From the IMG/VR virus record IMGVR_UViG_3300045988_059940, positions 32,001 through 96,000 of that record: 64,000 nt of DNA; one strand, written 5' to 3'. Below the pieces are notes generated by a model. The model searched no databases and was not told the origin of the DNA. It saw nothing but the letters and a program-made list of their open reading frames with translations. The stretch comes from a virus. The translations under genes were made by a program, and so were the position numbers. Shown in pieces: positions 1 through 64,000 of this stretch (position 1 is the stretch's first letter; each line of letters starts with the position of its first letter).

Positions 1-52
1 TAATAATCAGATATATATCATCTACAAACTACCTAAGTGTAATGTTTGCCAT
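1..52 (-). CDS. 5' end of a leftward gene that runs off the window (MANITLR-TAG-FVDD...)
   Basis: ATG at 52-50 lies 2 nt after the TAA of the upstream gene. There is an in-frame TAG at 31-29. The gene is truncated by the window edge. Confidence 0.25.
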
Positions 53-53
53 A

Positions 54-722
54 TTATTTCTAATTTGTTTCTACTACTCTTACATCTGATGTTTTAAGTA
101 GTTCGTTTGTATTTATAATATCATACTTATAAACAGTTACTTTTTTAAAGTCTAATGTAAATAACCGTTTAAAGAATGACTTTTTATTCTTATATTGTTT
201 CTTTTTATAGATATACAAATATTGAGTATTATTTACTTTCAATCTTATATTTACTGTATCTTTACCTATTGTATATTCTACTGTTGTAAGGTCGTTATAG
301 TTTATAGTATCTTTATATACACTATCTTTAATAATAGTTTTTACTATATCCTACCCCCTTACCCCCTTAGACTTATTAACGTATATTTCCTATGTCTAAG
401 TTGCAGCAGTATTTATGTGACTAGGTTTTATCTTATTTTTTCTGGCTACACTATCTAGTTTGTGTAATAGCGAATCGTTCTAGTCCTTCAATCTTGTCAT
501 ATCTAATTTTAGAACATTGTTAGCCTACTAGGAGCCATTAATTATCCCCTAGTAAGCCTCAATGTTGTTTTGAGCCATTTCTAGCCCTTCTGAGAGCTTT
601 TTATTCTATTTGTATAGAAATATACTACTAGCGACAGATAATGCCACCAGCGCAATTAAAATGGCCTTAGAGATGATTTTACGATTTCGCTTTATCCAGC
701 TTATTATCGTTAGAATCTCCAT
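54..722 (-). CDS. membrane-anchored coiled-coil protein, spanin/Rz-like candidate (222 codons, 9 in-frame TAG)
   Basis: ATG at 722-720 and TAA at 56-54. Walking frame 0 gives no TAA/TGA. TAG occurs at 60, 351, 390, 396, 480, 525, 528, 549 and 606. The N-terminal hydrophobic segment ILIALVALSVASSIFLY is followed by a charged helix-like region. It overlaps the holin-like gene, as lysis genes often do. Confidence 0.55.
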
Positions 723-945
723 GTGCACTTAAAAGACTTTTTATTTCTCCAAATTTAGTATTAATATATGTAGTAATACCAAATACGCTGCCTGCATACA
801 CCAGTGTCTACGACACATACCACAATACTTCGCTTGGTATCTTGTGTTCATTTAAGAAGAACGACAAGAACGTAAGCGCTATACCACTAAATAATGATAC
901 AGACGCTGTGCTATACTGTACCACTTCTTTACTATGTCTTGTCAT
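679..945 (-). CDS. small two-TM protein, holin candidate (1 in-frame TAG at 808-810)
   Basis: The full translation was checked: MTRHSKEVVQYSTASVSLFSGIALTFLSFFLNEHKIPSEVLWYVS-TAG-TLVYAGSVFGITTYINTKFGEIKSLL...KS, ending in TAA. It has two hydrophobic stretches and a charged C-terminus. It lies directly downstream of the putative lysin. Confidence 0.5.
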
Positions 946-946
946 A

Positions 947-1372
947 TCATTCTATTGTTAATGTTACGTTACCTTCTTTACAAGCTTTTTCTATAATTGG
1001 ATATAGCTTGTCTACGGTAGCACGAGAGTTTAATACTTTACCAACTGCTTTATTTTCACCTACTAAAATACAACCGTGACTTTGCTCTGCTGAGTTGCCA
1101 GCATGTATCAATACACCAGAAAATGAATTTACGTTCAACAACCTAGGTGTAAATCTCTTAAATCTAGGTGAGAAGCTCCAAGTTACTTCATATGTACCGT
1201 ATGGTATAGCAGTTTCTCCATATATCTTTTGCTCTCCATTATCAAATACGCCATTCTTATTTAAGTCACGAACAGCATCTTCTAGTGTATCACAAAAGTA
1301 TACTCCATCTATATATAGCTTACCGATAGTATATTTATCGCGTAAAGCCGTTCTTTTAATCGTTATTTTCAT
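947..1372 (-). CDS. DUF5675-like putative cell-wall hydrolase (endolysin candidate)
   Basis: 141 aa with no TAG. The pattern G.LYIDG..C.TLED...IP.GTY.V..S.SPRF....P.L..V..F.G.LIH.GN....S.GCILVG matches my recollection of the DUF5675 family. The stop is TGA at 947. Confidence 0.55.
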   Translation of the reverse strand: MKITIKRTALRDKYTIGKLYIDGVYFCDTLEDAVRDLNKNGVFDNGEQKIYGETAIPYGTYEVTWSFSPRFKRFTPRLLNVNSFSGVLIHAGNSAEQSHGCILVGENKAVGKVLNSRATVDKLYPIIEKACKEGNVTLTIE

Positions 1373-2502
1373 ACGCTTGCCTCTATAACTATATCTTTTG
1401 TAATATTAGGTATTGTAAACCAAACATATTGGTTGTTCATTCCACCCCAATGTAGAGTCAACCTTGATGTTATATCTACGCCTTCTTCATATACATTAAG
1501 ATTAAACCGTTCTTCTGAACCAGATTCTACTGGACGAACAGTAAATTCTCCCGATGTACCATATTTAACAGAAGAAGGGCCGTCCATCTCAAACTTATCT
1601 TTCGTATTCAGTATTATATTACGCCTACGTTTCAGTTGTACGGTGTTTGTGATGTCCACCAGGTTTACTTGTATTATAACACGAAATGTGGTATCCTAAC
1701 TTGTGTCATTTATTCTAATACACATATTTGTTTCATCGTATTCTACACCAAGCGTGTCTACTGATATTTTTATTCCATCTTGTCCGTTGTATAATTTTAC
1801 AGAACCATCTGAGTAATGTAGTTTGATTACAAACTTTTTACCAGATAAATCTTTATCTCCAAATTGAATTACATCTGTCATGTCAAACATGAAATCACCT
1901 AATTCTACTTGTTCTAATATTGGCTCTTCTTTATCTAAATCAATATTACCATCTACATAAGAAGGACCTTCTATAAGCTCTAATGCTTCATTCTTACGTA
2001 TAGTATATGTACGTAGATTATCTTCTCCCCATCCTCGCTGATACAATGTAACCATAATGATTAAATCAAATACACCAGTAAACCTTTGGTCTTCTGCTGG
2101 AAAATAACATTCAGCCATATTCTTTTCTGGAAGAAGTCTTGACGCACAGAGATAATCTGTATGTGTGTTTACAAATCTTTTAGAATATACACCAAAGCCA
2201 TTGTATGATGGGAACATGTGATAATCTGATACTTTGCCAAACATTGCGTTGCTTGAAAAGTAAGGATTATAGTATGTAAATATCTGATTGCCATAGATAT
2301 TCGGACTCATAGTATATTCTGTTGGATGATAAAACTGAGGAAAATTACAGTTATGAACTTTTTCTGTAAAGTCTTTATCTTCGTGTTTGATAAGATAACA
2401 CCTCATCTACTTAACAGACGTTACATCAAACTTATTTAATTCCCCAAGTTTAAATCTAAAACGTACATCTGTACCTTTTGTTATTATTCTATCTTCACTC
2501 AT
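1369..2502 (-). CDS. virion-module hypothetical protein (377 aa, in-frame TAG at 1696 and 2407)
   Basis: ORFs 1369-1659 and 1696-2406 and an upstream ATG at 2502 are all in one frame. Only TAG interrupts them. The gene ends in TGA, overlapping the next ATG as ATGA. Confidence 0.6.
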
Positions 2503-2510
2503 AATATTTT

Positions 2511-2555
2511 ATTTAAAACAAAAATAGCTGGAACGGGAATTAACCCATCCCAGCT
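2511..2555 (-). terminator. rho-independent terminator after the 344-aa structural gene
   Basis: On the minus strand: AGCTGGGATGGG-TTAATT-CCCGTTCCAGCT followed by ATTTTTGTTTT. Confidence 0.7.
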
Positions 2556-2565
2556 ATAAGGGAAA

Positions 2566-3600
2566 TTAAACAAGCTTATTTAATTCAGTCTCAACTAAAC
2601 CAAGTTGACCCTTCAAACCATAAATTTCAAGACACTGGCTCGTCTTACGAACGATGTCGTCAGCAGCACGATAGCTGTTTTCAAACTCTAACGTAAGAGA
2701 ATCGTACTTAGCGCCTTTCTGTACCTCCATGTCAGGACGTATAATAGGCCAAGTACCTTCACCACGGTTTAGGATACCCTCATAACCTTGTGCCCAATAT
2801 TCACGGTCACGTACGTGCTTCCAGTTACATTCACCGTCATGACCTTCTGTCTTCTTAATTACAACACCGTCGATGAAGTATTTGTTCTTTGAAGCAAAAC
2901 CAGATGCTGATGGGTCTGTAAAGTATACATTAGCAACAAAGCGAACCTTGTTTGCAGGACTGATTGACATTACGTTGTCGTCATCATCATAAGGAAGCGC
3001 TTCAATCTTCAATGTCGTTTTGTCAGTAGCTCCATCAACAATAGCAGAAGCAATTACACGTGCACGCTTGTATTGTTTGTTGATAAGATTAGCAAGCTTC
3101 TCTGGCAAGTTCTTTTCATTATCACCATCTTTGGTTACATACTCATAAGACTCAGTCCATTTGCGGAAACGATGAGGCATGTCCTTAAACGTCAAGCGTA
3201 CTATAATACGCTTACCAGCCATACCAAGCTTCGTCTTCATTTGCGTAGACATATTCTTGAATTTAATTTCAACAGTATCTTCTGTTTCGTCTTTATATTC
3301 CTTTTTATGTAAACCGCGAACGTCAGCTTTCTTAATCTCGTTAGACCACTTGATAACTGGTTCATAAGTCGTAGCACCAGTGCTATAATCAACCTTTGGT
3401 TGACGCTTATTTTGAATAAGACCAACCTTTACTACATTACCAGTAATTGTTGCACCGACAGTGCCGTCTTCACAGTTCATGAAGATAAACTTACCTGCGT
3501 CAGCAACAGCAGTGTTTGTAGCAGTATCAGCAGGTTTTGCAGCAGCAATAGCGCCAGTGGCGAGATTGCTAATCATTACATTATTTACGTATGTATTCAT
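2566..3600 (-). CDS. abundant-looking structural protein (344 aa, no TAG)
   Basis: An uninterrupted ORF with a TAA stop and its own strong terminator. It lies in the head/tail-adaptor part of the late module. Its function is not recognisable by eye. Confidence 0.6.
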   Translation of the reverse strand: MNTYVNNVMISNLATGAIAAAKPADTATNTAVADAGKFIFMNCEDGTVGATITGNVVKVGLIQNKRQPKVDYSTGATTYEPVIKWSNEIKKADVRGLHKKEYKDETEDTVEIKFKNMSTQMKTKLGMAGKRIIVRLTFKDMPHRFRKWTESYEYVTKDGDNEKNLPEKLANLINKQYKRARVIASAIVDGATDKTTLKIEALPYDDDDNVMSISPANKVRFVANVYFTDPSASGFASKNKYFIDGVVIKKTEGHDGECNWKHVRDREYWAQGYEGILNRGEGTWPIIRPDMEVQKGAKYDSLTLEFENSYRAADDIVRKTSQCLEIYGLKGQLGLVETELNKLV

Positions 3601-3671
3601 ATTTATTAATTTTTTCTACTCACCCTAATTTCAAAGGCTCAACCTAATGAGCTGGGCTTTCCACGTTAAAA

Positions 3672-4373
3672 TTATTCTTGTGTCATAACTTCCTACGATA
3701 GAGTCTTATACCGCTCATCTTTGGTATTTTCTAAATACATTTGAGCTGCCATTTTGATAATCTCATACATAGTATTGTTATCAAAATCATAATATTCGTC
3801 ATCCATTCTTAGGAAATTTATTTCTTCTGGCTTTTTTAAGTATCCCAGAATATACTTTTTAATTTTATATTTCTTATCTGTTAACAAATAACAACCATTG
3901 TCAGTTCTCACACGTAACGGTCTAGCATAGCCGTACGAATAATGAAAATCTGTTAAGCTGTTATCTACACGATACATAAAGCTGTCTGATGTACATTCAA
4001 ATACACTAACTTGTCTTGGGTTTGAATTTTGCATATCACATATATCCACATCTTCATTTAGTGCATATAGGAAATCACCATTATACCTAACAGAATATTC
4101 ATTATATTGTGGATTAGATGTATTAATTGATGGTGAACCTATTGTAAAGTCCACCTCTTGTGTACGACATAGCTTTATTAAATCGTTTCTACGCTTCTCA
4201 TTTTGTTCATATGATGTTTTGTGTGTAAAATCACCATTGAAGCGTATCTTAATAAACTTATTTACTGCCTAGTTTAACCAATACTATGAATCATCTGTTT
4301 TTGGTTTATTGGCGTAATCGTCAAGCTTATTTATTTCTAATTCAAATGCTTCAAGTATTTCTAGGTTCTTCAT
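3672..4373 (-). CDS. virion-module hypothetical protein (TAG at 3693, 4269, 4284)
   Basis: ATG at 4373 and TAA at 3672. Frame 0 was walked across 4155-4373 and 3672-3692 and contains TAG only. Confidence 0.55.
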
Positions 4374-5070
4374 CAGTATTAGTATTATTTTGTTTATTCT
4401 ATTCTTTTCTTCCAAGTCCAGATAATTTGAATTTGTAGTCTGCTATATACATCTCTACTGCTCCATTTACTATTTCATCAGAACATTGAGATGGTAATAT
4501 ACACGGTGTGTTATCTACGTCAAACCTTGGAGGTTTTGCGTAATATTCAACCGTAAATGAACCAATTTGACAGTATTGGTCATAGACTATATAACACTTA
4601 TTATCTTCACCAAAAGCGACAAGTGGATTTCTAATTATACGACCTTTGTCGCCCTACCCTGGTATATACTTATATAAATCTCTGAAAAATACATGTATAC
4701 ACCTAGCTGTATTAAATGGAAGAACGCGCTTTTTATAATCTCTACTCATTTGGCAATAACTATCTATATATAGGTAGAAATCATTTATTGAGTCTGTATT
4801 TGATATATAAGCGCCATTTTGATATAATTGTGGAGTTATAGACTTCCTAAGCGTTTGAATAACACTAGCAATCTTAACTCCTTGTGGGGTTTGAGAATCT
4901 ATTTTTTCTTGTAATACAAACATAGATTGTATATACTTATTCTAAAACTCATTTAAGAATGAATATATAGTATCTGTATCTAATTTGCTTGCTATTTGAA
5001 AATCAGGCCATATTTCAATTAGGCGGCGCTCAAACTCAATCCCCAAATTTCGTGTTTCTTGTTGTGTCAT
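4351..5070 (-). CDS. virion-module hypothetical protein (TAG at 4399, 4654, 4942)
   Basis: ATG at 5070 overlaps the upstream TGA as ATGA. Frame 1 was walked down to the TGA at 4351-4353 and contains TAG only. Confidence 0.55.
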
Positions 5071-5771
5071 GCCTCTAATTGTTTAGTTTGTAATATACTG
5101 GTTAATCGCGGAGATTCTGTATTTTCTGTTGCGAATACAACAGCTAGATTTATCAATTCATTTGCCATTGTGTCAGATAGTTCAAATTGAGTATTATCGA
5201 ACCTAAATGTATCAATATCATTTCCTACAATTCCACGAGTAAACTGATTTGGTTTCTTTATATATTGATAATATAATCTACTACCAGCTGGTACACCAAA
5301 GTCTTCTGCATACTTATAATCAATAAATACATGAAATTGTGTATCCATATAACCCACTGGTTCTTTTAACCAAGGCTTATTTATACTAGTCTACATTGAC
5401 TTTTGAGCAGCAGCATGTGAAACCAATTGTATGTTTTGCATTTCATCTATACCAAAATATGAACTTATATAATATAACATATCGTTTGGTAAATCTGCTA
5501 TAAGTTCGTTTTTAATTGGTAATACAGTTTTCCTACCTAATGTAGTAGTCCACTCTTTAATCAGCGGCCTTAAATCTTCTATAACCTTTATATCACCTTC
5601 AAATGCTACCTTCCTTGTGTTGTTTCCTGTAAATTTTTGAGCTATTAGAGCTAGGTACGCTTTGTCGAGTAATACAGCGGCTTCATATTCTGTTAACGAC
5701 GGATATGACGAAGTAACATCTGCCTTGTCATATTCTATCATAAACTTAGTATAAATATCACTATGTGTCAT
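5067..5771 (-). CDS. virion-module hypothetical protein (TAG at 5391)
   Basis: ORFs 5391-5771 and 5067-5357 share a frame. The gap contains only the TAG. The stop is TGA. Confidence 0.6.
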
Positions 5772-5786
5772 ACGTCGTATATATTA

Positions 5787-6539
5787 TTATTTATTCTTAG
5801 TTTCGTTTATAATCGAAAGTCTAAGGTCTTGATTCTTCTTATTGTCAAGATAAGCAATTGCTTCTGGAAGTGAGTCTGCAATCATGTCAGTGCCATAGAA
5901 ATATGATGTACGTTCTTTACGAATAACACCTTTTGCCACAGCTTCTTCTAAGATAAACTCAGTTTCCTTTGATTTGTTATTAATCCATTTTTCGAAGAAC
6001 TTCTTTGGTTGTTTATCAATAAGCTGGAATAAAGAAGATTCTACAAGCTCATTTGACATTTGTTCAGAGTTAACGCCAAATAGGCGCAAGCACTGACGCA
6101 TTTGGTCTAATGACAACTTGTCAAATTCTTTAATAGCATCTCTACGTAACTTATTAGCTTTATTTAGTTCGATAGCCTCAGCTTCACGGTTAATGAGCAA
6201 ATAATCCTTGCCTGCATCCATCTTATCTAATGTAGTAGCTACACGTTTGTGACCAGATAAGAACTTTACAATCATTTCTTGACGAGGAACGCTTGTATCC
6301 AAAAGAAGTGTTCTTGCGCCAATTTTTACGCAGAACGTAGTCCAAAAGCTACTTGTCTTAGCAAGGTGACCTTCTGGATAACCTAGTGCTTTCTCATAAT
6401 ATTTTTCATCTTCGGGAGTAAGACCCGTATAAATTGACCCAGACCTTGTGAAGTATGGAGCAATATAATCATAACATGAGCGGTATTTAATTAAACCAGC
6501 CCACGGATTTTTCTTTTTAATTTTTAATTCAACTACCAT
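5787..6539 (-). CDS. hypothetical protein downstream of the major capsid candidate (no TAG)
   Basis: The likely start is MVVELKIKKKNPW at 6539, after the hairpin at 6570-6610. The stop is TAA at 5787. Confidence 0.55.
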   Translation of the reverse strand: MVVELKIKKKNPWAGLIKYRSCYDYIAPYFTRSGSIYTGLTPEDEKYYEKALGYPEGHLAKTSSFWTTFCVKIGARTLLLDTSVPRQEMIVKFLSGHKRVATTLDKMDAGKDYLLINREAEAIELNKANKLRRDAIKEFDKLSLDQMRQCLRLFGVNSEQMSNELVESSLFQLIDKQPKKFFEKWINNKSKETEFILEEAVAKGVIRKERTSYFYGTDMIADSLPEAIAYLDNKKNQDLRLSIINETKNK

Positions 6540-6569
6540 AATATATTTAATCAGTGTTGTACCTATATA

Positions 6570-6610
6570 ATGTAAAGAAGTTCGGGGAAGAATTATCAAC
6601 CCCGAAGTTC
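6570..6610 (-). terminator. hairpin/attenuator after the major capsid candidate
   Basis: On the minus strand: GAACTTCGGGG-12 nt-CCCCGAACTTC followed by TTTACA. The T-run is weak. Confidence 0.45.
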
Positions 6611-6648
6611 ATATTACATTAATACGTTTATATAAGTATTATTGTTTA

Positions 6649-8172
6649 TTACGCACCTACTGCTGCAATACCGTTGTTTTCCATCTCTGCGTCAGCTGCG
6701 TCACAATACAAAATACCGCAAGCCAGAGGGTTACGTACCATAATACCACTTTCACCTAAGAAGTGAACTTGGTAACCGTCGCGGCTATTAGAACGCATCG
6801 TGTTAATTGAATTGCCATAACCACTAGGTATAACTGAACCACCAGTACACCAGGTTACAAACTCACGTCCTTTACGACAAACCTTAACGACGTTAGATTG
6901 TCCATCACGCATACCGAAATCTACAAACAAGAACGTATAAGACATAAGTGGTTTGCCAGTCAGAGGATGAAGTTGACGGAACATTTCTGCATTGTCAAAC
7001 ATAGCACAGCGTTTCAATGTTAACTCAATACCGTTGGTCATCTTATAGGTAGTAAACTGACCACCAAGCGTAAGTTCTTGACCAGAACCAGTAATAAACT
7101 TAGTATCAATGAGGTTGAAGCTAGCAACTTTTTCCTTCAATACACGGTCGAACTCACGAAGTCCCATCTCTCCTGTAATACCAACAAACTTACGTTCGTT
7201 TGTACCAAGCATATTGTAGCTTAGGTCGAACAGATAATCTTCCAGCAATTCTGACGTAAGAGTAGTGTAATAACGTACGTTAGCAGGAGAAATCTGAGCA
7301 AACAAACCAGCACTGATATTTACAGGACGTCCGTTTGTACCTTTTAACGTATAAGTACCGTCTGCATTACGGTTAGGTTTAGCAAACAGAAGCTTCATTT
7401 CTTCCCTCTTCTTCCATTCACGAAGGGCCTTCCAGTGTTGATAATCAGCCCACAAATAACTCTTCTTACCAGTTTCTGGGTCAGTTAGAGCGATTGCTAA
7501 TACGGTAGAATATGCATCACCAGTAATATCATAAGACAGACGTGAAATAGAAAGCGAGTTACGCATCTTAAATGGCGTCTGATAGTTGATGATGTCAGCC
7601 TCATCTGAGTACTCTTCGTAAGCACTACCAATACGGCTTACTTGACGACCAGGTAAAAGGTATTCGTTTGGAATATATGCACCAGCATAGTTATCTACAA
7701 CATAGCATTCATAAACCCAAGCGTTACCATCCTGATAGGGAACACCGTTTGCACGTACTTGGAAATTATAGTTATCAAATGCCAATAGTGCACCAGGACC
7801 GAAGAAACGCTCTTCTATACCGAGATAAATAGGAGCACCATTCATACCAGCGAACCTATTTGCGTTATTATCGTCGCCAACGCGCTTACCACCAGCCTTA
7901 GCCCAAAGGATATTAACAGCATGGTCTGCATCAATTTGTACTGACCACTCATATTCACTGTTATCAATCGTCATAGTCTTACCAAGACCGCCAGTAAGCA
8001 TGTCAATTACGGTAGATACGCCGTCGTCCTTTGTACCAAATACCAGTGAAAGAAGACCAGCAATCTCATGAGGTTTAGTTAATGCGGCGTTAGAAATCAT
8101 ATTTTCGTCTACAAGACCTGCAAAGCGCTTACCGCGATACAGTTGTAGACCATTAAGTAATGTGTTATTCAT
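6649..8172 (-). CDS. major capsid protein candidate (507 aa, no TAG)
   Basis: It is the largest uninterrupted head-region ORF. It sits immediately downstream of a scaffold-like acidic coiled-coil gene, in the order TerL-portal-x-scaffold-capsid, and is followed by a hairpin. The call rests on position and size only. Confidence 0.6.
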   Translation of the reverse strand: MNNTLLNGLQLYRGKRFAGLVDENMISNAALTKPHEIAGLLSLVFGTKDDGVSTVIDMLTGGLGKTMTIDNSEYEWSVQIDADHAVNILWAKAGGKRVGDDNNANRFAGMNGAPIYLGIEERFFGPGALLAFDNYNFQVRANGVPYQDGNAWVYECYVVDNYAGAYIPNEYLLPGRQVSRIGSAYEEYSDEADIINYQTPFKMRNSLSISRLSYDITGDAYSTVLAIALTDPETGKKSYLWADYQHWKALREWKKREEMKLLFAKPNRNADGTYTLKGTNGRPVNISAGLFAQISPANVRYYTTLTSELLEDYLFDLSYNMLGTNERKFVGITGEMGLREFDRVLKEKVASFNLIDTKFITGSGQELTLGGQFTTYKMTNGIELTLKRCAMFDNAEMFRQLHPLTGKPLMSYTFLFVDFGMRDGQSNVVKVCRKGREFVTWCTGGSVIPSGYGNSINTMRSNSRDGYQVHFLGESGIMVRNPLACGILYCDAADAEMENNGIAAVGA

Positions 8173-8194
8173 ATATTGTTATAAATTATATTAA

Positions 8195-9313
8195 TTAGTA
8201 CATACCTGTCAACAGGTCTGTAACTGATTTTTCTTTACTTGTTGCACTCTGCGAAGTGTGATTTTTAGCAGAGTTTCTTAAAAGTTTTCTAAGTTTCTCA
8301 GCAGCAGACGTTTCGCCAGTCTTTTTTGCTGTTGAAACTACGGCATCACCTTTCATAGTAAAGTAAGCAGATTCGATTAGGTTCTTTGCTAGATTAGAAT
8401 CAAAGTCCTTCTGGTATTGTGTATAACCATCTTTATCTGTCTTGAAAATATAATCATACAAAGCTTTGCGGTCTGCTTTTGGGATAGCAATGCCACGAAT
8501 TGAATCTAAACTATTAATACTATCTGTTACAGATTTCATAAATTGCTGTTGTTGAGCCTCTTGTTGTCTAGCCAACTCTGCCTGTTGCTTAGCATTTGCT
8601 TCTGCTTCATTCTTACGAATTTCTTTAAGCATCTCCAAAGCGTCTTCCGACTCTTCGTATAATACGCCAGCATCTTCATATCTAGCAATCTTGTTATTAA
8701 TCTGTTCATCTGTGTAGCCGTTGTGACGAAGCAAATCACCAATTACAGTACGTTGATTGGATTCTGATTCCAAATCAATGTTATCAAGAGTAAGTGCTTG
8801 TTTTTGTACTTGATAGAAATCTTCAAACTTACCACCATTCTTTACAAACTCATCTAACTTCTATATCCTATCATCTGCATACTGTGGAACTGAGTTCTAC
8901 TGTACAACATCTGTAAGGTACTTAGTTAGACCATCTACTGTAAGTGGTCTTTCTTCATCACTAATGTCTGCTATATTCCAACCTAATGATTCAGCAACAG
9001 CATCGAACAAAACACCAACTTGTTGTGCCTCAGCAACATCTTCATCAGTTGGTTCATTTTCATCGACGTCTTGTGTATCTTCTTTATCATCAGATTGTTC
9101 TTTGTCAGCAGGCTCTGTGTCTGCTGCTTGATTTATATCATTATCTTCCTCATCAGGTTCATCGCCTTCTGGTTCTTTAATTTCTGTTACTTCGTCCTCA
9201 ACCACAATATCTTCATCCAAGTTAGTAGCACTAGTATCTCCTTCTGAATTACCGTACATGCTTAACAGGTCATCAAATGTGGATGGATTAGTTTCTTGTT
9301 TACGTTTTGCCAT
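8195..9313 (-). CDS. scaffolding-protein-like (acidic N-terminus, Q/E/A-rich coiled coil; TAG at 8861 and 8897)
   Basis: ORFs 8897-9313 and 8195-8773 share a frame. The gap was walked and contains TAG only. The composition includes DEDIVVEDEVTEIKEPEGDEPDEEDND and AELARQQEAQQQQ. The gene lies directly upstream of the capsid candidate. Confidence 0.5.
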
Positions 9314-9362
9314 AATTATTAATTAATAATTAAATTATTTGTTTCGCTGTTTAATCAGCGTA

Positions 9363-9998
9363 TTACCATTCAGTATAATCATAAGGTCGCCTTAGAGTTG
9401 TAGGGACACCTTTTTTGGTTTTACCATACAACTAATCACGCATACCTTTCAATACTTTTTTCATATCTGGAACACCTTTTGTTTTGGCGTTCTTTGGATT
9501 TAGCTTCCATTTACTCATTGCAGCATCTATGCTCTTCATGTTAGCCATACGATTACTATATGTGTCATATGAAGATTCATAGTATCCTGCGTCTTTTAGT
9601 ATTCTGGCTGCTTTTCTTGGGTCTGTTTCGTCTAGTACATTATTGTACTTTTTATCCATTAAGAGATTGTCGCTAATGTAATAGTTAGCAAAGTCTTGTT
9701 CGTTTTTAAATTGTTTGTATTGATTAATATTTGGACTAACAATACCTCCATAATTGTGTAGATTTCTAGCAATAGGAGATGTACCATTTAATGACTCCAA
9801 TGCAGTTTGACGCATAGCATTATCTAGCCAATCTAGTTTTCCGACTTCTTGCAATCTGTCATATAATGCTGGTGCCATCTTTTCAACATATTCATCGTAC
9901 TAGTCTTTGCCTCCTGCATAATTACGAATATCCCAATAGTTTTCACCATTCTTCCAACGGTCAAATCTTTCTTGAAAAGACTTAGTATTATATCTCAT
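9363..9998 (-). CDS. head-module hypothetical protein (TAG at 9432 and 9900)
   Basis: ATG at 9998 abuts the portal TGA at 10001-10003. Frame 0 was walked down to the TAA at 9363. Confidence 0.55.
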
Positions 9999-10000
9999 AA

Positions 10001-12484
10001 TCAATTCTCCCCAGGAACTTTATTTTTTATAGCCACCTTAGCTTTAAGTCTTTCACGTTCAAGAGCAGCATCATCTTTTTGCTTTTGTAGCTCCATTTCA
10101 TGGTTCATGCGCTTCTTTTCCAAGTCAATCTTAGCATCTTCTATTTCACGCTTTTGACGTGCTTCATAGCGTTTCTAATAAGCATCTTGGTCAATCTTAC
10201 GCAGCTGCGTAGCTTCTCTTGCCATCTCTAATGGGTCTGGAATACCGTTCATATCAATATCCTTATTCTCAGTACCACGATATGTACTAATCTCAGCAAC
10301 TGCAATCTTAGTTTGATTATCAGCATCAATACGATAGCGTTCAAGGTCCATTTCAGCCTCTTTTAGCATAAGTTCTTGTTGCTTAGCTTCATTCTACATT
10401 TGTTGTAATTGCATTTGAGCTTGTTGTTCTTGTTGTTGCTGCTGTTGTTGTAATTGCTCTTGACGAGTTTGCATATCTTGCAGTTTCTGCTTAATGATAT
10501 TGAAGTTATCACTGGTAAGTAATTCCGCTGCTTCAAGTAAGCTAGCGCCATTTTGCATAGCAGGTTGTATAAGCTGTTGAAGTTTTTGTATATTCTCCAA
10601 ATCCTTAGAAGCATCACTTACAAATACATCCATATCTTCATAATAGAACTTCTGTGATATATTTAAGAATGCCCTTTCACCATTATCGAATACATATGAA
10701 AGCTTTTGTTTTCCTGAGTCTTGCCAAGCACCTTTGGCTGTATTTAGCAGCATGTTTAATACTCTGCGCTTACATTGATTGTGTACCCAGAATAAAGGCT
10801 CTGTAATATGTGAAGATTGTACAACAGAACGCTCTACATTACCAACAAGTTCAGATGAACTAATTGCACCTTGACGTTGTTCTGTAATACCAGATATAGT
10901 ACCTGCAAGCTGTTCAATCTTATCCATTAATTGAATATATTCAGATATGACATTACTCATTGTTAAGTCAAGAGCTGTAATCTAATTGAACTGAGCAGGT
11001 TTTCCACCTTCTCTCCCTGGCACATTCCAACCTTCGTCATATGGATTAATGAAGTTTACACCAACACTCGATAGATAGTGCATCCAACGTTCTGGTGTAA
11101 TATTCATAGACTTAGGTATCTATGTAATGTCCATATTTACAACCTTACCTTTATCTCTTGCAATAGCCAACTCCAACCTATACCACAATACAATATACAT
11201 GTATTGTAGAGGTTTAAGGATACTAACCAAAGACCTGGGCCTACTATTAGTATTGCTGTATACACAACCACAATATGGAAGCTTTTGTGAATTAGGATTA
11301 TCAAGACTTACAAATTGATACTCTATTGGTTGTATACCGAAGTATAAGTCATTTCCTGCTTTATATCCTTCCCAGACCTCTATAATCCAGTCTGGTTCTA
11401 CTGCTAGTTCTGTACCTACCTTCTTGTATGTCTCATCACATATATTGATTTGTGGTTCACCATTTTCGTCCATCGTGGTCACATAGAATATCTTCTTGAA
11501 AGATTTCCAGCAACAGTGATATACATCTACATGGTGTTTAGAGTTCATGTCTCCACCGTCTGAAAGGTCAATAGAACGCATTCTAATGCCCTAGAACGTA
11601 TCAACACCATCCTTCTCGATGTTATCTACACCAGGTGCACCAGAGAGCATCTCATTGAGTTTATTTAGCTCTTTTTCACTAAGTTTATCATAATACCTAT
11701 CATACACCTCTTGTATAGGTAATTTCATCTTACGAACACACCAAGAACCATCTTCTATAAACTCTAAATCTGGACTCTTATCATAATTAAAGTATAAAGG
11801 ATTTACACGTTCTGCATAAGGGTCACCATTTTGTACACCAACATAATATACTTCTGTACCACTAATTAGACCGTCTTTCCAACCTTTAATAAATTCGTTA
11901 GCTAAACCTAGTTTTTCTTTTAAGTACTCCAATGTGTGGTATGCTGTGTTTTCTATAATATCTTTGTAGTCCTTATCCATATATTTAGCAATAGCTTCTG
12001 GTGGCATTATCTCCCCAGATTGCAGTTGTTGTTCAAACTGCTACTGCTCTTCTGGACTCATTTTTGATTTTATTGATGCCATTATATACTACATCAACAT
12101 ATCCTTTTCTTTGTCTTGCAGCTCTGATACAGCATCCTGTGATGTACGTATAACTCTAAAATTCATTGGTCGTTTTGTTTCTTCACCAATTAATAAGTCT
12201 ATCTTTGGACGTACTATATTAAAGTCCTGTGGAGTAGCAGGAAATCCATCATCTACCTTAAATGGATTGGTTATACGTTTAAAGTCGTCCTCATTGAACA
12301 CACTATTGTATAAATCATAGTATGTTTGCATTTCACTAACATTACTACCTTTAACTAGTGCTGAATTACTTTTTGATTCGCCTATGATATAATCGACACA
12401 CTTATGTTGCCAATCCTTATCTTTCTTTGTAAGTGGTAGTTTTTGTTGCGGAAACGAAGAAGTATGTAAATTACTATCTATCAT
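10001..12484 (-). CDS. portal protein candidate (827 aa, 7 in-frame TAG)
   Basis: Five track ORFs (12089, 11591, 11120, 10394, 10175) are all in frame 2. All gaps were walked and contain TAG only, at 12089, 12041, 11591, 11120, 10982, 10394 and 10175. The stop is TGA at 10001. The gene lies immediately downstream of terL. The call rests on position and size. Confidence 0.6.
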
Positions 12485-12488
12485 ATCG

Positions 12489-14785
12489 TTAAAGTGTAAA
12501 TGTCGGTATGTCGTCCTATTCTGTCACATCGTTGTCCCAGTAATTATTACTAAACAATGGCGTTTCAAATAGTTCGACTTGTTTGTTTTTATCTTTATGT
12601 GCTTGTGTTTTTATCTGATATAACTCTTCTCTATATATCATTACCATACACAAAGCAATTACTCTATCGACGTTTCTTATTCCGTCATTTTCAATCAGCT
12701 CCTCTAATAGAGGTTCGCTGTATATTCGTTCTAAGTTTAGTCGTCCTGGTTCATATTCATCCATTAACCATTCTAATATTAGACCTTCTCCATACGCTCG
12801 TATTGATTTGGTCATATGACAACCTTTTCTTCTTTGTACCTTAGAATCTTTAAATATCTCTGAGATTACTTTGTCTGGCTAATCAGCCAATAAGTAATCA
12901 CAGTGTTTATTGGTGAAATAAGGATAAATTCCTTTACGTTCATTTTCAAATAATAGTCTAGCATTATAGAACAACAATAACTTTCTTACGTTCTCATAAT
13001 ACTCTTCTGCTGTATCTGGTCTACCAGAATACTCAGCTACTATTACGTCATTCCAAGCTTCACCTGCTTGCACGCGTTTAAATATAAATGTAGAGCCTAA
13101 CGAATTAGTAAAGCTCTCATCGTGGTCATCAGTTTGTTATCGTACAGCTTTTTATCTGTACTTCTATATGTTTCCATATAGCCCAGCATACATTATTACT
13201 TTGATAGTATCGGGCACTCGTGGCAAGATTATATTTATTCACTTGCTATGCGTTACGGTGACCTATAACCTTTCGTAATTTATAGGTTTACCACGGTGTT
13301 TCCACATATATTGATTATATAAGGTGTCCTCCGTATTTGCCCGATTTTAGACCCGCTGACTTACGCGTACGGGTCGCACCCCCCTACATATAATCCATAA
13401 GGAGGGTCTTTAACTGGATATTCCCAGATTACAATAGAGCCATGAGGTTTATCATCTTTTTTTAAATGATATGTTGTAATATCACCAGACTTTTTCTCTG
13501 TTGCTACAACATTACCATTCTCAAACCTAAGGTCTACTATATGTTTCATATTCCTAAGCTTTTCGTTTGTTCTAATTCTGGTTAGTTGATTCATCAATAA
13601 CTTTCTAGGGAATATGTTTTTTCCAAGTTCTAATACAGCTTCTTGTGGTTTCAAAGGACGTTCTGATACAAATCTGTCAATAGAAGTCTAACTGGCACCA
13701 CCATCTTTAATAATGTTACGTTGTTTTATTAATTCTTCTATTGCTTTCTCTTTCATTGAGTTTCCATCTTTGTCCATATATATAGGGTTTCCATTTTCAT
13801 CAGAACCCTCCATATTAGACCAAGCTGGAACAAAGAACCCACATTTTTTATCGGTCTATCCGTCATCCCATATGTTTTCAAATCCTAATACATTAAATGC
13901 GTCTGGATTGTAGAATATGTTCTTCAAACCATCAAATGAGCCACCTTCTGTACCACCTGTTCCAAATAGACACAGAAGACCGAAAGCAACACCATCGTCA
14001 GTTTCCACAGCTGGTTGTTCAACACGCCAAGCTGTTTCTAGATTAGGAAACTTACCACCTTCTTCAAATAGTACTAATTTACCACGAGTACCACGAAGAC
14101 GTTCTGGGTCATTCTTCAATGTAATTCCAGTAATGCTTGATAAATAACCCTGTTCAGTCTATTTACCAAATTCATCGGTTACCTTAAAACCAGCAACACG
14201 TTCCATACGAGTACTTGTAAGACGCTGTTTAGACCAGTCTGTATGTTTATCCACAAAGTCCATTATCTACCAGGCTTTGGTTAATATACCATCACCGATT
14301 AAGAATTTTTGTTCTGATGCTACTGCGAAGTTTTTAGAGCCTGGTATCAATTCATAGTTGCGCACTAGCATTGATGCACCTTTAAAACTATATCCTCTCT
14401 GCCTACATTTTAATGTAGCCATATGTTTACCTTGCTCTTCCGCTTCTTCTATTGCATGATAGTAGTAGTAATCGTAATCCCAAAATCTAGGGAAACCAAA
14501 TATACGCTCACGTCTTGTACGTTTTGCACCATATCTGTCTGTATACTCTACTTCTTGCAGTTTCATAATTGGGCTATAATTCAAATAAAAGTAATGATAA
14601 CCAGTTATAGCATCTCCATCGGGAGCTACATACCCATTTATACATCTGTCAGTCTCTCTGTCCCAATATGAATTATAGTCAGTAGTACCTCTTGGTGCAA
14701 GAGTATAACAACCATGTTCCTAAAAAAATATTGCGGCTTCACGGAATTTATCTGAGTTTATCACTCTCTTATTAAAATCAACCAT
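12489..14785 (-). CDS. terL: terminase large subunit, two exons: 14785..13369 and 13129..12489 (685 aa after splicing; 7 in-frame TAG)
   Basis: The N-terminus contains ...GDAITGYHYFYLNYSPI. The nuclease-domain motif GGCDPY|DHDES is restored by splicing. The C-terminal region contains ...NVDRVIALCMV. TAG occurs at 14720, 14267, 14159, 13856, 13688, 12879 and 12516. There is no TAA/TGA in frame in either exon. The spliced length of 2058 nt is divisible by 3. Confidence 0.8.
13130..13368 (-). ncRNA. ORF-less group I intron inside terL (239 nt)
   Basis: The reading frame changes and all frames are closed between 13073 and 13361. P1 pairs exon GACCCGU (13375-13369) with GCGGGUC (13356-13350), with a terminal U.G pair. 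P10 pairs GUCA (13360-13357) with exon-2 UGAC (13128-13125). The terminal G is at 13130. A long-range helix pairs AUCGGGCA (13345-13338) with UGCCCGAU (13216-13209). A GAAA-capped hairpin lies at 13181-13164. Confidence 0.7.
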
Positions 14786-14787
14786 AA

Positions 14788-15306
14788 TTAATTAGGTATT
14801 TCAAATCGACCTATAATACCACCACCTTTAACCTTACCAGATTCCATTTGTTCAGCTTTTGCTTGTTTCATTGCTATATCTAACGATTTAACAACAGAAC
14901 TAACATCTTTTAATATTCTGGTTATTTTGAGCGCAGTATCTATGTCCATGTTTCCTTCTGAATATTGATTCAGAGTTTCTATCAACCCTTCTGCTGCTGA
15001 CTGTGAAGAAGCTAGCAATCTGGTACTAGGAGTCTATTGAAACTCCTAGAACCTTTTTGCTAATTCTTTTACAGATACAGAAGGAATATAATTCTCATCT
15101 TTAAATACATCTTTTGCTACAATTGAAGCCCTTTCCTTCTCTGGATACGCTTCATATGGCGTATTCCATTTATATAACCATACGATGTATTCTATTTCCT
15201 TCAACGCCTATTCTTTATCTTTGGCAGTATTGTAATGTTCCTTAAATGGCGGTACTGCTAAGTCTTCGGTGTTGAGTTTTATTTTACTTCCTTGTATATC
15301 AAACAT
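14788..15306 (-). CDS. hypothetical protein upstream of terL (possible small terminase subunit; TAG at 15034, 15046, 15208)
   Basis: ATG at 15306 and TAA at 14788, which is 2 nt before the terL ATG. The frame was walked and contains TAG only. The function is guessed from position only. Confidence 0.35.
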
Positions 15307-15317
15307 ATTTAATTATA

Positions 15318-16547
15318 TTATGCTACTACTGTACCATTGGCGTCAACCCATTTGTTATCTTTACCAAACCAGAGCGGTTTATTCTTTACTGTATCAAAGA
15401 ACATTTGACCAAGTACTGGATTTGCTGGTCTAGTTGCAGCAGGAGTTTGTGGCAATACATCTTGTACTTTCCTACCATCAGCCAAATACATATCTCCGTT
15501 CACCCTAATATCTAATGCATTACTTCTTACTGTATCAGACTATCCATTACCTATTGTAAATAACGAAGACTATTTAGCTTGATTTGCATCTTTTACAATA
15601 GTACTATAAGAACCATCCCCAACTGTATTTGAAAACGCGCCGAATACAGCTGCATAATCTACATTAGATTTATTATTATTTCCAGTTATAAACTAAGCGT
15701 TTTTGTAAGACTTATTCTTTGCACCAGATATAAAAGACCCATTGGCGTTTGCGCCTATGTAGTTAGAAAATCCAAATGTTGCTGAATATTTTGTTTTTTC
15801 TGCAATATTCTATGTACCAACCGCAATACTATTTGTATAGTTTCCACGATTCTCACCAGCAAGTATTGAACATTTACCATCATTGCTAGTTGTAAACATA
15901 GAAATAATGCCAGGTTTTGTTAATCCGCATTCTATTGCATTTGTGATTATGACCTTATTGTCGGAATTAACATCAAATATTACTTTCTTTAATGTAGATT
16001 TTGAAAATTTTTCACCTTCTAGTTTTAATCCGTTGGCGTATTTTCCAACAATCATATATACATCGTAAGACTTTAAATATGTATATGACGAACTTGTACT
16101 ATCATACGCAGTGACCGCGATGTCACCATTTACAGACTTTATTTTAAATATATATGCATTTGCTATTATTAAATTCTGTTCACCTTTATTTAGAATGCCG
16201 AATCCGCAAAGTATAGATGTATTGCCCAAAGATGCAATATTATATCCAGAAATAATATCCGATGGACCAGAATATACATTGTGGTTTGACTTTATTGTAG
16301 TTAGTGTTATTGCTGTATTATTTATATTTTCTGTCTTATTGTCTGCGGAATAAGATGGCGATATAACACTATCTACTAATGAATTAGATGTTCCACCAAC
16401 AATATTTAAAGATTTTACTTCATTTGCATCCAATATTGTACCTGGTTCAAAACCATTTTTTATATCACCCAAAACTATCTATGGTGTAACGGCATACTTT
16501 AATCCTCCACCCTAAATAGTTGTACCATTTAATTTTACTGTTTCCAT
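15318..16547 (-). CDS. tail fibre protein (409 aa, 6 in-frame TAG)
   Basis: ATG at 16547 and TAA at 15318. Frame 0 was walked, with TAG at 16512, 16479, 15810, 15693, 15570 and 15540. The composition is Gly/Asn/Ser-rich and beta-like. The C-terminus GQMFFDTVKNKPLWFGKDNKWVDANG resembles fibre tip repeats. Confidence 0.55.
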
Positions 16548-19500
16548 TAATTATAATAGTTTTTAGTTGTATTATTATCTAATAGAGTTTTTGGATTTTC
16601 ATGTATAGCATTTGCACCATAGTTCATAAATACTTCTCCATACTCTAATTTATTATGTCCAGCTGAAACATATCTATTTGGTGTAAATACCTATGCAAAC
16701 TTAACCTTTCCTGGACTTACAAATAGTGTACTACCACAGAAAGCACCTCTTATATAAGATAATTGATTAAATCCGTAGAATACGCCACTTATCTATACTG
16801 GTTGAGATGAGTTGCCCGTAACATAATGACAATATGCAAATGCAAACCCTATGTCTCCTAATACAGACTTATTTATATCCTATATAGCAGAAAGATTAGT
16901 TCCTAGATACAATGTTATACCATTAAATGTATTTCTAAGAGTTGTTATATTAGGACAGTATTTAAACAAGCTCTTTGGTATTGTGTAATTTGTAGTACCG
17001 TCTAATAAAGTATATGTAGACAAATATGTACAATTATAAAACATTCCAGTTATATTTTTTGTATAACCATTAAATGGTAACAATAATACTGGTGGAATAC
17101 GTCCGAATAATCCGCCTCTATCTTGAACATTATAACCACATCCACAACCGTAAAATATATTCTATATCTCAGCATCACCATTACAATATCTAAATAAATC
17201 TGGTGCGCAACAATAGTTTAGTGTACCACTTAATATAGTATTATCTCTTGTGATTACAGAAGATACTAAGTTCTCATCGTGTTCATCATCTCCATCATGT
17301 ACCCCAGTCTTCTTATGTACACCATCATAACTCCACATTATTGTGTTGTTTACAGTATCAGGTTGAGCTTTCTAGAATTTACCATTTATAAATAATATGT
17401 TGTATGGTTGATATGTATGGTTTTGAATTTCCTCTGGACTGTTATTAACATAAGGTTGTATATAATTGTACTAAAATAGATTATTAGTAAAGTTTATCTT
17501 TGAGTTTGGTTTCTTTGTAGTAATTGTAGTTTTAAAATATACAACACCTTCTGGGTTCTATATTACCGTACCATCTTTACTCCACTCTATTGTTTCGCCT
17601 GTCTATTTATATTTAAATATATCACCGTTCTTATGTGTTATTGTCACAGTTGTTGTTGAAACACCATTTGATGTAGATGTTTCTGATTCAATTTTACCAT
17701 CAACTATTCCATAATATGTCTATGTAACATCCGTTTCACCGTGATATAATAACTTATACGGTATATGACTTTTTATCCGCTCTTGATATGAAGAATTTGC
17801 AAACAAATAAGATACCTAATTTAATGAAGTACAATTTGCAAACGAGTTCCCAGTAAGCTTATAATCAAACTTTAAATCTGAGAACAAACCATATACATCG
17901 GTTAACTATGGATTGTTTATAAATAAATTACCAGGTAACTCTGGAATAGATATTAGATTTTCTGCTGTTGAATTACTGAACAAATATCGTACAACACTTA
18001 ACTTTTTACAATCTTTAAATATATTTTCTGGAAAACCTCCAACAATACGCTTTTTATAGCCATATCCAAACATTGTTATATTGTTGATAGTGCTTCTATT
18101 ATTAAAATGCGTAAGGTTGGTAAAACCTTCAAATAACTGATTTGTAATTGGGAAATCAACAGATGTTGTACCTTTGCTTAAGCATGCAAATGCAGATATA
18201 ACTGATACATGTTGTGGATGCTTGAACATATTCTTAAAAGATATGGTTCCTTTTCCATAACTTGAAATAAAAGCATCAGATACAGAATTTACTGGATTTT
18301 CAAAAGTTATTGTATCATAATCTATAAAACATGCGTTAAAGCAACTAGTATAATTCTTTGTTAATAAATTCTTGGTAAACATTGTAAGATTTCCTCTATC
18401 AGCACCGCCAGTTTTTGATAATTCTAAATCTCCATTGGCGTATTTATTATCAAAGTCTACAAATCCTGCATTGTTTACATCTTCAACGATGATTGAATTT
18501 TTATGATTAAAAAATCCAGTAAATGAATTTATTTTATAATTCTTAGATGAATGTCTAAACATAAATCTATCGAACATGCCGTGGAATCCATTTGCCCAAC
18601 AATCTATATTTGTCAAACTATCTATAAGTGGACTAAACAGACCGTTGTCTTTCGTAACATTGTTTTCATCGTGTTCTGGTGAGAATATTCTAATGTTTTT
18701 ATAACATCCCCATAGAATATCACGAATATCCCAAACGCCAGTTGCGAAATGATACATATAACGATTTGGACTATTATCCACAGTAGCTGTACGTTCAAAG
18801 TTTACCTTTGACTAAAAGAACATACCACGTAAACTCTTCATCTGTCCTAAGTTTGATAATGCGTAGTATACATCAAATACTGTACATGCGGTTTCTCTAA
18901 ACATATAATCACACACAGCAGTTCCAAATGTTATATTAGTTACACCATCACCACTTTGCCACGGCATCTTCCAATTCAATGGAGGCTGTTTACCTTTACT
19001 ATCTGGATTAGTTATTTCGTATGGCATAAGAACTCTACCGTCTGTGTCTACAACAGATTTGTTCATAAATTTAACAGTAGATACATCTGAACCATGTAGT
19101 GAGAATTTATTCAGCAGATAAAACGTTCTTGTTGATGCAATTACTATATTACCATATAAACGCTTTAAATTGGCACAGCCTTGGAATTGCTAAGTTAAAG
19201 TAATAGGTTTATCTTTATCATTAGCAAACTGTATGTATTCTACTGTACTATTTTGGCTAATATTGAATGTTTGTAAACCTGTAAACTTACTAAGATTTAA
19301 TATATCTTTGCTAGATGGACTTCCTTTTATTGCACTACCGTTCAAGTATAAGTTTTCAACGTTAGCTTCATTACAGTTGTCGATAGTAACATAATTCAAC
19401 TTAGAATTTGAAGATAAATCTATACTGGTAAGTGCTCGCAAATCAGATAGTGTAACATAATTTGTATTAGAATCACCAATCAATGCTTGGTTGTTTATTA

Positions 19501-21037
19501 TTCTTACACTATCTAACCTAGGACAGTTTTCAATAGCAATTTGTGTTAAGTTTACATTATTTGCTATTGTTAAATTAGTAAGATTTTTACAGTTTATAAT
19601 CTATACCTTTTGTAAGTTATTATAACCAGACAAGTCCAAAGATGTATAACCATCGCAATCTTCTATATAAACCGTCTATAAATTGTTACATCCTGTCAAG
19701 TCAATCTGTTTTAGATATGGTTGATGTCTCAAATCCAACTCATTTATGTTAGACCTTTGTATCTATAATGTTTTCAAAGGTACGTTGGTCGGTATGTATA
19801 TGTTTGTAATACATTTACTACCAGATATATTTATATCAGTAAGTTTAGTAAACTTTGTAAATGCGTGTGGAGTTTTGCTGTTTTGTTCTATATCTAAAAC
19901 AAATGTTTTCGTGGGGTCTAAGCACTGTGTATTAGAAAAGTCCATAGTTCTAATCTAAGACTGTATGTCTTTTCTAAATACATCTAATTTAAAGTCTGGG
20001 CTAAAATGTTTGTTGCCACTCAAATCTATTTCATATAATGCTGGGAATCCTAATGCATCTATTGTATTTTGTGCTTCTGTTGCAGCTAATATAGATACCT
20101 ACATACTTGATAACTTATTGTTAGCATTACCAAGCTTTATGAAGTTATTTGAATTAGTAATGTTCCAGTTATATGGACCACCATATTTAATGTTGCCAAC
20201 GTTTACAAACGTTTCTTTATTGTCCTATAAGAAATAGAAAGCGGTAACTGTATCGCCAATACTTATCTTTGATATTATTGGACAGTTTGTTGTTACTGGG
20301 AATACCTGTTGATTTGTACCCATTATACTGTTACCAGTAGATACATCTGCATTTGATTTAAATGTAATAGATTGCTGTTGCTTTGCAGTATCGCGCCACT
20401 TAAATAAGCTATCTAAGAATATAGTATGCTTCTTCAACCAATTTCTACTATGTGCAATCTTACGACCATGTAGCTTAGTCATATCTTTTGTATTACTAAT
20501 TTGGTCGTTAGTAAATTGTAATAGATATTTTAGCTTATAGTCATAATTAAATATCAACGAACCACAATCTGATGTTTGCTTATCAAAGTATTCATCAATG
20601 AAATAATTCGTAAATGTATCATATCCTTTTGACTTAGCTAAATCTTCTGTAAACTTTCTAAAATCATACCAATATTTTGTATATAGTGAATTTACATCTT
20701 CTCCAAATACTGCCCTACTAAACGATGTGTCTAATGACAACCACAGTTTGTTTGTATTTGCAGACACTGTTTTTCTAGATATAGCTTCGTCGAAATTAAA
20801 TGTTTCTGATACATACTACAATCCATTTTGTGCATTTGCAACAGTACCCTTGTTTGTTAGATACTTAATCCACACATCTGGTGTAATAGACAACTAACCT
20901 TGGTTATCACCGCTCATAGAACAGTCTAGGTCATAAAAGTCAGTAAGGTATTTGTTTCCATCCCAAGACCTATATGTTGAGTTCTTTCCAAAGTTATCAA
21001 CTAATCCAAAGAAGTTTGCAATGATGAAGTATTTCAT
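16535..21037 (-). CDS. very large tail/receptor-binding protein with leucine-rich-repeat (BspA-like) regions (1500 aa, 21 in-frame TAG)
   Basis: Seven track ORFs are all in frame 2. Every gap was walked codon by codon and contains TAG only. For example, 17084-17905 has 8 TAG and no TAA/TGA across 274 codons. ATG at 21037 and TAA at 16535. LRR-like periodicity is visible in 18.0-19.7 kb (..NLT.I.I.NC..L..V.., SIDLSSNSKLNYVTIDNC). Confidence 0.65.
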
Positions 21038-21115
21038 TGCACTTTCTACATTGAATCCTAGGTTCTCAGCACTTACTGCATTGGAATCAATTTCAATATC
21101 TTGTTTCTAACCAGT

Positions 21116-24100
21116 CTTATAATAGTTATTAAAGTTATCAACTGAGTATAAATCATAAGACCCTGCAATATAGTTTTTAGAAATCGTACCAATAGAGTCA
21201 CTACTATAACAGCGTTCTATTGGGAAGCGCATTATGTTCTTTACGAACTGTACAAATCCTGGGTAATCGCTAACCTATTTATTTGATGGGTATCTAACAT
21301 CAAACCTACGATTTAAGATTTCTCTATCACTTTGCCAGAAATCACCATTTGAAGTATTTATACCTTCTGGAAGTGTATCTTTTACATTTGCAAAATCACT
21401 TAGAGATACAGTATCTTTAATTTCTATCCAGTTTGCATTTTGTGTATCTTCCTCTACGTATTTTACTTTATCTTTATAGAATGGGAATGTAGTTACCTCA
21501 AATACATTATTACCTTCATCTACGATTTTATTTACTTTCTTAAATCCTAAGTTTCTATATGCGTTACGACCTAGGTTAAATGAATATATTCCAAGTGGCG
21601 TAGTAGATACTTTATTTTGCGCATCTGTGTAGAATTTCATTATTAAGAATACAGGGAAACCTTCTACTGTATGTTTAAGTGTAGCTGTCTTTTGCTGCTT
21701 CTTAACATAATCAGACTCATATACATTGTCTACTGCTTTTTTATCGAATGGGAAATATTCAGATGTACCAATTCTACCAAGTGCACTATTTATAAACGAA
21801 CCAATAGAAGCATTACTAGCATGAGAGCTGTCTACAACGTCAGCTTTAAGTGTATATGTCTGTTCAGGAAACCATGTAGATTTTGGTACAAATGCTGTTG
21901 TGTCAGGTACAGTTATGTTTACGTTCTTAACTGCGTCTGCTAGCGTTGAAGTACCTTGTAATTCAATTGTGACACCGTTAATTGTTTTAATACTAGTGTC
22001 AATACCTGTCTTATCTTGTTTGTTTATTCCAACTGGGTCCCAGTATTGTATAACTTTATTTGTAGTAGCAGTTAGAGTTGTAGATGATGCTGATTGCTGT
22101 TTTACAAACTAATCAAATGTCCAAGATGAGTCGTTACTAACATCAATCAATACAATAGGTATGCCAATAAATGCAGCCTATTCTTGTATGCTTTTACTAT
22201 TTAATCTACCATTAGAATCTAGTAAGAAGTCTACATTATAGCCAGTATGCTCGTTGTATAGGTATGATTTAATACTACCATCAGATTTTCTTTCACAGAA
22301 GTTCTTTTTTAATTCTACCTATATTCTTGCATAGTTTGGAGTTCCATTTACATAATCAGTTGACACAATATTATTTATACTATCAACCATTATGTCGAAC
22401 TCATTAAGTGCATATGTATATATATTCATGTTATATATATCTACATCACACTTATTATATATTACAGACTTTCCATTCTTAATATATTGTCTAGCTCCTA
22501 AATATATAGTATCACCAAATACAATTGGAGTTGTTAGATTTCTAATAGCTGACAATACTCCGTCCAAATACACCTTGACTACATATGATACACTATCCAC
22601 ATATCCAGTTGCTATTTGTGTACGTGTCGTCTACTTCTTACACGTAATTGTAATATCATTTTCAGTACTATCTTCAAGCTATATTACATTTTCATTATTA
22701 ATATAAATGTTATGTACATCAATGGATATACCATTAATCATAGCTCCAAGATTCTAGTCTGCAACAGAAGTATTACCAGAGAATAATATTGTTCTCTCAT
22801 CATCTGGGTGATAGTCTGCTTTATAATGTATATGAATTGTAAATTCGTCACCGCTTGACGATATGATGTCATTAAACTTATATTTTCTAGATTCTAGTGA
22901 AATGTCATCAAATTTGGCATATGCACCATTACTAATCCTATAATACTATACAGCAGAATCTAAAATAGATACTCTTGACCTAATATTACTTTCCATTGTT
23001 CGCAACACAGAACCTATTTGGAATTGTGATTTATAGTTTGTATTTGTAAATTCAAACGTATCATCACCAACGTTCTATGCTCTGGCATGCAATGAGAATA
23101 TTCTGTTGTTTATAATATTAGATGTGTCTGATAAATATGTAACTGATGATTTTATAAACTTAATGTAATATGTCGTAGTTGCTGTCTTCTGTCCAGAAGT
23201 AACGGTCACCTTCAACGGTACTGTCTTATTTGCAACAGTCCACGGTTTATTATTTACAGATATATAATCACTAACCTACCTACCAAATACACCGTCAGCG
23301 TCTTGTCTAACAAGATTTCCATCTATTTCTATATTATACTTATAAGACGTGTACTGACTTACATATGCTGTAAATACAACATTAACAGAACCATCCATAC
23401 TAACCTCTGTTGGCTGTCCTTGTACTTTGCTCATTACAGCAGACGATATTAGAATTTCTGATGACACCACTGTCATTGTAGATTTAATCGTCTTCTTTAC
23501 AGATTGTGTTGTTTTGTTCTGTAAAGTACATTCTACAACATAACTATCTATGTAATCTTCTGTCTATCCTATCAAGTCACTAAGTACAATAGATTTTAAG
23601 AACTAGTCGGTTGTAGCAATTACTAAGTCATACTCTTTTGTAATTGTATGTAATCTACCTATGAGCTTAATTGTCAACTTGTAGTTACCGACAACACCTA
23701 CACTATAATACAACTTTAAAAAAGAAGTATTTAAGCTAGTTAGTGTACTTTGTATATCTTCACATGACATTTCTATGTTGTTGTCAATAATAACACCAGA
23801 CCACTGTGCAGAGCCGTATATACCCTTTTCGTCATCTTCATAAGATGCAGATATATTCAGCTTTCCAGTATGATTTGATAATTGACTTACAACAGTATCA
23901 TATGGTACAAACAGTATAGGATTTGACGCATTAGCTACTGAACTATATATCTATGTACTACCTATACGAGCTATTACATTCCACCCTTTATTGTATTTTA
24001 CACTTAAATCTGACAGCTTTATCTGTAAACCTCCCTAGTCCATTATTATTTGTGAACCAGTTGGTTTATCATTTACAGTAATAGTTGTATTTACTTCTGT

Positions 24101-24346
24101 ATCACCAGGTGTTGCTCCTCCACCTCCACTACCAGAGCCTCCACCTCCATGTAGTGCGAGCCATGATATATTTCCTTGTGCGACAGTTAAATCATCTTTT
24201 AATCTTTCCATCGCAGTATCAACAGAGATTATATTCTCTCCGTCTTTTAAGAACTTAGGGTTTGTTGTACCGATACCTTTTGCATCATTACTTGCTACAA
24301 TATCCCAAGTTCTTTTTGATTCATTATATTTCTTTATGTTATTCAT
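21116..24346 (-). CDS. large tail fibre/spike protein (1076 aa, 14 in-frame TAG)
   Basis: ATG at 24346. Frame 2 was walked across all gaps down to the TAA at 21116-21118. The N-terminus is MNNIKKYNESKRTWD... followed by a GGGGSGSGGGG linker. Confidence 0.6.
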
Positions 24347-24357
24347 TGTAAGAAAGA

Positions 24358-27300
24358 TTATAAGGTGATTGTATATTTGTCCTATGTGGTTATATTATAT
24401 GCAGATAAATCTTGCGGTAATGATTCTTTCAATGTCATTGCTACTGCTGATAGACTATCTAATTGTTTATTCATGTCATACTTTGCAGTATTCTTATCTT
24501 CATTCACCGTCCAAACACCTTTTATTTGTTTAGCTGTAATATCTATTTTACTATCTGACATTTCATACACTACATACATGGGGTAATGTTGCTTAACATT
24601 TTCCTTCGGTGTAACTTCACTAGTCTTAGCTTTAAAATATGCTAACAACCAAGGTATTTGATAATCTGGCCCAGACGGCTGTTCTTTGTTTGAAACTAAC
24701 TTCCAACCAGTTGCCTATGACATAACATATGTTGGTGCATTGATTTTATCTACTATTTCAAATCTTGCAAATTGTAACCAATCATTATTTATATCTGATG
24801 CCTTTGTTACCTAAATTACTGGTTTTCTAGAAACACCTTCTGTTACTTCGCCCATAAACTCAACGGCTGTATTTTGCCTGTTATTCTATATATAATCAGC
24901 TGGTGCATCATATATTGGTTTACTTATACTATAAGTATGTTTGTGACCACCAAATACTAATCGTATACCATACTTCTTAAACAATCTAGAAAACCTATAT
25001 GTACCATTGTTATTTAGTGTATTTAAGTGTGAACCACTACGTCCTTTTACACCATTCATGAAGTCCCAGGTTACGATTGTAAATGGCATTTCATGCATAT
25101 AACAAAGTGTATTTTTACAGTCAGTTGGATTCTCTACACCATAGTATATCTATAAATCTTTCTTTAACCAATCTTCAATTTTAGCGTTCATTGTTTTAGC
25201 AAAGGTAGCATCGCCAGAGTTTGTACTAATGTTCCAATCATCTGTATACACTTTACTAGTAGCTACCGCATTTTCTGAATTAATAGATATGAAATGGAAT
25301 TTCCCATAATTAAACGAATATGTAGAATACATTAAACATTTCTTCCCATTCCATGTTAATTCATATTCATTGTTTGGGTCTAGCTCAAATGTAAAGTATT
25401 TCAATACATTTACATGGTTATATTTAGATGTAACATCATCACCGTCTGTTAGTTGTGTAGCATTATGTCCACACAAGTCATTGTTACCAACAGTAAACAT
25501 TTCAGTTTTATCACCTAAGAACTCGTCTAGTGCTTGATAGTAATCTAACCATTCATTCTCCCTATTACCGTTCTAAGTAATATCTCCTGTATTTATCAAG
25601 AAGTCTGCGTCTTGTTGGTCTTGTGCTAACATCTTGGCCGATTTACGCCAAGCCTGGTAATCTATCCAACTGAACCCTTGTTGGTCAGTTTCTTGTACGA
25701 ATTTAAAAGTTGTTACCTCTGAGTTGTCTTTGACCGTTAACGTCTTAATTGTACTATAATATGACTCGTCAAAGTCTCTTCCTATGCGATATTCATATAC
25801 GCCAGCTTCAAACTATTCACTTAATACTACCTTATGAGTAGTAACCATTGTACCGCGTACCGTCTTCCAGCGTAATCTTTCATAATGGTCTATGAACTTA
25901 TTTATAACAGCTGAGTTAGAAGAATCATCTCTTGTTATAGAATATTGTTTCTTCCATTCAGTTTGTCCTTTTTTACGATATTCTATAAACTCATCGTAAT
26001 ATCCGACAGATACCCAATTGAAGCATCTAGAAGCCTTTTTGTGATTTGCTGTATCGGAAGTGGCTTGAATACCAAATGTACACCTTATGCAGTTTGGTTT
26101 ATTCTTATTGAACTCTGTTTTATCTGTAAAGAAGTTTTTACCCTCCCATGATGCTTTTGGTGTATATTTCTCTTTCATCTCATCTAGATAGTAATACTGT
26201 ATACTATTACCTATCTTTGTAGTTTGACGTTTAAGATTTACATATATCCATAAGCTTGTAGACTTTCTAGCACCATATGCTTTATTACCCTATTTGGCTG
26301 GTTCTAACATAAACCTACGTATAAATAGCGCATCATTCCAAGAATCTCCTGGCTCTAATAAGAATGTAGTTCCACCTTCACTTAACGAGCCTACACCAAA
26401 TCCACAGCTATCTATATATCCTTTATTTACCTTTTGTTTATTCCAAGGTGAAGCTAACTCTCCAACAGCATATAGATTACCATTGGAATCGTACACCCAG
26501 TTATCTGTTGGACTACCAACACACAAATAGAAGCTAGAACAAGTTTGGCTAAACTTTATTAGTTCACCATTTGAGAACCACTCTTGGTCATATGTATTAA
26601 CATCAATGAATTGAGAGTTATAATCATTACATTTAGCTCCTCGTATTAAATATGTAGAGCCTGCTTTTATTACACCACTTAGCGGTAATGTGTGCCACTT
26701 GTATCCGTTTGTACCTCCACCATATGGTGTACCATCTGTATAGAGTAGATATATACCATTTAAGTTAATATCTTCTGTTGAACCATTTGCAAGCTCTACA
26801 AAGTTGTGTGAACACATACAGTCTTCTGAACCTTGTCCACCGCAATATACTTCATTTATACAGAGTAGATGATTTATAAATACACCCCAAGACCCATCTG
26901 GGTTACCTATACCAGTTGGAGTTTGTATATTCTTATGTATCATAAACTCGCCAGACTTACTTACTTCTACTTTGTATGTAGATTCACCGTCTGTAAAGTT
27001 TAGATACCTTAGTTTCGTAGCATATAAATCTTCTACACTAATTCCACCACCAGAACCTCCTGAGCCACCATCTGTTGTGCCTACAAGATTGAACTTCCCA
27101 TCTTTATATAGAACTAAACGTTTTTTATCTGTATAGAATAGTATTTCACCGTCTATTAGGTTTTGTCTATTCTTATTGAAATTAGCTACTGTATCCATCT
27201 TTATAGATACATGATTTACAGTAGGTTCTATTCCTTCTGTATTAGGTTTATCTTTAACTATACCTGGAATATCTTTTGATTCCTTTGGTTTAAGAGGGTC

Positions 27301-28029
27301 TGCTGAACGCATGATAATTTCCCTAGCACTAGAATGTGCATCACCAGCTACTACACCGTTGAGTATTATTTTATTTACAACACTCATGTTTTTGTATATT
27401 TCAGCGAGTGCTGCTTTTATCTTCTTTAACTCATCAGCATCATTCTATGTTAGATTTGTAGTATCACGAGTGTCTATCCACAACTTGCTTTTATCCTCTG
27501 GTGCAATTTGTCCAACATATATCTACGAACTTGATATTTCTGATAAACCTGTTGATAACAGACGATATAATACGCCTGTTGTTTTATTATATATTATTTT
27601 TGTAGATGCTTCTTTGTAATCATCAGATGACCCATAATTATCAGTGGATGCCCACTGTGCATATGCAAAACCTGCCTTTATTGCTAGGAATTTTTTATGT
27701 GCGTCACTGTATACTATTTTATCGTAAGTATTTGCTACGTTTACATCATCGATAGTATATATTGTCGTATCTATTGAATCTATTGTTAATACGTCAGACT
27801 TACGACCATTCTGCTTTATTTTTTTTAATATTTCATCAATGTTTATATCTGGCTATTGTGCCTATAAACGCTCTACAATACGTTTAATGGAGTTGGCATC
27901 AAATATATCCCCATCTTCAAACTAATGGTTATTGATATATTCGCCACGCTATAACATGATTACTTTTGGAGTCCTAGGTATATCTATGTTATCAATAATC
28001 CTAGTACCAAATAGTTTTGTTTTTTTCAT
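24358..28029 (-). CDS. large multidomain tail-associated protein with a lamin-tail-like domain and a metallophosphoesterase domain (1223 aa, 14 in-frame TAG)
   Basis: ATG at 28029 and TAA at 24358. Frame 1 was walked across all gaps. A GGSGGSGGG linker is present. HNFVELANGSTEDINLNGIYLLY is LTD-like. The phosphoesterase motifs are GDIT-TAG-NG, GNNDL and FGGHKHTYS. Confidence 0.6.
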
Positions 28030-28144
28030 GTGCTATAATTAAAAGATTATACAAACAAGGAAAGGGGACCCCTTATCGGGACCCCCTTTTACCTGCGAGA
28101 TATTGCCAGTCTATGTACGCCATCTCAGGTAAGCTTGTTACGCG

Positions 28145-28705
28145 TCACTCGCTTACTTCAGTGTCTTCCGTCGACACCACCGCTTCTGGCTCAAATTCTT
28201 GCTCAGCTTGTACGGCATCGTTTGTGCTGCTAGCTTCCTGTGCAGAATTATTATTCAGTGCGCTCAATTTCTCATCGCTGGAACCATATCCACCTTCCCC
28301 GCGTTCTGTTTCGCTAAGTTCCGTTACTTCTGTTACTGTAACTTCTGGAATCGGCATTACAATCAATTGTACAAAACGTTCCCCAATTTGGTATAATGCA
28401 GGAGCGCCGTTTGTTGTAATGTGCATCTTTGCTGTTACTTCTCCCCTGTATCCAGCGTCTATTACGCCAACACAGTTTGTCATAAACATTGATTTCTTAG
28501 CAATACTAGAACGAGGAAAGAGATAGCCTACGTAACCTTCTGGAATTTCTATCGCTAGACCAGAATGATATACTACAACCGTTTGACCAGCATCGTTTGG
28601 TTCTAATGTAATATCAACCGCTGTAAGGTCAAGTCCTGCGTCATTCTTATGTGCGCGTATAGGCATTATAGCCTTGTCATTCAATCTCTTAATTTTTAGT
28701 TCCAT
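28145..28705 (-). CDS. dut: dUTP diphosphatase (trimeric dUTPase) with an acidic C-terminal extension
   Basis: The motifs DAGLDL, PRSS, GVIDAGYRGE and GERFVQL appear in the canonical order. The stop is TGA. Confidence 0.9.
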   Translation of the reverse strand: MELKIKRLNDKAIMPIRAHKNDAGLDLTAVDITLEPNDAGQTVVVYHSGLAIEIPEGYVGYLFPRSSIAKKSMFMTNCVGVIDAGYRGEVTAKMHITTNGAPALYQIGERFVQLIVMPIPEVTVTEVTELSETERGEGGYGSSDEKLSALNNNSAQEASSTNDAVQAEQEFEPEAVVSTEDTEVSE

Positions 28706-28731
28706 GTATTATTTTATATTAATTTATATAG

Positions 28732-28819
28732 ACGCCCCAGTAGGAGTCGAACCTACCCTGTCACCTTCAGAAGATACGCGGTTTTAGAGACCGCCAGTGC
28801 CACCGTACACCATAGGGCG
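28732..28819 (-). tRNA. amber suppressor tRNA, anticodon CUA, class II (long variable arm), 88 nt
   Basis: Manual fold: acceptor CGCCCUA/UGGGGCG; anticodon stem GCGGU/ACCGC with loop C-U-CUA-A-A; variable arm of about 20 nt with a 5-bp stem; T arm GUAGG-UUCGACU-CCUAC. No CCA is encoded. The base after the acceptor stem is U. Confidence 0.8.
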
Positions 28820-28976
28820 TTATGACGCTGTTTAAAGACTCACACGTCAACGTCTATGAGAAATCGTATTTTTACGTACTAATGGTGAATAATAGCACGG
28901 TGCGGAGGTCGTTATAGTCAGACCGCCATGACTTTGTAAAATTATGCCTAAACAAAATAAAAATATTTTATTATAG

Positions 28977-29049
28977 TTGCGGAGGATGGATTCGAACCAC
29001 CGACCTCACAGGTTATGAGCCTGGCTATCTACCTCTGATATACTCCGCG
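28977..29049 (-). tRNA. tRNA-Met (CAU), initiator-like
   Basis: The 5' end CGCGGAG and 3' end CUCCGCA-A give a C1xA72 mismatch with A73, as in bacterial tRNA-fMet. The anticodon loop is CUCAUAA, the D arm is UAUC/GAUA and the T loop is UUCGAAU. Only two of the three initiator G-C pairs are present in the anticodon stem. Confidence 0.7.
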
Positions 29050-29144
29050 ATATGTGCAGTTTTATAGATGCTGCACTCATCTTAATTATTTTTCCTATTA
29101 AATATGAAACAATTGATTTGTTATAATTTTAAACTTTTTAACAA

Positions 29145-29234
29145 TCCCTAGAATACGAGTCGAACGTACATCTTCAATAAACATTGGCATGCATATTTAT
29201 TGTTGTGCTAATTTACCAATTACACCACCTAGGG
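29145..29234 (-). ncRNA. tRNA-like element with an expanded anticodon arm (90 nt)
   Basis: The acceptor CCCUAGG/UCUAGGG, the D arm GUGU/GCAC with GG in its loop, and the T arm GUACG-UUCGACU-CGUAU are normal. The anticodon arm is a 7-bp stem, CAAUAAA/UUUAUUG, closing a 14-nt loop. No canonical anticodon can be assigned. Confidence 0.45.
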
Positions 29235-29281
29235 AGGGGGTAAGCCGTTGTTTAAGTCTACGGCTTAAAGACTTATATGTT

Positions 29282-29629
29282 TTAGTTGTTACATGATTGT
29301 GTACAACAGGCATCCGATTCTTTTGCTTTCTTACGCATTTGCATTCGTGCGTTAACAGTGTTTGTTATGTATTCGGCCATTTGATTTCCATTGGTAATGT
29401 CTATTACATCATCGTTGTGCGTAATAAGTATGATTGTACCACTTTTGAAGATTTTATGTTCAGTTACAAAGTCATCGTCATTACGAACGATATTAGTTAT
29501 GTCACTGTCTTCTTCTAGTTTATAGAGTTGACCAAGTGCCCCGCAATATATATCACCGCTTGCACTTCGCAAATATCCACTTTCTTTATCGTGATACTTC
29601 AAATAACCGTCTATTACTATATACTTCAT
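29282..29629 (-). CDS. hypothetical protein
   Basis: A 115-aa ORF ending in TAA, with tight spacing to its neighbours. Confidence 0.5.
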   Translation of the reverse strand: MKYIVIDGYLKYHDKESGYLRSASGDIYCGALGQLYKLEEDSDITNIVRNDDDFVTEHKIFKSGTIILITHNDDVIDITNGNQMAEYITNTVNARMQMRKKAKESDACCTQSCNN

Positions 29630-29631
29630 AA

Positions 29632-29925
29632 TTACTTATTGTTAGTCAACCAATTCCAAAAACGCTTTACAACATTCTGCTTCTTTTCAACAGGCTTAGT
29701 TTCAACGCTAAGCATTGTAACAGCTTCACCGTATTGGAAACCTTCATCAAAGCCACTATTGTAACCTTCCACACCACACTCTTGTACAGCATAGTCATAA
29801 TCATAAATAGAGATTGGCAGTTTAGCTTTACACTTAGCTTGATTCATCCTATGTATCCAAGCTTCTGGTTTAGTGACATCAACTACATCAACTACAAATG
29901 CGGGCTTATTTACTTTCTTTGCCAT
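29632..29925 (-). CDS. hypothetical protein
   Basis: A 97-aa ORF ending in TAA. Confidence 0.5.
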   Translation of the reverse strand: MAKKVNKPAFVVDVVDVTKPEAWIHRMNQAKCKAKLPISIYDYDYAVQECGVEGYNSGFDEGFQYGEAVTMLSVETKPVEKKQNVVKRFWNWLTNNK

Positions 29926-30121
29926 TTTGTATTAGCTTTAAAAATTTATTTTTTAGTTTAAACTTAAACAATCCATGAAACAATATTGCCAATGTATTAT
30001 CATCATCTTTCATCTTCTTTTCTGTAAAGTTAAAAGGATGTCTACATACAGCTGTAACAGATTGTTCATCATAACCAGTTTCTTTTTGAACTTCTTTTAT
30101 TATCTATTCTAATGTTATCAT
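29906..30121 (-). CDS. small hypothetical protein with TAG as codon 6
   Basis: ATG at 30121 overlaps the upstream TGA as ATGA. The translation is MITLE-TAG-IIKEVQKETGYDEQSV... down to the TAA at 29906. It is missed by the ORF track because of the TAG. Confidence 0.4.
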
Positions 30122-30510
30122 TTCTGAATAGCGATGATTCCGAATCTAGAAATAAGAACTGAATCTTTCAACCAATCGAACGTTTGAGCTAAGCCTGGCT
30201 TAAATACAATTACATTTCCAACTTGTATATCTTCTCTGCGATTTGTATCAGCTTTGTAAGTCATAGGAACTTTAATTACTACGCCTTTTGCGTAATCTGA
30301 ATCAACCTCCTTAACCTCAGTCTCAACCTTATCGTAATCAATTACGTCGCCGTCTTTCTGTTTCTTTGACGGAATTGGTTTACTAAATTCTTTCTTTACT
30401 TTAATTGGGTCTAGCTTTTTTACTAGAAACAAATCGGTAAATTCGTAATCAATCTTAGCAGCAATATCTTCTGCTAACTTTGTTTGGTCTATAATCTTTT
30501 TGTCTTCCAT
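30118..30510 (-). CDS. hypothetical protein, weak GroES/gp31-like co-chaperonin resemblance
   Basis: 130 aa. The C-terminal part, KGVVIKVP...VGNVIVFKPG...LISRFGIIAI, loosely resembles Cpn10. This is not verified. Confidence 0.3.
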   Translation of the reverse strand: MEDKKIIDQTKLAEDIAAKIDYEFTDLFLVKKLDPIKVKKEFSKPIPSKKQKDGDVIDYDKVETEVKEVDSDYAKGVVIKVPMTYKADTNRREDIQVGNVIVFKPGLAQTFDWLKDSVLISRFGIIAIQK

Positions 30511-30968
30511 TACTTCTTCAAAGATTTAAGATACATCAAAAGGTCGATGTTACTTTCGATAACGTTTGAATGTTCTTTTTGTAACCAACTCGGTTTGTCT
30601 TCGTTGGCATTAACAAACTTCTTAGCCTCTTCTTGGAACTCTTCAAGTAGGTTGTCAATTTCATCAAAGACATTTACGAATGATGAAGATTTCTTTTCTT
30701 TCTCTTCTTCAACGTAGGCAAATGTACCAAGCTCAACAAGCTCTTTTGCTTTACTTGCGCCAATCTTGAAAACGAAATCGAATGTAGATTGTAACCCTGT
30801 CTCTGAATTTACACCCTTGTGTACTTCAAGTAAATACATCTTACCGTCATCTGATAACGTAAGCGTATCTCCAACTTCAAGTCCGTAGAACGGAGAAATT
30901 ACTTTAATTTTCTTTGTCATGCTTTTTATTTTTGCAAATTTGACCCCATAACGTAAATTTTCATACAC
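30510..30968 (-). CDS. hypothetical protein, first gene of the leftward early block
   Basis: A 152-aa ORF. Its TAA overlaps the next ATG. Confidence 0.5.
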   Translation of the reverse strand: MYENLRYGVKFAKIKSMTKKIKVISPFYGLEVGDTLTLSDDGKMYLLEVHKGVNSETGLQSTFDFVFKIGASKAKELVELGTFAYVEEEKEKKSSSFVNVFDEIDNLLEEFQEEAKKFVNANEDKPSWLQKEHSNVIESNIDLLMYLKSLKK

Positions 30969-31183
30969 TTGGTTGCAAAATGAAAAATATTTTGTTAAAT
31001 ATGCAACTTTTTCAAGTTTTTTACGTTATAAGGGAGAGAAGGGGGGATTATAGGGGGGTTAAGAGGGATTAGAGGAGTATATATAGATTATATAGATATA
31101 TACTATATAGAACATATAAACAGTATTATTCATAATACTATATAACATATACTATCATAAGACATATAAACTATACTATTTGT
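30969..31183. promoter_or_regulatory. divergent intergenic region with a purine/G-rich tract and AT-rich iterated motifs
   Basis: The transcription direction switches here. The tract GGGAGAGAAGGGGGGATTATAGGGGGGTTAAGAGGGATTAGAGGAG is followed by repeated ACATATAAAC and ACTATATA-type words. Confidence 0.5.
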
Positions 31184-31588
31184 ATGAATAATAAATCTAT
31201 AATAGATACTTATCGTACTATCTATGATATAGACTTAGTAATAGCTAATCAATATACTACATTAGAGAAGTTAAGAAGATTATACAAGTATGAAGATAAT
31301 AGTAATCTTGTTGAAGATACTATGATTGGATTAGCTACTACTTCTCTTGTTGTAAATAAGAAAACTAATCGTAAGTCTGTTTTAGTTAAAATAAATAAAC
31401 TAAAAATACCGAAATATACAGATAAAAAGTTGGAGTTAGTAAACATAGCTGCACATGAAGAAATGCATGTACTATGTGATATATACAGCCGTGTAGGTGC
31501 AGAAGTAGTTTTTAATAATCAAGAACCGTCGGCTTATTTCTTAGGGTGGATTACTCAAAATATTTATAAAACCATGATTTCCAAATGA
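31184..31588 (+). CDS. HExxH motif protein (putative Zn-metallopeptidase-like)
   Basis: AAHEEMHVLCDIY contains HEEMH. It is the first rightward gene and overlaps the next gene as ATGA. Confidence 0.4.
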   Translation: MNNKSIIDTYRTIYDIDLVIANQYTTLEKLRRLYKYEDNSNLVEDTMIGLATTSLVVNKKTNRKSVLVKINKLKIPKYTDKKLELVNIAAHEEMHVLCDIYSRVGAEVVFNNQEPSAYFLGWITQNIYKTMISK

Positions 31589-32055
31589 ATGACATAGAAT
31601 TAAATGCAATATTATACTACGCTGATTTTCTATCTTTGAAGACTTTAAATAAGCCAATTACTCATACGTGCAAGTACTTTTTTATCCACGGTACGCCATT
31701 AAATGCTACGTATATTGCTACTGGTACACTACAATATGAAGAAGATAATCCATTCTTCTTACAGGCTAGAAAAGAATACGAAACAATTAAAGATAAGTTT
31801 GGTTTAGAGGGTGTAGAAAGCTTCTTAGAAGATATATCTTATCTACGTGCAAGAGGAGCTGTTGATGCTAAACAGATGCTTAGATGTATACATCAATACA
31901 GCACTAGGATAGAAAGAAAGTAGGCCTTTACTAGCTATTACAAGTGGTTAGATGAACAGAAATATACACACATTGTACTCGACGATGATGGAAAAGAAGT
32001 AGAAAAAGAATGCTCAAAATACGTGCTACACTTTGAAGCAGGCTGCAACAGATGA
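31585..32055 (+). CDS. DUF4065/Panacea-like domain protein, extended through an in-frame TAG at 31921
   Basis: The N-terminus ELNAILYYADFLSLKTLNKPITHTCKYFFIHGTPL resembles the SocA/Panacea pattern (KL.YYAd...l...g.pi....y.....GP). Reading through the TAG gives 43 more sensible codons, AFTSYYKWLDEQKY..., down to the TGA at 32053. Confidence 0.4.
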
Positions 32056-32139
32056 TAAGTTTAAGCAAGCTCTTGAACTAATACAAAAAGAGCAGAAATA
32101 TAGACTAAAACATGGATTGTACAATAAAGACAGTGAACA

Positions 32140-32532
32140 ATGGGAAAGATAAATAAATACGCAAATCTATACGACAAACAAGGTAATTTACTACGTAAAA
32201 CAGAAAAAGATGGATTGAAAGATTATACAATAAAAGAACTTTCAGACTTAGTAGATAAGCTTGGTACAGAGAAAGATGAGAACGGTAATCTTAAAGATTA
32301 TGAAGGTTATAAGGATGCACAAGCTGTACTAACTAGAATGTTAATGGACCCCAAATATGCAGCTGAAAGAGAAGCGATGCTTAAAGAAATAACATCTAGA
32401 ATTAAAGCCAATAAAGAAGAGAAAGATAAGGCCTTACAAGACCTAGATGAAGAATTAACTAAGAAAGAAATTGAAGAAAAAGACGGCATCCCGTATACCG
32501 AATTTGAGGAGGTAAGTAATGGAAAAGTTTGA
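32140..32532 (+). CDS. hypothetical charged protein
   Basis: A 130-aa K/E-rich ORF. Confidence 0.5.
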   Translation: MGKINKYANLYDKQGNLLRKTEKDGLKDYTIKELSDLVDKLGTEKDENGNLKDYEGYKDAQAVLTRMLMDPKYAAEREAMLKEITSRIKANKEEKDKALQDLDEELTKKEIEEKDGIPYTEFEEVSNGKV

Positions 32533-33088
32533 CAAAATCAAAGTATTTTTTACATCTGATTTACACTTTAACCACAAAAATATAATTACATTTTGCGGTA
32601 GACCATATACCAACGTAGAGGAAATGAATGCTGCTTTAATTAGCAATTGGAATACAGTTGTACCAGAAGATGGTGTAGTATTTGTATTAGGAGATATAGG
32701 GTTTTGTTCAGTTACGGTTTTAAAAGAGTTGTTCAACAAGATGAACGGAACTAAGTATCTTATTCTCGGCAACCATGATTATTCTATGCAAACACAACTT
32801 GAAAAAGCTGGAATATTTAAAGAAATATATAATCTCAAACAGATTAAGGTTGATACACAAAATATAGTTCTTTGCCACTATCCAATGTTATGTTTTAATG
32901 GAGACCATTATGGTGCATGGCAGTTATTTGGGCACATACACAGTGGTCCAGGGATAATAACAAATGATACCATAAAAGCACAAACATTGCGTCCAACACA
33001 ATATGATGTAGGTGTAGATAATAATAACTATACACCAATTAGTTTTGAGCAATTACAAACAATAATAACCAATAAAAGTAGAGTATGA
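32519..33088 (+). CDS. calcineurin-like metallophosphoesterase
   Basis: The motifs SDLHFNH, GDIGF, GNHD and GHIH appear in the canonical order. Confidence 0.85.
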   Translation: MEKFDKIKVFFTSDLHFNHKNIITFCGRPYTNVEEMNAALISNWNTVVPEDGVVFVLGDIGFCSVTVLKELFNKMNGTKYLILGNHDYSMQTQLEKAGIFKEIYNLKQIKVDTQNIVLCHYPMLCFNGDHYGAWQLFGHIHSGPGIITNDTIKAQTLRPTQYDVGVDNNNYTPISFEQLQTIITNKSRV

Positions 33089-33885
33089 ATTTAGTACATA
33101 GTTCAGTAAAAATTATACAACAAAAGCCTGGTTTACAAGGTGTGTACGAACAGATAGAAAAGGCTGGTAGGTTAGCGTATAAATCAGAAGATAATATCAC
33201 ATACGACATATATGGAAATAGTACCAGTGCTGAGAAGTTTGTAGAAAAACTAATACAGTTAGGCCATATGTCACCACTAGAACACGGTACAGTCTATCTA
33301 CATTTACCAAAAGGTGTTGGTGCAGATTCATACCAATTAAGTCCATTTTGTACATGCTATATTTCAGAAGATAGTGGATGGTACATTACTACAAACTACC
33401 GCTTTATGTATGAAGCAGAATTATTGCAAGACTTAAAGTACATATGTGAACCAACAGATAGTCATGAACGTAGAATTACAGCTGATTTCATATGTGATAG
33501 AGGTATATCACACGAATTTGTAAGACACAGAGTATTCTCATTCTTAATGGAAAGCTAGCGTTATTGTAACTATACAAAAAGTAAATTTAACAATATTATC
33601 ACATTTGTAATGCCCTATTGGTATACAGAAGAAACACCAAAAGAAGCTAGATTACTCTTTGATAAACAACTACTAGATGCCGAAAAGGCATATCTTACAA
33701 TGATAAACGACTATAAGTTGAAACCAGAAGAGGCTCGTGTAATCCTCCCAAATGCTACAAAAACAGAGCTACTAATGACTGGTACAGAGTCTCAATGGTA
33801 TGAGTTTTTTAGACTAAGGTGTGCTAAATCAGCTCATCCAGATGCCCAAAAATTAGCTAATAAATTAAAGGAGATTATATTATGA
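33085..33885 (+). CDS. thyX: flavin-dependent thymidylate synthase ThyX with an in-frame TAG at 33556-33558
   Basis: ORFs 33085-33558 and 33610-33885 are in the same frame. The sequence GHMSPLEHG...RHRVFSFLMES-TAG-RYCNY carries the RHR..S....S.RY ThyX signature, and the C-terminal part VILPNATKT...FFRLRC...AHPDAQ also fits ThyX. Confidence 0.85.
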
Positions 33886-34145
33886 TTAAATCTATTATAA
33901 ATAAAATTACACCAAAGTGGACGAAAGAAAGTAACCGCCCAAAGCACGTATATGCTGGTATTTTAACAGCCACATTCGGTACAATACTGTGTACATTTGG
34001 CGCTGCATTAGCTGCTGAATATAAAGATAAACAGTATGGGAATAAGTTTGATTGGCTAGATTGGGCTGCTACAATGATTGGAGGAGTCATAGGTCAAGCG
34101 TTCCAAATTGGAACAATAGCTCTAATAAGTTCAATTGTACGATAA
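33882..34145 (+). CDS. small membrane protein
   Basis: 87 aa with hydrophobic segments. Confidence 0.5.
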   Translation: MIKSIINKITPKWTKESNRPKHVYAGILTATFGTILCTFGAALAAEYKDKQYGNKFDWLDWAATMIGGVIGQAFQIGTIALISSIVR

Positions 34146-34390
34146 TGAAAGCAGGAGAGATAATTAAATCCATCCTAGTATCTACTAAGGGGAGCATAAG
34201 CAGTAAACGTGTATGTGGGGTATTAGGATGGTTTATCTGCGTAGGAGTAATGGTATATTGTACAATCGTAGATAAACAAGCACCTATTGTAGTAGACAGT
34301 GTACTATTAGGTTCAGCAGCAATGTTGGGTGTAGATAGTATTACAGGTATATGGTCTAATAAAGATAAAAAAGATGATGGAAAAGCATGA
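34145..34390 (+). CDS. small membrane protein
   Basis: ATG at 34145 overlaps the upstream TAA. The hydrophobic core is VCGVLGWFICVGVMVYC. Confidence 0.5.
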   Translation: MKAGEIIKSILVSTKGSISSKRVCGVLGWFICVGVMVYCTIVDKQAPIVVDSVLLGSAAMLGVDSITGIWSNKDKKDDGKA

Positions 34391-34580
34391 TAACTGGGCA
34401 GGAGTAACTCATAGAAGTAAGATAGATGGTAAGTTCTATACAACAGTATTTCATAATAACAGTGTAGCTGGAATGATTCCACATGAAGTGTATGAACGTA
34501 TAGCTGACACATTCGATAAGTGTGATTATCCAACTATAATGCAAATACTAGACCAAAATAAAGTAGATTTCTGGCCATGA
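34374..34580 (+). CDS. hypothetical protein
   Basis: A 68-aa ORF. Confidence 0.45.
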   Translation: MMEKHDNWAGVTHRSKIDGKFYTTVFHNNSVAGMIPHEVYERIADTFDKCDYPTIMQILDQNKVDFWP

Positions 34581-35023
34581 TTGATATTGATGACATACAA
34601 AAGACACGTGAATACTACAAATTATATGTAGCAACAAGACTGCTTGATAAAAATCCAAGTAATATCGCATCAAGAATAATTCCAAAGAAACCAAATCCGT
34701 CGATTAGAGAAGTTTATTATGATTTAGTGTGGAAAACATTTTTTGGAAAAGAATAGGTTACAAAACAAGAGATGGAAAACTTATTGTCAATACAATGGGA
34801 AACACGTAAATACATTGAAGAAAGAGATATGTTAATAAACGCTATGCAATTCTATTGTAAAGACCCATGTAATATGACTAATACAGAATTTATAAAATTT
34901 ATAAGTCCATATGAAACAGACGATACAAGCAAAGAAATCAAGAAAGCAGCGAAACAGCTCTCGGACTGGTACAAAGAAGAAGTATACACAAAAGAATACC
35001 AAAAGAATCGTGGACAAAGATGA
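34577..35023 (+). CDS. paralog 1 of a three-member tandem family (in-frame TAG at 34754)
   Basis: ATG at 34577 overlaps the upstream stop as ATGA. The 59-aa fragment and ORF 34772-35023 are in the same frame. The shared core is ..LINAMQFYCKDP.NMT..EF..FI.PY.TD.TSKEIK....LS.WYK. Confidence 0.6.
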
Positions 35024-35116
35024 TAATTTTGTATATATGGGTAATGGATTGTTGGCACAAATATATGCCATGAAGCCTGTTATAGTTAAAAGTAAAGACG
35101 GAGAGGAGATTAGAAT

Positions 35117-35563
35117 ATGGGTGTAAAACCATCAGCAAGTTTAGAGGATATTCGACAAGCAGCGGGTCTATATCAACAATATGTCGAGCAAATGAAACAA
35201 ATAGATATGCGTCCAAAGAACATAGCACTTAGTGTAATACCAACAAGGCCAAGTGTAAAGAAAAGGAAAGAGCTATTTAAATTGCAGAAAAAGCTATTTA
35301 AAGGTCAAGAATTGACACAAGAAGAGCATTGTAAATTTACAGTATACACTGATGAATTACAAACTTATGCTAGACAAAAAGCTGCACTAATTAATTCAAT
35401 GGAGTTTTACTGTAATGACCCATATCACATGACTGAGGCGGAGTACTTACGATTTATAGGTCCATATACAACAGATGGAACATCAAAAGAAATTAAGAGT
35501 GAAGCAAGACGTCTTTCCAAGTGGTATAAAAAGATAATGACACCACCAAATATGAAAAAATAA
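35117..35563 (+). CDS. paralog 2 of the tandem family (no TAG)
   Basis: LINSMEFYCNDPYHMTEAEYLRFIGPYTTDGTSKEIKSEARRLSKWYKK. Confidence 0.6.
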   Translation: MGVKPSASLEDIRQAAGLYQQYVEQMKQIDMRPKNIALSVIPTRPSVKKRKELFKLQKKLFKGQELTQEEHCKFTVYTDELQTYARQKAALINSMEFYCNDPYHMTEAEYLRFIGPYTTDGTSKEIKSEARRLSKWYKKIMTPPNMKK

Positions 35564-35573
35564 AAGTTGCGAT

Positions 35574-36005
35574 ATGGATACGAAGTCACAAATTGGTTTA
35601 TAGGATGAATTACGTGCATTTGGTCTATGTGATGGTTATATAGAGCAACAAAATAAATACAACTTACCAATAATTCCAAAAAGACCAAGTAAAGAGTTAG
35701 AAAAAGAATGTATAAAGTTGCTAGAAAAATCATATGAAAAAGATGGTCTTTCACAACAAGAACACAATAGACTAATTGTATGTATGGCTAAGTGGCAATC
35801 CTATCAAACACAAAAAAGAACATTAATTCATGCGTTGGAGTATTTTTGCAAAGACCCACATCATATAACAGCAGAAGAATATTTGTGGTGTATTAGAATA
35901 ACAGAAGATAATATAACAATGTCTAAATTACAAGAATATGCAGACCAACTATCTTCTTGGTATACAGAAGTTACGACACCATTAGCACAAAGATTAAGCA
36001 ATTAA
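35574..36005 (+). CDS. paralog 3 of the tandem family (in-frame TAG at 35601)
   Basis: ATG at 35574. The translation MDTKSQIGL-TAG-DELRAFGL... is in the same frame as ORF 35718-36005. The core is LIHALEYFCKDPHHITAEEYL. Confidence 0.55.
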
Positions 36006-36111
36006 AAACAAGATAATGCCAACTATCAGTAAAATGCCGTTTTAGAGATTTGTCATTAAAACAAATACATTATAGGTACAATATATAATATTCTATCGAG
36101 ATGAAACATGT

Positions 36112-36294
36112 TTGATATATGGAGATATTGTAAATGACATTAAAATCCCAAAAGAACATTATGACCAAATGTTACAGTTCGTTCGTCGTAGATGGGGCGA
36201 AGACTATACTCCAAATGTAAGAAGATATACAATGGACGACGCATTAAAAAAGATGCGAGAAATGTCCAATAGATTTGTGATAGTCCCTGGTTGA
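36112..36294 (+). CDS. hypothetical protein
   Basis: A 60-aa ORF. Confidence 0.35.
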   Translation: MIYGDIVNDIKIPKEHYDQMLQFVRRRWGEDYTPNVRRYTMDDALKKMREMSNRFVIVPG

Positions 36295-36601
36295 TTAAGT
36301 TCAACTGGGGATTTTTATTTTTAAAATTTTTTATTTTAAAATTGTTTTGTGAATGTAAAAATAAGTAATAAAATTTTACTATAAATGTGAAAACGAAGAA
36401 TATTTTATAAAATTGTTACGTGTACAAAAACAAGGAATAAATTTTTGTTATGTGTATAAAAATCAGAAATAGCAATAAATCTGACCCCTGTATCGACTAT
36501 CGGATGGAAACACCCCCACATGTTCCAACCCACACACATTATTATATGTGGCGTGCGTATTGTGGGTATAACTTACATTACACTAACAAAACTTACACAA
36601 C

Positions 36602-37147
36602 ATGGCACAACTTATCTCAATTATCCAGGACGAAGCCACATACAAGGCTTCAAACACATCAATTGTTACCTGTGTTTTCAGTCCTACGACTGAAAAAACT
36701 GGAACACTGGCTACTATGTTAGCAAAAGGGGCTTTCGGCTCTGCTAACTCCTACACTCTTTCGTTTGATTTGTCGCGCATCTTCCCCGAAATGGTCGGGG
36801 AGAATGGAAAGTTTAAGCGCATGGCCGCTTACAAAGAATTTCTAGGCATTATGCCTATTGGCATTAATATCCCAGAAGTACAATGTTTTGACATTCCCGT
36901 GTCTGAAATTAGCGAATACGAGGGTGTACAATTTGAAAGAGATGGCGAAACACGCACCATCAAAACCTATCATCTTGCCGTTATGGGCGATAGGGATGCA
37001 GCCGTACAGCTTGCAAAGTCGGGTTTACAGAACGGTATTACAAAGGGTCGCTTAACTCCAATTGATGGAAGTGAAACTACTGTGAAAAATGGTAACATTT
37101 CACAAACCGCACCCGTTGACAACGAAGACGAGGAAGACGAGGAATAA
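36602..37147 (+). CDS. hypothetical protein with an acidic C-terminal tail (DNEDEEDEE)
   Basis: 181 aa and visibly GC-richer than its neighbours. It is preceded by a 300-nt AT-rich leader and followed by a strong terminator. Confidence 0.6.
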   Translation: MAQLISIIQDEATYKASNTSIVTCVFSPTTEKTGTLATMLAKGAFGSANSYTLSFDLSRIFPEMVGENGKFKRMAAYKEFLGIMPIGINIPEVQCFDIPVSEISEYEGVQFERDGETRTIKTYHLAVMGDRDAAVQLAKSGLQNGITKGRLTPIDGSETTVKNGNISQTAPVDNEDEEDEE

Positions 37148-37175
37148 GCCGTATTTAATATATGGCTAAACAACA

Positions 37176-37209
37176 AAACAGACCGCTGAAAGGCGGTTTG
37201 TTTTTTGGA
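37176..37209 (+). terminator. rho-independent terminator
   Basis: ACAGACCGC-TGAAAG-GCGGTTTGTTTTTT. Confidence 0.75.
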
Positions 37210-37569
37210 GCATTTAAACATGCTCTCATAAATAGAAACTTTCCAAGTAATTGGTTATAATACTCGGTACAGGGAGGATTATATAAAAGTACGCAGAAGC
37301 CTAAGGGAAACTATGGTGAGTGGTCTGTACAACACTAGACATCTTTTACAAAACATCGTATTCGTAAAAGAGAGCCTGAAAAGGTATCCTGGTACATCCT
37401 GGTTTAATATTAACATTAAAGCAGTAGATAGTATTCCGAGAAGAGACAGGATTTAAACGGCGGATGAGTTTTCTAGTGGCGTGTGAACTCACACATACAA
37501 CAAAGAGGAACTCTGCACATAAAAGCAGACATATACCTGTGAATAGTTCTTAGTAAGAATTGTGTAAAG

Positions 37570-37971
37570 TTGGGGTATTTTAATATTTCTATGAAAAATT
37601 CAGTAGAAATAGTATCCTTCAATTGTAAATACTGGTTAGAGCGTTATATCAAACGCACATATACAGAGATTTACAAACAAATTAACGATAAATATGGCGA
37701 TAACGCCGTACGTTGGGCAGAAGTTACAATCTATAATAACTATGTTTATCTTATCGTTAGTTTTACATCAGAAGCCGAATATAAGTTTGGTAACGAAGGT
37801 ATTCAAGATTTATTTGGTAAAGCCATTAGAGGTGAATATAGAAAGACTTTTAATAAAGACACTCTGTACTTTACTAACGCATTAGGGATGATGTGTTATG
37901 TATTCTACGGCGCTTCTATGGAAAAAATTATCAAATCTTGTGATGCCGATGGTAATTATCATCTGATGTAA
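37570..37971 (+). CDS. hypothetical protein
   Basis: A 133-aa ORF flanked on both sides by ORF-free structured sequence. The track uses a non-ATG start, so the start is uncertain. Confidence 0.45.
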   Translation: MGYFNISMKNSVEIVSFNCKYWLERYIKRTYTEIYKQINDKYGDNAVRWAEVTIYNNYVYLIVSFTSEAEYKFGNEGIQDLFGKAIRGEYRKTFNKDTLYFTNALGMMCYVFYGASMEKIIKSCDADGNYHLM

Positions 37972-38358
37972 GGGATTTTGCATCTCCTCAGTAAGGAGAA
38001 TGTAATCTGAGGTAGCGTAACACCTTGGGAACACCAAGTTACGCAGTAGGCAGGCTTATCTGCATTGAACATTTACAGCAGTGGTTCGCTTAGCGTTTGG
38101 GCACACAACAAAGGTTGCCACACTGCTGCTCTTTTAAACATAGTTAATGTATGAGTAACGCCACTTAGGTCTGACCCTCTGAATTAACTATCATTAACCG
38201 TACTTTAATCTTGCATCTTTTCAATGCCGATAATTATGTACGGTTCTACCTCGTTCGGATTGACGAGTATAAATAATCAACGCGTGGCTTTTGAGAGTGT
38301 TTCACACGGAAAACTGAAACCTAATTATATTTAACGATAAAACTTAAAACCGTTATAT

Positions 38359-38709
38359 ATGAAAAGATTTATCAAAAGTCTCATATTGCTCCTCATTGGG
38401 GCAGTACTTGGCATCATTACACACATAGTAGTGATGTCGTCATGGGGTTATAAAATGCTTACCCCATTAGAAATGGCGAACTTTAACACTCTTCCTTATA
38501 AAGTAGAGGCGTTGAAAGCCTACAATGCCTACTATAACGCAGTAGAAAATCTGCTAGACTCCACAAATCTAGCCGAAGATGATACTATGTTAGAAACCGA
38601 CGCGGGTTCAAACTATTTGAACAAAAAATGGCGCGTTGATTCTCTAACCAATCTTGAAAAAGATGAGCTAGCTCCTTATAAACCTATAAAACAGTGTTTC
38701 AATGAATAA
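38359..38709 (+). CDS. membrane-anchored hypothetical protein
   Basis: The N-terminal TM segment is LILLLIGAVLGIITHIVVM. Confidence 0.5.
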   Translation: MKRFIKSLILLLIGAVLGIITHIVVMSSWGYKMLTPLEMANFNTLPYKVEALKAYNAYYNAVENLLDSTNLAEDDTMLETDAGSNYLNKKWRVDSLTNLEKDELAPYKPIKQCFNE

Positions 38710-38944
38710 GAAATACTATGTTGTATGTAACAGTTTCTTTGGAGTCCCAAAAAACAAATATACCACATACATTATTACACAAAATAACTGTATAACATTT
38801 GCAGTAGCAATGTTAAATAGAAGTGGTATATGGTATGAGAAAGGTACACTTAAAACAACAGCAGATGATGATTGGAACTATATATCTCTACATAAAAATA
38901 AAGTAGAAATTACCAAGGAACAATGGCTAAGAATATTTAAATAA
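38702..38944 (+). CDS. hypothetical protein
   Basis: An 80-aa ORF overlapping the upstream gene. Confidence 0.45.
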   Translation: MNKKYYVVCNSFFGVPKNKYTTYIITQNNCITFAVAMLNRSGIWYEKGTLKTTADDDWNYISLHKNKVEITKEQWLRIFK

Positions 38945-39001
38945 GGATTTATTTTTACCATATAAAATTTGAAAGATTGGAGACAGATATTAAAAACCTT
39001 A

Positions 39002-39034
39002 ATACCACGATTCGTGAGAACCGTGGTATTTTTA
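39002..39034 (+). terminator. rho-independent terminator
   Basis: ATACCACG-12 nt-CGTGGTAT followed by TTTTT. Confidence 0.7.
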
Positions 39035-39042
39035 AAGCATTA

Positions 39043-39225
39043 CCTAATCCAGCCACACCACAGTGACAGTCCTAAGCCTGTTAAATGGAGAAGGGGTAAT
39101 TGTAAACAACTCTAAATTGAATATGGGTAATGAGCCTACGCCCCGTTTAGATAGTTTACAGCTCACCTAACGAGCAGCTCACTCAAAGTATATGTGGAAT
39201 ACTGAGAGTAAAAGAGGCGGCCGAT
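39043..39225 (+). repeat. copy 1 of a roughly 180-nt duplicated non-coding element
   Basis: It shares three ordered blocks with 39603-39770: TAATCCAGCCA..., GTCCTAAGCCTG...GGAGAAGGGGTAA, and ...TGTGGAATACTGAGAGTAAAAG. Confidence 0.55.
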
Positions 39226-39349
39226 AACCAAATCCGAGTTTATATATTTAGAAAAGCTTTATCAGCAAAACGAACATTATTGTGCACAATAATGTTTATG
39301 TGTAGTTTAGTCCAACAATATGTTTCTGCTCTGGAAGTTTTTACACATT

Positions 39350-39422
39350 TCTCCCTTAGCTCAATCTAGTCAGAGCATCATAGGTATTATGAAAGATTCT
39401 GGTGCAAATCCAGAAGGGAGAA
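39350..39422 (+). ncRNA. tRNA-like element (73 nt) with a non-canonical anticodon loop
   Basis: The acceptor is UCUCCCU/AGGGAGA, the D arm is GCUC/GAGC and the T arm is UCUGG-UGCAAAU-CCAGA. The anticodon arm UCAUA-GGUAU-UAUGA has only a 5-nt loop, or a 7-nt loop AGGUAUU lacking U33. Confidence 0.45.
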
Positions 39423-39463
39423 CGAACGACGTTTTTAAATTTTGCATAAGAAAAAGGATTATG

Positions 39464-39595
39464 TTTCGCTAAGTAACCTGTGAAGGCGAAAGAAATAGGA
39501 ATTGATACGAAATTTCGCTGAGTAATCTGCAAAGATGAAAAGATTACGGAATTTGGAAAGCGTAAATCTGTGAAGACAAGCGCTTTTGTTTTTAC
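39464..39595 (+). ncRNA. three tandem hairpins with a conserved loop sequence plus a terminator-like end (candidate small RNA)
   Basis: The three hairpins are TTTCGC-TAAGTAACCTGTGAAG-GCGAAA, TTTCGCTGAGTAATCTGCAAAG... and AAGCG-TAAATCTGTGAAGACA-AGCGCTTTTGTTTTT. Confidence 0.45.
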
Positions 39596-39602
39596 GTTTA
39601 TC

Positions 39603-39770
39603 TTAATCTAGCCAGTCCCAATGTCGGTCCTAAGCCCGAAATGCGTTCATTACGTATAATAGAGAAGGGGGTAAACGCACACCAAAAATGGCGTAATTAA
39701 CCAAGGTGTGTCTCTCAGTCCAGACGTAAGAGAGTAATCCGCTCATAGTGGGAATATGAGTGAAAAAATA
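39603..39770 (+). repeat. copy 2 of the duplicated non-coding element
   Basis: The blocks TAATCTAGCCA..., GTCCTAAGCCCG...AGAGAAGGGGGTAA and ...AGTGGGAATATGAGTGAAAAAA occur in the same order as in copy 1. Confidence 0.55.
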
Positions 39771-39908
39771 CAATTAAGTAAGTAGTTGTAGAAAGAATTA
39801 AAATAAGTGCTTACTCACAAAACCGAAAATAATGTGTTTGGGTTTATCGTAGCGCGCAAAGAAGCGGATTTCAGAACACATAATCGTCATAGGTATTATG
39901 ACAATCTT

Positions 39909-40001
39909 TCTCTCTTAGTTTAAATAATAAAACATCTATAAGATAGGAAATATTGAAACACCTATTAATAGAAGATATTGGCGTAAATCCAATAGAGAGA
40001 A
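39909..40001 (+). ncRNA. tRNA-like element with an expanded anticodon region (93 nt)
   Basis: The acceptor is UCUCUCU/AGAGAGA, the D arm is GUUU/AAAC and the T arm is AUUGG-CGUAAAU-CCAAU. About 40 nt lie where the 17-nt anticodon arm should be. It is preceded at 39886-39903 by the hairpin GTCATAGGTATTATGAC, the same hairpin that forms the anticodon arm of 39350-39422. Confidence 0.4.
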
Positions 40002-40510
40002 CTATTTTATTCAAATATAGCAGTAACTATTATACCAAAAACTTAATAACTTTCCAAGTCATTGAGGACACCAGTTTCTTACACCCAGTAAGTTTTAGGT
40101 GTAAAATGCAATTCAAGACACTAATCACGTCTAGAATCCATCTTTGTTTGAATTGATTACTCAAACGGAGAAATACCCGTAAAACGGAGCTCAACTACAA
40201 AATACGCTCGTAGTTGCTGAGTATAGGTAGAATTGTGTTTAGTAATTGAGTACGAGGATACGAAGTTACGTGACACTCTGGAAAGACAGAGAGTATGCTT
40301 AATTGCGCAAGTAAGTATACTAGCACTATCGTATAACATATAGATTACGCTCCGTGCTGTCGGAGAAATGTAGGCTTATTACCTACTAGTGCACTAATTG
40401 TTGTCAGCCCCTGTGTGAATAATAGTAACACTTATAGGAACTGTCTGGTGTGGTCACGAAAGTGGCAATTTAATCATAGCTTAATTAAATCCTGCTATGG
40501 GGTAAATATT

Positions 40511-40966
40511 ATGGCAATTAAATGTTTTAAACATGAAAACAATTCTAAGGCTTACATTGACAGTAAACACATCTGCTATGTAAGAGAATGGTCAGACGGA
40601 GAAACAGAAATAGCCACAGTAGATGGAGGTTCAACCTATGTGAAACAAAGTGTAGAGTCTGTTGTAAGTTGGTGGAAGAAACAACAAGAAACGGACGTAA
40701 AAGAGCCTAAGTTCAAAGAGGTTGACGATGTTTATACAATTAGCTTGGCTAACATAAACAATAGAAGGTATCACGTTGTGGAGGCGCTCAAAGAAGTGCT
40801 TAACTTTCACTTAGATGAAAAAAGAAGTTTAGGTGAAAGCAGCAGACTAACCGTACTTATAACAAGAAACAAAGTAGAAGCTATGGAGGTATGGGCAAAA
40901 CTAAAAGCAAGATTGTTCTGTGTCGGTGTCAATGTAATTCTTGAAATAGATTCAGTAAGAGAATAG
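40511..40966 (+). CDS. protein with a ribosomal protein L7/L12 C-terminal-domain-like region (weaker copy)
   Basis: VYTISLANINNRRYHVVEALKEVLNFHLDEKRSL...NKVEAMEVWAKLKA...VNVILE follows the bL12 CTD pattern. The likely start is MAIKCFKHEN at 40511. The gene ends in TAG, with a TAA 5 codons later. Confidence 0.45.
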   Translation: MAIKCFKHENNSKAYIDSKHICYVREWSDGETEIATVDGGSTYVKQSVESVVSWWKKQQETDVKEPKFKEVDDVYTISLANINNRRYHVVEALKEVLNFHLDEKRSLGESSRLTVLITRNKVEAMEVWAKLKARLFCVGVNVILEIDSVRE

Positions 40967-41155
40967 ACAACAAGATGGTAAAGTTACGGCTCCTAAAAGA
41001 TTGTAAGATTGTTATATCTGACAATACTTTAAAAGTATTTAAAGACAATAATAATTTTACAGTAGAAATGCAAGCAAAAAAATATTGCAATTGCAGAATA
41101 CGATAGTTTTGTTGATATTTTATCTAATCTTCCCGTCGAAAAGAAAACTAGCGAA

Positions 41156-41428
41156 TTGAAAAAACCTGTAAAAGTTTATAAAGTTCGATTGGTACACGTA
41201 CTCGGCGACAGACTTAGAGCAATAAAAGCGGTTAAAGAAATACTTAATCTCTGCTTAGCAGACGCAAAAGATTATTGCAGAATTGAAGAGTCAAACAAAA
41301 CTGAATCAATAGTTGTATGTACAACAACAAATAAAGAAGAGGCCTTGAAAACATGGTCAAAGTTTAAAGAAGAACTAAAAGACACCAACGTTAAAGTAGA
41401 TTTCAATGAGTACACATCAGAACAATAA
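41156..41428 (+). CDS. ribosomal protein L7/L12 C-terminal-domain-like protein
   Basis: YKVRLVHVLGDRLRAIKAVKEILNLCLADAKDYC...NKEEALKTWSKFKEELKDTNVKVDF aligns by eye with E. coli bL12 [34 protein letters not shown]...[22 protein letters not shown]. The start codon is uncertain: TTG at 41156, with no in-frame ATG upstream. Confidence 0.6.
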   Translation: MKKPVKVYKVRLVHVLGDRLRAIKAVKEILNLCLADAKDYCRIEESNKTESIVVCTTTNKEEALKTWSKFKEELKDTNVKVDFNEYTSEQ

Positions 41429-41822
41429 AAAGACAACTGCTCTCACAGAAGCAATGCTGCCCAAATTACGCAAAACGGTCCACATCGAAGGCGAAAAGAA
41501 GCAAAAATCTTTCGCCAAGCATAGGCGCAAATCCTATGTGTATGATGCTGAAAAAGACAAATACGTCAAGGTCTGGCGTAATCCTCCTAAGAAAGATATG
41601 ACCAAAAAAGAGCTCAAAGAGTTCTACGGTCATGGATTCAAAGTGACATTTACTCCTGTTCGAGAAATAGAACTGAAAAAGTTCAACATCACTCTACGCT
41701 TCAACCGTAGCAATCAATTTATTGATTTTACGGGAGTTGAAGACAAAGAGGATATACAAATGGTTTCATCTGTACTCGGACAACCAGTAGGGAAAGTATT
41801 GCAATTCTTCCAAGACATCTAG
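41406..41822 (+). CDS. basic hypothetical protein
   Basis: 138 aa and K/R-rich. It ends in TAG. Confidence 0.5.
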   Translation: MSTHQNNKKTTALTEAMLPKLRKTVHIEGEKKQKSFAKHRRKSYVYDAEKDKYVKVWRNPPKKDMTKKELKEFYGHGFKVTFTPVREIELKKFNITLRFNRSNQFIDFTGVEDKEDIQMVSSVLGQPVGKVLQFFQDI

Positions 41823-41823
41823 T

Positions 41824-42042
41824 ATGAGGTTTCAAAATCAACTCCATCAACCTAGGAAAAAGACTAAAACGGTCGATAAACTAGGTAATCAGAGAAGGCG
41901 TATGTGGTTTAAGTGTGGTAATTCAACCATGCTCTTTACCGAATGTACACCAGAAGCAGCCAAATGCCTAAACCGCTCATTAAAAGAACTGTTACAGGCA
42001 TACGGCTGCAAGTTAGAAGGAACATTTATTGTAACAAAATGA
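41824..42042 (+). CDS. basic hypothetical protein
   Basis: A 72-aa ORF. Confidence 0.4.
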   Translation: MRFQNQLHQPRKKTKTVDKLGNQRRRMWFKCGNSTMLFTECTPEAAKCLNRSLKELLQAYGCKLEGTFIVTK

Positions 42043-42464
42043 ACGAAAGAGTGACTTTGCTCCAAGCTAAACGATTACGTAGGCTTGGATATAATAAACC
42101 ATGTTCAACGTATCATTGCGCAGCAGGCAACCAAATCAAGGTAGACAAACCTATGAATTGGAATGCCGAAAAACGGCAATTTTGGTACGATAACTCGAAT
42201 GAACATCAATGTACCTCTATTCCTAAATGTGATGATGTTATCAATTGGTTAAGAGAGAAATATAAAATTATAGCAACTACATTTGCTTTTAGAAGTATGT
42301 CACCTGATACAGAAACTATACGATATGAAACGCACGCTTCGTGTCGTGAAAAATCTAAGTGTAAACTTATATTTGCAAGAAAAAGGTTCTATAAAGATAT
42401 TTTCGCTGCTAAACGTGGCATCATCACTAAGTGTTTAACTTACATAGAATCATTATCAAAATGA
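42039..42464 (+). CDS. hypothetical protein
   Basis: The likely start is MNERVTLLQAKRL, overlapping the upstream stop as ATGA. Confidence 0.5.
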   Translation: MNERVTLLQAKRLRRLGYNKPCSTYHCAAGNQIKVDKPMNWNAEKRQFWYDNSNEHQCTSIPKCDDVINWLREKYKIIATTFAFRSMSPDTETIRYETHASCREKSKCKLIFARKRFYKDIFAAKRGIITKCLTYIESLSK

Positions 42465-42823
42465 CAAAAGAACTTAGCCCCAAATGGCTCATCATAGCAT
42501 TTATTACAATGCTACTATTGTTGTTTGCCAAAAATGTATTTGGTCAAACAAAGACAACGGTAAAACCAGATACTGTGTTGTGTAAGAATGAATGTATTGT
42601 AAAATATGTTCAGACTGAAACAAAGTCTGGTAAGGTGAAAACCTACGCTGTTTACAAAGACGAAAAGAATGGTATCGAGGAGTTAATTCCTATATCTCAA
42701 ACCGTTCTAGATTACGTAAAACTATGCGGTCAGAATAACTTGAAACCTACATTAGGTATTAAAGTTAAGAATGGCCAAATAGTATCTCTCATTCGGTACA
42801 AGCCTAAATTTGTTAAAAAATGA
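42461..42823 (+). CDS. secreted/membrane hypothetical protein
   Basis: The N-terminus is signal-like: MTKELSPKWLIIAFITMLLLLFAKNVFGQ. Confidence 0.5.
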   Translation: MTKELSPKWLIIAFITMLLLLFAKNVFGQTKTTVKPDTVLCKNECIVKYVQTETKSGKVKTYAVYKDEKNGIEELIPISQTVLDYVKLCGQNNLKPTLGIKVKNGQIVSLIRYKPKFVKK

Positions 42824-43260
42824 AACAAGGCAATGTTGTACGAAGGATAACAACAAATGGTACGCTGGTTGGCGCTTATTACATGGTTCATAAAGCCAAA
42901 GGTAATGAGTTGCTAGCCAGCTCACCAGCTGGCGATAAACCAGTAGTGTTAAATAAGGATGAATTTGTCAAAATCCCAAAATATATCTTACGTGTAAATA
43001 AAACTACATTTAAGAAAGTATTAAATGGTTTAAGAACAATAGAACGAGAACCGTCTAAAAACTGGGAGAAAGTCTATGATGCAAACGGAGATGGTATAAT
43101 CGCGGTTTACAATGTAGAATTAGACCAATATTTATACTTTGAGTATGGTAACGTAACGAAAGTATTACGTACAAACATACTTGGAGAAAATAGATTTGGT
43201 CAATTGAGACAACTTCAACCATTAATCAGAGTTGAACTAAAAACTAGAATTTGGTTATGA
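42820..43260 (+). CDS. hypothetical protein
   Basis: A 146-aa ORF with ATGA coupling to its neighbour. Confidence 0.5.
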   Translation: MKQGNVVRRITTNGTLVGAYYMVHKAKGNELLASSPAGDKPVVLNKDEFVKIPKYILRVNKTTFKKVLNGLRTIEREPSKNWEKVYDANGDGIIAVYNVELDQYLYFEYGNVTKVLRTNILGENRFGQLRQLQPLIRVELKTRIWL

Positions 43261-43907
43261 TAACATTTGAAAGATTCTTAGAACTTTTTTGTAAAAAGGC
43301 TAGAATTAAATACGTATCGTTAGCAAAAACGCGACAACAAATACGATTGAATTTCACCGAATTATGCCACAAAGATATTATCAACGGAGTATACATCAAG
43401 AAATATAAAGTATATTTTGAACGATTGAATGTATTCTATAATATAGGAAATTGTACAGAAGACTTTCCATCAAAAGATGAATATGTGTGTATTTTCGTTG
43501 AAAATAATCCTGAGATAATTATATCTAAAAAAGCAAAAGCATATTGTGTTAACAGTAGTGTAGGATTGTTCAAAAACGCAAAAGCATGCTGTATACGTTG
43601 TGATATACGTTGTTTTGAAAATTCAAAAGTTATTGCATATAAATGTGATAATATCACAATGCACGCTAATACGAAAGGATTATTTAAATGTTGTAGTGAC
43701 ATAACAGCAGAATGTAATGCAACAATTAAACTTCTTGGTCATTGTATGGCGTATGCCACTGGTGATGCGGTTATCACTGCGAGTGAGATGTGTTATGTAG
43801 CTGCAACAGATAATGTGAAAATAACTGCAAAACAATACACTTATGCTCTTATTTATAAAAATGTAACAATTGAAGCAGATGAAACATGTTCAGTTAGAAG
43901 ATTATGA
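43251..43907 (+). CDS. Cys-rich repeat hypothetical protein
   Basis: 218 aa with repeated C..A/N..K..C-type segments. Confidence 0.5.
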   Translation: MVMITFERFLELFCKKARIKYVSLAKTRQQIRLNFTELCHKDIINGVYIKKYKVYFERLNVFYNIGNCTEDFPSKDEYVCIFVENNPEIIISKKAKAYCVNSSVGLFKNAKACCIRCDIRCFENSKVIAYKCDNITMHANTKGLFKCCSDITAECNATIKLLGHCMAYATGDAVITASEMCYVAATDNVKITAKQYTYALIYKNVTIEADETCSVRRL

Positions 43908-44092
43908 AAACTCCAAAACCAGGTCAATTTGCTAATATTAACGGTGTAATTGTACGTGCTGTTGTGCGTAAATCTGGATGTAAAGGATGTATGTTTGACA
44001 ACCTGTTCGGCTGTCCTCGAATGAAAGACGAGCGTAGCAAAGAGTCACGTATTGACTGTGAGTTAGCAGGAATTATATTCAAAAAGATATGA
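43904..44092 (+). CDS. small Cys-containing hypothetical protein
   Basis: 62 aa with ATGA coupling to its neighbour. Confidence 0.45.
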   Translation: MKTPKPGQFANINGVIVRAVVRKSGCKGCMFDNLFGCPRMKDERSKESRIDCELAGIIFKKI

Positions 44093-44448
44093 ATACATTA
44101 CAAAAAGCACTGAAACGAAGGTTAGACTGTTTTCTTATCGGTCTATGTGGAGAAGAAGACTTGAAAGACAAATATAACATGGCTTATATTATTCTTCGCG
44201 GCAAACTGACACCTAGATTTTTGTACATACACGAAAAAGAGTTATATGAACTCGGATATTCCTTAGACAAAGTGGTCGAAGGTAAAGTATGTATAATTAC
44301 AAAAAGTGGTACAGAATATAAAAACTGTGAATGTATTTGTTATACAAAATACAATTGCAGCGTAGAAAATGGGAATATAGTCATAATAAGTGGCAAAGTA
44401 CATTGTATCACGAGAGCTTTATTCGTACAAAAGAGAACAACAAACTGA
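44089..44448 (+). CDS. hypothetical protein
   Basis: A 119-aa ORF. Confidence 0.5.
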   Translation: MNTLQKALKRRLDCFLIGLCGEEDLKDKYNMAYIILRGKLTPRFLYIHEKELYELGYSLDKVVEGKVCIITKSGTEYKNCECICYTKYNCSVENGNIVIISGKVHCITRALFVQKRTTN

Positions 44449-44485
44449 ATGTCAAATTGTATGACAAATCACAAATGATGTATAT

Positions 44486-44719
44486 ATGAAAAAATTATTT
44501 GGCAAAGGCCTAACATTCTTATACGGAAATATACTGCTGGTAATGGCTGTAATTCCGTTGGTAGAGTTAATTACAAAACCGCAACTTATGACGGGATTTA
44601 GTACATTGGCTCTAAGTTTAAACTTGATAATATTAATAATATTAATGTTGTCAGGCTGTGTAATAGTTTATTTTGGTTGGTACCGCATAGTGGAAGAAGA
44701 CCAGACTGAAAAAGACTAA
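44486..44719 (+). CDS. small two-TM membrane protein
   Basis: The hydrophobic segments are LLVMAVIPLVELI and LIILIILMLSGCVIVYFGW. Confidence 0.5.
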   Translation: MKKLFGKGLTFLYGNILLVMAVIPLVELITKPQLMTGFSTLALSLNLIILIILMLSGCVIVYFGWYRIVEEDQTEKD

Positions 44720-44935
44720 AAATCAAGAGGGGTGGAATCAATCCATCCCTCTACAAAAGACTTTTAATGTGGCCAAAGACAGTTGCAAGCCTGTAAACAC
44801 AGAGCAAAAAGTCCATTTTACTTATTTAATTCAATTTTAAATGTTTAACGTTATTATCTTTAATAAGCAAACAGAATGCCAGTATTAGCGAATACTTTTG
44901 AAGTATAGTGCTTGTGAAAGTATTATACTTTTTAT

Positions 44936-45022
44936 GCCTCCATGTTGTAACTAGGTAGCCAAGGTAGACTTAAAATCTACTGAACAGTAATGTTCGTATG
45001 GGTTCGAATCCCATTGGAGGTA
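44936..45022 (+). tRNA. tRNA-Leu (UAA), class II
   Basis: The anticodon stem GUAGA/UCUAC closes the loop CUUAAAA. A long variable arm is present. The T arm is AUGGG-UUCGAAU-CCCAU and the acceptor is GCCUCCA/UGGAGGU. Confidence 0.8.
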
Positions 45023-45095
45023 CTACGGTTTTTCCAAGTTTCCATAAAACTGGATATTAAATATTTAATAAAAACTTTCAAAAATTATCAAAATT

Positions 45096-45527
45096 ATGAA
45101 ACATTTATTTAGTGCAGTAATAGCATTTATTTTAATCGTTGCTGCATTGTGTGGAATTATGAGCCTGACTTCTTGTCGAGGTGAATCGCCACAAGAAAAA
45201 CAAAAAGAGTTTGCAAAACAGTATGAACTGTATGCAAACCCAGAGTTCTCTTCTTTTGAAGAAGCACTCGACTATCAAGCTGCTGACATTAAGCAGTTTA
45301 GAGAGGACTCTGTATTTCGATGTATACCCGAAGAGTCATTGGAAAAAGTTATCATCGTATTACAGAACACTGGTGCCAAACTGTCAAAAAGTACAATTGC
45401 CGAACAATACTTAGAAGGCAAGAAGATATTTGACAACCTCGAACCGAAGATAGAACACAAACAAGTCCAAGAGGAGATTGACAGTATCGCATCGTTACAA
45501 CTAACAACAACTTCAAAAGATGAATAG
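45096..45527 (+). CDS. putative lipoprotein
   Basis: The signal peptide ends in the lipobox-like LTSC. The gene ends in TAG and overlaps the ATG of the next gene. Confidence 0.55.
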   Translation: MKHLFSAVIAFILIVAALCGIMSLTSCRGESPQEKQKEFAKQYELYANPEFSSFEEALDYQAADIKQFREDSVFRCIPEESLEKVIIVLQNTGAKLSKSTIAEQYLEGKKIFDNLEPKIEHKQVQEEIDSIASLQLTTTSKDE

Positions 45528-45969
45528 GGCGCTCGTTGTGCGCTATTATGGCGCAGAATTGAACGAGGAACAAATTGCAAAGATTGCAGTTATTGTTTCT
45601 CAAATGGTCAAAGAAGAAGACAAAAACAAGATTTCTATTGCAGTGTTCGATGCAAACAACATCGACAATGCAATACTTAACTTTACGCCAATTGTTCAAA
45701 GGAAAGACGAAATCGTAGAACTAGTCAATCTCATGAAAACAAGACTGGGCTATACGGATTCGAAGCCAGCAATTACGTATGTTTTTGCTATTCTGGACAA
45801 AGTAAAGAGTGATAATGACTTTTTACACGACTTTATGCAAGTACATAGTGTATTGTCAAAAATAGACGAAACACAATTTGCCAACATTGCTAAAAAATGC
45901 AATGTAAAGAAACATTTCATTGAAACAATGTACAGCATAGGCAACCGAATCTTCTTCAATGTGTGCTAA
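45520..45969 (+). CDS. hypothetical protein
   Basis: A 149-aa ORF. Confidence 0.5.
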   Translation: MNRALVVRYYGAELNEEQIAKIAVIVSQMVKEEDKNKISIAVFDANNIDNAILNFTPIVQRKDEIVELVNLMKTRLGYTDSKPAITYVFAILDKVKSDNDFLHDFMQVHSVLSKIDETQFANIAKKCNVKKHFIETMYSIGNRIFFNVC

Positions 45970-46102
45970 AAAGTATGACGACCAACACAAGGTAGTCAAA
46001 AACGGAAAACAAGAACGCGCTAAACACGTAAATGCCATCCCGTATAAGCGCGAAAAATACAAATATGATGGCGATAGTAAGAATTTTTAAATCATTATCA
46101 AA

Positions 46103-46576
46103 ATGGCAAAAGAACAAAAGAAAGTAGAACAACCTGTTACTTTGAGCATGGAAAACGTAGTAGACAATATCCGAAAGGATAACACTCTACAACGTAAGAA
46201 CATTGATGCAGCAATCGAAAAGATTGCTCAGCAAAAAGACGAGAAGCAGCAGAAAGAAGCTATGGACGCAATGTTGCGTGCTGACTTCAATGTTAAGAAG
46301 TCGTTGTTGCAGCTACGTGCTCGTCGTGGTGAAGAGAAAGCCACGAAAGAAGCTCTCGTGAGGAACGCTGCTTTCCTTAACAGACTTACTGGTCGTGACG
46401 GAGAAGGCAAAGAACTTCCTGCCGACCAAGTTATTACTCCCAACGAGTATGGTCAACTTCTTGAAGAGTCTAACAGAAAGACCAAAGAAGACATTAGGAA
46501 GGTAAACGAAGAGCTCGAAAAGCACACACGCGAATTGCGTGACTCTTTCGAGGGTCAATATTGCTATTGGTGGTAA
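46103..46576 (+). CDS. charged coiled-coil hypothetical protein
   Basis: 157 aa and GC-richer. It is preceded by the ATTATCAAA motif. Confidence 0.55.
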   Translation: MAKEQKKVEQPVTLSMENVVDNIRKDNTLQRKNIDAAIEKIAQQKDEKQQKEAMDAMLRADFNVKKSLLQLRARRGEEKATKEALVRNAAFLNRLTGRDGEGKELPADQVITPNEYGQLLEESNRKTKEDIRKVNEELEKHTRELRDSFEGQYCYWW

Positions 46577-47018
46577 CACCTGGTGATGTACAAAAATCAG
46601 TATTCAAAATCGAGAGTCTTAGAACCAGTGATTAGCAGAGGAGGAAGGGAATTAGTTTAACGTTGGACGGATGTTAGTGTATAGAACACCTCGTCTGGTG
46701 AATTAACACCAGCTACAAGAGCCTTTGAGCCAGTAGGAATACGAACTTCTGAAAATACGGAAGTAAAACTATATTAGTATCAAAAATACGTTGCATCTGA
46801 GCCAGAGAGCCGAACAAAAAGGTTTAGAGAAACATAATGATGTTCGTGCAATATATCAAGAGATACGCGTGTCGTAACAAGAACCATTGAGTCAGTTTAC
46901 ATAAACACGTATATTTACCTGTTTAATTGCGTTCTAAGCAATCATAACGTATTGGATGGATTAGCTACCCAGAAGGTATAATATATGCGCTTAAAACAAA
47001 AAAGAATAGGGTCTTTTT

Positions 47019-47050
47019 AGTACGTAGAGAAGGCCTATCTACGTACTTTT
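47019..47050 (+). terminator. terminator-like hairpin abutting tRNA-Arg
   Basis: AGTACGTAGA-9 nt-TCTACGTACT followed by TTT. Confidence 0.55.
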
Positions 47051-47123
47051 GCACCAGTAGTTCAATGGATAGAGCAGGAGTTTTCTAAACTCTTAGTTGT
47101 GGGTTCGAGTCCTACCTGGTGTA
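47051..47123 (+). tRNA. tRNA-Arg (UCU)
   Basis: The acceptor is GCACCAG/CUGGUGU and the D arm is GUUC/GAGC. The anticodon stem GGAGU/ACUCU closes the loop UUUCUAA. The T arm is GUGGG-UUCGAGU-CCUAC. Confidence 0.8.
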
Positions 47124-47139
47124 CTAAAACGTAATCAAT

Positions 47140-47583
47140 ATGAAAACAAAAGGCTATAAAGGAATGCTACGAGATAGACTTCCTCAAACAATAGACATTG
47201 CTCTAAAATGGTGTAAAGCCAAAGAGAAATGGATAGACCATACTTATCATAATTTTGTACAATTCTTGTCTGATAAAGAAGATAGAGATGAAGCTACTAG
47301 AATTATTTTAGGTATAAGTAAAAAATATAGAGAATTTGATTTCCACAAAAGCGTTATGTGGGACAATTTGTCAGAAGAGGAAACTCTTTATTGGCAAAAT
47401 GTAGAAACTTGGGTCAATTGGTTTAGAGTAAAGTATATTTACATCCAAAATGAATATAACAATTCGTTATCATTAGGATTGAATGTCTATACAATAAAAC
47501 AAAAGATTAAAAAGAACTTCTTATCAAGTCTCAATGAAGAATGGCAAGAGAAACTCTGTAATTATTTAATCAGTACATTATGA
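47140..47583 (+). CDS. hypothetical protein
   Basis: A 147-aa ORF. Confidence 0.5.
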   Translation: MKTKGYKGMLRDRLPQTIDIALKWCKAKEKWIDHTYHNFVQFLSDKEDRDEATRIILGISKKYREFDFHKSVMWDNLSEEETLYWQNVETWVNWFRVKYIYIQNEYNNSLSLGLNVYTIKQKIKKNFLSSLNEEWQEKLCNYLISTL

Positions 47584-47963
47584 TACAATATTGGAATATT
47601 TCAGGTATGATAAACAACCAATGGTGGTATATAGCACCAGGTCAATACAATGAATTATCCTTTGTACAACATGTAAGTCGTAACATGTTAACGATTAACT
47701 TATCACAAAATCTCAATTGGACAACTCCAAAAGAGTTACTCGATAGGCAAGTTGCAGAATGTATTGATTGGATGTTTCATAATATATTTCTACAAATAGA
47801 AACACTCAACTATAATAGTTTAGGTGTTCTAATACGAATATTCACAGGTATGCTTATGAAATGTAGTATAGATATAATATTCTTACAACAATTACATGGA
47901 GCAATAGCTAGTTCGTTGTGGAAATTATATTGGGAAAACAGAGTGAAAGACCTACCATTCTAA
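47580..47963 (+). CDS. hypothetical protein
   Basis: 127 aa with ATGA coupling to its neighbour. Confidence 0.5.
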   Translation: MIQYWNISGMINNQWWYIAPGQYNELSFVQHVSRNMLTINLSQNLNWTTPKELLDRQVAECIDWMFHNIFLQIETLNYNSLGVLIRIFTGMLMKCSIDIIFLQQLHGAIASSLWKLYWENRVKDLPF

Positions 47964-48050
47964 GGTATAAATTATTCGTTTAGCTTATATCTACTAAAAG
48001 CGGTTATCGTGTCCGTAATGCCAGTGACAGGCTAATAAACGATTTTGATT

Positions 48051-48608
48051 ATGAAAAATCCTAGAATCACAGAATCAGAGATTTTGCTAATCAGAGAAGC
48101 TCAACAGGGTAGTCAACTTGCTTTTAGTAAGTTGTTTGAGAAATATAAAGGCTTTGTAGAAAGCATTTTATTTTCTTACATTAAGGATATGGATGAAGCG
48201 AAAGATATTGCTAACATCGTATTCCTTAAAGTCTACCACAAACTTTCAAAATTCACAGATTATTCTTCTTTTGGAGGATGGCTGAGAATTTTAACAAACC
48301 GTACAGCAATAGATTATCTACGTAGTATCCGATTGAAACAACGTGCCGAAGTTGAAACAGACCGACTAACTGCTTCAACTCAAATCTCTTCAAGTGAAGA
48401 CGAACTAGTCAATCGTTTGGCATATAAAAAGATATTAGAGGAATTTGAAAAGTTCCCCGTGCATATGAAACGTATATTGGAATTATATTATGTAGAAAAT
48501 TTAACAGTTGTACAAATTAGTGAAGCTCTGTGTGTTCCTACTGGAACTATTAAGTCGATTTTATCAAGAACGCGCAAGCAAATTCAAAGTTCAATTAATA
48601 AAATTTAA
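48051..48608 (+). CDS. ECF-type sigma-70 family RNA polymerase sigma factor
   Basis: The region 2-like segment is FSKLFEKYKGFVESILFSYIKDMDEAKDIANIVFLKVYHKL...FGGWLRILTNRTAIDYLR. The region 4-like HTH segment is LELYYVENLTVVQISEALCVPTGTIKSILSRTRKQI. Confidence 0.8.
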   Translation: MKNPRITESEILLIREAQQGSQLAFSKLFEKYKGFVESILFSYIKDMDEAKDIANIVFLKVYHKLSKFTDYSSFGGWLRILTNRTAIDYLRSIRLKQRAEVETDRLTASTQISSSEDELVNRLAYKKILEEFEKFPVHMKRILELYYVENLTVVQISEALCVPTGTIKSILSRTRKQIQSSINKI

Positions 48609-48611
48609 CAA

Positions 48612-49010
48612 ATGACTTTATTTTTGTTTATCCTAGGGTTGTTTGCAATCTTTTGTATCGGAAGATATAATGAGAGCAACAAACTATTCTGGACTCTTCT
48701 AATTGCTTTCGTTGGCGGTTTTACCGCTGCTCGTATCGCAATAGAGTCTATGGGGACAAACAAGGCTAAGGTATGCAAACTTGAAACAAAGTCCACACAG
48801 GTATCAGAAGGGTTGTCGAAACTAACGTTTCTAGTGACAGACAACCTTGATGATGCAATCGAGGCAACTCAAAACCCTGTGGGTCAGACATCCTGTGTTG
48901 AATTATTTGCATACTACAATAAGTCCTTGCCCGAAGTATTAAATCAGTCTAAACTTTTAAGACCACCAATACTTAATTTACCAACATCTAACTACGATGA
49001 TACATCATGA
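48612..49010 (+). CDS. two-TM membrane protein immediately downstream of the sigma factor (possible anti-sigma partner)
   Basis: It follows the sigma gene after a 3-nt gap. The TM segments are LFLFILGLFAIFCIG and FWTLLIAFVGGFTAARIAI. The partner role is inferred from position only. Confidence 0.35.
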   Translation: MTLFLFILGLFAIFCIGRYNESNKLFWTLLIAFVGGFTAARIAIESMGTNKAKVCKLETKSTQVSEGLSKLTFLVTDNLDDAIEATQNPVGQTSCVELFAYYNKSLPEVLNQSKLLRPPILNLPTSNYDDTS

Positions 49011-49091
49011 CTAACATGATTATCATCTGAGTGTTATAAATAAAGTATTAATTTAAAAAGTAGTGTTTAACAATTTAAAATCATTATCAAA

Positions 49092-50501
49092 ATGAGTAAG
49101 AAACAAAAGAAGGCTAACAGCCAAAAGGTAGTAAACAAAGTAGAAAAGAAGGTAGAGATGAAAATCGTACCTCCTGCACCTGAAACTAAAGAAGAAACCA
49201 AGGTTGAAGAAGCTAAGGTTAAAGAGGTTAAACCTGTAATCAATGTTATCGACACGGGTCAGCTGAAAGAGAATCTCAACCCTCAAACGTCAGGACTTAG
49301 TCCAGACAAACAAGTTGACCTACTGGCTATGATGGACAGAACGTTCCGTCAAGACAAGAATGCAGCTGTTCGTTATCATATGAGCCAAGAGGCCATCGAT
49401 ATGATTAACGAAGTAAGTGCTATTGGTCAGGTTGCAGTTCTTATGAACGAGGTTGTTAACGGTACGAGCAATTTTGCTGTACGTATGCGTGTTGGTACGC
49501 TTGACAACATTCGTAAGATTGCTCCAATGGTTGGTGTAGAGATTGTTGAAAACGCTCTACCTGCACCAGTTGACGGAGTAGTAGAAGTACAATCGAAAGC
49601 CTTGAAGGTTTCTGAGGAAGCAAAGAAAGCTTTGAAGGCTGAGAAAAAGGCAGTAGAAAGCAAAGTGCTTGACCCGAAGGACATAAAGACGAAAGAAGAG
49701 CTGACAACAGCTTTGTTGCAGTTCCTGTCTAAGCGTAACAATATTCACGAAAACATTCAGCAAGCAATTGCCTTTATGCGTGAATACAAGAACGTAAACG
49801 CAACTGATGAAACTAGGGAGGCTGTAAAACAGCTGACTAGAATCGAGTTGCTCAAAGAAGTTGTAGCAACTGTTGAGGAGGCGCCTATCGTATTGAGCGG
49901 TATTGGCAACTTTCTTTACACTACCACTTCGACTTCGAAATCCCCTATTTCGGCGTTCTGTCATTTTAGGAACACAACCCTCATCAAGGAGACAGGAGAG
50001 CCTACTTTGGATGATGCAGAAGTGGCTGATTATGTCAAGATTCTCGTAACTTGGGCATGCGAAATCAAGAAGAGACAATCCACTGCTGAAATCAAGAAGA
50101 TAGAGGACAATCTCAAAGTTCTCCAAAAGGACAAGAAGAACAACAAGGTTGCTATCGCCGAACAGGAGAAGAAGATTGAGACTCAGAAAAACAATATCGT
50201 ACACTTCGATGGCGTAATTGACTATGTTACGAACGCATCAGAAGAGTTCGTTACAAGGTTGATTCCTGAGTACGAAAAGAAGGAAATGATGTTTGTAAAA
50301 ACATTCAACGTGATTGCAAGCAGCTATTATTCAGACGAAGAAATTAAGCAAGCTAAGCTGGCTTCTTTGAAGAAGAACGTTGAGCAACGCGCTGGTATCA
50401 TTACCAACTTATTCCGTTCACCGCTTTCGCAGATGATTAATTACAGCGAAAGCAACATCACCGAGCTAGAAAAGGTAGAAAATGAACCTGAAAAAAACTA
50501 G
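49092..50501 (+). CDS. large charged hypothetical protein (469 aa)
   Basis: It is GC-richer, has a K/E-rich N-terminus and is preceded by the ATTATCAAA motif. It ends in TAG, followed by the hairpin CGACCGAT...ATCGGTCG. Confidence 0.6.
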   Translation: MSKKQKKANSQKVVNKVEKKVEMKIVPPAPETKEETKVEEAKVKEVKPVINVIDTGQLKENLNPQTSGLSPDKQVDLLAMMDRTFRQDKNAAVRYHMSQEAIDMINEVSAIGQVAVLMNEVVNGTSNFAVRMRVGTLDNIRKIAPMVGVEIVENALPAPVDGVVEVQSKALKVSEEAKKALKAEKKAVESKVLDPKDIKTKEELTTALLQFLSKRNNIHENIQQAIAFMREYKNVNATDETREAVKQLTRIELLKEVVATVEEAPIVLSGIGNFLYTTTSTSKSPISAFCHFRNTTLIKETGEPTLDDAEVADYVKILVTWACEIKKRQSTAEIKKIEDNLKVLQKDKKNNKVAIAEQEKKIETQKNNIVHFDGVIDYVTNASEEFVTRLIPEYEKKEMMFVKTFNVIASSYYSDEEIKQAKLASLKKNVEQRAGIITNLFRSPLSQMINYSESNITELEKVENEPEKN

Positions 50502-50577
50502 TTCCGACCGATGAGCCAAAAACGTTTATCGGTCGAATAAGAGAAGTGTGGAATAAACTCACCAAATTATCAAAATT

Positions 50578-50982
50578 ATGAAACGCTTTACAACTATCAT
50601 TTGTAGTATAGCATTTGCCGTATTTGGCGTATGTATTGCAACAGATAAGATAGAGGTAGCTACGCAAGAACAAAACGTAGCTTATGCACAGCCGATACCG
50701 AACTTCGATTTGGCAAAAGTGCAAGTACCAAAAGACATCCAAATGAGTCTTTATGCAAAGCAGCTGGAATCTGAGAAAGCTACATCTCAGAAAGTGCCAG
50801 AGGTAACTATCGTAGCATCGAAGCGCGTTAAGGAGCGCGTTAGAGTAGTTCACAAGACTTCGTATGTTCCTGTGCTCTACATAGCAACTCCTAAAAAAGA
50901 ATCTTCCAAGTATCAGTATGATGTACAGCGTGCTGATATTCAAGCTCCTCCAATTAAAGGAGAGCCAACGTGGGAAGACTGA
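50578..50982 (+). CDS. secreted/membrane hypothetical protein
   Basis: The signal-like N-terminus is MKRFTTIICSIAFAVFGVCIA. It is preceded by the ATTATCAAAATT motif. Confidence 0.55.
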   Translation: MKRFTTIICSIAFAVFGVCIATDKIEVATQEQNVAYAQPIPNFDLAKVQVPKDIQMSLYAKQLESEKATSQKVPEVTIVASKRVKERVRVVHKTSYVPVLYIATPKKESSKYQYDVQRADIQAPPIKGEPTWED

Positions 50983-50989
50983 TAGTAAG

Positions 50990-53220
50990 ACGATTTAGGT
51001 CTCATTAGCCAATAATCGCTCAAACATCAAAAAATTTACTTGGTCCGAGAATATGTTAACCTTCTCAAAAGGCAAGATGTCCGAAAAAGTGTGGACTATC
51101 AAAAGGTAGGACGAAAGACAAGATTGGTGTGAAAAGCCAACTTGTATAGGGGATAGTGACGCATCAAAACCCCTACACGTGTATAAACCAGTTGCAGTCC
51201 TTTATGCTGAACTAGGATAATCTTATCGTGGTGTACACGTAAGGAACAGCACATAAATCACGGCCTTGAAAAATAGATAACCGTGTAAAAGTTGATGCCG
51301 TATCGTAGACAATGCTTTTAGATACAAATTGTATTGTAACGTAACACGAGTTGAATTTATCAATTAGTCAGGACTATAAAGAGGCGCTCTTGTAGTCTTA
51401 TAGGGGATGGATGTGGATGGTAGTGATGATGAGGTCCAACTCTCATTGATAAAGTATCAGTAAGTCGAGCATAGTGTTCATGAGGTCCAAAGTCATTATG
51501 AAGGTGCGAAAAAATATGTGGAGTAAAACAATATCGTGAGGATAATGCTCACGGGGTGTACCGTAACTATGCCGCCTATGTAAGGCCAGTTCCGTGCAAC
51601 TCGGATGCCTCTCGTCACGCGCGTAGGGGAGTAAGTGGGTAAAACGGCTGATTTATGGTGATGCATGACCGCCAGGCTTTTGTTGTTTATGCGGGATATA
51701 AAAGTGAAACAACCAGGAGAGTGGGGCAGACTCTTAATGCGAAGTAGGGCTAACAAGCTTGAAGGCTACGCGAAACGAGTGCGCGGACAAACACTGATTT
51801 AATATGAATATACCTGGCTAGACGAGGTGAAGATGTAAGTTATTCATATAAGATAGATAGAACTAAAAAGCTACTATCCACTACGATGACAACGTTACAG
51901 TCAAAAAATGTACGCTTGCATACAATCAAGCCGAACCAAATTAGGTTTATCGGTTCCAATGCCATATTGCCAATGGTAGTGAAGACCCATTAACCTTTGA
52001 TGTAATAAATAATCAAGGTGTATCACTATTATAATAATATCATTATATCTCTATTGGAGTAATTAAACCAGTATATATGATGTGCATTATGATATATACA
52101 AACAAACCAGAGATGAAATAAAAACATCACAAATGAGAGTAAATAACATGTTTAACAAAAATAGGTGTCCCCCGATAGGTGCCACTTTCGTTGTAAGAAA
52201 GAGCTGAGTCGGAAGCCTGAGTGCCAACCGTGACTTTGAAAAAATTATACAGAATAAACTATACAATTTCCGTCTAAGTTTGAACCGCCGAACGTGAATA
52301 CATTAATAGGTAACCGTGGACGGTAATTGAAGTAGGACAGCAAATCTTTATAGATTTATAGAGTAGTTATCCATTAATTGATGGGCAGCAACAACCTAAG
52401 TACGTCCTTGCAATAAGGATAGGGAGTTAGTGACTCATTGGTGTACACTGTCTATGTACATTGATAGGGAATGTTGTGGGTGACAAGAAGCGTGGGTAGG
52501 GTTGAAATCCCAAGTATTCGAGCACTTCTCAATGAAAAGCGAGATAAAACAAATGAGGAAGCAAAATCCAAGAGAAGAAACAGCCGTAGCATCCGAGATA
52601 CCCCTTGAAGGCTAGATGGTCCGATAATGAAACGTCGCTATTACGTTATAGTATAGCTGAGAGAGGCCTGGTCGCCACCTCGAATAAGAATTGAAAGCAC
52701 CAGCAACTGAGAAAACTGCAAACAACGATATGACCGATAGTCTTGAAAAAGACAATGTCGCCATACTTTCGGTGTCGTATACTGACAATGGCAAAAGCAC
52801 TACGGGTTAGTGTGGAGAGAATTTTTATTAAGTAAGTAACAATTTTTTCAAAACAATTTTCGTGGGTTAAACTTATAAACAGGGTGTAATGCATTCTGTA
52901 TGAGTTTTTTATTTAAGAATTTAAATTACAAAATACAAGCACTTGAATGTGCATTTTCGGCATTTGAAGTTTCAAGTAAACAAATTTAGGCTAAGCTAAT
53001 CCTACCATTGGATTCCCTTGTATTTGACTTCCATACTACTTGTAGATAGGATATATAATACATGTTTGTTGAAATAGTAAACGACCTCTCATTAGCACGG
53101 TTAAACCGAATCTTATTTTAAACTGAGTGTCGGTGCGTCGAGCCACCGAGCCTGCACCAATTTTTAATTCCGACTAGCGTTTACGTTAGTTAATCAATAA
53201 CAATTTCAAAAAGGTAAACA
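50990..53220. ncRNA. 2.2-kb ORF-free, GC-richer, apparently structured non-coding block
   Basis: All three stop codons are frequent in all six frames. The only track ORFs are short ones on the strand opposite the flanking rightward genes. Many local hairpins and G/C-rich complementary words are visible. See findings. Confidence 0.5.
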
Positions 53221-53223
53221 AAA

Positions 53224-53835
53224 ATGGAAAAAATTAATATTAATGCGCTTGCAAACAATCGCAAGCCACTATCTAACATGGGAGCCCTCTTTGGGTGTCA
53301 ATACTTCAAGGCTGAATTGCGTGAGCATGACACCAATTTCACTAAGCGTGAACTACAAACCAAGCAGAACGGCAACATCGACTTGATGCCTAATAGAACA
53401 ATTCACCGTTATCGTATGACAGACTTTGATGTTGTAAGCATCAACTTCGTAACCAACCCTGATGGCAGCAATTCTGTTATCTTCAACATGGGAACGGACG
53501 ATGAGGTTGTGCTGCCTGTTGATAGCAACATGACACAAGTAGGTGAAGTTAACGAAAACGCACTGAAAGAGTCGTTGCGCGGTGATAACAAGAACGTTAT
53601 CTTCGCAAACCCTGAGAACTTGGCTGCGATGCTCAATCGCATGAACCAAGCAGAAATTAACCGAGCCGAAAGCTTGATTAAAGAGCTAGAAACTGCTATT
53701 AAGCAAGCTCGTCGGGCAATGGACGAAAACCAGAAGAAGGTTGAAACGTACATGTCCCAGATGGTGAACTCTACTCCCGCACCTATGTCGCGAGGAACAG
53801 AGGTTAACATTAACATCAAAACGACTGAGGAGTAA
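53224..53835 (+). CDS. hypothetical protein
   Basis: 203 aa and GC-richer. Confidence 0.55.
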   Translation: MEKININALANNRKPLSNMGALFGCQYFKAELREHDTNFTKRELQTKQNGNIDLMPNRTIHRYRMTDFDVVSINFVTNPDGSNSVIFNMGTDDEVVLPVDSNMTQVGEVNENALKESLRGDNKNVIFANPENLAAMLNRMNQAEINRAESLIKELETAIKQARRAMDENQKKVETYMSQMVNSTPAPMSRGTEVNINIKTTEE

Positions 53836-53840
53836 GACTG

Positions 53841-54428
53841 ATGGAAAAGCTTGTTTCGGAATCGAGCAAGCTGTTAATCCAAGTTTTGATGACTGACCCC
53901 AAAATATCAGAAAAAATACTTGAAAACTCGACGGAGTCTGACAAGTATAAGAATTGTTCTATTCTAGAATCTGGTACCATTGTTCTAGGTAAAACAAACT
54001 GTATTTGGTGGAACAAACTCATCAACTGTCAGGACAAAATCCCATTTGACAGTTTTGCTCTTAAAGTATGGGACGCGCTAGTTGATATGTCTAGCGGTCT
54101 TAACAACAAGGCTATCCTCAACGGTTTATCCTTAGAGATAGTAAAGAAATCCATTCGTAGTAAAGAATACGATTGTGTAGTACGACGTTTGTTTGATTGC
54201 TGGTCACACGTAGCTCAGAAAAGTGCTGGATACCAACAAGGAGAGACCTCTGCGGAGGGTAAAGGCCTGGCGCCCCATCTTCTTGACAATTCATCATTTA
54301 ATGAGAACCGTGAGATTACAATTAACATAAACGGTATAAGAAAGACAATTCCTTTTGTAGATAGTATTGGAGACAAACTCAACATTGAGTTAGAAACAGG
54401 AATAATAGGTTTTCGAAGATTGAATTAG
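53841..54428 (+). CDS. hypothetical protein (ends in TAG)
   Basis: A 195-aa ORF. Confidence 0.5.
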   Translation: MEKLVSESSKLLIQVLMTDPKISEKILENSTESDKYKNCSILESGTIVLGKTNCIWWNKLINCQDKIPFDSFALKVWDALVDMSSGLNNKAILNGLSLEIVKKSIRSKEYDCVVRRLFDCWSHVAQKSAGYQQGETSAEGKGLAPHLLDNSSFNENREITININGIRKTIPFVDSIGDKLNIELETGIIGFRRLN

Positions 54429-54722
54429 CACTCACTGCGGTCAGGGGTGTATGTGAATTGTACCGAAGGTTAAGCTGCACTCAGCTAACAATTAACGAAT
54501 ATCGAACTTCTTATTTCGCCAATTAAGAGTTTTATCCAAAACAAAACATTATATTAGTTATTCCATTCTCTGCGGAGAAAGGGGGGGATTACTCCTGCGG
54601 AAAGTGCCTCCCCGCGGAACAACTTTTATTATGTATAGGTGCGACTCCTATAAAGGAACAAGGTAAAGCGGTTTTCAAATTCATGCATTATTTTAAGTTT
54701 AACATCAAAAAATTATTAAATC

Positions 54723-55271
54723 ATGAATAAGAACATCAATTTGAACTCTGCAAACATTATTAACATTCGTAAAGAACTAGACACTAATATTGCAAAGTAT
54801 TGGAAGATTATCCGTACTGAAAACGTAATCTCGAAGAAGGCTAAGGCCTCAGGTCTAGGTTCTGGTTATGACCTAAAAGCTCTATATAATGAAATAACAC
54901 AAATGGCTGAAAAGCGTATCATTGTTAAGGCGATGTTGAATTACCTTAATAGCGGCATTACGACTTTCGACTATGAAGAGTTTAAGAAGACCAACAATTA
55001 TAGCATTTTTGCCGCTGGTGAAGCGAAAGAAGCTATTGCTCAGTTGAAGATGATTTCAACAATTAACCCCTCAGAGAAGGCTAAAAAGGGCAAAAACGGT
55101 CTTTCTAAGACTGAAACGTTTACTTCTGCAAAGATTGCTCAGCTTATCAAAGAACAACAGATGTTGGCTAATAAGTTTGATGCAAATCTAAAAGAATTTA
55201 ACGATAATACATCAATCGAGCTAAAAGACGATTATATTGCTGATAAATTTAAGATTTACGCAATTTTATAA
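54723..55271 (+). CDS. hypothetical protein
   Basis: A 182-aa ORF. Confidence 0.55.
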   Translation: MNKNINLNSANIINIRKELDTNIAKYWKIIRTENVISKKAKASGLGSGYDLKALYNEITQMAEKRIIVKAMLNYLNSGITTFDYEEFKKTNNYSIFAAGEAKEAIAQLKMISTINPSEKAKKGKNGLSKTETFTSAKIAQLIKEQQMLANKFDANLKEFNDNTSIELKDDYIADKFKIYAIL

Positions 55272-55461
55272 TACAAACTATGAAAAAACTTATGGTTTTC
55301 GGGCCAGCTTTATGCGACAGTTCGACTCTGTCTAAGTTTACAACGCGTTTAAGGCTATTTTAAGCGCTTCTATGCCACTCAAATTTATTTTTGGACTAAT
55401 CTATTGATTTGTTGATTTGAGTGTCTTAAAACGAAAATAAACAGTATAACACATTATCAAA

Positions 55462-56316
55462 ATGAAAAACGAAATGCAACCAAAAGGGTATAGTTTCCTC
55501 GTTAACTATAAAAACATTAAGAAAAAACGAGAAGAGTTTCTTAAAAAAAGTTTCAGTGGTATATGTAGATTTTATTCTAAGCAAAGTCAGAAAAGACAAT
55601 TTGTTAGAACAAGAAAAACTCCTTGGTACATGCTTACCTGTGGAAAACAATACAACTACGAAGAACGAAAATTTCCAGGAGGTGCACATACGGGCTATTT
55701 TAGAGTAGATTCAGAGATGAAAGAACTTGCGAAAAAGAACGGTATCTTACGGGGGGTAAGGGGGGAGTGTAAACTAGAACTTTATACTAAACACAAGCTA
55801 AACAAATGGATTAAACGTAATCCTAAGCCGTGTGATGATAGAGATTTATTTGCACAACAATACTTACCAGAATGGGAAAATCGTAAAAAAGAAGCTGAAA
55901 CACAAATACAAAATCATCTAAGTTTTTTATACAAAAAAGAATTTAGATTTGATTCAAAATTAGCAGCTATACTATATACTAAACGAGATATATATAGATA
56001 TGGACGCTATACACTACGAACATATACTAATATAGTATATCAACACGAATATTGTAGAGGAAACGATATAGTATATGTTTGTGATATTAAACCAAACGAA
56101 CTAGTTACAGTAAATCGAATTATCAAAGAGCTTAAAGAAATGCTTTTGGGATTGGAAAAAATTAACAAGCCGTTGCGAATAATATTTCAACAAAACGGCA
56201 TTAATATTATTGTAAACAAAGATAGAACAACCAAGTGTTGTGTAAAAGGAGTACGAACCAAAAAGTTCGGAAACAAAAACTATAACAAACATTATGATGT
56301 TTGGAAAAACAAATAA
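55462..56316 (+). CDS. basic hypothetical protein
   Basis: 284 aa. It is preceded by the ATTATCAAA motif and contains the GGGGGGTAAGGGGGG word. Confidence 0.55.
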   Translation: MKNEMQPKGYSFLVNYKNIKKKREEFLKKSFSGICRFYSKQSQKRQFVRTRKTPWYMLTCGKQYNYEERKFPGGAHTGYFRVDSEMKELAKKNGILRGVRGECKLELYTKHKLNKWIKRNPKPCDDRDLFAQQYLPEWENRKKEAETQIQNHLSFLYKKEFRFDSKLAAILYTKRDIYRYGRYTLRTYTNIVYQHEYCRGNDIVYVCDIKPNELVTVNRIIKELKEMLLGLEKINKPLRIIFQQNGINIIVNKDRTTKCCVKGVRTKKFGNKNYNKHYDVWKNK

Positions 56317-56580
56317 ACAACAAGGATGGGTAAATATACGCTGGTAATGGTCTACATCAGCCTTAAAGTACACGTGAAACCTAAGTAGCGATACGTAACA
56401 ATTCTTTAAGTAAACTTATCATAAACTTATAGATACGTAAAGTGAATTGACCATCGAATGATTAGCGTGTGAAGCAAGTACAAGTTCCGTAATAAGTACG
56501 GTAGGCAAGTTCTATGTACTGTTTTGCTAGATGCTTATGAAAGTATATTTGTTGTTTGGCTCTTCGACGGAAGAGCATTT

Positions 56581-56667
56581 GGAGAAGTGGCAGAGTGGTT
56601 AAATGCAACGGTCTTGAAAACCGTCGGTCGGTAATACGGCTCGTAGGTTCGAATCCTACCTTCTCCG
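56581..56667 (+). tRNA. tRNA-Ser (UGA), class II
   Basis: The acceptor is GGAGAAG/CUUCUCC with G73. The anticodon stem ACGGU/ACCGU closes the loop CUUGAAA. A long variable arm is present. The T arm is GUAGG-UUCGAAU-CCUAC. Confidence 0.85.
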
Positions 56668-56721
56668 CGCAGAGAGACATAAGTCTCAATGTAACATTTA
56701 ATAAATTCAAACAACAAAAAG

Positions 56722-57048
56722 ATGAAAAAAATCAATTTTGTAAAAGTGTTTGTTCTAGGTATGTTAGCATCCATTGTGGTCTACATTACAGGAGTAGCTG
56801 TGTACAACTATGGTTCTGTTCTTCAACAGGACAGTCCAGAGGTTAAACAAGTAATAACGAAGGTTGATAGTCTTCCAGCGAAGAATATCAGAATAACAGA
56901 CCTTCGTGAAGTACTCGACTCAACTGGTGAGTACAAACCAGTACAATTGCTCTACTATGACACAGACAGCACAAAGAGAATTATTCAATTAAATGTTGAA
57001 AAGAAGTGGTGGAAGTACCACGTCAAAGACTATGTGGTAAAACACTAA
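56722..57048 (+). CDS. membrane-anchored hypothetical protein
   Basis: The N-terminal TM segment is VKVFVLGMLASIVVYITGVAVY. Confidence 0.5.
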   Translation: MKKINFVKVFVLGMLASIVVYITGVAVYNYGSVLQQDSPEVKQVITKVDSLPAKNIRITDLREVLDSTGEYKPVQLLYYDTDSTKRIIQLNVEKKWWKYHVKDYVVKH

Positions 57049-57199
57049 GTCTTAGTTTATAACAATTTGAGCGTGGGAGCGCACACCACCTGAGGGGTAT
57101 AGGAGCTGTAATAAATCATTTACAGACCACCTTGGTAGTTTACATGCGGTAAGAACTGGATTGTTATATTTTATTTAATTAATTATAAAATCAATTTAT

Positions 57200-57442
57200 A
57201 TGAAGATTAGAATTGTAAAAAAGTTTTTAAAATACACCATTGAAGAAGAAGGATTTCCGTTTTCAGAATGGAGAAAATTTAGAAAGCCGTTTTCAAACAA
57301 CACATTTGAAAAAGAAGAATGGTATGAAGTGTTATTATTTGCATTAGAAGACGACTGGGTTTTCTTACCGAAAAAACTGAAAGGATATATGATGGCATAT
57401 ATAAAATGGTTTGAAAAAAGACATTCTAATTACTTTATGTAA
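57200..57442 (+). CDS. hypothetical protein
   Basis: An 80-aa ORF. Confidence 0.45.
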   Translation: MKIRIVKKFLKYTIEEEGFPFSEWRKFRKPFSNNTFEKEEWYEVLLFALEDDWVFLPKKLKGYMMAYIKWFEKRHSNYFM

Positions 57443-57447
57443 TGTGA

Positions 57448-57532
57448 GGAAGATTGGGTGAGTGGCTTAAACCAGCAGTTTGCTAAACTGTCAGTCAGAA
57501 ATGGCTCAGAGGTTCGAATCCTCTATCTTCCG
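57448..57532 (+). tRNA. tRNA-Ser (GCU), class II
   Basis: The acceptor is GGAAGAU/AUCUUCC with G73. The anticodon stem GCAGU/ACUGU closes the loop UUGCUAA. A long variable arm is present. The T arm is AGAGG-UUCGAAU-CCUCU. Confidence 0.85.
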
Positions 57533-57555
57533 CATAATTACAACAATAGGCCTGC

Positions 57556-57643
57556 GGTTCCATATGTCAGAAGATTGGTAAACTGACCAGTAATTTTACT
57601 GAACGATATATCGTTATAGCGAGTTCGATTCTTTCTGGAACTG
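57556..57643 (+). ncRNA. degenerate class II tRNA-like element
   Basis: The acceptor is GGUUCCA/UGGAACU and the D arm is UCAG/CUGA with GG in its loop. The variable-arm hairpin is AACGAU-AU-AUCGUU. The T loop is UUCGAUU with an imperfect stem. The anticodon hairpin CAGUA-AUUU-UACUG has only a 4-6 nt loop. Confidence 0.35.
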
Positions 57644-57739
57644 AGACTGTGCCGAACGTGATGTAACTGCAAAAACTACGTAGAGTAGAAAGGCTATCAC
57701 GGTTGTTGTAATTACCTTATAATTTAGACTCTTGAAGCA

Positions 57740-59617
57740 ATGATTATACGAAACAAAACAGTCATTACATATGACATTGAAGTTTTCCACAACGTATTTC
57801 ATTGTACGTGTAAAGATACAGAAACAGGTCAGTTACACTTTTTTGAGTTAAGTAACAGAAAGAATCAACTAAGAGAATTAGTTGATTTTTTTCGTATTAA
57901 TACTTATCTATTTTGTGGATATAACAATAAGCATTTTGATGATGTAGTAATAAATTATATCATTGATATGATTAATGTAATAGAAACAAAAACTCGATTA
58001 AGAGTGGCTGAATCTATTTTTAATCTTTCACAAACAATAATTACGTCTGAGGAAGATATTAGTCCATTTAAGAAGTGGAAGTATATGTATAATTTTGCTT
58101 CTATGGACTTGCTTACAATGCAATTTAGTTCAAAATTACGTGTGGGCTTAAAGGAAATGCAAGTAACTATGTATTATCCTAACGTAAAAGAATATGCAGG
58201 AGATTTTAACGACAACCTGGCAGATTCTGAAATTGACGAAATGATTGCATACAACATTAATGATGTTGATTCTACTACGGAGTTATTAAACAGATTAAAA
58301 TCTGATATAGAATTACGAGAATATATACGACAAGAATATGACATTGATGCATTGTCTATGGACGGCGTTAAGATTGGTGAGACTTTACTATTGAAAAAGT
58401 ATTGTGAAGCTACAAATCTAGACCAAGAATATGTGAAAACATTAAGCAGTCCAATGGATTATATTGCATTAAAAGATGTAATATTACCTATCGTACAATT
58501 TAAAAATCCGATTTTAAAAGACGTTCTTGACGAGATGAAAGCCCAAGTTGTCTACACAAAAGAACGCAAAGGCTATGAGAAGAAGTTTGTTCTCTCAAAT
58601 GTGTGCTATTCTATTGGAGTAGGAGGAATACATTCCATCCATACTCCTAGAATCTTCACTCCTAATGCAGATGAATATATTGGACACAGCGATGTAGCAT
58701 CAATGTATCCGTCCTTTATTATACAGTATGGATGGATACCACAACATTTAGGTAAAGATTTTTGGCAGGTGTACAGCGCAGTTTACAATGAGCGCATAGA
58801 AGCCAAACGTGTCAAACAGAAGTTGAAGGATAAAGTATTAAAGCTTTCCTTGAACGCTGTTACAGGGAAAATGCAACAAGAGACAAGTTGGATGTACGAC
58901 CCACTGTCAGTATTTAAAATACGAATTAACGGACAATTAGTTCTGTTGATGTTAGTGGAGCGTCTATTAGAGTTAGGTTGTAAGATTGTACAAGTTAACA
59001 CTGACGGAGTGGTGTATATTGCAAAAAAAGACAAAGCCGAACAAGTAGGGCAGAGTATTAGAGAAATAGAGCAATTAACACGCTTGTCATTTGAAACAGA
59101 TAGATACGAAGCGTTTTATCAGTACGCAATCAATGATTATTTCGGTGTCGTTGATGGTTTCTCTCAATCTAGGGACGAGAAACTGATAGAAAAGAAAGGT
59201 ATGTTTATCACCAACACCAACCTTGGGAAAGGGTTAACTCCAACCGTAATACCAAAGGCGGTGATAAACTATTTTGTAAACAAAGAACCAGTGTCAGAAT
59301 TTATTAAGAAAGATGAAAACATCTGTGACTTTCTTATGGCACAAAAATGCGACAGAAAGTTTAAAGTTATACATGGAGAAAAGCCTGTACAACGTATTAA
59401 TAGATTTTACGCATCAACGAATGACTATTCGTTATTCAAAGTTTCACCAGAAGGAAAAGAGATTAATATGCTCACAAAATCTGGTGTAACAATCTTGAAC
59501 CAATTAGATAGTAAGCCGATAGGGGAGAGACATCTAAACTATCTATATTATATTAGTGAAGCGAAGAAAATTATTCACGCTTTTGAATGTAGACAGTTAG
59601 ATTTATTTAATGATTAA
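57740..59617 (+). CDS. family B DNA polymerase
   Basis: The exonuclease motifs are YDIEV (ExoI), GYNNKHFD (ExoII) and YNINDVDST (ExoIII). The polymerase motifs are DVASMYPSFI (A), KLSLNAVTGKM (B) and VNTDGV (C). Confidence 0.85.
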   Translation: MIIRNKTVITYDIEVFHNVFHCTCKDTETGQLHFFELSNRKNQLRELVDFFRINTYLFCGYNNKHFDDVVINYIIDMINVIETKTRLRVAESIFNLSQTIITSEEDISPFKKWKYMYNFASMDLLTMQFSSKLRVGLKEMQVTMYYPNVKEYAGDFNDNLADSEIDEMIAYNINDVDSTTELLNRLKSDIELREYIRQEYDIDALSMDGVKIGETLLLKKYCEATNLDQEYVKTLSSPMDYIALKDVILPIVQFKNPILKDVLDEMKAQVVYTKERKGYEKKFVLSNVCYSIGVGGIHSIHTPRIFTPNADEYIGHSDVASMYPSFIIQYGWIPQHLGKDFWQVYSAVYNERIEAKRVKQKLKDKVLKLSLNAVTGKMQQETSWMYDPLSVFKIRINGQLVLLMLVERLLELGCKIVQVNTDGVVYIAKKDKAEQVGQSIREIEQLTRLSFETDRYEAFYQYAINDYFGVVDGFSQSRDEKLIEKKGMFITNTNLGKGLTPTVIPKAVINYFVNKEPVSEFIKKDENICDFLMAQKCDRKFKVIHGEKPVQRINRFYASTNDYSLFKVSPEGKEINMLTKSGVTILNQLDSKPIGERHLNYLYYISEAKKIIHAFECRQLDLFND

Positions 59618-60212
59618 CTCGATAACCTTAGAGTATAAGAGAATGATTATTGAAATTAACACAAAACTTCTGGGTATTCCAGAAAAAATAAATTTAAATC
59701 AATTACTTTTCCTAAGTATGGTATTGGATAAGAATCAAAAAGCCAATAATCAAGACGTCCGCCGAATTGTCAGCCTTATCGACGATGACGAAATATCATG
59801 CTTAGTTCAACAAGGACTGCTCACCTCGATAGAGAGAGGTGGGTCAATTACATACAAAGAAACAGACAAATTGCTCAACTATATTAAACCTAGTAAAGCT
59901 TATTTTGACTTATTCTTTGAGATGTACCCAGTTTATGTAGATAGACCAGATGGAACGAAAGGTTACCTTCGAACTAATATACATAAATGCAGACATTTAT
60001 ATAATACCTACGTTGGTAACAGCCAAACTATGGCGGAACACATCAACAAATGCCTTGAAAAAGAGTTAGCTAAAAAAGCTCAACAAGGCAAATTAGGTTA
60101 TATGAAGACTATGTGGAGATGGTTAGTTGACCATCAGTGGGAAGAAATTGAAGAAGAGATGCGCCACGAAGAAACAACCCAGACACAATCCTATGGAACA
60201 GAACTTATCTAA
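59610..60212 (+). CDS. replication-module hypothetical protein
   Basis: 200 aa, lying between the polymerase and the helicase. Confidence 0.5.
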   Translation: MINSITLEYKRMIIEINTKLLGIPEKINLNQLLFLSMVLDKNQKANNQDVRRIVSLIDDDEISCLVQQGLLTSIERGGSITYKETDKLLNYIKPSKAYFDLFFEMYPVYVDRPDGTKGYLRTNIHKCRHLYNTYVGNSQTMAEHINKCLEKELAKKAQQGKLGYMKTMWRWLVDHQWEEIEEEMRHEETTQTQSYGTELI

Positions 60213-61119
60213 GCTCATTAGACCTATGTCTAGTGTAGCACAAGAAGCTATAAATTATATTGAAGGTAGAAAAAATCATGATATAGATTCTTTAAAGACA
60301 AGATGGGAGAAGTTCAATAAGCAATGTATGGGTGGTATTGAACCTAACACGGTTTATACTATCGCAGGTATTTCTGGAAGCGGTAAATCAAGCGTTACAA
60401 ACTTGATGCAAACTGATGTAATTGATTTAAATAAGGATAAAGATATTATTATACTTAATTTCTCATTAGAGATGGTTGGATTTAGGCAAGTTGGAAGGAC
60501 GCTATCTAATAAACTTAGAAAAACGACTTCGACTCTGTATAGTTCTGAAAAGGACCTAGATGACAAAACTTTTAGTGAAGTCATTAAAGTTTCCAATCAG
60601 TTAAAGCAGTATCCTATCTACTTTGTAGATGTACCAGTAACTGCCACACAAGTAAGTGAAATAATAAAAGAGTTCTATGAATCGTACGTAAAAGGTACGA
60701 ATAAATACTTCATTATATTCTACGACCATACTTTGTTAACAAAACAAGTAGGTTCAGTTATAGAAACAATTAGTGAACTTGAAAAAGTATTCATTCAAGC
60801 GAAAAAATATCCTCTCACTTCGGTTATACAAATAGCTCAAATGAATAGAAACATAGAAACTCCTGAACGAATTAACAACTCGTTACATCATTATCCTATG
60901 AGAAGTGATATTTCTTCATCAGATGCAGTATTTCAAGCAAGTGATTACGTATTCGTAATCCATCGACCAGAAATATTGAACATACAAGAATATGGTCCAA
61001 ACGCTTTACCTACTTATAACAAAGTATACATGCATTTACTTAAAAATAGAGATGCAGGTAAACCATGTATACTAGAATTTGAAAACGACCTAGCGTTCAA
61101 TAATCTGATTGAGAGTTAA
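60193..61119 (+). CDS. DnaB-like replicative helicase (C-terminal RecA-like domain)
   Basis: Walker A is GISGSGKSS. The Walker B-like segment is FIIFYDHT. IAQMNRN resembles the DnaB QLNR motif. The start was chosen at MEQNLSKL, and the track's earlier ATG at 60127 is also possible. Confidence 0.7.
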   Translation: MEQNLSKLIRPMSSVAQEAINYIEGRKNHDIDSLKTRWEKFNKQCMGGIEPNTVYTIAGISGSGKSSVTNLMQTDVIDLNKDKDIIILNFSLEMVGFRQVGRTLSNKLRKTTSTLYSSEKDLDDKTFSEVIKVSNQLKQYPIYFVDVPVTATQVSEIIKEFYESYVKGTNKYFIIFYDHTLLTKQVGSVIETISELEKVFIQAKKYPLTSVIQIAQMNRNIETPERINNSLHHYPMRSDISSSDAVFQASDYVFVIHRPEILNIQEYGPNALPTYNKVYMHLLKNRDAGKPCILEFENDLAFNNLIES

Positions 61120-61159
61120 TACTGCATTAAGTATTAACATTTTTATTAGGCTGACATAT

Positions 61160-61639
61160 ATGAAACTTTACACATTCAATTTTACTTCTACTAACAACAG
61201 TAAGCAAACCAAGAAGACTAACAACTTTCCTAAGTATGCTAAACAAACAGACTATTCTAAGATTCTTGATAGTATTATACTTAATAATGTAATTAATACA
61301 AACACGTATTTGACCAAAACAGCCACGGATAAGGCAGTAGAAGAAGCATTCAAGGCAAATACGAGTATTAAGTATGGTCTAAGCACGTACGCTGCATATC
61401 TTGTAAATCTTATTAAGTCAAAGACAAACTTCCCGTTCAAGTTTGGTAAGAAGTATATCACAAACAACGGAACTATTATCATTTTCTACGATGATGAAGT
61501 TCAGATTGGAACTGACATTTATTCATACGAAGAGTTTGAAGATGAACTGTTCCTAAACAACTTGGAGCAACCTAAGAAGAAGATTATTATCGACATCTTT
61601 GCTCCTGGTAAAAACATTTCAATTAACATTAAGAAATAA
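61160..61639 (+). CDS. hypothetical protein
   Basis: The likely start is MKLYTFNFTS. Confidence 0.45.
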   Translation: MKLYTFNFTSTNNSKQTKKTNNFPKYAKQTDYSKILDSIILNNVINTNTYLTKTATDKAVEEAFKANTSIKYGLSTYAAYLVNLIKSKTNFPFKFGKKYITNNGTIIIFYDDEVQIGTDIYSYEEFEDELFLNNLEQPKKKIIIDIFAPGKNISINIKK

Positions 61640-61644
61640 TATAC

Positions 61645-62385
61645 ATGTTAGTATTACCTACAACGAAAATTCCAGCTAAGTCTACAAATCCGAAGTATTT
61701 AATTATATACGGATTACCTAAATCTGGCAAAACGTCAGCAGTAGCACAGCTAGAAAATAATTTGATTATAGACCTAGAAGGCGGTTCTACGTTTATTGAT
61801 GCAATGTCAATACAATGTAGAACTATAAACGAATTAGGCGAAGCCGCACAAGCAATTCGCGCTAAGAATGAAGAAGTAGGAAAAAACTTTTACAAACATA
61901 TAACCATTGACAATGCTACGCGATTAGAAGATATTTGTCTATCATTTGCAGCACAGCTTTATAGGAAAACAGAGCTTGGAAAGAATTGGAAAGGAGATGA
62001 CGTAACAACGTTACCTCGTGGTGCTGGATATAAGTATCTACGAGACGCGGTAAAAAAGGTTATAGATATGTTTAAAGACTTGTGTGATGAGTTTATTCTC
62101 ATTGGACATGTCAAAGATAGCATTATCGAGAAAGATGGCGAAGAAGTGACCGCTAAGGAGATAGACCTTGTCGGCAAACTTGGTAAAATTATATGCGGAT
62201 TGTCAGATGCAGTAGGATACATCTATCGCAAGGGAAATGAAACCCATATCTCATTTAAAGGAGGTACTGACGAAACTATAATGGAAGCAAGAGCTAAGCA
62301 TATTGCTGGTAAAGATATAGTAATCGCCACTGGAAACGAAGATGGTTCTATCACTACGTATTGGGATAGAATCTATAAAGATTAA
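61645..62385 (+). CDS. P-loop ATPase of the phage Sak4/RecA-like AAA family
   Basis: Walker A is GLPKSGKT. The Walker B-like segment is FILIGH. Its size and its position next to the SSB-like gene fit this family. Confidence 0.55.
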   Translation: MLVLPTTKIPAKSTNPKYLIIYGLPKSGKTSAVAQLENNLIIDLEGGSTFIDAMSIQCRTINELGEAAQAIRAKNEEVGKNFYKHITIDNATRLEDICLSFAAQLYRKTELGKNWKGDDVTTLPRGAGYKYLRDAVKKVIDMFKDLCDEFILIGHVKDSIIEKDGEEVTAKEIDLVGKLGKIICGLSDAVGYIYRKGNETHISFKGGTDETIMEARAKHIAGKDIVIATGNEDGSITTYWDRIYKD

Positions 62386-62416
62386 AAACAAATTTAGAAC
62401 TTATAAGTCAATAATT

Positions 62417-62977
62417 ATGTACAATACGAAAACAGCCGTAACACAAGAGCAAGAATTTACTTCTGCTTATATGCCCGCAGGTATTAACGAAAACGTAACT
62501 TTAAAAGAAGTAAACGTACGTAAGTCACCTACGGACAAAGATTTTTTAGAGTTTATCTTCGAAGATGTTGACGGAAAAACCGCTAGCATGACAGAATGGA
62601 AAAACGAAAAGAACATGTGGATTAAGACCGACGAAGATTTGCAACGTCGTGATGATTTACAGTTCGGTCGTATTATGCAGATTATAAACTGCTACTATCC
62701 TGCAATCGAAGGTTCTTTCGATACATTTAAGGAGATGATTGAGTGGGTTAAGAAACAGCTTGACCCAATGATTAATACTAAGAAGGCATTGCGTCTAAAA
62801 GTAGTTTACGATAACCGTAACTACACGCGCGTATCTTCAAATGGTATCTTTGTAGAACCAATGACCGTTGAAGACTCTAAAATTAAGAAGTTTGCTCGTG
62901 ACACTTTCGAGCGACAAATTGTTGCTGACGAAGAGTCAAAACAGGCGGCAGCAGCTGATAGTGACCTGCCTTTCTAA
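62417..62977 (+). CDS. single-stranded DNA-binding protein candidate
   Basis: The C-terminal tail ...EESKQAAAADSDLPF resembles the acidic D-[IL]-P-F SSB tip. The gene lies in the replication-module context. Confidence 0.45.
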   Translation: MYNTKTAVTQEQEFTSAYMPAGINENVTLKEVNVRKSPTDKDFLEFIFEDVDGKTASMTEWKNEKNMWIKTDEDLQRRDDLQFGRIMQIINCYYPAIEGSFDTFKEMIEWVKKQLDPMINTKKALRLKVVYDNRNYTRVSSNGIFVEPMTVEDSKIKKFARDTFERQIVADEESKQAAAADSDLPF

Positions 62978-63012
62978 AACTATCCAGTTAAGGGTTCTGT
63001 AAAAACCCATAA

Positions 63013-63107
63013 GACACGAATGTGGAACTACAAAAAGTTGATTAATCATAGGTTCTTATTTATTGTTGTATTGTAGTTGAGGGGTTCGATTCCCCTCCGT
63101 GTCACCA
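63013..63107 (+). ncRNA. tRNA-like element with an encoded CCA and an expanded anticodon arm (95 nt)
   Basis: The acceptor is GACACG(A)/(C)CGUGUC, the T arm is AGGGG-UUCGAUU-CCCCU and the 3' end is ACCA. The stem CUACAA/UUGUAG encloses about 37 nt where the anticodon loop should be. Confidence 0.4.
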
Positions 63108-63159
63108 AACAGAGTATTTTTATAAAACGTTTTGTTTGTGAAACTTAGTATTAGTTTCA

Positions 63160-63219
63160 GGCAATAGTCTTGGAGATTTCTTTGTAAAAAGATTAGCGGT
63201 TCGATTCCGTGTATTGCCA
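63160..63219 (+). ncRNA. miniature (60 nt) tRNA-like element, type A copy 1
   Basis: The acceptor is GGCAAUA/UAUUGCC and the T loop is UUCGAUU. A 3-bp mini D hairpin, UCU-UGG-AGA, is present. The stem UCUU/AAGA closes the loop UGUAAA. Confidence 0.4.
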
Positions 63220-63238
63220 CTAACTTAAATTATTTCAT

Positions 63239-63571
63239 ATGAAATTTAAAATTAAAAAGATTGATTACGGAGAAGGTAATGTTCATTATGTTATATTAAA
63301 ACGAAATTGGCTAGGATTATATGTAAAATTCTTCTATAAAATAAATGGGTACCATATATATGAATGGAATGATGTGTGTATGAAGCAATTCAATCGAAAA
63401 ATACTACATTTGACACAAATGGCGTTCGATGAATGCATTATATTAAAACATCTACTTGGTTATAGTGTATTAGACTATTTTACAGACATAGATGCAGCAA
63501 AGCATTTTATCAGACTAGTTATAAAATATAAAAAGAAACGTAAAAAAATAACATATGAAAAATATCCGTAA
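63239..63571 (+). CDS. hypothetical protein
   Basis: A 110-aa ORF lying between the two miniature tRNA-like elements. Confidence 0.45.
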   Translation: MKFKIKKIDYGEGNVHYVILKRNWLGLYVKFFYKINGYHIYEWNDVCMKQFNRKILHLTQMAFDECIILKHLLGYSVLDYFTDIDAAKHFIRLVIKYKKKRKKITYEKYP

Positions 63572-63577
63572 TTTTTA

Positions 63578-63638
63578 GGTAATAGCTTCGGAAGCCTCTT
63601 CATAAAAAGAGAGTATTGGTTCGACTCCAATATTACCA
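63578..63638 (+). ncRNA. miniature (61 nt) tRNA-like element, type A copy 2
   Basis: The acceptor is GGUAAUA/UAUUACC and the T loop is UUCGACU. The mini D hairpin CUU-CGG-AAG is compensatory relative to copy 1. The stem CUCUU/AAGAG closes the loop CAUAAA. Confidence 0.4.
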
Positions 63639-64000
63639 CAACATGCAGTCTGGTGTAATTAACCCAAGTTAGAATGTGTACAATTCGATGCGGGTGGAGT
63701 ATGAAAAGAAAATAAGTAGAAGTAGAAAAACTCGCGAATAAGTATATTTTAAAAGTTTTCAAAGTAATATCTTGCAGACCATCTATGAGGATGGAGGTTG
63801 GAGATAACAAGTTTATCTACTGCATTATGGGGGTATATGGCTTTGATTTTAGACGGAAGATATGTAAGCATGTAGAGCTTGTAACAGCTCTTAAATATAG
63901 TTACAATAAAATTAACCGACAACGTTATTTTGTCAATTGCAGCTTAATTGAATAATAGTAAATTTGGCGCACATTACACAGAACCACTCAAAGTAACTGT

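Follow-up and report, generated by a model that had tools for sequence, protein, structure and literature searches.

TAG recoding is an established habit of crAss-like phages. Late-gene recoding accompanied by suppressor tRNAs has been described for crAss-like phages, the Delta group included, and TAG recoding has been published for Suoliviridae/Oafivirinae (PMC7886860); the reading of TAG as glutamine in crAss-like phages has been proven by proteomics (Peters et al. 2022, PMC9523058), and both a timing model and a bias of recoding towards lysis genes have been set out by Borges et al. (bioRxiv 10.1101/2021.08.26.457843). The described genomes closest to the phage considered here are cr131_1 (NC_055902), cr130_1 (NC_055901), and cr272_1 (NC_055903), which have the same gene order (Yutin et al. 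2021, PMC7886860), and whose portal, TerL, and capsid proteins are 75-85% identical to its own. In these three genomes the same late genes carry in-frame TAG, some at identical codons; a tRNA(CUA) gene likewise heads the late genes, upstream of dUTPase; and TerL likewise contains mobile inserts. More broadly, the code-15 phages (10.1101/2021.08.26.457843; PMC9523058) resemble our phage in reading TAG as glutamine, in concentrating recoding in structural and lysis genes while replication genes stay TAG-free, in placing the suppressor in a standard-code stretch directly upstream of the recoded genes, and in having a lysis-cassette membrane protein as the most heavily recoded gene.

The DNA analyzed here is a 64-kb window (the whole stretch examined) of IMGVR_UViG_3300045988_059940, about two thirds of a ~98-kb genome. 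It belongs to a crAss-like gut/oral phage of the Crassvirales, Suoliviridae/Oafivirinae (Delta crAss-like), near Bohxovirus, as established by homology and gene order of portal, TerL, and capsid: the portal is 75-80% identical to those of Oafivirinae members, TerL and the major capsid protein (MCP) are 79-85% and 78-82% identical to their counterparts in relatives, and the genes are syntenic. Counterparts of the giant tail proteins encoded at 15318-28029 are missing from cr130, cr131, and cr272, and, unlike in the code-15 phages, the window showed neither a release factor nor an aminoacyl-tRNA synthetase; such genes may lie elsewhere in the genome. The glutamine reading of TAG is correct but not new, and the original prediction, made from the sequence alone, had already assigned it to a known class of phenomena (PMC7886860, PMC9523058). 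We hold with high confidence the overall account of an Oafivirinae phage that reads late TAG as glutamine through its own tRNA(CUA), would time its late expression in this way, and has apparently mixed readings of TAG among its rightward genes.

TAG is the only codon interrupting the leftward genes

We re-derived the gene set mechanically from minus-strand ORFs, with TAA and TGA as the only stops; the resulting ORFs cover 54-28029 free of gaps and form 20 contiguous genes (Table 1). Their 9,369 codons contain 98 in-frame TAG (96 with Met32, the second Met of 3672-4466, as the start of that gene) and no internal TAA or TGA; the two alternative frames hold 455 and 940 TAA+TGA, which puts the chance expectation at roughly 700. 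Terminal stops are exclusively TAA or TGA, and the reading frame is preserved through each TAG. The recount of 96-98 thus bears out the original prediction that TAG is sense throughout the late module, occurs roughly 90-100 times, and is the sole interrupter, and a check for TAA or TGA overlooked inside the joined genes found none. A comparison of table-15-type with standard calling gives the same picture: with TAG as sense, minus-strand coding density rises from 48% to 97%, as against just 50% or 55% with TGA or TAA as sense instead. Conserved essential genes are among those affected, TerL and portal carrying seven in-frame TAG each and no internal TAA or TGA. TAG makes up 1.05% of leftward codons, whereas the 5,131 codons of 27 rightward genes contain none; the exceptions are ThyX and another two or three genes, all small. 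Recoding is concentrated in the late (structural, lysis) genes, and other genes, those exceptions aside, are compatible with the standard code.

The TAG counts first given for 54-722, portal, TerL, 15318-16547, and 24358-28029 were reproduced, but 17084-17905 holds seven TAG rather than eight, and two genes drawn at 16535-21037 (21 TAG) and 21116-24346 (14) proved to be one. The apparent break at 21037/21116 is an in-frame TAG within one gene; a single tblastn HSP to Bohxovirus spans residues 1-2586 of 16547-24346, and the total of 36 corresponds to 21+14 plus the TAG taken as a gene boundary. At the far end of the module, 679-945 may encode a holin-like protein, judging from its position beside the hydrolase-like gene, relatives of which are annotated 'putative transpeptidase / L,D-carboxypeptidase'.

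Table 1. Features of the window, with in-frame TAG counts or positions.
Coordinates	Strand	Feature	TAG	Basis
54-722	-	lysis-cassette membrane-anchored protein, 222 aa	9	homolog adjoins 'holin' in cr131_1/cr130_1/cr272_1
679-945	-	small ORF, 88 aa	1	two hydrophobic stretches visible in translation
947-1372	-	cell-wall hydrolase-like protein	0	phrog_1501
1369-2502	-	virion/tail-module gene	2	syntenic with cr130/cr272 structural genes
2566-3600	-	virion/tail-module gene	0	syntenic with cr130/cr272 structural genes
3672-4466	-	virion/tail-module gene	5 (3 if start Met32)	syntenic with cr130/cr272 structural genes
4351-5070	-	virion/tail-module gene	3	syntenic with cr130/cr272 structural genes
5067-5771	-	virion/tail-module gene	1	syntenic with cr130/cr272 structural genes
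5787-6539	-	virion/tail-module gene	0	syntenic with cr130/cr272 structural genes
6649-8172	-	major capsid protein, 507 aa	0	82% identity, cr272_1 'major head protein'
8195-9313	-	gene between capsid and portal	2	TAA/TGA-bounded ORF
9363-9998	-	gene between capsid and portal	2	TAA/TGA-bounded ORF
10001-12484	-	portal protein, 827 aa	7	aligns to crAss001 gp20, PDB 7QOG
12489-13127	-	TerL exon 2 (intact relatives' residues 475-685)	2	TerL alignment
13128-13366	-	non-coding intervening sequence in TerL, 239 nt		homology to cr131_1/cr7_1 insert
13367-14785	-	TerL exon 1 (residues 1-474)	5	79-85% identity to cr130/cr272 TerL
14788-15306	-	gene	3	TAA/TGA-bounded ORF
15318-16547	-	gene	6	TAA/TGA-bounded ORF
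16547-24346	-	single virion/tail protein gene, 2,599 codons	36	Bohxovirus match
24358-28029	-	late gene, 1,223 codons	14	first TAG-rich gene of leftward module
28061-28089	-	terminator-like hairpin, 12-bp stem then T-rich tail		structure kept in relatives
28145-28705	-	dUTPase	0	dUTPase annotation in relatives
28731-28819	-	suppressor tRNA, anticodon CUA, 89 nt		ARAGORN
28976-29049	-	tRNA-Met (CAU), C1/A72 mismatch, initiator-like		paired with suppressor tRNA in relatives
31585-32055	+	rightward gene	sense, 31921-31923	alignment extends beyond TAG
33085-33885	+	ThyX thymidylate synthase	sense, 33556-33558	RHR..S..S-Q-RY motif
35574-36005	+	rightward gene	codon 10, 35601-35603	TAG also in L009
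45096-45527	+	rightward gene	apparent terminal, 45525-45527	similarity lost past TAG
49092-50501	+	rightward gene	apparent terminal, 50499-50501	relative has TAA at same aligned codon

TAG positions align with glutamine

In the leftward genes for packaging, virion, tail, and lysis, TAG encodes glutamine. Across 11 related crAss-like genomes, three of them standard-code, its counterpart is mostly CAA or CAG. At 215 aligned TAG positions, eight GenBank relatives have Q 76 times, N 21, E 18, S 17, L 7, and Y 2; the log-likelihood is best for Q (-522; runner-up E, -697), and Q also leads (-157.5 vs -177.3) in the three standard-code relatives cr10_1, cr1_1, and ProJPt-Bp1. Relatives that are 98.8% identical and have the same tRNA differ at eight TAG sites, and all eight differences are exchanges between TAG and CAA/CAG. 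The alignments proposed with the original prediction run straight through the TAG positions, in TerL against cr130/cr272, in portal against 128 phage records and the solved crAss001 portal 7QOG, and in the 2,599-aa protein against Bohxovirus; moreover, TerL and portal of the three standard-code relatives are full-length and unbroken, not fragment-sized.

A phage-encoded tRNA(CUA) with an unusual extra arm

These codons are decoded by the phage-encoded tRNA(CUA). By position it is orthologous to the 'tRNA-Gln' (CTA) that cr131/cr130/cr272 and 24 IMG/VR relatives encode. Its body is of the Gln type, and its D-arm is common to the phage tRNA-Gln(UUG), from which the relatives' suppressors differ chiefly at the anticodon. 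Across four variants 26/26 stem pairs are maintained, two of them changed on both sides. Whereas the suppressors of cr131/cr130/cr272 are ordinary 73-74-nt molecules, this one has a 21-nt variable region holding a 5-bp extra arm, together with C1:G72, U73, and no encoded CCA; the relatives' suppressors have U1 in a weak or mismatched pair, and the phage tRNA-Gln(UUG) in L040 likewise has C1:G72. It scores under the threshold of the generic Rfam tRNA model, its top-scoring but also sub-threshold model being tRNA-Sec. It is atypical for a tRNA-Gln (extra arm, C1:G72, U73, Rfam miss), and its charging with glutamine is therefore a prediction from sequence. In sister genomes a 1-kb insert with an HNH endonuclease ORF interrupts the suppressor gene.

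With a 7-bp acceptor stem and a 5-bp T stem, the molecule has neither the 8/5 nor the 9/4 geometry of tRNA-Sec, for which it scores 42.9 bits against a gathering score of 47, or of tRNA-Pyl, a label by which ARAGORN merely denotes the CUA anticodon; nor does it have the short (4-5 nt) variable loop of a canonical type-I tRNA-Gln. The E. coli supE tRNA-Gln(CUA) pairs a Gln-type body with a CUA anticodon and inserts glutamine at UAG, as proposed here. However, supE is of type I, its variable loop being short and its end pair U1:A72, as opposed to the long extra arm of the phage tRNA, and it suppresses weakly, in a cell where UAG is still a stop, whereas here some 100 codons are obligatorily sense.

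The extra arm bears on a further reading, namely that TAG is a sense codon decoded as Ser, Leu, or Tyr by a class-II tRNA, and the glutamine signal is a relic of the ancestral code. The 89-nt length and 5-bp arm are indeed like those of tRNA-Ser, tRNA-Leu, and bacterial tRNA-Tyr, the Rfam scores would fit, and SerRS is known to read the extra arm and not the anticodon. Nevertheless, we consider this reading improbable: S, L, and Y stand opposite TAG 17, 7, and 2 times of 215, versus 76 for Q; the eight exchanges with CAA/CAG occurred inside the lineage that has the long-arm tRNA; the tRNA body shares homology with the Gln-type suppressors of relatives and with the phage tRNA-Gln(UUG); and the discriminator is U73, where G73 would be typical of Ser and A73 of Leu and Tyr.

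Slightly less probable again is an altered code supplied by the host, through a host suppressor or through TAG being sense in the host itself, with the phage tRNA(CUA) dispensable. Yutin et al. report that recoding and detectable phage suppressors agree imperfectly, and host-encoded suppressors were proposed there as possible (PMC7886860), but the tRNA(CUA) gene occupies the same place in every relative examined, intact or insert-split, its stems evolve under pairing constraint, TAG apparently terminates some rightward genes as in a standard-code host, and most recoded phages are predicted to have hosts with the standard code (10.1101/2021.08.26.457843). Finally, the notion that the TAGs are true stops in pseudogenes, fragmented genes, or sequencing/assembly errors is effectively refuted, for although standard-code callers yield many short ORFs here (in GenBank the 168 'hypothetical' CDS of the relative PV686213.1 are mostly tiny, and those of PP511876.1 are similar), TAG alone interrupts, frames are retained throughout, the essential TerL and portal are affected, 34 TAGs are common to relatives with the remainder mostly opposite Gln codons, and dozens of independent assemblies repeat the pattern.

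Two apparent readings of TAG among the rightward genes

Glutamine recoding of the leftward module stands as originally predicted, but its restriction to that module does not: ThyX, 31585-32055, and 35574-36005 also carry sense TAGs. That of ThyX lies opposite the Q of the SQRY motif in an alignment with PDB 3GWC. Unlike in the code-15 phages, a nucleotide-metabolism gene here requires read-through. The TAG at 31921-31923 is conserved in close relatives and replaced by K/N/E/D in others. On the other hand, TAG is the apparent terminal codon of at least two rightward genes, and in one of them it (45525-45527) overlaps the ATG of the next gene (ATGAATAG). Since some rightward genes seem to terminate at TAG, the genome is dual-coded, not uniformly code 15. 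The dual-coded phages described with Mgcod (bioRxiv 10.1101/2022.06.29.495998) similarly have an amber-reassigned block beside a standard block, and here standard-code calling works in the block beside 54-28029, with TAG at gene ends. Compared with the Mgcod cases, the boundary is blurred, sparse sense TAGs lying at 31-36 kb on the opposite strand.

A TAG-free unit upstream of the recoded genes

The terminator-like hairpin, whose structure is kept in relatives with different stem sequences, separates a TAG-free unit upstream (suppressor, tRNA-Met, and dUTPase) from the TAG-rich genes downstream; promoter and terminator scans here represent consensus matches only. In relatives, the tRNA-Met (CAU) is always paired with the suppressor tRNA. 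We propose that the suppressor would accumulate first, from this standard-code unit, and that only then would the late genes be translated at full length; the temporal order, like the glutamine charging, is a conjectural part of this proposal, and it agrees with the published timing model (10.1101/2021.08.26.457843). That model fits the use of TAG at 75% of the Gln-type codons of the lysis-cassette protein 54-722 (the highest density in the window), as well as the lack of TAG in four late genes, including the MCP, and in dUTPase. Three of the TAG-free late genes may encode abundant virion proteins that avoid an inefficiently decoded codon. A strict 'late only' switch is at odds with the sense TAGs of three rightward genes, ThyX among them.

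An insert in TerL

The original prediction did not mention that TerL is interrupted, exactly between residues 474 and 475. At this site cr131_1 and cr7_1 also have an insert, to whose 3' end the 239-nt element is homologous; the cr131_1 insert is ~1.3 kb and combines a LAGLIDADG ORF with the 239-nt homolog. A search of the element against Rfam gave no match. It is probably an ORF-less intron, and boundaries at 13368-13130 would yield a U...G junction.

Identity and relatives of the phage

Megablast and tblastn searches place the window (G+C content 34.8%) among the crAss-like phages, in family Suoliviridae and subfamily Oafivirinae. Among GenBank records, the nearest are Bohxovirus sp. 'endotrachealis' PV686213.1, cr131_1, cr130_1, cr272_1, and cr273_1; identity to the GenBank relatives is approximately 76% at the nucleotide level over the portal region and 75–80% for the portal protein. 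Closer relatives are present in IMG/VR, where the genomes L011/L013 show 98.8% protein identity over approximately 3,200 codons and the genome L009 shows 84% identity to the window. Because PHROGs searches with ten late proteins matched only families of 'unknown function', the late gene names used here rest on annotated relatives. Among 20 further ORFs outside the late genes, Pfam identified a DnaB-like helicase, an AAA_24 ATPase, a sigma-70 family factor, a metallophosphatase, and DUF7399, with no match to a release factor or aminoacyl-tRNA synthetase.

TAG is a sense codon in the leftward late module

The original prediction held that TAG is read as sense throughout the leftward late module (54-28029, minus strand). 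When only TAA and TGA are treated as stops, minus-strand ORFs tile this interval end to end. The leftward gene set, which takes in the second TerL exon, the small ORF 679-945, and the dUTPase gene, comprises 9,369 codons. TAG occurs in frame 98 times among them and TAA and TGA never occur internally; every gene in the set ends with TAA or TGA. Alignments to relatives suggest that 3672-4466 begins at Met32, in which case the TAG total is 96. A non-coding frame would be expected to contain several hundred TAA plus TGA codons, since the remaining two frames of this strand have 455 and 940 of them. Recalling genes with TAG as sense, as the prediction had proposed, raises minus-strand coding density (counted on ORFs of at least 100 codons) from 48% under the standard code to 97%, whereas making TGA or TAA sense gives only 50% or 55%, respectively.

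TAG accounts for about a quarter of glutamine-type codons in the leftward genes (95 TAG versus 290 CAA plus CAG in 17 ORFs), and for 9 of the 12 such codons in 54-722, a membrane protein gene of the lysis cassette. It is absent from the major capsid protein gene and three other late-module genes, and from the dUTPase gene of the upstream unit. Our recount agrees with the predicted numbers of TAG codons in 54-722, portal, TerL, 15318-16547, and 24358-28029, and gives 7 rather than 8 for 17084-17905. The proposed division between 16535-21037 and 21116-24346 has to be abandoned in favor of a single 2,599-codon gene: the supposed boundary reads GGT TAG AAA, in frame, and one tblastn alignment to Bohxovirus covers residues 1-2586.

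Homolog alignments cross the TAG positions of both TerL and portal without a break. TerL is 79–85% identical to the uninterrupted 685-aa TerL of cr130_1 and cr272_1 across all seven of its TAGs, opposite which these phages have Q, R, or a common TAG. The portal query (residues 1-675) is at least 80% covered in a single place in 128 phage records, cultured standard-code Flavobacterium phages among them, and also aligns across its TAGs with the solved portal gp20 of crAss001 (PDB 7QOG). Fragment-sized genes in relatives, which the prediction had named as evidence against itself, did not appear; cr10_1, cr1_1, and Azobacteroides phage ProJPt-Bp1, three Suoliviridae lacking in-frame TAG in TerL, portal, and the giant protein, carry full-length genes.

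Published work already describes crAss-like phages, the Delta group among them, that reassign stop codons through suppressor tRNAs, chiefly in their late genes (PMC7886860); the window phage belongs to the Delta group. Metaproteomic data from two crAss-like phages confirm TAG-to-glutamine recoding (PMC9523058), and the lysis-gene bias and timing hypothesis are likewise published (10.1101/2021.08.26.457843). Similarly, the GenBank annotations of cr131_1, cr130_1, and cr272_1 already include TAG-containing CDS and a tRNA-Gln suppressor. Since recoding, glutamine, and timing are all on record, the finding is a known phenomenon correctly recognized in a new genome, and the recoding itself is of low novelty. 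It is confirmed here, and its interpretation supported, with three corrections: the gene boundary, sense TAGs outside the predicted range, and residual TAG stops on the right-hand side. Any annotation pipeline needs to read TAG as glutamine in the leftward module; the standard code yields approximately 48% coding density and more than 100 fragments in place of 20 genes. We note that the standard-code GenBank annotations of the relatives PV686213.1 and PP511876.1 list 168 and 222 features per genome, with late genes broken into many tiny 'hypothetical protein' CDS.

TAG is read as glutamine

We mapped each TAG of the window to the aligned codon in eight GenBank relatives. CAA or CAG lies opposite TAG at 76 of 215 residue-aligned positions, with Asn (21), Glu (18), and Ser (17) next in number, and at another 34 positions both genomes have TAG. 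Scoring the residues opposite TAG against each amino acid's substitution profile in the same alignments gives glutamine the best log-likelihood (-522, with Glu the runner-up at -697), and glutamine is again best with only the three standard-code relatives (-157.5 versus -177.3). Under the reverse mapping, the relatives' TAGs face a window glutamine 94 times, with Lys next at 20. The most discriminating comparison is with L011/L013, which have 35 TAGs in common with the window; all eight TAG differences are exchanges with CAA or CAG, four in each direction. The likelihoods from both reference sets and these exchanges thus uphold the proposed glutamine assignment.

Apparent mixed readings of TAG in the rightward module

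The plus-strand genes to the right include 27 (5,131 codons) with no in-frame TAG. Sense TAGs nevertheless occur here too; the predicted sense reading of the late module stands, and the range given for it was incomplete. In ThyX, a TAG (33556-33558) falls within the signature motif, where the nearest relative and cr130/cr131 have Q and other relatives T; M. tuberculosis ThyX (PDB 3GWC) reads SQRY at this site, and the 108 residues downstream are conserved. Two further genes align through a TAG (see table). From comparison with relatives, TAG also seems to terminate at least two rightward genes, 49092-50501 and 45096-45527, and similarity is lost downstream of the terminal TAG of the latter. 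Three others (53841-54473, 41406-41867, and 40511-40981) carry a TAG 5–15 codons ahead of TAA that is ambiguous between stop and sense; in the first two, close relatives conserve the short extension past it, but a more distant relative ends in TAA one codon ahead of the 53841-54473 TAG. Given both sense TAGs and apparent TAG stops, the genome is therefore dual-coded in the sense of Mgcod, a published caller of such phage genomes (10.1101/2022.06.29.495998): it resembles them in its mixed TAG readings, with a soft boundary in the window.

Features of the window and of related genomes
Feature	Genome	Position	Strand	Remarks
Small ORF	Window	679-945	-	Two hydrophobic stretches
First TAG-rich late gene	Window	start at 28029	-	
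Terminator-like hairpin	Window	28061-28089	-	12-bp, G+C-rich, T-rich tail; between dUTPase and TAG-rich gene
dUTPase	Window	28145-28705	-	TAG-free
Gene aligning through a TAG	Window	31585-32055	+	
ThyX	Window	33085-33885	+	Sense TAG in motif RHRVFSFLMES-TAG-RY
Gene aligning through a TAG	Window	35574-36005	+	
Gene with apparent TAG end	Window	45096-45527	+	TAG overlaps next ATG (ATGAATAG)
Gene with apparent TAG end	Window	49092-50501	+	TAA at that codon in the related genome L046
Split tRNA(CUA)	L003 (PV686213.1)	about 1813-2880		
Split tRNA(CUA)	L009	about 8923-9990		
Split tRNA(CUA), further carriers	L014, L021, L029, L032, L037			

Ordinary, long-arm, and split forms of the suppressor tRNA

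ARAGORN reports a tRNA with anticodon CUA at 28731-28819 (minus strand), adjoining a tRNA-Met. A tRNA(CUA) occupies the same locus, where the leftward genes begin and upstream of dUTPase, in cr131_1, cr130_1, cr272_1, and 24 IMG/VR relatives, and is labeled tRNA-Gln in the GenBank entries. Most copies are ordinary 72–76-nt tRNAs with U1, a 1:72 pair that is weak or mismatched, and a D-arm resembling that of phage tRNA-Gln(UUG). The window copy has acceptor, D-arm, anticodon loop, and T-arm sequences common to these, and is 89 nt long, with C1:G72, U73, and a 21-nt variable region that folds into a conserved 5-bp stem. This long-arm form occurs in only seven IMG/VR contigs (L010-L013, L036, L038, and L053). 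Across four aligned sequence variants all 26 stem pairs stay paired, with two pairs changed on both sides and three on one side, including two in the extra arm, so the gene is under selection as a folded tRNA. The phage-recoding papers retrieved make no mention of a variable arm in suppressors.

A long variable arm could mark a class-II tRNA (Ser, Leu, or Tyr), a reading rejected on the codon-substitution evidence. The 89-nt tRNA falls below the Rfam tRNA threshold, and its top score, to tRNA-Sec, is 42.9 bits against a cut-off of 47; the readings as tRNA-Sec and tRNA-Pyl are rejected. Because exchanges between TAG and glutamine codons continue within the lineage carrying the long-arm form, we infer that the 89-nt tRNA(CUA) inserts glutamine. 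The tRNA-Met (28976-29049, minus strand) has a C1/A72 mismatch, an initiator-like feature, and always lies directly upstream of the suppressor in the IMG/VR relatives and Bohxovirus.

Seven relatives carry a tRNA(CUA) gene that is interrupted in the anticodon loop, after CUCU, by an insert of approximately 1 kb; the insert encodes a 301-aa HNH endonuclease, ends at its 3' side in A, not G, and gave no intron match in Rfam. The exons covary as in a working tRNA; ARAGORN reports no suppressor in these genomes. A suppressor is detectable in only approximately 40% of the genomes that recode TAG, and non-canonical tRNAs have been suspected (Borges et al., 10.1101/2021.08.26.457843); the long-arm and split forms are concrete candidates for recoded genomes without a detectable one. 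A tentative and rather doubtful extension is that the clade's code switch depends on kinds of suppressor that neither standard tools nor the recoding papers retrieved describe, one glutamine-type with an acquired, conserved class-II-like arm and the other HNH-split, in sister genomes that include the nearest relative and PV686213.1. Should the two forms both give functional suppressors, they would account for part of the 'missing suppressor' problem, and splicing or altered synthetase recognition would be a further control point of the late-gene switch. These tRNA forms are the sole part of the analysis to go beyond published descriptions, and add modest interest.

Gene order and the timing model

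The minus-strand order is two small TAG-free genes (30920-30118), tRNA-Met, tRNA(CUA), dUTPase, a strong hairpin, and the first TAG-rich gene. At this position relatives retain a hairpin and T-tract although their stem sequences differ considerably, which points to a terminator-like element under conservation. The published model (10.1101/2021.08.26.457843; PMC7886860) places a 'code change' unit, itself in the standard code, ahead of the recoded late and lysis genes, whose full-length translation has to await the suppressor. The layout of the window matches this model: the suppressor, from the TAG-free unit, would be present first, and the late and lysis genes would then be translated at full length. 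Heavy TAG use in 54-722 and the TAG-free major capsid and other genes fit the same timing, and the window is a further independent case of the arrangement that the recoding-as-timer model predicts. Our promoter scan was sigma-70 based and uninformative for a Bacteroidota host. The rightward module encodes, at 48051-48608 (plus strand), the sigma-70 family factor (regions 2 and 4), which could have a role in switching to later transcription.

Intervening sequence in TerL and RNA elements

In TerL, residues 474 and 475 are separated by a 239-nt ORF-less insert (13128-13366, minus strand), probably a small intron. Where TerL is split here, cr131_1 and cr7_1 carry an insert of approximately 1.3 kb with a LAGLIDADG ORF, and the 239-nt sequence is homologous to the 3' end of this longer insert. 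Its boundaries can be drawn with U ahead of the 5' junction and G as the 3'-terminal base. Separately, a 2.2-kb stretch (50983-53223), unannotated in GenBank relatives, lacks ORFs longer than 86 aa in all frames, also when TAG is read as sense. It has 88–94% nucleotide identity to a relative in which the neighboring protein is only approximately 73% identical, with several compensatory hairpin changes in the 52340-52650 segment, and is a candidate region for large structured RNA, in one or more units. Because Rfam searches at permissive thresholds gave no match for the TerL intervening sequence, the 2.2-kb region, or the split tRNA of L009, we make no group I intron or known-RNA call for these three. 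An intergenic gap of the rightward module contains a clear match to the RAGATH-12 RNA motif (RF03149; 40423-40504, plus strand; 89 bits, E = 5e-17).

Follow-up and report, generated by a model that had tools for sequence, protein, structure and literature searches.

A phage amber suppressor tRNA carries an extra arm whose loop resembles the tRNA-Gln anticodon loop and may support Gln charging

The amino acids inserted by phage-encoded suppressor tRNAs have been determined in a study in which 28 of 29 phage tRNA(CUA) tested inserted Gln, all 13 tRNA(UCA) inserted Trp, and a GlnRS of the Prevotella clade charged a phage tRNA(CUA) (PMC12636597). Borges et al. described how host synthetases charge phage suppressors as "a final question", and suppressors have been reported as "missing" for roughly half of TAG-recoded phages. 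GlnRS identifies its tRNA by the anticodon (U35 and G36), by the 10-25 pair and by the acceptor end, and losses can reach 10^5-fold (PMC9976931). A CUA anticodon lacks G36, and thus an element of GlnRS identity is missing from the decoding arm of an amber suppressor. Anticodon loops can also be presented by mRNAs: the E. coli thrS operator (ThrRS) and the mRNAs of yeast aminoacyl-tRNA synthetases contain mimics that are read by the synthetase anticodon-binding domain, and changing the anticodon-like triplet in such mimics switches the enzyme (PMC9976931).

We analyzed a 64,000-nucleotide stretch of DNA from a crAss-like phage (hereafter the window), in which ARAGORN located a minus-strand tRNA (28731-28819) that has a CUA anticodon; the 'Pyl' label that the program attached to it reflects the anticodon alone. 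The amber suppressor gene runs from C1 to the discriminator U73 and is 88 nt long (28732..28819, minus strand, as are all of its elements). The acceptor stem comprises seven base pairs, formed by the 5' strand CGCCCUA (28813..28819) and UGGGGCG (28733-28739), and is followed by the discriminator U (28732), with no encoded CCA. The compact D arm, GUGU-ACGGUG-GCAC, occupies 28797..28810; in relatives this arm is a 5-bp stem with a 4-nt loop, and position 14:19 is G.U or A-U. The decoding anticodon arm, GCGGU-CUCUAAA-ACCGC (28778..28794), has a 5-bp stem and presents CUA at 28785-28787, and the T arm is GUAGG-UUCGACU-CCUAC (28740..28756). Between the anticodon and T arms lies a variable region of 21 nt, which holds an additional stem-loop (28762..28776).

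All of these arms are kept through compensatory changes in homologues from about 20 other phage contigs, indicating a genuine gene and not a fortuitous fold. The reading of a clean 88-nt amber suppressor in an earlier note on this DNA is thus borne out by ARAGORN, by direct inspection and by the homologues. In three relatives (L007, L109 and L114) CCA is encoded directly after N73, which supports the 7-bp acceptor stem, and in the group of crAssphage cr113 the D-loop change of G19 to A is coupled to a change of C56 to U in the T loop. The general Rfam tRNA model did not report the window gene at its gathering threshold; its best Rfam match was tRNA-Sec (RF01852), at 42.9 bits, under the cut-off of 47. 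The same general model leaves the whole compact-D-arm subfamily (the window gene, cr113_1, L007 and L084) unreported at that threshold, and such misses may contribute to the "missing" suppressors. A scan for promoters and terminators around the gene returned as its sole 'terminator' the anticodon arm itself, and the phage collection, searched by Megablast with this region, gave a distant Bohxovirus match only. A tRNA(CAU), identified by ARAGORN and Rfam, lies upstream on the same strand (28976..29049, minus strand), and together the two tRNA genes form the head of a minus-strand block.

This block contains the late or structural genes that need a suppressor (54..28029, minus strand). In-frame TAGs number 86 in ~8,700 codons (16 ORFs, from 1369 to 28705, the last being a TAG-free dUTPase ORF). 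On this minus strand the portal gene (10001-12484) has 7 TAGs, TerL (13361-14785) has 5, a 2,599-aa protein (16547-24346) has 36 and a 1,223-aa protein (24358-28029) has 14. The fully sequenced crAssphage cr113_1 (NC_055896) has a hairpin-type suppressor as its sole tRNA gene and more than 230 in-frame TAGs, located in late genes, and its annotation includes no aminoacyl-tRNA synthetase. In the window, a phage-encoded synthetase was considered and rejected, as Pfam found none in the ten largest plus-strand ORFs, and an amidotransferase was not seen among the large ORFs.

To assign the amino acid, we tabulated the residues that stand at window TAG columns across 80 TAG-recoded related phage loci. 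Opposite the window TAGs these relatives have Q 595 times, TAG 373, L 70 (34 of them from one column), S 44 and Y 29. The conserved portal and TerL columns hold almost only Q or TAG. Four portal TAGs fall at otherwise invariant Gln columns (minus strand; counts for Q and, marked by an asterisk, TAG): 12089-12091 (Q57/*17), 11120-11122 (*44/Q36), 10982-10984 (Q67/*13) and 10394-10396 (Q66/*12). The TerL TAGs at 14267-14269 (Q38/*27, plus E4) and 13688-13690 (Q37/*34), on the same strand, are likewise at Gln columns. In thyX (33085-33885, plus strand), an ORF with a Pfam Thy1 match, the TAG at 33556..33558 is opposite the Q of the S-Q-R-Y/F motif, as alignments to the PDB ThyX entries 3gwc, 2af6, 3ge9 and 3fnn show. 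On this comparative evidence, TAG is computationally shown to stand for Gln in the window phage, and the locus combines the features of a code-15 suppressor system: a CUA anticodon, in-frame TAGs in late genes and TAG opposite Gln. The decoded residue had been left open in the earlier note because of mixed hints, which turn out to stem from poorly conserved positions; in the paralogs at 34577-36005 the TAG is opposite a gap in the alignment and is uninformative, and the tabulation that the note had proposed for TerL, portal and ThyX places TAG opposite Q.

Sibling phages contain class I tRNA(CUA) of 72-76 nt, which align with the window tRNA over the acceptor, D, anticodon and T arms. The sole large difference is an insertion of ~17 nt in the variable region of the window tRNA, and one relative (L113) combines the same body and a normal D loop with the hairpin. 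These comparisons show by computation that the window tRNA descended from a class I suppressor; the class II body that had been ascribed to it does not hold, given this arm-for-arm alignment and the compact D arm. The long extra arm, by contrast, is the genuine anomaly it was taken for, as no ordinary tRNA-Gln has one. A long stem-loop is indeed present, but the 5-bp stem first described is replaced, on covariation, by the 4-bp stem UAUC/GGUG closing the heptaloop UUCUGAA (28766-28772), in which CUG occupies 28768-28770. Folding of the single sequence for minimum free energy instead gives 6 bp and a 3-nt loop. Over 30 distinct sequences the hairpin has a covariation score of 0.632, compared to 0.175 for shuffles, none of 500 shuffles scoring as high. 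Both closing pairs, 7:15 and 6:16, form in all 30, the latter as CG 14, GC 11, UA 3, AU 1 and UG 1; a shifted register with a 5-nt loop was ruled out by pair counts. The covarying stem has 3-4 bp; taken over all Gln-type mimics, the stem ranges from 2 to 4 bp, being just 2 bp plus non-canonical pairs in some relatives, those of the L084 type.

By its sequence, the loop of this arm closely resembles the anticodon loop of tRNA-Gln(CUG), a point that the earlier note had missed; in native phage tRNA-Gln(CUG) the anticodon loop is CUCUGAC. A Y-U-CUG-A-R loop is common to many unrelated phage tRNA(CUA) bodies, and a few have CUUUGAA, with the other Gln anticodon, UUG. Two of our phage-collection scans imposed the loop motif, and three were free of that bias. 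In a census with no constraint on the variable arm, 7 of 14 new long tRNA(CUA) among the matches listed had a Gln-anticodon-like loop, L260 and L276 with CUUUGAA among them. Such a variable-arm motif was found in only 1 of 163 long (at least 82 nt) non-suppressor tRNAs screened, a tRNA-Ser, and the native tRNA-Gln sequences listed were all too short for an extra arm. The data show by computation that selection acts on the extra-arm loop sequence. We define here a class of two-arm suppressor tRNAs with a cognate-anticodon mimic, having at least 3 covarying pairs and a 7-nt loop of the form N-U-(cognate anticodon)-R-N; UAUC-UUCUGAA-GGUG of the window has this form. A scan of genome contigs gave 17 matches, of which 3 are hairpin suppressors, one is a class I tRNA(CUA) and the rest arose by chance. 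The hairpin suppressors from that scan sit on MAG contigs, possibly phage DNA; L397 and L401 are on contigs from Bacillota and Clostridia bins.

Opal suppressors share a parallel, Trp-type design, as computation shows. In phage tRNA(UCA) the variable arm forms a hairpin of 5 bp, and its loop, N-UCCAAA, is the Trp anticodon loop. This hairpin was present in 16 of 27 new long tRNA(UCA) among the matches listed in an unconstrained census. The loop bases U, C, C and A do not vary, and the hairpin has a covariation score of 0.953 compared to 0.253 for shuffles. The UCA tRNAs with the hairpin have A1:U72 and G73, as in native tRNA-Trp. A Trp-type hairpin in opal suppressors had been predicted from the Gln case before it was found.

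Judging from these sequences, the window tRNA is probably an amber suppressor that inserts Gln and whose extra arm makes up for the anticodon identity that CUA lacks and GlnRS requires. The regular CUA arm would read UAG on the ribosome, while the inserted arm would display UUCUGAA, copying the tRNA-Gln(CUG) anticodon loop, and offer this intact loop to the host GlnRS at its anticodon-binding domain. One tRNA would then keep its identity for decoding and its identity for charging on separate arms, and the outcome would be efficient and specific Gln charging of the suppressor. GlnRS is a class I enzyme that docks with the tRNA variable region toward solvent. Canonical docking would keep the extra arm out of the anticodon pocket, so a rearrangement must be assumed, in which the arm might swing in or swap coaxial stacking with the decoding arm; we infer both the reading of the arm by GlnRS and the geometry that it would take. 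The acceptor ends bear on charging as well. Among 55 distinct hairpin-bearing CUA tRNAs, the 1:72 pair is weak in 46 and the discriminator is G73 in 42, which is the native tRNA-Gln pattern. The window subclade instead has C1-G72 and U73, not the usual Gln signature, and this counts against a Gln-type charging explanation. As a general phage strategy, the separation of the decoding triplet from the triplet read by the synthetase, by means of a second arm, seems to us slightly better supported than not; in amber suppressors the copied triplet would be that of Gln (CUG or UUG), read by the host GlnRS, and in opal suppressors that of Trp (CCA), read by the host TrpRS.

A long variable arm is also what a true class II suppressor would have, one derived from tRNA-Ser, -Leu or -Tyr and charged by SerRS, LeuRS or TyrRS, with UAG meaning Ser, Leu or Tyr. 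The variable region does exceed 10 nt and contain a stem-loop (21 nt, 4-bp stem), a single substitution separates the decoding loop CUCUAAA from the anticodon loops of Tyr (GUA) or Ser (CGA), tRNA-Sec is the top Rfam match at 42.9 bits, and other phages do have tRNA(CUA) genes of Ser-like and Leu/Tyr-like type (L087, L103, L206 and L236). The discriminator is G73 in tRNA-Ser and A73 in tRNA-Leu and tRNA-Tyr, whereas it is U in the window tRNA and U, A or G in relatives. The D arm, with a 4-5-bp stem and a 4-6-nt loop, differs from the 3-bp stem and large loop of class II, and the window's own Ser and Leu tRNAs are unlike the tRNA(CUA). A 7-nt anticodon-like variable loop was absent from the Ser, Leu and Tyr tRNAs first inspected. 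The body aligns with class I siblings, the ThyX TAG is opposite Q, TAG alternates with Gln only at conserved columns, and the totals opposite window TAGs are Q 595 versus S 44, L 70 and Y 29. The tabulation and the class I homology led us to rule out the Ser, Leu or Tyr identity raised by the earlier note, and we give a class II origin almost no weight; the evidence favors the other alternative in that note, an unusual scaffold charged by GlnRS. In tRNA-Pyl the variable loop has 3 nt, the anticodon stem has 6 bp and just one nucleotide separates the acceptor stem from the D stem; here a 21-nt variable region accompanies a 5-bp anticodon stem, and two nucleotides, U8 and G9, precede the D stem. 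A Sec-like tRNA or allo-tRNA with SerRS identity and an 8-bp acceptor stem closed by A(-1):U73 is scarcely credible, although an alignment to the Rfam tRNA-Sec model sets A(-1) against U73 and draws a long D stem, and A is at -1 in the window, L085 and L007. This 8-bp acceptor, likewise suggested at the outset, had to be abandoned: the -1 base varies, with U(-1) opposite U73 in L136 and L139, and the pair conflicts with the CCA that directly follows N73 in L007, L109 and L114. With a 7-bp acceptor stem and a 5-bp T stem, the tRNA is 7/5, not 8/5 as in tRNA-Sec or 8/4 or 9/3 as in allo-tRNAs; moreover, the anticodon is CUA and not UCA, the discriminator is U73 and not G73, and the score is below the RF01852 gathering cut-off.

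Other explanations accept Gln but assign the arm a different part. The arm might be selected for a role outside aminoacylation, as an anticodon-nuclease decoy or shield, a modification-enzyme handle, a GlnRS sponge or an antideterminant against other synthetases, with Gln charging through CUA (U35) and the acceptor end alone. Siblings with a hairpin-less class I tRNA(CUA) are equally TAG-recoded in the DNA that we examined, and thus the extra arm is not indispensable, unless a second gene lies outside that DNA. Further, the variable arm is not obviously reachable in the canonical GlnRS geometry, and E. coli GlnRS charges many phage tRNA(CUA) with Gln (PMC12636597). Such a role, however, predicts neither a Gln triplet (CUG or UUG) in amber and a Trp triplet (CCA) in opal suppressors nor the matching Gln- and Trp-type acceptor ends. 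It also leaves aside that the arm is missing from sense tRNA-Gln and tRNA-Trp and that its motif occurs in one long non-suppressor, the tRNA-Ser, among those screened. We regard it as unlikely, but as an explanation to be taken seriously. An indirect route, in which a non-discriminating GluRS charges Glu, GatCAB amidates it and the mimic arm serves those enzymes, is a variant of the main explanation and not a true alternative. The presence of hairpin suppressors on Bacillota- and Clostridia-binned contigs (L397 and L401) would suit it, as many taxa of these groups lack GlnRS; crAss-like phages, however, infect Bacteroidales. A phage GatB-like gene, reported for a Crassvirales phage in a preprint, counts in its favor, but no amidotransferase was seen among the large window ORFs and the GlnRS of a Prevotella-clade host charges a phage tRNA(CUA) (PMC12636597), making this variant improbable. 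The CUG hairpin could, finally, be the working or a second anticodon arm, in a tRNA-Gln whose codon would be CAG, with or without alternate reading of UAG. Consistent with this, ~5 nt separate the hairpin from the T stem, as in a class I variable loop, and the Trp-type mimic has a full 5-bp stem and 7-nt loop. We consider it highly improbable: the CUA arm is always a canonical 5-bp Watson-Crick arm adjoining the D stem while the Gln-type mimic stem has 2-4 bp, ARAGORN and Rfam both set the anticodon at CUA or UCA, and in cr113_1, with its >230 in-frame TAGs, the suppressor is the sole tRNA that the genome encodes, and the host can already read CAG.

If the mimic arm does restore GlnRS identity, these suppressors would represent a new principle of tRNA identity, in which an anticodon-dependent synthetase is satisfied by a mimic arm in the same tRNA, with a logic that resembles tRNA-Sec by different means. 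They would form a third architectural tRNA class beside class I and class II and would provide a mechanistic basis for TAG-to-Gln and TGA-to-Trp recoding in many phages. A relocated identity anticodon would be a concrete, testable answer to the question of charging and would explain why Gln and Trp are the reassignments seen. It could also be a design template for suppressor tRNAs addressed to anticodon-dependent enzymes, in genetic-code expansion or therapeutic nonsense suppression; a single base change turns CAG into TAG, or TGG into TGA or TAG, and so creates a premature stop codon. No earlier report of a suppressor tRNA whose variable arm resembles an anticodon arm came to light in a literature search covering few subscription-journal papers.

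The closest described systems are the Sup-CTA tRNAs of code-15 phages, which, like the window tRNA, are phage-encoded, have a CUA anticodon (shared also with E. coli supE tRNA-Gln(CUA)), accompany TAG-recoded late genes and are presumed to be charged by host GlnRS. Gln insertion is indicated for the window by comparative evidence, whereas in other phages it has been observed by proteomics and ESI-MS (PMC9523058, PMC12636597). Relative to these suppressors, the window tRNA adds a 15-nt variable-region stem-loop with a Gln anticodon loop and a compact D arm, in its subclade C1-G72 and U73 take the place of a weak 1:72 pair with G73, and it is missed by the general Rfam tRNA model at the gathering score. 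GlnRS also charges tRNA-Ser(CUA) acceptor-stem mutants and tRNA-Trp(CUA), including ones with long variable arms, given a suitable acceptor end (PMC9976931); those, however, are laboratory mutants of Ser and Trp bodies, while the window tRNA has a Gln-like body into which an arm is inserted. The mRNA mimics of anticodon loops regulate translation, whereas the window mimic lies within a tRNA and would serve aminoacylation. Like tRNA-Sec, its nearest Rfam model, the window tRNA has ~90 nt and a small D loop, reads a stop codon and, as proposed here, has a charging identity outside the anticodon with a long extra arm. It differs from tRNA-Sec in having CUA and not UCA, 7/5 and not 8/5 and no G73, the extra arm being an apparent anticodon-loop copy instead of a helix recognized by SerRS, and no Sec machinery is involved. 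Allo-tRNAs, too, are non-canonical, some being phage-borne and some nonsense suppressors, with an identity independent of the anticodon (PMC5389517). The window tRNA, however, has the canonical 7/5 form and a mimic, while allo-tRNAs have no mimic and take Ser or Ala identity from the variable arm or G3:U70.

ARAGORN, the only program used for tRNA calls throughout, identified six tRNA genes in the window, one of which, at 28731-28819 (-), carries the anticodon CUA; the 'Pyl' label it assigns to this gene is a reflection of the anticodon alone. The tRNA (CGCCCUA-UG-GUGU-ACGGUG-GCAC-UG-GCGGU-CUCUAAA-ACCGC-G-UAUC-UUCUGAA-GGUG-ACAGG-GUAGG-UUCGACU-CCUAC-UGGGGCG-U) reads on the (-) strand as a 7 bp acceptor stem, a compact D arm (GUGU-ACGGUG-GCAC), an anticodon arm with a 5-bp Watson-Crick stem and the loop CUCUAAA, a 21 nt variable region, a canonical T arm (GUAGG-UUCGACU-CCUAC) and the discriminator U73. 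This reading and the ARAGORN call match the fold described in the earlier note (7-bp acceptor, Watson-Crick anticodon stem, CUCUAAA loop, long variable arm and T arm), so that the description stands as correct. At its gathering threshold the general Rfam tRNA model misses the window tRNA, and the closest Rfam model is tRNA-Sec, at 42.9 bits, under the cut-off of 47.

Within the variable region, positions 28762-28776 (-) form an extra arm, UAUC-UUCUGAA-GGUG, in which a short stem closes a heptaloop. Its second nucleotide is U, CUG fills positions 3-5 and an A follows at position 6; this is the arrangement of an anticodon loop bearing a Gln anticodon. The anticodon loops of the native tRNA-Gln(CUG) of these phages read CUCUGAC. 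An IMG/VR scan on the anticodon arm alone recovered three distinct tRNA(CUA) bodies with a Gln-type loop, and a scan requiring UCUGA, in which the motif is imposed, recovered many further bodies. All 30 distinct hairpin sequences form pairs 7:15 and 6:16, the latter as CG (14), GC (11), UA (3), AU (1) and UG (1), and 22 of them form a third. The hairpin covariation score is 0.632 versus 0.175 for shuffled sequences (0 of 500 as high), with slid registers at 0.17 or less. A register with a 5-nt loop failed when tested across the hairpins.

In a control census of tRNA(CUA) in IMG/VR that left the variable arm free, the matches listed included 72 class I and 14 long new distinct sequences, and seven of these 14 carry a Gln-anticodon-like heptaloop. 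The loops among the seven were CUCUGAA, UUCUGAG, CUCUGAC, CCCUGAA and UUCUGCA, together with CUUUGAA in the loci L260 and L276, which bears UUG, the other Gln anticodon. About 13 more loci among the matches listed were hairpin loci fetched previously. Across all loci, only one of 163 long tRNAs with other anticodons has such a variable-arm motif. An exception among the amber suppressors is the 88-nt tRNA(CUA) of locus L089, which has a compact D arm and belongs to the body family of the window tRNA; its variable arm, AGCUUUGGAACAUUCGGG, has no recognisable Gln anticodon loop.

The earlier note had assigned the window tRNA a class II body of the Ser, Leu or Tyr type. However, in siblings whose portals are 75-77% identical, the tRNA(CUA) genes are class I, measure 72-76 nt and align with it in all four arms (acceptor, D, anticodon and T); the window tRNA differs by a variable-region insertion of ~17 nt and a shortened D loop. 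It is therefore no derivative of a Ser, Leu or Tyr tRNA but a class I suppressor to which an arm has been added. In phage locus L113 this body has both the insertion and a normal D loop. In the cr113 group, the D-loop CGAU and T-loop UUUGACU replace CGGU and UUCGACU, a coupled change consistent with G19:C56 elbow-pair covariation, which a folded, working tRNA would be expected to show. Hairpin suppressors with normal D arms score 48-61 bits in the Rfam tRNA model RF00005; the compact-D-arm subfamily (the window tRNA and those of L109, L007 and L084) is unreported by RF00005 at the gathering threshold, and such missed genes may add to the 'missing suppressor tRNAs' of recoded crAss-like phages.

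The window phage is crAss-like, with 35% GC, and its longest ORF grows from 1,890 to 7,848 nt once TAG is read through. In-frame TAG is abundant in the minus-strand late block (54-28029), which is headed by the suppressor and a tRNA(CAU); 16 ORFs spanning 1369-28705 (-) contain 86 TAG versus 63 CAG and 228 CAA codons, and the plus-strand early genes only five in-frame TAG. Pfam revealed no aminoacyl-tRNA synthetase in the ten largest plus-strand window ORFs. TAG use in the late block is very uneven, as a 507-aa ORF at 6649-8172 (-), taken to be the major capsid protein, a 344-aa ORF at 2566-3600 and a dUTPase-like ORF at 28145-28705 have none, and adjoining late genes have many, with a maximum of 36 in a 2,599-aa protein.

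The window late proteins were translated with TAG as X and aligned to 80 IMG/VR loci with portal relatives (73-99% identity), all 80 of which are themselves TAG-recoded. The residues facing X were Q (595), TAG (373), N (130), E (124), A (104), L (70), T (69), K (66), S (44) and Y (29). Where portal and TerL columns are conserved, nearly all are Q or TAG (asterisk): portal positions 132 (Q57/*17, with N5 and D1), 455 (*44/Q36), 501 (Q67/*13) and 697 (Q66/*12), and TerL positions 173 (Q38/*27, with E4) and 366 (Q37/*34). The sole thyX TAG (33556-33558) faces the Q of the S-Q-R-Y/F motif seen in four solved ThyX structures. These alignments indicate that the window phage reads TAG as Gln rather than as Ser, Leu or Tyr, the insertion that the earlier note had entertained. 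The tabulation of TAG-facing residues it proposed points to Gln for TerL, portal and ThyX alike, and the residue it left open is no longer so; its mixed hints trace to weakly conserved sites, and the paralog TAG lies at an alignment gap. The TerL frame is seemingly split in the window, with ORFs at 12489-12815 and 13361-14785 (-) separated by ~0.5 kb. As the TerL annotation of crAssphage cr113_1 includes Hint/intein and homing-endonuclease domains, an intron or intein is possible.

If the extra arm supplies anticodon identity, Trp-inserting opal suppressors should bear a CCA loop. A scan directed at the motif yielded 13 phage tRNA(UCA) genes, 94-98 nt long, in each of which a 5-bp variable-arm stem encloses the loop CUCCAAA. 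An unconstrained tRNA(UCA) census returned, among the matches listed, 20 class I and 27 long new sequences; 16 of the 27 carry an N-U-C-C-A-A-A hairpin and most of the remaining 11 resemble tRNA-Sec. Those 16 loops never vary at U, C, C and A, which the search did not impose, and the 5-bp stem is 87.5% paired, with a covariation score of 0.953 versus 0.253 shuffled. Among the loci collected, Trp-type loops are absent from amber suppressors, and Gln-type loops from clear opal suppressors. The evidence, computational throughout, thus shows a genuine tRNA that descends from a class I suppressor and whose extra arm is a conserved copy of a cognate anticodon loop; the Trp suppressors offer a parallel.

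The acceptor ends fit this picture: in most hairpin tRNA(CUA) the 1:72 pair is weak or mismatched and the discriminator is G73, as in native tRNA-Gln, and hairpin tRNA(UCA) have A1:U72 and G73, resembling native tRNA-Trp. A weak 1:72 pair with G73 (or A73) is common to native tRNA-Gln genes and most hairpin suppressors. The exception is the window subclade (the window, L085, L090, L106, L108, L136, L139 and L007), with a strong C1-G72 and U73; here the mimic arm may matter more, or the host GlnRS may be tolerant. An eighth acceptor pair, A-1:U73, suggested previously, is not conserved, as U at -1 faces U73 in L136 and L139. CCA is encoded immediately 3' of N73 in L007, L109 and L114, and the acceptor/T arrangement of the window tRNA is the ordinary 7/5.

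GlnRS identity resides in U35, G36, the acceptor end and the 10-25 pair, with mutation losses of up to 10^5-fold (PMC9976931). Other phage suppressors inserted Gln in 28 of 29 tRNA(CUA) and Trp in 13 of 13 tRNA(UCA) tested, and a Prevotella-clade GlnRS charges a phage tRNA(CUA); that study does not mention the extra arm (PMC12636597). Since GlnRS needs U35 and G36 and the CUA anticodon lacks G36, we infer that host GlnRS reads the extra arm. The variable region of GlnRS-bound tRNA normally faces solvent. The arm could reach the GlnRS anticodon pocket by a flexible swing or, alternatively, by a coaxial-stacking swap between the two arms of what would effectively be a five-way junction. This route is the weakest step of the proposal, as the rearrangement is assumed.

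The sole match in the GenBank phage collection was crAssphage cr113_1 (NC_055896, Buchavirus coli, Suoliviridae), whose homologue is annotated as tRNA-Gln directly upstream of TerL. ARAGORN found one tRNA gene in all, of the two-arm type, in the complete 98,557-bp genome, making it the sole phage-encoded suppressor there. The cr113_1 late genes contain >230 in-frame TAG and no in-frame TGA or TAA, and its annotation includes no synthetase.

Hairpin-less recoded siblings, within the fetched DNA, indicate that the extra arm is not indispensable. Eight loci (L083, L095, L100, L104, L129, L153, L154 and L157) encode two amber suppressors each, and in the first four a class I Gln-like tRNA(CUA) lies a few bases from a hairpin-bearing one, which suggests that the two forms are not redundant. 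MAG contigs from bins of Bacillota, Acutalibacteraceae and Candidatus Nanosyncoccus (L397, L401 and L411) also encode hairpin tRNA(CUA) and are probably phage or prophage DNA; if these cases are genuine, the two-arm design reaches hosts possibly without GlnRS. Large tRNA arrays and hairpin suppressors share two phage contigs with tmRNA genes, L112 (1296-1636 (-)) and L289 (8434-8873 (-)). L289 also has a partial, 105.6-bit match to OLE (Ornate Large Extremophilic) RNA at 7338-7576 (-), adjoining the tRNA array and tmRNA-like gene. The early region of the window phage contains a strong Rfam match to RAGATH-12 RNA at 40423-40504 (+), with 89 bits versus a gathering score of 75.

The literature searched, which included the main phage-recoding papers, yielded no suppressor tRNA described as having an anticodon-like variable arm, although coverage was incomplete and an earlier account is possible. 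Unexpected long variable arms are also present in an 87 nt tRNA-Lys(UUU) with an AAGC/GCUU hairpin (L169) and in an 86 nt 'His' GUG tRNA with a Leu-like body (L151); neither loop resembles the cognate anticodon. When compared with class II Ser/Leu/Tyr tRNAs, tRNA-Sec, allo-tRNA and tRNA-Pyl, the window tRNA proved to be a member of none. The nearest concepts are tRNA-Sec, in which identity lies outside the anticodon and an extra arm is involved, and the anticodon-arm mimics of mRNA such as the thrS operator. The window tRNA works like the code-15 Sup-CTA tRNA.

What the first reader, a model, noticed from the sequence alone, without database searches (positions are those of the whole stretch)
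38950..40410. 1.5-kb non-coding island with a duplicated roughly 180-nt element, each copy followed by a tRNA-like gene
Seen in sequence: there is no credible ORF in this stretch. The track's 39953-40156 and 40157-40339 are low-complexity leftovers.

The order of elements is:
1. terminator (39002-39034)
2. element copy 1 (39043-39225)
3. tRNA-like 1 (39350-39422)
4. triple-hairpin unit (39464-39595)
5. element copy 2 (39603-39770)
6. hairpin GTCATAGGTATTATGAC (39886-39903)
7. tRNA-like 2 (39909-40001)
8. a further 400 nt of structured-looking sequence containing CGGAGAAAT twice, near 40166 and 40361

The two element copies share three blocks in the same order: TAATCYAGCCA, GTCCTAAGCCYG...GAGAAGGGG(G)TAA and TGGGAATAYTGAGWGWAAAA.

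The hairpin core TCATAGGTATTATGA occurs twice. In one case it forms the anticodon arm of tRNA-like 1. In the other it sits just 5' of tRNA-like 2.

Inference: this is a modular RNA locus that arose by duplication. Its function is unknown.
Basis: seen in the sequence. Interest (0 to 1): 0.7.

Follow-up and report, generated by a model that had tools for sequence, protein, structure and literature searches.

The report
Twister-ribozyme plus tRNA-like RNA cassettes
The "duplicated element" is a pair of twister self-cleaving ribozymes in a crAss-like gut phage, each preceded by a hairpin and followed about 300 nt later by a tRNA-shaped RNA that cannot decode; the ribozyme class is known, but I found no description of this repeated cassette layout.

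Summary
The first 58-73 nt of each "180-nt element" is a type-P1 twister ribozyme (39041-39098 and 39600-39672). Both score below Rfam's cut-off. All helices are intact, and the T1 pseudoknot covaries (CCU:AGG here, UGC:GCA in a third twister at 44759-44813).

The third shared block is not significantly similar. Both tRNA-like elements fold as cloverleaves, with 7 compensatory pair changes between them. Their anticodon and T loops rule out decoding.

The true repeat unit is a roughly 400-nt cassette: hairpin, twister, about 300 nt of RNA, then the tRNA-like element. The distance from cleavage site to tRNA-like 5' end is 304 nt in both copies.

Downstream lie an invariant 74-nt crAss-phage motif that is not in Rfam, and RAGATH-12 (89 bits) abutting an ORF start. 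Relatives lack cassette 2, or tRNA-like 2 alone, so the modules are gained and lost as units.

Most likely mechanism (inferred): twister cleavage at the 5' side and RNase P cleavage at the tRNA-like element cut one transcript into defined small RNAs. What those RNAs do is unknown. This is a new variant of a known kind and is moderately interesting.

The parts
39001..39033 (+). Stem-loop followed by a U-run, 7 nt upstream of twister 1. It is either a terminator or a protective 3' hairpin.
   Evidence: Minimum free energy -14.3 kcal/mol, z -5.3. The stem covaries in L003 and L005. The scan flags it as terminator-like on the minus strand.
39041..39098 (+). Twister ribozyme 1 (type P1). Predicted cleavage is between U39045 and A39046.
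   Evidence: RF03160 scores 46.2 bits, E 1.3e-8, against a cut-off of 67.2. P2 covaries in L005 (UCCA/UGGA to ACUA/UAGU) and P3 covaries in L003 (CAC/GUG to CAU/AUG).
39099..39349 (+). Extension 1. The first 80 nt are variable. A conserved block follows at about 39185-39272, then a 12-bp palindromic hairpin at 39273-39296 and a closing stem AUGUGUA/UACACAU that ends 1 nt before tRNA-like 1.
   Evidence: Conservation pattern in A2. Fold (z -1.7). No Rfam match.
39350..39422 (+). tRNA-like 1. It is a full cloverleaf, but with a 15-nt anticodon arm (G33, U37), T-loop UGCAAAU and no G18.
   Evidence: Fold. ARAGORN finds it only at relaxed thresholds. No Rfam tRNA hit at E<=10. Differences from three relatives (L003, L005, L050) are one to three substitutions in loops plus, in L003 and L005, a 1-nt deletion next to the anticodon stem, while flanks diverge 15-50%. 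CM R1 scores 105 bits.
39464..39595 (+). Unit with three copies of the motif AAYCUGYRAAG. It ends in a hairpin at 39556-39587 followed by a U-run, about 12 nt upstream of twister 2.
   Evidence: Repeats D2 and D18. Hairpin at -10.7 kcal/mol. One compensatory change in L005. The consensus fold has little covariation.
39600..39672 (+). Twister ribozyme 2 (type P1, with a P5 hairpin insert and a weak P3). Predicted cleavage is between U39604 and A39605.
   Evidence: RF03160 scores 32.2 bits, E 1.4e-4. P1, P2, P4 and T1 are all paired. It is identical in L003.
39673..39885 (+). Extension 2. It contains a hairpin at 39740-39762 with loop GUGGGAA, and a stem AUGUGUU/AACACAU that is collinear with the closing stem of extension 1.
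   Evidence: Folds (hairpin z -2.95). About 99% identical to L003.
39886..39902 (+). Hairpin GUCAUAGGUAUUAUGAC. Its 15-nt core is identical to the anticodon arm of tRNA-like 1.
   Evidence: (D7). The L003 deletion begins inside it, at 39890.
39909..40001 (+). tRNA-like 2. It is a cloverleaf with an extended anticodon arm (5 bp, internal loop, 6 bp, 13-nt loop) and T-loop CGUAAAU.
   Evidence: Fold z -2.97. It has 7 compensatory pair changes relative to tRNA-like 1, with 80 of 80 cells paired. CM R1 scores 68.6 bits. It is absent from L003 and from L005-type relatives.
40037..40110 (+). 74-nt crAss-phage motif. Two invariant halves flank an apical insert of 7-84 nt. It is not in Rfam.
   Evidence: The exact 20-mer occurs in 14 IMG/VR contigs and the motif matches 16 GenBank crAss-phage records. 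The fold is identical in all variants. It is single-copy in the window. No Rfam hit.
40111..40398 (+). Lineage-specific structured spacer. Only 40322-40398 is shared with L005-type relatives.
   Evidence: Fold z -2.9.
40399..40504 (+). RAGATH-12 RNA. The Rfam model covers 40423-40504, and a conserved 5' extension runs from about 40399. It ends 6 nt before the ATG at 40511.
   Evidence: RF03149 scores 89 bits against a cut-off of 75. The extension is conserved in 28 other crAss loci. It sits in the same position, just ahead of an ORF, in L002 and L032.
44726..44813 (+). Lies outside the finding. An 11-bp hairpin at 44726-44752 is followed by twister 3 at 44759-44813 (cleavage between U44765 and A44766), 122 nt upstream of a genuine tRNA-Leu at 44936-45023.
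   Evidence: RF03160 scores 35.6 bits. T1 is UGC:GCA and P1 covaries in L005. Hairpin z -5.15. tRNA.

Best explanation
The island is a lineage-specific insert in the RNA-rich plus-strand gene block, presumed early, of a TAG-recoded crAss-like phage (nearest to Suoliviridae). It holds two tandem, paralogous self-processing RNA cassettes.

Each cassette reads: stable hairpin; type-P1 twister ribozyme; about 230-250 nt of structured RNA; then a tRNA-shaped element derived from a phage tRNA that can no longer decode.

Shown here:
- Twister identity, by sequence and structure.
- The cloverleaf folds, with covariation.
- The cassette layout and its gain and loss as units.

Inferred:
- The region is transcribed with the flanking plus-strand genes.
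- Each twister cuts at its own 5' edge (39045|39046 and 39604|39605). This releases the upstream RNA with a hairpin-protected end carrying a 2',3'-cyclic phosphate. The downstream RNA is left with a 5'-OH buried in the ribozyme fold.
- Host RNase P, with a 3' tRNA-processing nuclease, cuts at the tRNA-like elements.

The predicted products are two RNAs of about 304 nt (39046-39349 and 39605-39908), two free tRNA-like RNAs, an RNA of about 180 nt carrying the triple motif, and an mRNA for ORF 40511. That mRNA would have a long 5' leader containing the 74-nt motif and RAGATH-12. What the released RNAs do in trans is unknown.
For: TWISTER
- There are three RF03160 matches in the window.
- Most nucleotides that the Rfam consensus shows as highly conserved are present (UAA, GCC, the P4-loop motif with C5 changed to U, GA). 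P4 differs in sequence but stays paired.
- All 14 pairs of P1, P2, P4 and T1 stay paired through compensatory changes across 7 twisters plus the consensus (112 of 112 cells).
- The only deviation in a conserved position (GUCCCAAGCC to GUCCUAAGCC) is matched by GGG to AGG in its pseudoknot partner.

HAIRPIN BEFORE THE TWISTER
- This arrangement is seen at all 3 window twisters, and in L006 and the unrelated phages L017 and L018.

tRNA-LIKE ELEMENTS
- Both adopt cloverleaf folds at the minimum free energy.
- Seven compensatory pairs separate the two paralogues.
- tRNA-like 1 is nearly unchanged in relatives whose flanks diverge 15-50%.
- The nearest other CM hits are genuine crAss-phage tRNA-Ile and tRNA-Arg.

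PARALLEL WITH A REAL tRNA
- The same layout (ORF, hairpin, twister, spacer) precedes a genuine tRNA-Leu at 44726-45023, and this is conserved in L005.

CASSETTE GEOMETRY
- The distance from cleavage site to tRNA-like 5' end is 304 and 304 nt in the window, 303 in L003 and 297 in L005.
- Both predicted 3' ends lie just after a stem.

The literature already suggests that bacterial and phage twisters process polycistronic transcripts (PMC6765202).
Against: - There are no expression or cleavage data.
- All three twisters score below Rfam's gathering threshold.
- Twister 1 follows a terminator-like hairpin with a U-run, so it is transcribed only if polymerase reads through.
- The tRNA-like T-loops lack U55, and tRNA-like 2 also lacks U54. 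The D-loops lack G18, and tRNA-like 2 has no G19 either. RNase P recognition is therefore assumed, not shown.
- Cassette 2 is absent from L005-type relatives and tRNA-like 2 is absent from L003, so these parts are dispensable.
- The two extensions are barely similar. If they are functional RNAs, they may not share a function.
- Few independent homologues exist (4 variants of cassette 1, 2 of twister 2, 1 of tRNA-like 2).
Confidence: 0.5

Rival explanations
1. The twisters only form mRNA 3' ends or insulate transcripts. They cut upstream messages free behind a protective hairpin. Everything downstream, including the tRNA-like elements and extensions, is decaying remnant of a former tRNA cluster and has no function of its own.
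For: The tRNA-like elements resemble crAss-phage tRNA-Ile and tRNA-Arg but have lost decoding features. Cassette 2 or tRNA-like 2 is missing in relatives. The hairpin-then-twister arrangement also occurs where an ORF follows directly (L017, L018).
Against: tRNA-like 1 differs from three relatives by only one to three substitutions, all in loops, plus a 1-nt deletion next to the anticodon stem in two of them, while neighbouring sequence diverges up to 50%. All 20 stem pairs are kept in both paralogues through 7 double changes. Blocks of extension 1 and the triple-motif unit are also strongly conserved. The spacing of about 300 nt is kept.
Confidence: 0.2
2. The tRNA-like RNAs are the functional products. 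They act in trans as tRNA mimics, for example as decoys for host tRNA-targeting defence nucleases or tRNA-binding enzymes. The twister and extension merely deliver them.
For: The L-shape determinants look preserved. The 19-56 tertiary pair appears to covary (G-C in tRNA-like 1, A-U in tRNA-like 2; read by eye). The hairpin UCAUAGGUAUUAUGA is kept identical in two different placements, as a protein-binding module would be. Phages are known to carry tRNAs that counter anticodon nucleases (my own knowledge).
Against: No defence-related or anti-defence protein is detectable nearby; flanking ORFs have no PHROG or Pfam assignment. The anticodon loops, which are the usual nuclease target, are the least tRNA-like part. 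There is only one lineage and no experimental link.
Confidence: 0.12
3. The two tandem twisters excise a 559-nt unit (39046-39604) with 5'-OH and 2',3'-cyclic-phosphate ends. Host RtcB ligates these ends into a circular RNA, as in viroid-like or retrozyme RNAs.
For: The window and L003 each carry two same-strand twisters about 550-560 nt apart. Those end chemistries are RtcB substrates (general knowledge; PMC6765202 on ligation after ribozyme cleavage).
Against: L005-type relatives keep cassette 1 with a single twister, so circularisation cannot be the conserved role. The intervening tRNA-like element would be cut by RNase P.
Confidence: 0.06
4. The features act at the DNA level (origin, recombination or packaging sites), or the similarity is due to chance.
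For: Module boundaries coincide with recombination junctions. The halves of the 74-nt motif are invariant, as a protein-binding DNA site would be.
Against: CM matches have E values down to 1e-8, and compensatory changes are strand-specific RNA signatures. The GC-skew switch is at about 31 kb, not here. All elements are on the transcribed strand.
Confidence: 0.04

Closest known systems
Twister ribozyme, type P1 (Rfam RF03160; Roth et al. 2014)
   Same: Same order of P1, UAA, P2, GCC, (P3), P4 loop GUCCNAAGCC, (P5), AAA, P2', GA, T1 and P1'. Optional P3 and P5 stems. Phage and intergenic context.
   Different: T1 is CCU:AGG or UGC:GCA instead of CCC:GGG. P3 is short or missing. Scores are 32-46 bits, below the 67.2 cut-off. 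Each is preceded by a hairpin and followed by a tRNA or tRNA-like element.
RAGATH-12 RNA (Rfam RF03149; from the Weinberg et al. 2015 screen of regions near twister and hammerhead ribozymes)
   Same: Full-length match above threshold, lying close to twisters as the family name implies.
   Different: Here, and in 28 other crAss loci, conservation starts about 25 nt upstream of the Rfam model, and the motif ends 6 nt before a start codon. In most relatives RAGATH-15, not a twister cassette, lies upstream.
Theta (minimal HDV-like) ribozymes next to tRNAs in recoded gut phages (PMC10879173)
   Same: A small self-cleaving ribozyme paired with tRNA genes in a TAG-recoded gut phage, with a proposed role in RNA end formation.
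   Different: Different ribozyme class. [quoted passage not shown] These twisters sit 122-304 nt upstream, and in two of three cases the partner is a non-decoding tRNA mimic.
tRNA-like processing signals: MALAT1/mascRNA, MHV68 tRNA-miRNA transcripts, mitochondrial tRNA punctuation, and T4 stable RNAs in the tRNA cluster (my own knowledge)
   Same: A cloverleaf that does not decode, embedded in a longer transcript, whose likely use is to recruit RNase P or RNase Z and so define the ends of neighbouring RNAs.
   Different: No sequence relationship. Here the other end of the released RNA would be set by a cis ribozyme. Processing is untested.
Canonical tRNA (RF00005)
   Same: 7-bp acceptor, U8/A9, 4-bp D stem, 5-bp T stem with a 7-nt loop, and a 4-5-nt variable loop. 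Resembles crAss-phage tRNA-Ile and tRNA-Arg.
   Different: The anticodon arm is 15 nt (or extended to 38 nt). G33, U37, G55, no G18, U1-A72. Not found by ARAGORN at default settings or by Rfam.

Membership tests
Twister ribozyme type P1 (RF03160) | Helices P1, P2 and P4 in the consensus order, with open ends at P1 | tested here: met
   cmscan alignments cover model positions 1-68 for all three copies. Hand-extracted stems are 100% paired.
Twister ribozyme type P1 (RF03160) | Highly conserved nucleotides: UAA at the cleavage site, the GCC junction, P4 loop GUCCCAAGCC, the A-rich linker, and GA before T1 | tested here: met
   All are present in twisters 1 and 2 except C5 to U in the loop, which is compensated. 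Twister 3 has GUUGCAAGCC, also compensated.
Twister ribozyme type P1 (RF03160) | T1 pseudoknot between the P4 loop and the 3' strand of the P1/P2 internal loop | tested here: met
   The pairs are CCU:AGG, UGC:GCA, UAC:GUA and consensus CCC:GGG. All 3 positions are compensatory.
Twister ribozyme type P1 (RF03160) | T2 pseudoknot (junction GC with loop GC; pairing recalled from crystal structures) | tested here: inconclusive
   The nucleotides are present but invariant, so covariation cannot be assessed.
Twister ribozyme type P1 (RF03160) | Score at or above Rfam's gathering threshold (67.2 bits) | tested here: not met
   46.2, 32.2 and 35.6 bits. The losses come from a missing P3, a P5 insert and the variant T1.
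Twister ribozyme type P1 (RF03160) | Site-specific self-cleavage | not testable with these tools
   Needs in vitro transcription and cleavage mapping.
tRNA (RF00005) | Cloverleaf with acceptor, D, anticodon and T arms | tested here: met
   Minimum-free-energy folds and 80 of 80 stem cells paired.
tRNA (RF00005) | 5-bp anticodon stem and 7-nt loop with U33 and a purine at position 37 | tested here: not met
   tRNA-like 1 has a 15-nt arm, with loop GGUAU or AGGUAUU (G33, U37). tRNA-like 2 has a 38-nt arm.
tRNA (RF00005) | T-loop U54-U55-C56 and D-loop G18-G19 | tested here: not met
   The T-loops are UGCAAAU and CGUAAAU. The D-loops are AAUCUAGUCA and AAAUAAUA.
tRNA (RF00005) | Detected by standard tRNA finders | tested here: not met
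   ARAGORN at default settings finds neither. There is no RF00005 hit at E<=10. tRNA-like 1 appears only at -ps80.
RAGATH-12 (RF03149) | Full-length match above the gathering threshold (75 bits) | tested here: met
   89 bits, model positions 1-78.
tRNA-like RNase P processing signal (mascRNA type) | Cleavage by RNase P at the 5' end of the mimic, which releases the upstream RNA | not testable with these tools
   Only the acceptor/T-arm geometry and the stem that ends just upstream are seen.

The most novel reading that the evidence does not exclude
Hairpin, twister, about 300 nt of RNA and a tRNA mimic together form a portable, self-delimiting non-coding RNA gene. Its 5' end is set by a cis ribozyme and its 3' end by a domesticated tRNA that recruits RNase P. 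It spreads between crAss-like phages by recombination: there is a 99%-identical block against an 85% background, and whole-cassette indels. The released 304-nt RNAs and/or the tRNA mimics would act in trans on the host, for example as decoys for tRNA-directed defences. In addition, the adjacent invariant 74-nt motif would be an undescribed structured RNA class of Crassvirales.
Probability: 0.25. Interest if true: 0.75.

Novelty: new variant of a known kind. Interest (0 to 1): 0.55.

Why it matters
The biological role of bacterial and phage twister ribozymes is still open (PMC6765202). This locus offers an unusually readable context.
- Three twisters in one phage each sit directly behind a hairpin and ahead of a tRNA or a tRNA mimic. 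This points to ribozyme-assisted punctuation of transcripts, and it can be tested directly with end-specific RNA-seq.
- It shows tRNA genes being converted into conserved non-decoding cloverleaves in the most abundant human-gut phage order.
- It flags an invariant 74-nt motif that no Rfam family covers.
- It shows that Rfam's twister-P1 cut-off misses covariation-supported variants.

Tried and rejected
- The search for related loci with the ORF 40511 protein returned nothing.
- The look-up of encoding contigs returned only the window's own source contig, which is 100% identical, so it added no variation for tRNA-like 2.
- One metagenome scan with the T-arm pattern gave only close relatives plus a CRISPR array.
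- The CM of the tRNA-like elements found no further family members in 430 kb of crAss loci, only genuine tRNAs.
- MAFFT could not align tRNA-like 2 or the twisters in structural register, so I extracted the stems by hand and counted pairs in a script.
- Long-range pairing of GGAGAAAU with the tRNA-like-1 leader was rejected because there is no covariation in L050.
- The 74-nt motif as a repeated promoter was rejected because it is single-copy in 64 kb. It is not hatchet, pistol, hammerhead or twister-sister, since Rfam gives no hit at E<=10.
- Coding potential under TAG or TGA read-through was rejected.
- Origin of replication was rejected because the skew switch is at about 31 kb.
- The original twister and RAGATH papers are not held. 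Statements about crystal-structure pairings therefore rest on memory.
Full report
WHAT THE REGION IS
The window is a crAss-like phage. The island's conserved pieces hit Crassvirales genomes. The nearest GenBank genome is a Bohxovirus (Suoliviridae) at about 76% identity. The source contig is a 102.7-kb ENA assembly that is identical over 7.3 kb.

Genes on the minus strand up to about 31 kb are TAG-recoded. Reading through TAG gives ORFs of 2615 and 1046 codons, against 384 at most in the standard code. A tRNA with a CUA anticodon sits at 28731-28819. The island lies in the plus-strand block of small genes of unknown function.

It has no coding potential in any of the three codes tested. Relatives differ by frame-breaking indels.

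THE 'DUPLICATED ELEMENT' IS A PAIR OF TWISTER RIBOZYMES
A permissive Rfam scan matches type-P1 twister (RF03160) end to end at two sites: 39041-39098 (46.2 bits, E 1.3e-8) and 39600-39672 (32.2 bits, E 1.4e-4). A whole-window scan adds a third at 44761-44810 (35.6 bits). All three are below the 67.2-bit gathering score, which is why the default scan missed them.

The fold is nevertheless well supported.
- P2 changes from UCCA/UGGA to ACUA/UAGU in L005.
- P3 changes from CAC/GUG to CAU/AUG in L003.
- Over seven distinct twisters plus the Rfam consensus, all 14 pairs of P1, P2, P4 and the T1 pseudoknot show compensatory changes, and 112 of 112 cells are paired (stems extracted by hand).
- The one departure from a conserved nucleotide (loop GUCCCAAGCC to GUCCUAAGCC) is matched by GGG to AGG in its pseudoknot partner. 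Twister 3 has UGC:GCA and L006 has UAC:GUA.
- Two unrelated high-GC phages carry the same CCU:AGG variant.

The predicted cleavage sites are U39045|A39046, U39604|A39605 and U44765|A44766.

WHAT IS NOT DUPLICATED
Beyond the twister, the two copies are not significantly similar. Local alignment scores 19, against 18.1 +/- 2.4 for shuffles. Global alignment gives z of about 2.

Block 3 lies in a hairpin loop of similar sequence in both copies (AUGUGGA and GUGGGAA). Both extensions also end in a collinear stem, AUGUGUA/UACACAU versus AUGUGUU/AACACAU. Ancient homology of the whole cassette is therefore plausible but weak.

The 9-mer CGGAGAAAT repeat is at chance level.

THE tRNA-LIKE ELEMENTS
Both fold as cloverleaves at the minimum free energy (z -2.75 and -2.97). 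Between them, 7 of 20 stem pairs differ on both sides and none is broken.

tRNA-like 1 differs from three relatives (L003, L005, L050) by one to three substitutions in loops plus, in L003 and L005, a 1-nt deletion next to the anticodon stem, while neighbouring sequence is only 50-85% identical.

They are not decoding tRNAs.
- The anticodon arm is 15 nt with G33 and U37. L050 breaks the closing pair, which suggests a 4-bp stem and a 7-nt loop.
- In tRNA-like 2 the arm is extended to 38 nt.
- The T-loops are UGCAAAU and CGUAAAU, and the D-loops lack G18.
- Neither ARAGORN at default settings nor Rfam detects them. ARAGORN sees tRNA-like 1 only at relaxed thresholds.

A CM built from them finds no other members in 430 kb of crAss loci. 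Its next-best hits are genuine crAss tRNA-Ile(GAU) and tRNA-Arg(UCU), and tRNA-like 2 shares the T stem of that tRNA-Ile. They therefore look like domesticated phage tRNAs.

The anticodon arm of tRNA-like 1 recurs as a free hairpin 6 nt upstream of tRNA-like 2.

THE REAL REPEAT UNIT AND ITS ARCHITECTURE
Each twister is immediately preceded by a stable hairpin, at 39001-39033, 39556-39587 and 44726-44752. The same holds in L006, L017 and L018.

Each twister is followed by a tRNA-like element, or in the case of twister 3 by a genuine tRNA-Leu 122 nt downstream. The distance from cleavage site to tRNA-like 5' end is 304 nt in both window cassettes, 303 in L003 and 297 in L005.

The cassettes behave as modules.
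- L005-type relatives and L050 lack 39593-40004, which is the whole of cassette 2.
- L003 and L049 keep twister 2 and its extension but lack 39890-40036, which contains tRNA-like 2.
- 39513-39889 is about 99% identical between the window and L003, against an 85% background. This indicates recent exchange.

DOWNSTREAM MODULES
40037-40110 is a 74-nt motif. Its two halves are invariant in 14 IMG/VR contigs and conserved at 88-100% in 16 GenBank crAss-phage records. The apex of its second hairpin carries inserts of 7-84 nt. It often lies 30-40 nt ahead of unrelated ORFs. It is single-copy here and matches no Rfam family. I could not identify it.

RAGATH-12 (89 bits) ends 6 nt before the ATG at 40511. 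Its conservation extends about 25 nt upstream of the Rfam model.

In other crAss phages the syntenic region reads: RAGATH-15, a small ORF with an ETDxGSNYL motif, RAGATH-12, tRNAs, then a permuted tmRNA. The window's ORF 38359-38709 is the homologue of that small ORF. The twister cassettes are therefore a lineage-specific insert between it and RAGATH-12.

MECHANISM
The RNA identities and their layout are shown here. The following steps are inferred.
- The plus strand is transcribed through the island.
- Each twister cuts at its 5' edge. The upstream RNA keeps a terminal hairpin and a 2',3'-cyclic phosphate. The downstream RNA starts with a 5'-OH inside the ribozyme fold.
- RNase P cuts at the tRNA mimics, whose upstream neighbour ends in a stem.

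This would yield two RNAs of about 304 nt, two tRNA mimics, an RNA of about 180 nt and a leadered mRNA. The idea that phage twisters process polycistronic transcripts is in the literature (PMC6765202). A different ribozyme class is known next to tRNAs in recoded gut phages (PMC10879173).

The rivals, with their tests, are listed in the Rival explanations section: tRNA remnants with no function, trans-acting tRNA decoys, and circular RNA from the tandem twisters.

VERDICT
The core is a known ribozyme class, which lowers the novelty. Three things appear to be undescribed in the sources I could search: the repeated hairpin-twister-RNA-tRNA-mimic cassette, the domesticated tRNA mimics, and the unassigned 74-nt motif. 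The finding is moderately interesting.

Noticed in passing
window 44726-45023: A third twister (44759-44813) lies directly behind an 11-bp hairpin that follows ORF 44486-44719, and 122 nt upstream of a genuine tRNA-Leu(UAA). The arrangement is conserved in L005, L012 and L047, with a compensatory change in P1.
   Followed up: yes
L048 11327-11356 (ERZ773067 NODE-1011), matching window 39393-39422: A metagenomic CRISPR array carries a 30-nt spacer that is 100% identical to the T-arm and acceptor 3' half of tRNA-like 1. The 47-nt repeat is GTTGTGATTTGCTTGAAAAATCGTACTTTTGCAGTATCACAAACATC, which looks like the long repeats of Bacteroidetes type II-C arrays (recalled from memory). This is a host link and shows that this locus is sampled by host immunity.
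   Followed up: partly
window 50983-53223: A 2.2-kb stretch has no ORF longer than about 105 codons in the standard, TAG-read-through or TGA-read-through code. It has higher GC (0.39-0.41) and is conserved at 72-84% nucleotide identity in related Suoliviridae genomes, where it is mostly unannotated. No Rfam hit. It may be a large non-coding RNA.
   Followed up: partly
window 12400-27500 (minus strand) and 28731-28819: The late genes are TAG-recoded (ORFs of 2615 and 1046 codons appear only with TAG read-through). A tRNA with a CUA anticodon, which ARAGORN calls 'Pyl', lies next to a tRNA-Met.
   Followed up: yes
window 40511-40966 and 41156-41428: The two ORFs downstream of RAGATH-12 weakly resemble the C-terminal domain of ribosomal protein L7/L12 (PF00542: 14.7 and 24.1 bits, cut-off 25.9).
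   Followed up: partly
window 40399-40422; L019-L046: RAGATH-12 conservation begins about 25 nt upstream of the Rfam model (UGUUGUCAGCCCCUGUGUGAAUAA). In 9 of the 14 other crAss loci scanned against Rfam, a RAGATH-15 RNA lies 0.5-0.9 kb upstream; in 13 of the 14 tRNAs lie downstream, and in 8 of the 14 a permuted tmRNA also lies downstream.
   Followed up: partly
window 62987-63107 and 63829-64000: Weak tmRNA matches (14.6 and 22.7 bits), the second cut by the window end. Related phages carry a permuted tmRNA at the syntenic place.
   Followed up: no
window 46577-47050 and 56317-56580: Long ORF-free leaders (470 and 260 nt) lie upstream of tRNA-Arg and tRNA-Ser. About 200 nt of unassigned sequence follows tRNA-Ser(GCU) at 57534-57739.
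   Followed up: no
window 39513-39889, matching L003 7063-7437: This block is about 99% identical between two phages that are about 85% identical elsewhere. This implies recent recombinational transfer of the twister-2 segment.
   Followed up: partly
L008 6881-6952: A crAss-phage tRNA that ARAGORN reports with a two-base 'anticodon' (tt), meaning an abnormal anticodon loop. It is another atypical phage tRNA.
   Followed up: no

Follow-up and report, generated by a model that had tools for sequence, protein, structure and literature searches.

The 64,000-nucleotide stretch of phage DNA analysed here (the window) carries a small module in which a RAGATH-12 RNA precedes a tandem pair of paralogous genes, ORF1 and ORF2, and the C-terminal regions of both encoded proteins are almost certainly real, though diverged, homologs of the C-terminal domain (CTD) of ribosomal protein bL12, with a similarity well above chance. 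As the likeliest of the roles considered, the products would be accessory early proteins that present a bL12-type surface to host translational GTPases. Taking module, homology and mechanism together, we consider this the best explanation as a whole and assign it a probability of about 40%.

The window derives from a crAss-like phage (Crassvirales, Bohxovirus-related and Suoliviridae-like), a member of an abundant group of gut phages. Its major head protein is 82% identical to those of crAss-like phages, and this protein together with the genome layout identifies the window as part of a bona fide phage genome. The late genes lie on the minus strand and contain in-frame TAGs, and the phage encodes a tRNA-CUA; thus, the late genes are TAG-recoded, whereas the early/replication block uses the standard code. 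ThyX, DnaB, AAA_24 and a sigma factor are all encoded in the plus-strand block, and ORF1 and ORF2 sit in the standard-code early/replication block as a small accessory module (Table 1). None of the ten flanking proteins had a Pfam match, and their sole PHROG match was to a family without known function. Synteny of the 138-aa gene next to the module is kept in the related loci L001, L002, L003, L006 and L008-L012; this gene had neither a Pfam nor a PHROG match, and its pN/pS was 0.09-0.21. The pN/pS of the module genes was above that of neighbouring genes, reaching 0.3-0.6 against diverged relatives (0.34-0.55 for ORF1), which indicates that ORF1 and ORF2 are real coding genes.

Table 1. Features of the RAGATH-12/ORF1/ORF2 module and the adjoining gene (positions within the window)
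Feature	Position	Strand	Remarks
RAGATH-12 RNA motif (Rfam RF03149)	40403..40504	+	Match 40423-40504 plus invariant 20-nt extension upstream (40403-40422)
ORF1, 151 aa, ATG start, TAG stop	40511..40966	+	FlbD-like N-domain, linker and bL12-CTD-like domain
ORF1, FlbD-like beta-rich N-domain	aa 1-~60, 40511-40690	+	
ORF1, degenerate bL12-CTD-like domain	aa ~72-149, 40724-40957	+	
ORF2, whole gene	ATG 40975 to 41428	+	Better-conserved copy, split in the window strain
ORF2, 5' segment, 35 codons from ATG	40975..41079	+	Most of the beta-rich N-terminal part
A7 homopolymer splitting ORF2 by a one-base insertion	41076..41082	+	
ORF2, 3' segment, +1 frame, stop TAA 41426-41428	41081..41428	+	Holds the bL12-CTD-like domain (~41171-41410)
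Conserved gene, 138 aa	41406..41822	+	Overlaps the ORF2 end; 3' of the module in every relative

The original prediction had treated 41156-41428 as a second gene of its own that lacks an ATG start. The TTG-start ORF at these positions falls inside the 3' segment of ORF2 and is an artefact, since one extra A (A7 compared to A6) splits a gene that starts at ATG 40975; the frameshift accounts for the apparent lack of a start, and no unusual start codon is involved. In the window strain the 5' frame of ORF2 runs to a premature TAG at 41104-41106, and the 5' segment aligns codon for codon with P0001, the intact 150-aa homolog of L001 and L002. These two 96%-identical contigs carry A6, while A7 is present in the window as well as in L004 and L005, whose identity to the window is 100%. 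We considered programmed frameshifting at this run and rejected it, as a -1 slip on A_AAA_AAA gives the wrong frame, and as L008, L009 and L012 do not keep the run in their ORF2-like genes, so that it is no conserved slip site. For these reasons a simple insertion is the more probable cause; transcriptional slippage at a low level might occur at the A7 run.

A resemblance of 41156-41428 to the bL12 CTD, and a weaker one of the C-terminal part of ORF1, had previously been noticed by eye, and both were borne out by profile and structure comparisons. On Pfam PF00542 (Ribosomal_L12 C-terminal domain; gathering cutoff 25.9 bits), the 41156-41428 part of ORF2 scored 24.1 bits (E 4.6e-5), just under the cutoff, the intact homolog P0001 scored 25.5 bits, likewise under the cutoff, and ORF1 scored 14.7 bits (E 0.04), well below it; the relatives P0010 (32.7 bits), P0011 (40.2 bits), P0012 (26.7 bits) and P0017 (38.6 bits) exceeded it. 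The best sequence match in the PDB was T. maritima L7/L12 for ORF2 (E 0.026) and bL12 8rdw_D for the C-terminal ~80 aa of ORF1 (E 0.03). Moreover, a direct comparison of the phage CTD profile with the bL12 CTD profile by hhalign gave a probability of 97.7% (E 1.4e-12), and a search of 1.84 billion representatives with a phage-protein profile yielded 69 proteins at a library-wide E<=1e-3, with PF00542 present in 62 of the 67 that were scanned after setting aside two stemming from the query alignment.

The fold is known from predicted models only, the AF2 models of P0001 and ORF1 having mean pLDDT values of 59-67 (67 for ORF1). In the P0001 model, the CTD (block-mean pLDDT 54-89) is composed of E66-73, H75-90, H94-102, E109-117, H120-133 and E140-147, which is a beta-alpha-alpha-beta-alpha-beta order. 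Foldseek searches of the PDB placed L7/L12 first for both the ORF1 and the ORF2-type model, with TM 0.69-0.73 and 20-27% identity for P0001 (TM 0.73 and rmsd 2.9 against 1ctf) and L7 1rqu as the best match of ORF1. The CTDs of ORF1 and ORF2 are 32% identical to each other (E 3e-8), and ORF1 homologs P0002-P0006 show 80-100% identity. ORF1 is intact, and its CTD is a more degenerate paralog of the ORF2 CTD. It may be derived from the ORF2 type, since ORF2-type CTDs are somewhat nearer to it than canonical CTDs are, and since the first gene consists of the N-domain alone in other relatives.

Both proteins are two-domain proteins in which a small, beta-rich, FlbD-like N-domain is joined to the bL12 CTD. 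The absence of the bL12 N-terminal domain, which serves dimerisation and bL10 binding, had been correctly anticipated: PF16320 gave no match in either protein at E<=10, and the N-terminal parts were predicted by AF2 as beta-strands followed by one helix. Since this domain is absent, neither ORF1 nor ORF2 is a stalk protein, and neither can sit on bL10. The N-domain resembles the small flagellar FlbD/SwrD proteins (PF06289) and phage proteins so annotated, including gp27 of phage N4, at a level below threshold: that of ORF1 scored 19.1-19.3 bits on FlbD (E about 0.001), where 24.7 bits are needed, and unlike FlbD/SwrD it has no flagellar context. The N-only homologs P0015, P0016 and P0020 gave no FlbD match, while the best structural counterpart of this kind for the N-domain model was a phage protein of 64 aa annotated as 'Flagellar and Swarming motility protein' (TM 0.62, probability 1.00). 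Fold searches of the PDB and BFVD yielded no confident N-domain assignment beyond such FlbD-like small phage proteins, and no significant match to any RNA-binding fold. As has been proposed for other viral ribosomal proteins, ORF1 and ORF2 could in principle enter the host ribosome and replace or supplement bL12 on the stalk, and a peptide of a phage bL12-domain protein has indeed been detected in ribosome fractions (Mizuno et al.; PMC6375957). However, a tagged viral bL12 was unusable for purifying ribosomes (PMC6375957), and our proteins possess neither the N-terminal domain nor the hinge, the anchor of bL12 to bL10, making this scenario highly improbable.

We favour a role away from the ribosome. 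The ORF1 and ORF2 proteins would be dispensable host-takeover factors that are made early and expose, off the ribosome, a surface of the bL12 helix alpha4/alpha5 type. Translational GTPases of the host (EF-Tu, EF-G, IF2, RF3) would be bound at this surface, and binding would either titrate the GTPases or tether them to the binding partner of the N-domain. GTPase binding as such is a tentative proposal, which we regard as possible. At the E. coli positions K65, V66, I69, K70, R73, L80, E82 and K84, the window ORF2 keeps R65, L66, I69, K70, K73, L80, D82 and K84. These conserved residues of helix alpha4/alpha5 we take to be the bL12 positions that contact translational GTPases; the assignment of factor-contacting positions in bL12 reportedly goes back to work by Kothe, Diaconu and Helgstrand in 2004, 2005 and 2007, respectively, and our literature search on the contact residues returned nothing relevant. 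Across the ORF2 family, compared at 43-48% overall identity, K/R65, I/V69, K/R70, K/R73, L78, L80, D/E82, A83 and K84 are kept, position 66 is L except in P0010 (Q), and position 85 is D except in P0012 (A). This conservation of surface residues speaks for GTPase binding, but it is no proof thereof, because the fold also has its structural core in these helices. On the other hand, the eight contact positions read R, Y, V, E, K, L, E and R in ORF1 and are thus kept only in part, and the ORF1 changes K70E, A83K and K84R, together with a predicted model in which the second helix of the CTD is missing, argue against GTPase binding, as does a fold that is common to ClpS, a protein with no connection to GTPases. 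The dispensability of the module, its pN/pS above that of adjacent genes and the lack of tblastn matches to both families among 50,697 phage records likewise count against this explanation.

ClpS, the N-degron adaptor of ClpAP, belongs to the same fold class as the bL12 CTD, and its structures match the phage model as well as L7/L12 do (TM 0.75-0.77, normalised on ClpS). In an alternative reading, translation is not involved, and the CTD is used just as a compact fold for binding proteins, either as a ClpS-like adaptor or as an anti-defence decoy against bL12-CTD-repeat conflict proteins, some of which are TIR-fused. Such a function would agree with the wide non-ribosomal use of the domain, the main phage-profile matches being bacterial proteins with tandem PF00542 and fusions to TIR, kinase, LRR or EF-Tu D2/D3, and with the fast evolution, patchy presence and early ORFan block seen here, as is often the case with anti-defence genes. 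The similarity to ClpS (PF02617) is one of fold only, though, with 7-16% identity compared to 20-27% for L7/L12 and no match to the ClpS Pfam family at E<=10; in addition, residues specific to the factor-binding surface of bL12 are kept in the ORF2 family, and no defence system is a known target here. We therefore judge a purely fold-based function to be somewhat unlikely.

RAGATH-12, the RNA preceding the two genes, occurs as one copy in the window with 89 bits (E 4.6e-17; gathering score 75 bits) and was found in nine related loci with 82.7-104.5 bits, all above 75; in all ten loci its 3' end lies 5-6 nt upstream of the start codon of the ORF1-type gene (6 nt in the window). The alignment has a mean column identity of 93%, and both sides of the hairpins show changes. 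When inspected by eye, UAGUA...AGGA.C...GGAGUG is common to RAGATH-12 and the sarcin-ricin loop (SRL). Our literature search found no paper mentioning RAGATH-12, and by its fixed site before the first gene this orphan RNA motif gains a defined candidate gene partner. Two other functions of the RNA were considered and rejected: a repeated promoter, since its conserved blocks are single-copy in the window, and a mimic of the 23S SRL, since the E. coli SRL region, when aligned locally with the whole window, gave a score of 11 for RAGATH-12 and a window-wide best of 24 elsewhere.

The genes behind the RNA vary among relatives. ORF2 is intact, frameshifted or, as in the close relative L006, absent, and the first gene encodes only 58-69 aa without a CTD in L003 and L007-L011. 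Truncated CTDs are found in P0008 (123 aa) and P0009 (81 aa), and at the syntenic site of Bohxovirus PV686213 there is only a 58-aa N-domain protein. A tblastn search of 50,697 phage records gave no match to the ORF1 or ORF2 family, and a scan of IMG/VR recovered no relatives of the ORF2 type and a single locus of the ORF1 type with the N-domain only. With ORF2 frameshifted here and absent in L006, and with neither Bohxovirus nor the first genes of L003 and L007-L011 possessing the CTD, the module is dispensable. This variability also allows a reading in which the core is RAGATH-12 plus the FlbD-like N-domain protein, for example as an RNA-protein pair or an autoregulated leader, whereas the CTD is optional and decaying in several lineages and ORF2 is a pseudogene in the window strain. 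The RNA adjoins the first gene in 10/10 loci while only some of these genes carry a CTD, and the truncated CTDs and the frameshift of ORF2 at a run that is no conserved slip site would likewise fit with decay. Nevertheless, several diverged lineages (43-48% identity) have retained ORF2-type genes whose CTD scores high, at pN/pS 0.3-0.6, and the N-domain shows no significant similarity to RNA-binding folds; we thus find this reading as a whole unlikely.

The original prediction had further connected the two proteins with the need of the phage to out-compete release factor at TAG, proposing, as a speculation, that bL12 mimics could steer factor recruitment towards the EF-Tu-suppressor-tRNA complex and away from termination. 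On this view, RF1 and RF3 would be disfavoured, and the proteins would belong to a recoding toolkit. It is true that the phage has a tRNA-CUA and TAG-recoded late genes, that the two genes lie in the standard-code block, which would be expressed first, and that the factor-contact residues of bL12 are kept in ORF2. However, the TAG-recoded Bohxovirus PV686213 has no tblastn match to either CTD protein family and, at the syntenic site, encodes the N-domain protein alone; L006 has no ORF2, and ORF2 is broken in the window strain even though TAG decoding is still required for the late genes there; and bL12 CTD proteins also occur in standard-code phages, namely the crAss-like cr126_1 and N4-like phages. 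In addition, bL12 recruits all translational GTPases, RF3 included, so that no selectivity for EF-Tu is expected. A link of the bL12 domain to TAG recoding is thus not supported, a recoding toolkit of this kind being scarcely credible, and the finding leaves unexplained how the phage wins at TAG codons. A more elaborate version would have the RAGATH-12 leader assemble with the FlbD-like N-domain into a particle that exposes bL12 CTDs, as an off-ribosome imitation of part of the GTPase-recruiting stalk, and that captures EF-Tu, EF-G or RF3 early and helps to prepare the switch to TAG-decoding late translation. We consider this very unlikely; the CTD varies in its presence, and a TAG-recoded relative lacks it, both of which argue against a general recoding role.

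Returning to the preferred reading of an accessory early protein with a bL12-type surface, the closest cellular counterpart is the CTD of bL12 itself (L7/L12, RplL; PF00542), which has the beta-alpha-alpha-beta-alpha-beta fold in common with the phage domain. The structures 1ctf, 2zjq_5 and 1dd3 share 23-27% identity with the phage model, the TM scores of 0.69-0.73 being normalised on the CTD-only chains 1ctf and 2zjq_5, and the helix alpha4/alpha5 motif reads RAIKAVKE...L.L.DAKD in ORF2 and [20 protein letters not shown] in bL12. Unlike bL12, the phage proteins lack the N-terminal dimerisation/bL10-binding domain and the hinge and are fused to a beta-rich N-domain, their genes lie in an early block and not in an rplJL operon, and they have derived features, namely an N where bL12 has G77 and, judged by eye, a Trp within the final helix. 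The best phage-profile matches outside the phage family are bacterial multi-repeat PF00542 proteins such as WP_346660302.1 (Nannocystis pusilla, 593 aa) and MBC8507280.1 (Anaerolineales MAG, 538 aa), which likewise use the bL12 CTD in a non-ribosomal setting. In contrast to the phage proteins, which have a single copy, these cellular proteins are large and contain 2-6 repeats in tandem, and some carry fused modules (TIR, kinase, LRR or EF-Tu domain 2/3).

Phage bL12 domains that keep the residues contacting EF-G and EF-Tu, either stand-alone or inside larger proteins, are already known (Mizuno et al., 2019; PMC6375957), and ORF1 and ORF2, in which a bL12 domain is found in a bona fide phage genome, are virus-encoded bL12-domain proteins as defined there. 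Our literature search found no paper linking crAss-like phages with L12, and the window pair adds a further example, which at ~150 aa with one N-domain and one CTD is compact and experimentally tractable. Near-identical genomes with an intact, frameshifted or deleted ORF2, and with first genes consisting of the N-domain only, provide natural controls, and a CTD that did bind translational GTPases would represent a simple viral handle on host translation. Known phage bL12-domain proteins come from the phages RSB3 (Ralstonia), DFL12phi1 (Dinoroseobacter) and FSL SP-076 (Salmonella); further ones are the 'rIIB-like' proteins of Erwinia N4-like phages and QOR59567.1 of crAss-like cr126_1. In these as in the present pair, the bL12 domain stands alone or is embedded in an otherwise unrelated phage protein, and domain-less homologs exist; since the genomic contexts differ, phage bL12 domains appear to have been acquired repeatedly. 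In contrast to the known proteins, to which tblastn revealed no sequence relationship, the partner domain here is FlbD-like, and the two genes, a tandem paralog pair, directly follow a RAGATH-12 RNA in the genome of a Suoliviridae-like phage that recodes TAG.

The proteins encoded at 41156-41428 and, less clearly, by the C-terminal region of ORF1 had been predicted to resemble the C-terminal domain (CTD) of ribosomal protein bL12. On the Pfam Ribosomal_L12 profile (PF00542; cutoff 25.9 bits), 41156-41428 scored 24.1 bits (E 4.6e-5) and the C-terminal part of ORF1 14.7 bits (E 0.04), and four relatives from related phages lay above the cutoff (26.7-40.2 bits). Independent searches of all PDB sequences returned a bL12 as top match for each protein (E 0.026 and 0.03), and the two CTDs share 32% identity (E 3e-8). 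A phage-protein profile had 69 matches at E<=1e-3 among 1.84 billion representative proteins, with PF00542 present in 62 of the 67 scanned for it (two of the 69 were already in the query alignment). Moreover, hhalign matched the phage-CTD profile to the bL12-CTD profile with a probability of 97.7% (E 1.4e-12). In the AlphaFold2 model of P0001, an intact homolog of the second protein, the CTD has the bL12 fold (beta-alpha-alpha-beta-alpha-beta, block-mean pLDDT 54-89); in the PDB it best matched L7/L12 structures (20-27% identity, TM 0.69-0.73 on CTD-only chains) and next ClpS, which has the same fold at just 7-16% identity. L7 was again the top match of the ORF1 model, in which the second helix is unformed. 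Together, these results demonstrate that the bL12 likeness is real homology, strong for the second protein and weaker for ORF1.

The second gene had also been described as lacking an ATG start, which is true of 41156-41428 taken alone but not of the real gene. A conceptual fusion of a small ORF (40975-41106) with 41156-41428, used as query, found P0001 (150 aa, 95% identity over the full length), encoded intact on two related contigs, L001 and L002. In the DNA alignment the single difference that matters lies at 41076-41082, which is A7 in the window and A6 in L001 and L002, so that the second gene (ORF2) starts at ATG 40975 and in the window is split after codon 35, the upstream frame ending at TAG 41104-41106. 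A7 is also present in records from ENA ERZ27262741 and Logan ERR589362; both match the window with 100% identity over 5.7-6.5 kb and thus may not represent independent observations. Programmed frameshifting as a conserved mechanism is unlikely, since the A-run was not found in ORF2-like genes of more distant relatives and a -1 slip at A7 leads into the wrong frame. A7 probably reflects either a recent insertion that inactivated the gene or a mistake in the assembly, and its effect may be leaky owing to transcriptional slippage. As a separate observation in the 40964-40981 region, suppression of the TAG stop of ORF1 would add five residues (QTTRW), as in database protein P0002, with the next stop at TAA 40979-40981, two bases past the ORF2 ATG (40975-40977), so that suppression late in infection could alter translational coupling of ORF2 to ORF1.

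The N-terminal part of both proteins is predicted to be beta-rich and followed by a helix. In ORF1 this N-domain gave a sub-threshold Pfam match to FlbD (E 0.001) and structural matches to phage N4 gp27 and to small phage proteins with an FlbD-like annotation. In agreement with the original prediction, a Pfam search found no bL12 N-terminal domain in either protein; since this defining domain is absent, neither is a ribosomal protein.

Related phages share a constant order of RAGATH-12 RNA, first gene (ORF1 type), ORF2-type gene (these three forming the module) and a conserved gene of ~136 aa. The first gene encodes the N-domain alone (58-69 aa) in Bohxovirus (PV686213; L003) and in loci L007-L011, and P0015, P0016 and P0020, stand-alone proteins of 59-60 aa, belong to this type; the first-gene proteins P0008 and P0009 carry a truncated CTD, and a full CTD occurs in the window lineage only. 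Intact copies of ORF2 occur in L001, L002 and L008-L012; the window has a frameshifted one and L006 has none. The ORF1 CTD is 28-34% identical to ORF2-type CTDs (except that of P0001, 25%) and 19-28% to canonical bL12 CTDs; judging from these identities, we infer that it may have derived from the ORF2 type, tentatively because the margin is small. Against diverged relatives, both genes had a pN/pS of 0.3-0.6 and most neighbours one of 0.02-0.2, hence the two are real genes under weaker constraint than most neighbours. No match for either family was obtained by tblastn in 50,697 GenBank phage records. Compared to L001, pS in ORF1-ORF2 (window 40388-41430) was 0.01-0.05, far lower than in most genes just downstream (41430-43271; 0.18-0.30 in three of four genes checked, 0.10 in the fourth), which suggests that the module may recently have been exchanged by recombination between lineages.

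At 10 of 10 loci tested, 5-6 nt separate the end of the RAGATH-12 RNA from the FlbD-like first gene's start codon, whether or not that gene carries a bL12 CTD, and conservation of the RNA (93% mean column identity) extends beyond the Rfam model by 20 nt on the upstream side. This orphan motif thereby has a fixed gene partner. Twister-P1-like matches, syntenic across several relatives, scored 32-48 bits against a gathering score of 67.2 (E 2e-8 to 2e-3); one set lies within an ORF-poor 1.4-kb region upstream of RAGATH-12, another ~125-175 nt upstream of tRNA-Leu(UAA). Window 39040-40400 (+), a stretch of ~1.4 kb upstream of the module, contains no ORF of at least 70 aa and looks like an RNA-gene island; within it, a block at 39994-40129 that lacks an Rfam match shows 86-89% conservation in L001, L002 and L006. 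In this region of Bohxovirus, a RAGATH-15 RNA (3201-3490; 226 bits) precedes a tRNA-like element (3488-3560), and L001 has a tRNA-like match at 9339-9417 (35.6 bits) just before RAGATH-12.

Features of the module and its surroundings in the window and in related phage loci
Feature	Sequence	Position	Strand	Remark
ORF1	window	40511-40966	+	ATG start, 151 aa, TAG stop
Second ORF as originally predicted	window	41156-41428	+	TTG start, 90 aa
RAGATH-12 RNA	window	40403-40504	+	RF03149
RAGATH-12 RNA	L001	9449-9530		RF03149
RAGATH-12 RNA	L002	4584-4665		RF03149
RAGATH-12 RNA	L003	4024-4102		RF03149
RAGATH-12 RNA	L006	2652-2733		RF03149
RAGATH-12 RNA	L007	5913-5994		RF03149
RAGATH-12 RNA	L009	4719-4800		RF03149
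RAGATH-12 RNA	L010	3111-3192		RF03149
RAGATH-12 RNA	L012	2394-2475		RF03149
RAGATH-12 RNA	L013	67-148		RF03149
Twister-P1-like ribozyme matches	window	39041-39098, 39600-39672, 44761-44810	+	below Rfam gathering score
Twister-P1-like ribozyme matches	L001	8625-8682, 14090-14139
Twister-P1-like ribozyme matches	L006	1674-1731, 6940-6989
Twister-P1-like ribozyme matches	L009	4041-4098, 9048-9097
Twister-P1-like ribozyme match	L012	6312-6362
tRNA, anticodon CUA	window	28731-28819/28820	-
Suppressor tRNA(CUA)	L001	252-325	-	ordinary, 74 nt

The window has a G+C content of 34.8%. Its minus-strand genes (1 to ~28,000) form long ORFs only with TAG read-through, for example 16547-24394 with 2615 codons and 36 in-frame TAGs. 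A late protein of 509 aa shares 82% identity with the major head proteins of two crAss-like phages, cr272_1 and Bohxovirus. The plus-strand block from ~29 kb on uses the standard code and encodes ThyX, a DnaB-type helicase, an AAA_24 protein, a sigma-70-type factor and a metallophosphatase. The module is located in the early/replication block, among ORFans with no Pfam and no informative PHROG match. The window tRNA(CUA), which measures 89 nt and has a long extra arm, was not detected by the Rfam tRNA model and best matched the tRNA-Sec model (42.9 bits, below that model's cutoff). It shares acceptor, D-arm and T-arm sequence with the L001 tRNA(CUA), and the flanking DNA is ~95% identical, while the anticodon stems differ; these close relatives may therefore insert different amino acids at TAG.

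The bL12 mimics had been proposed to aid TAG recoding, and this link is not supported. Bohxovirus is TAG-recoded, its minus-strand ORF coverage rising from 23.5 to 44.1 kb with TAG read through, but encodes only the N-domain protein at the syntenic site, and ORF2 is broken in the window and missing from L006. Conversely, crAss-like phage cr126_1 encodes, next to its primase, a protein of 308 aa with a strong PF00542 domain (46.4 bits) and has no in-frame stops in eight annotated late genes checked, and N4-like and huge phages also encode PF00542/bL12 domains. The original prediction is thus partly supported, in its homology but not in its tie to TAG.

Members of the ORF2 family are just 43-48% identical overall and retain (E. 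coli bL12 numbering) K/R65, I/V69, K/R70, K/R73, L78, L80, D/E82, A83 and K84, as well as L66 except in P0010 and D85 except in P0012. These positions of bL12 helix alpha4/alpha5 reportedly make contact with EF-Tu, EF-G, IF2 and RF3 (Kothe et al., 2004; Diaconu et al., 2005; Helgstrand et al., 2007). The simplest interpretation is that an off-ribosome bL12-type surface would bind host translational GTPases, that the N-domain would tether it to a putative partner, and that the protein would serve as an accessory early takeover factor. We infer this with caution, since the retained residues also stabilize the fold, ORF1 carries the changes K70E, A83K and K84R, and phages can clearly do without the module.

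Beyond phages, Chloroflexota, Nannocystis and other bacteria have long proteins in which the bL12 CTD is repeated 2-6 times in tandem (P0007, P0013, P0018, P0019 and others), several of them labelled simply 'ribosomal protein L7/L12' at NCBI. In some, the repeats are joined to a TIR, protein kinase, LRR, pentapeptide or EF-Tu domain 2/3 module, and the TIR fusions suggest that the domain serves in conflict systems.

Phage bL12 domains were previously described as stand-alone or embedded in larger proteins, retaining the EF-G/EF-Tu contact residues, and as acquired repeatedly by proteins that have homologs without the domain; no function was demonstrated (Mizuno et al., 2019; PMC6375957). Our module fits this description, and what is new compared to those proteins is the FlbD-like partner domain, the tandem paralog pair, the RAGATH-12 RNA directly upstream, and the natural occurrence of intact, broken and absent variants.
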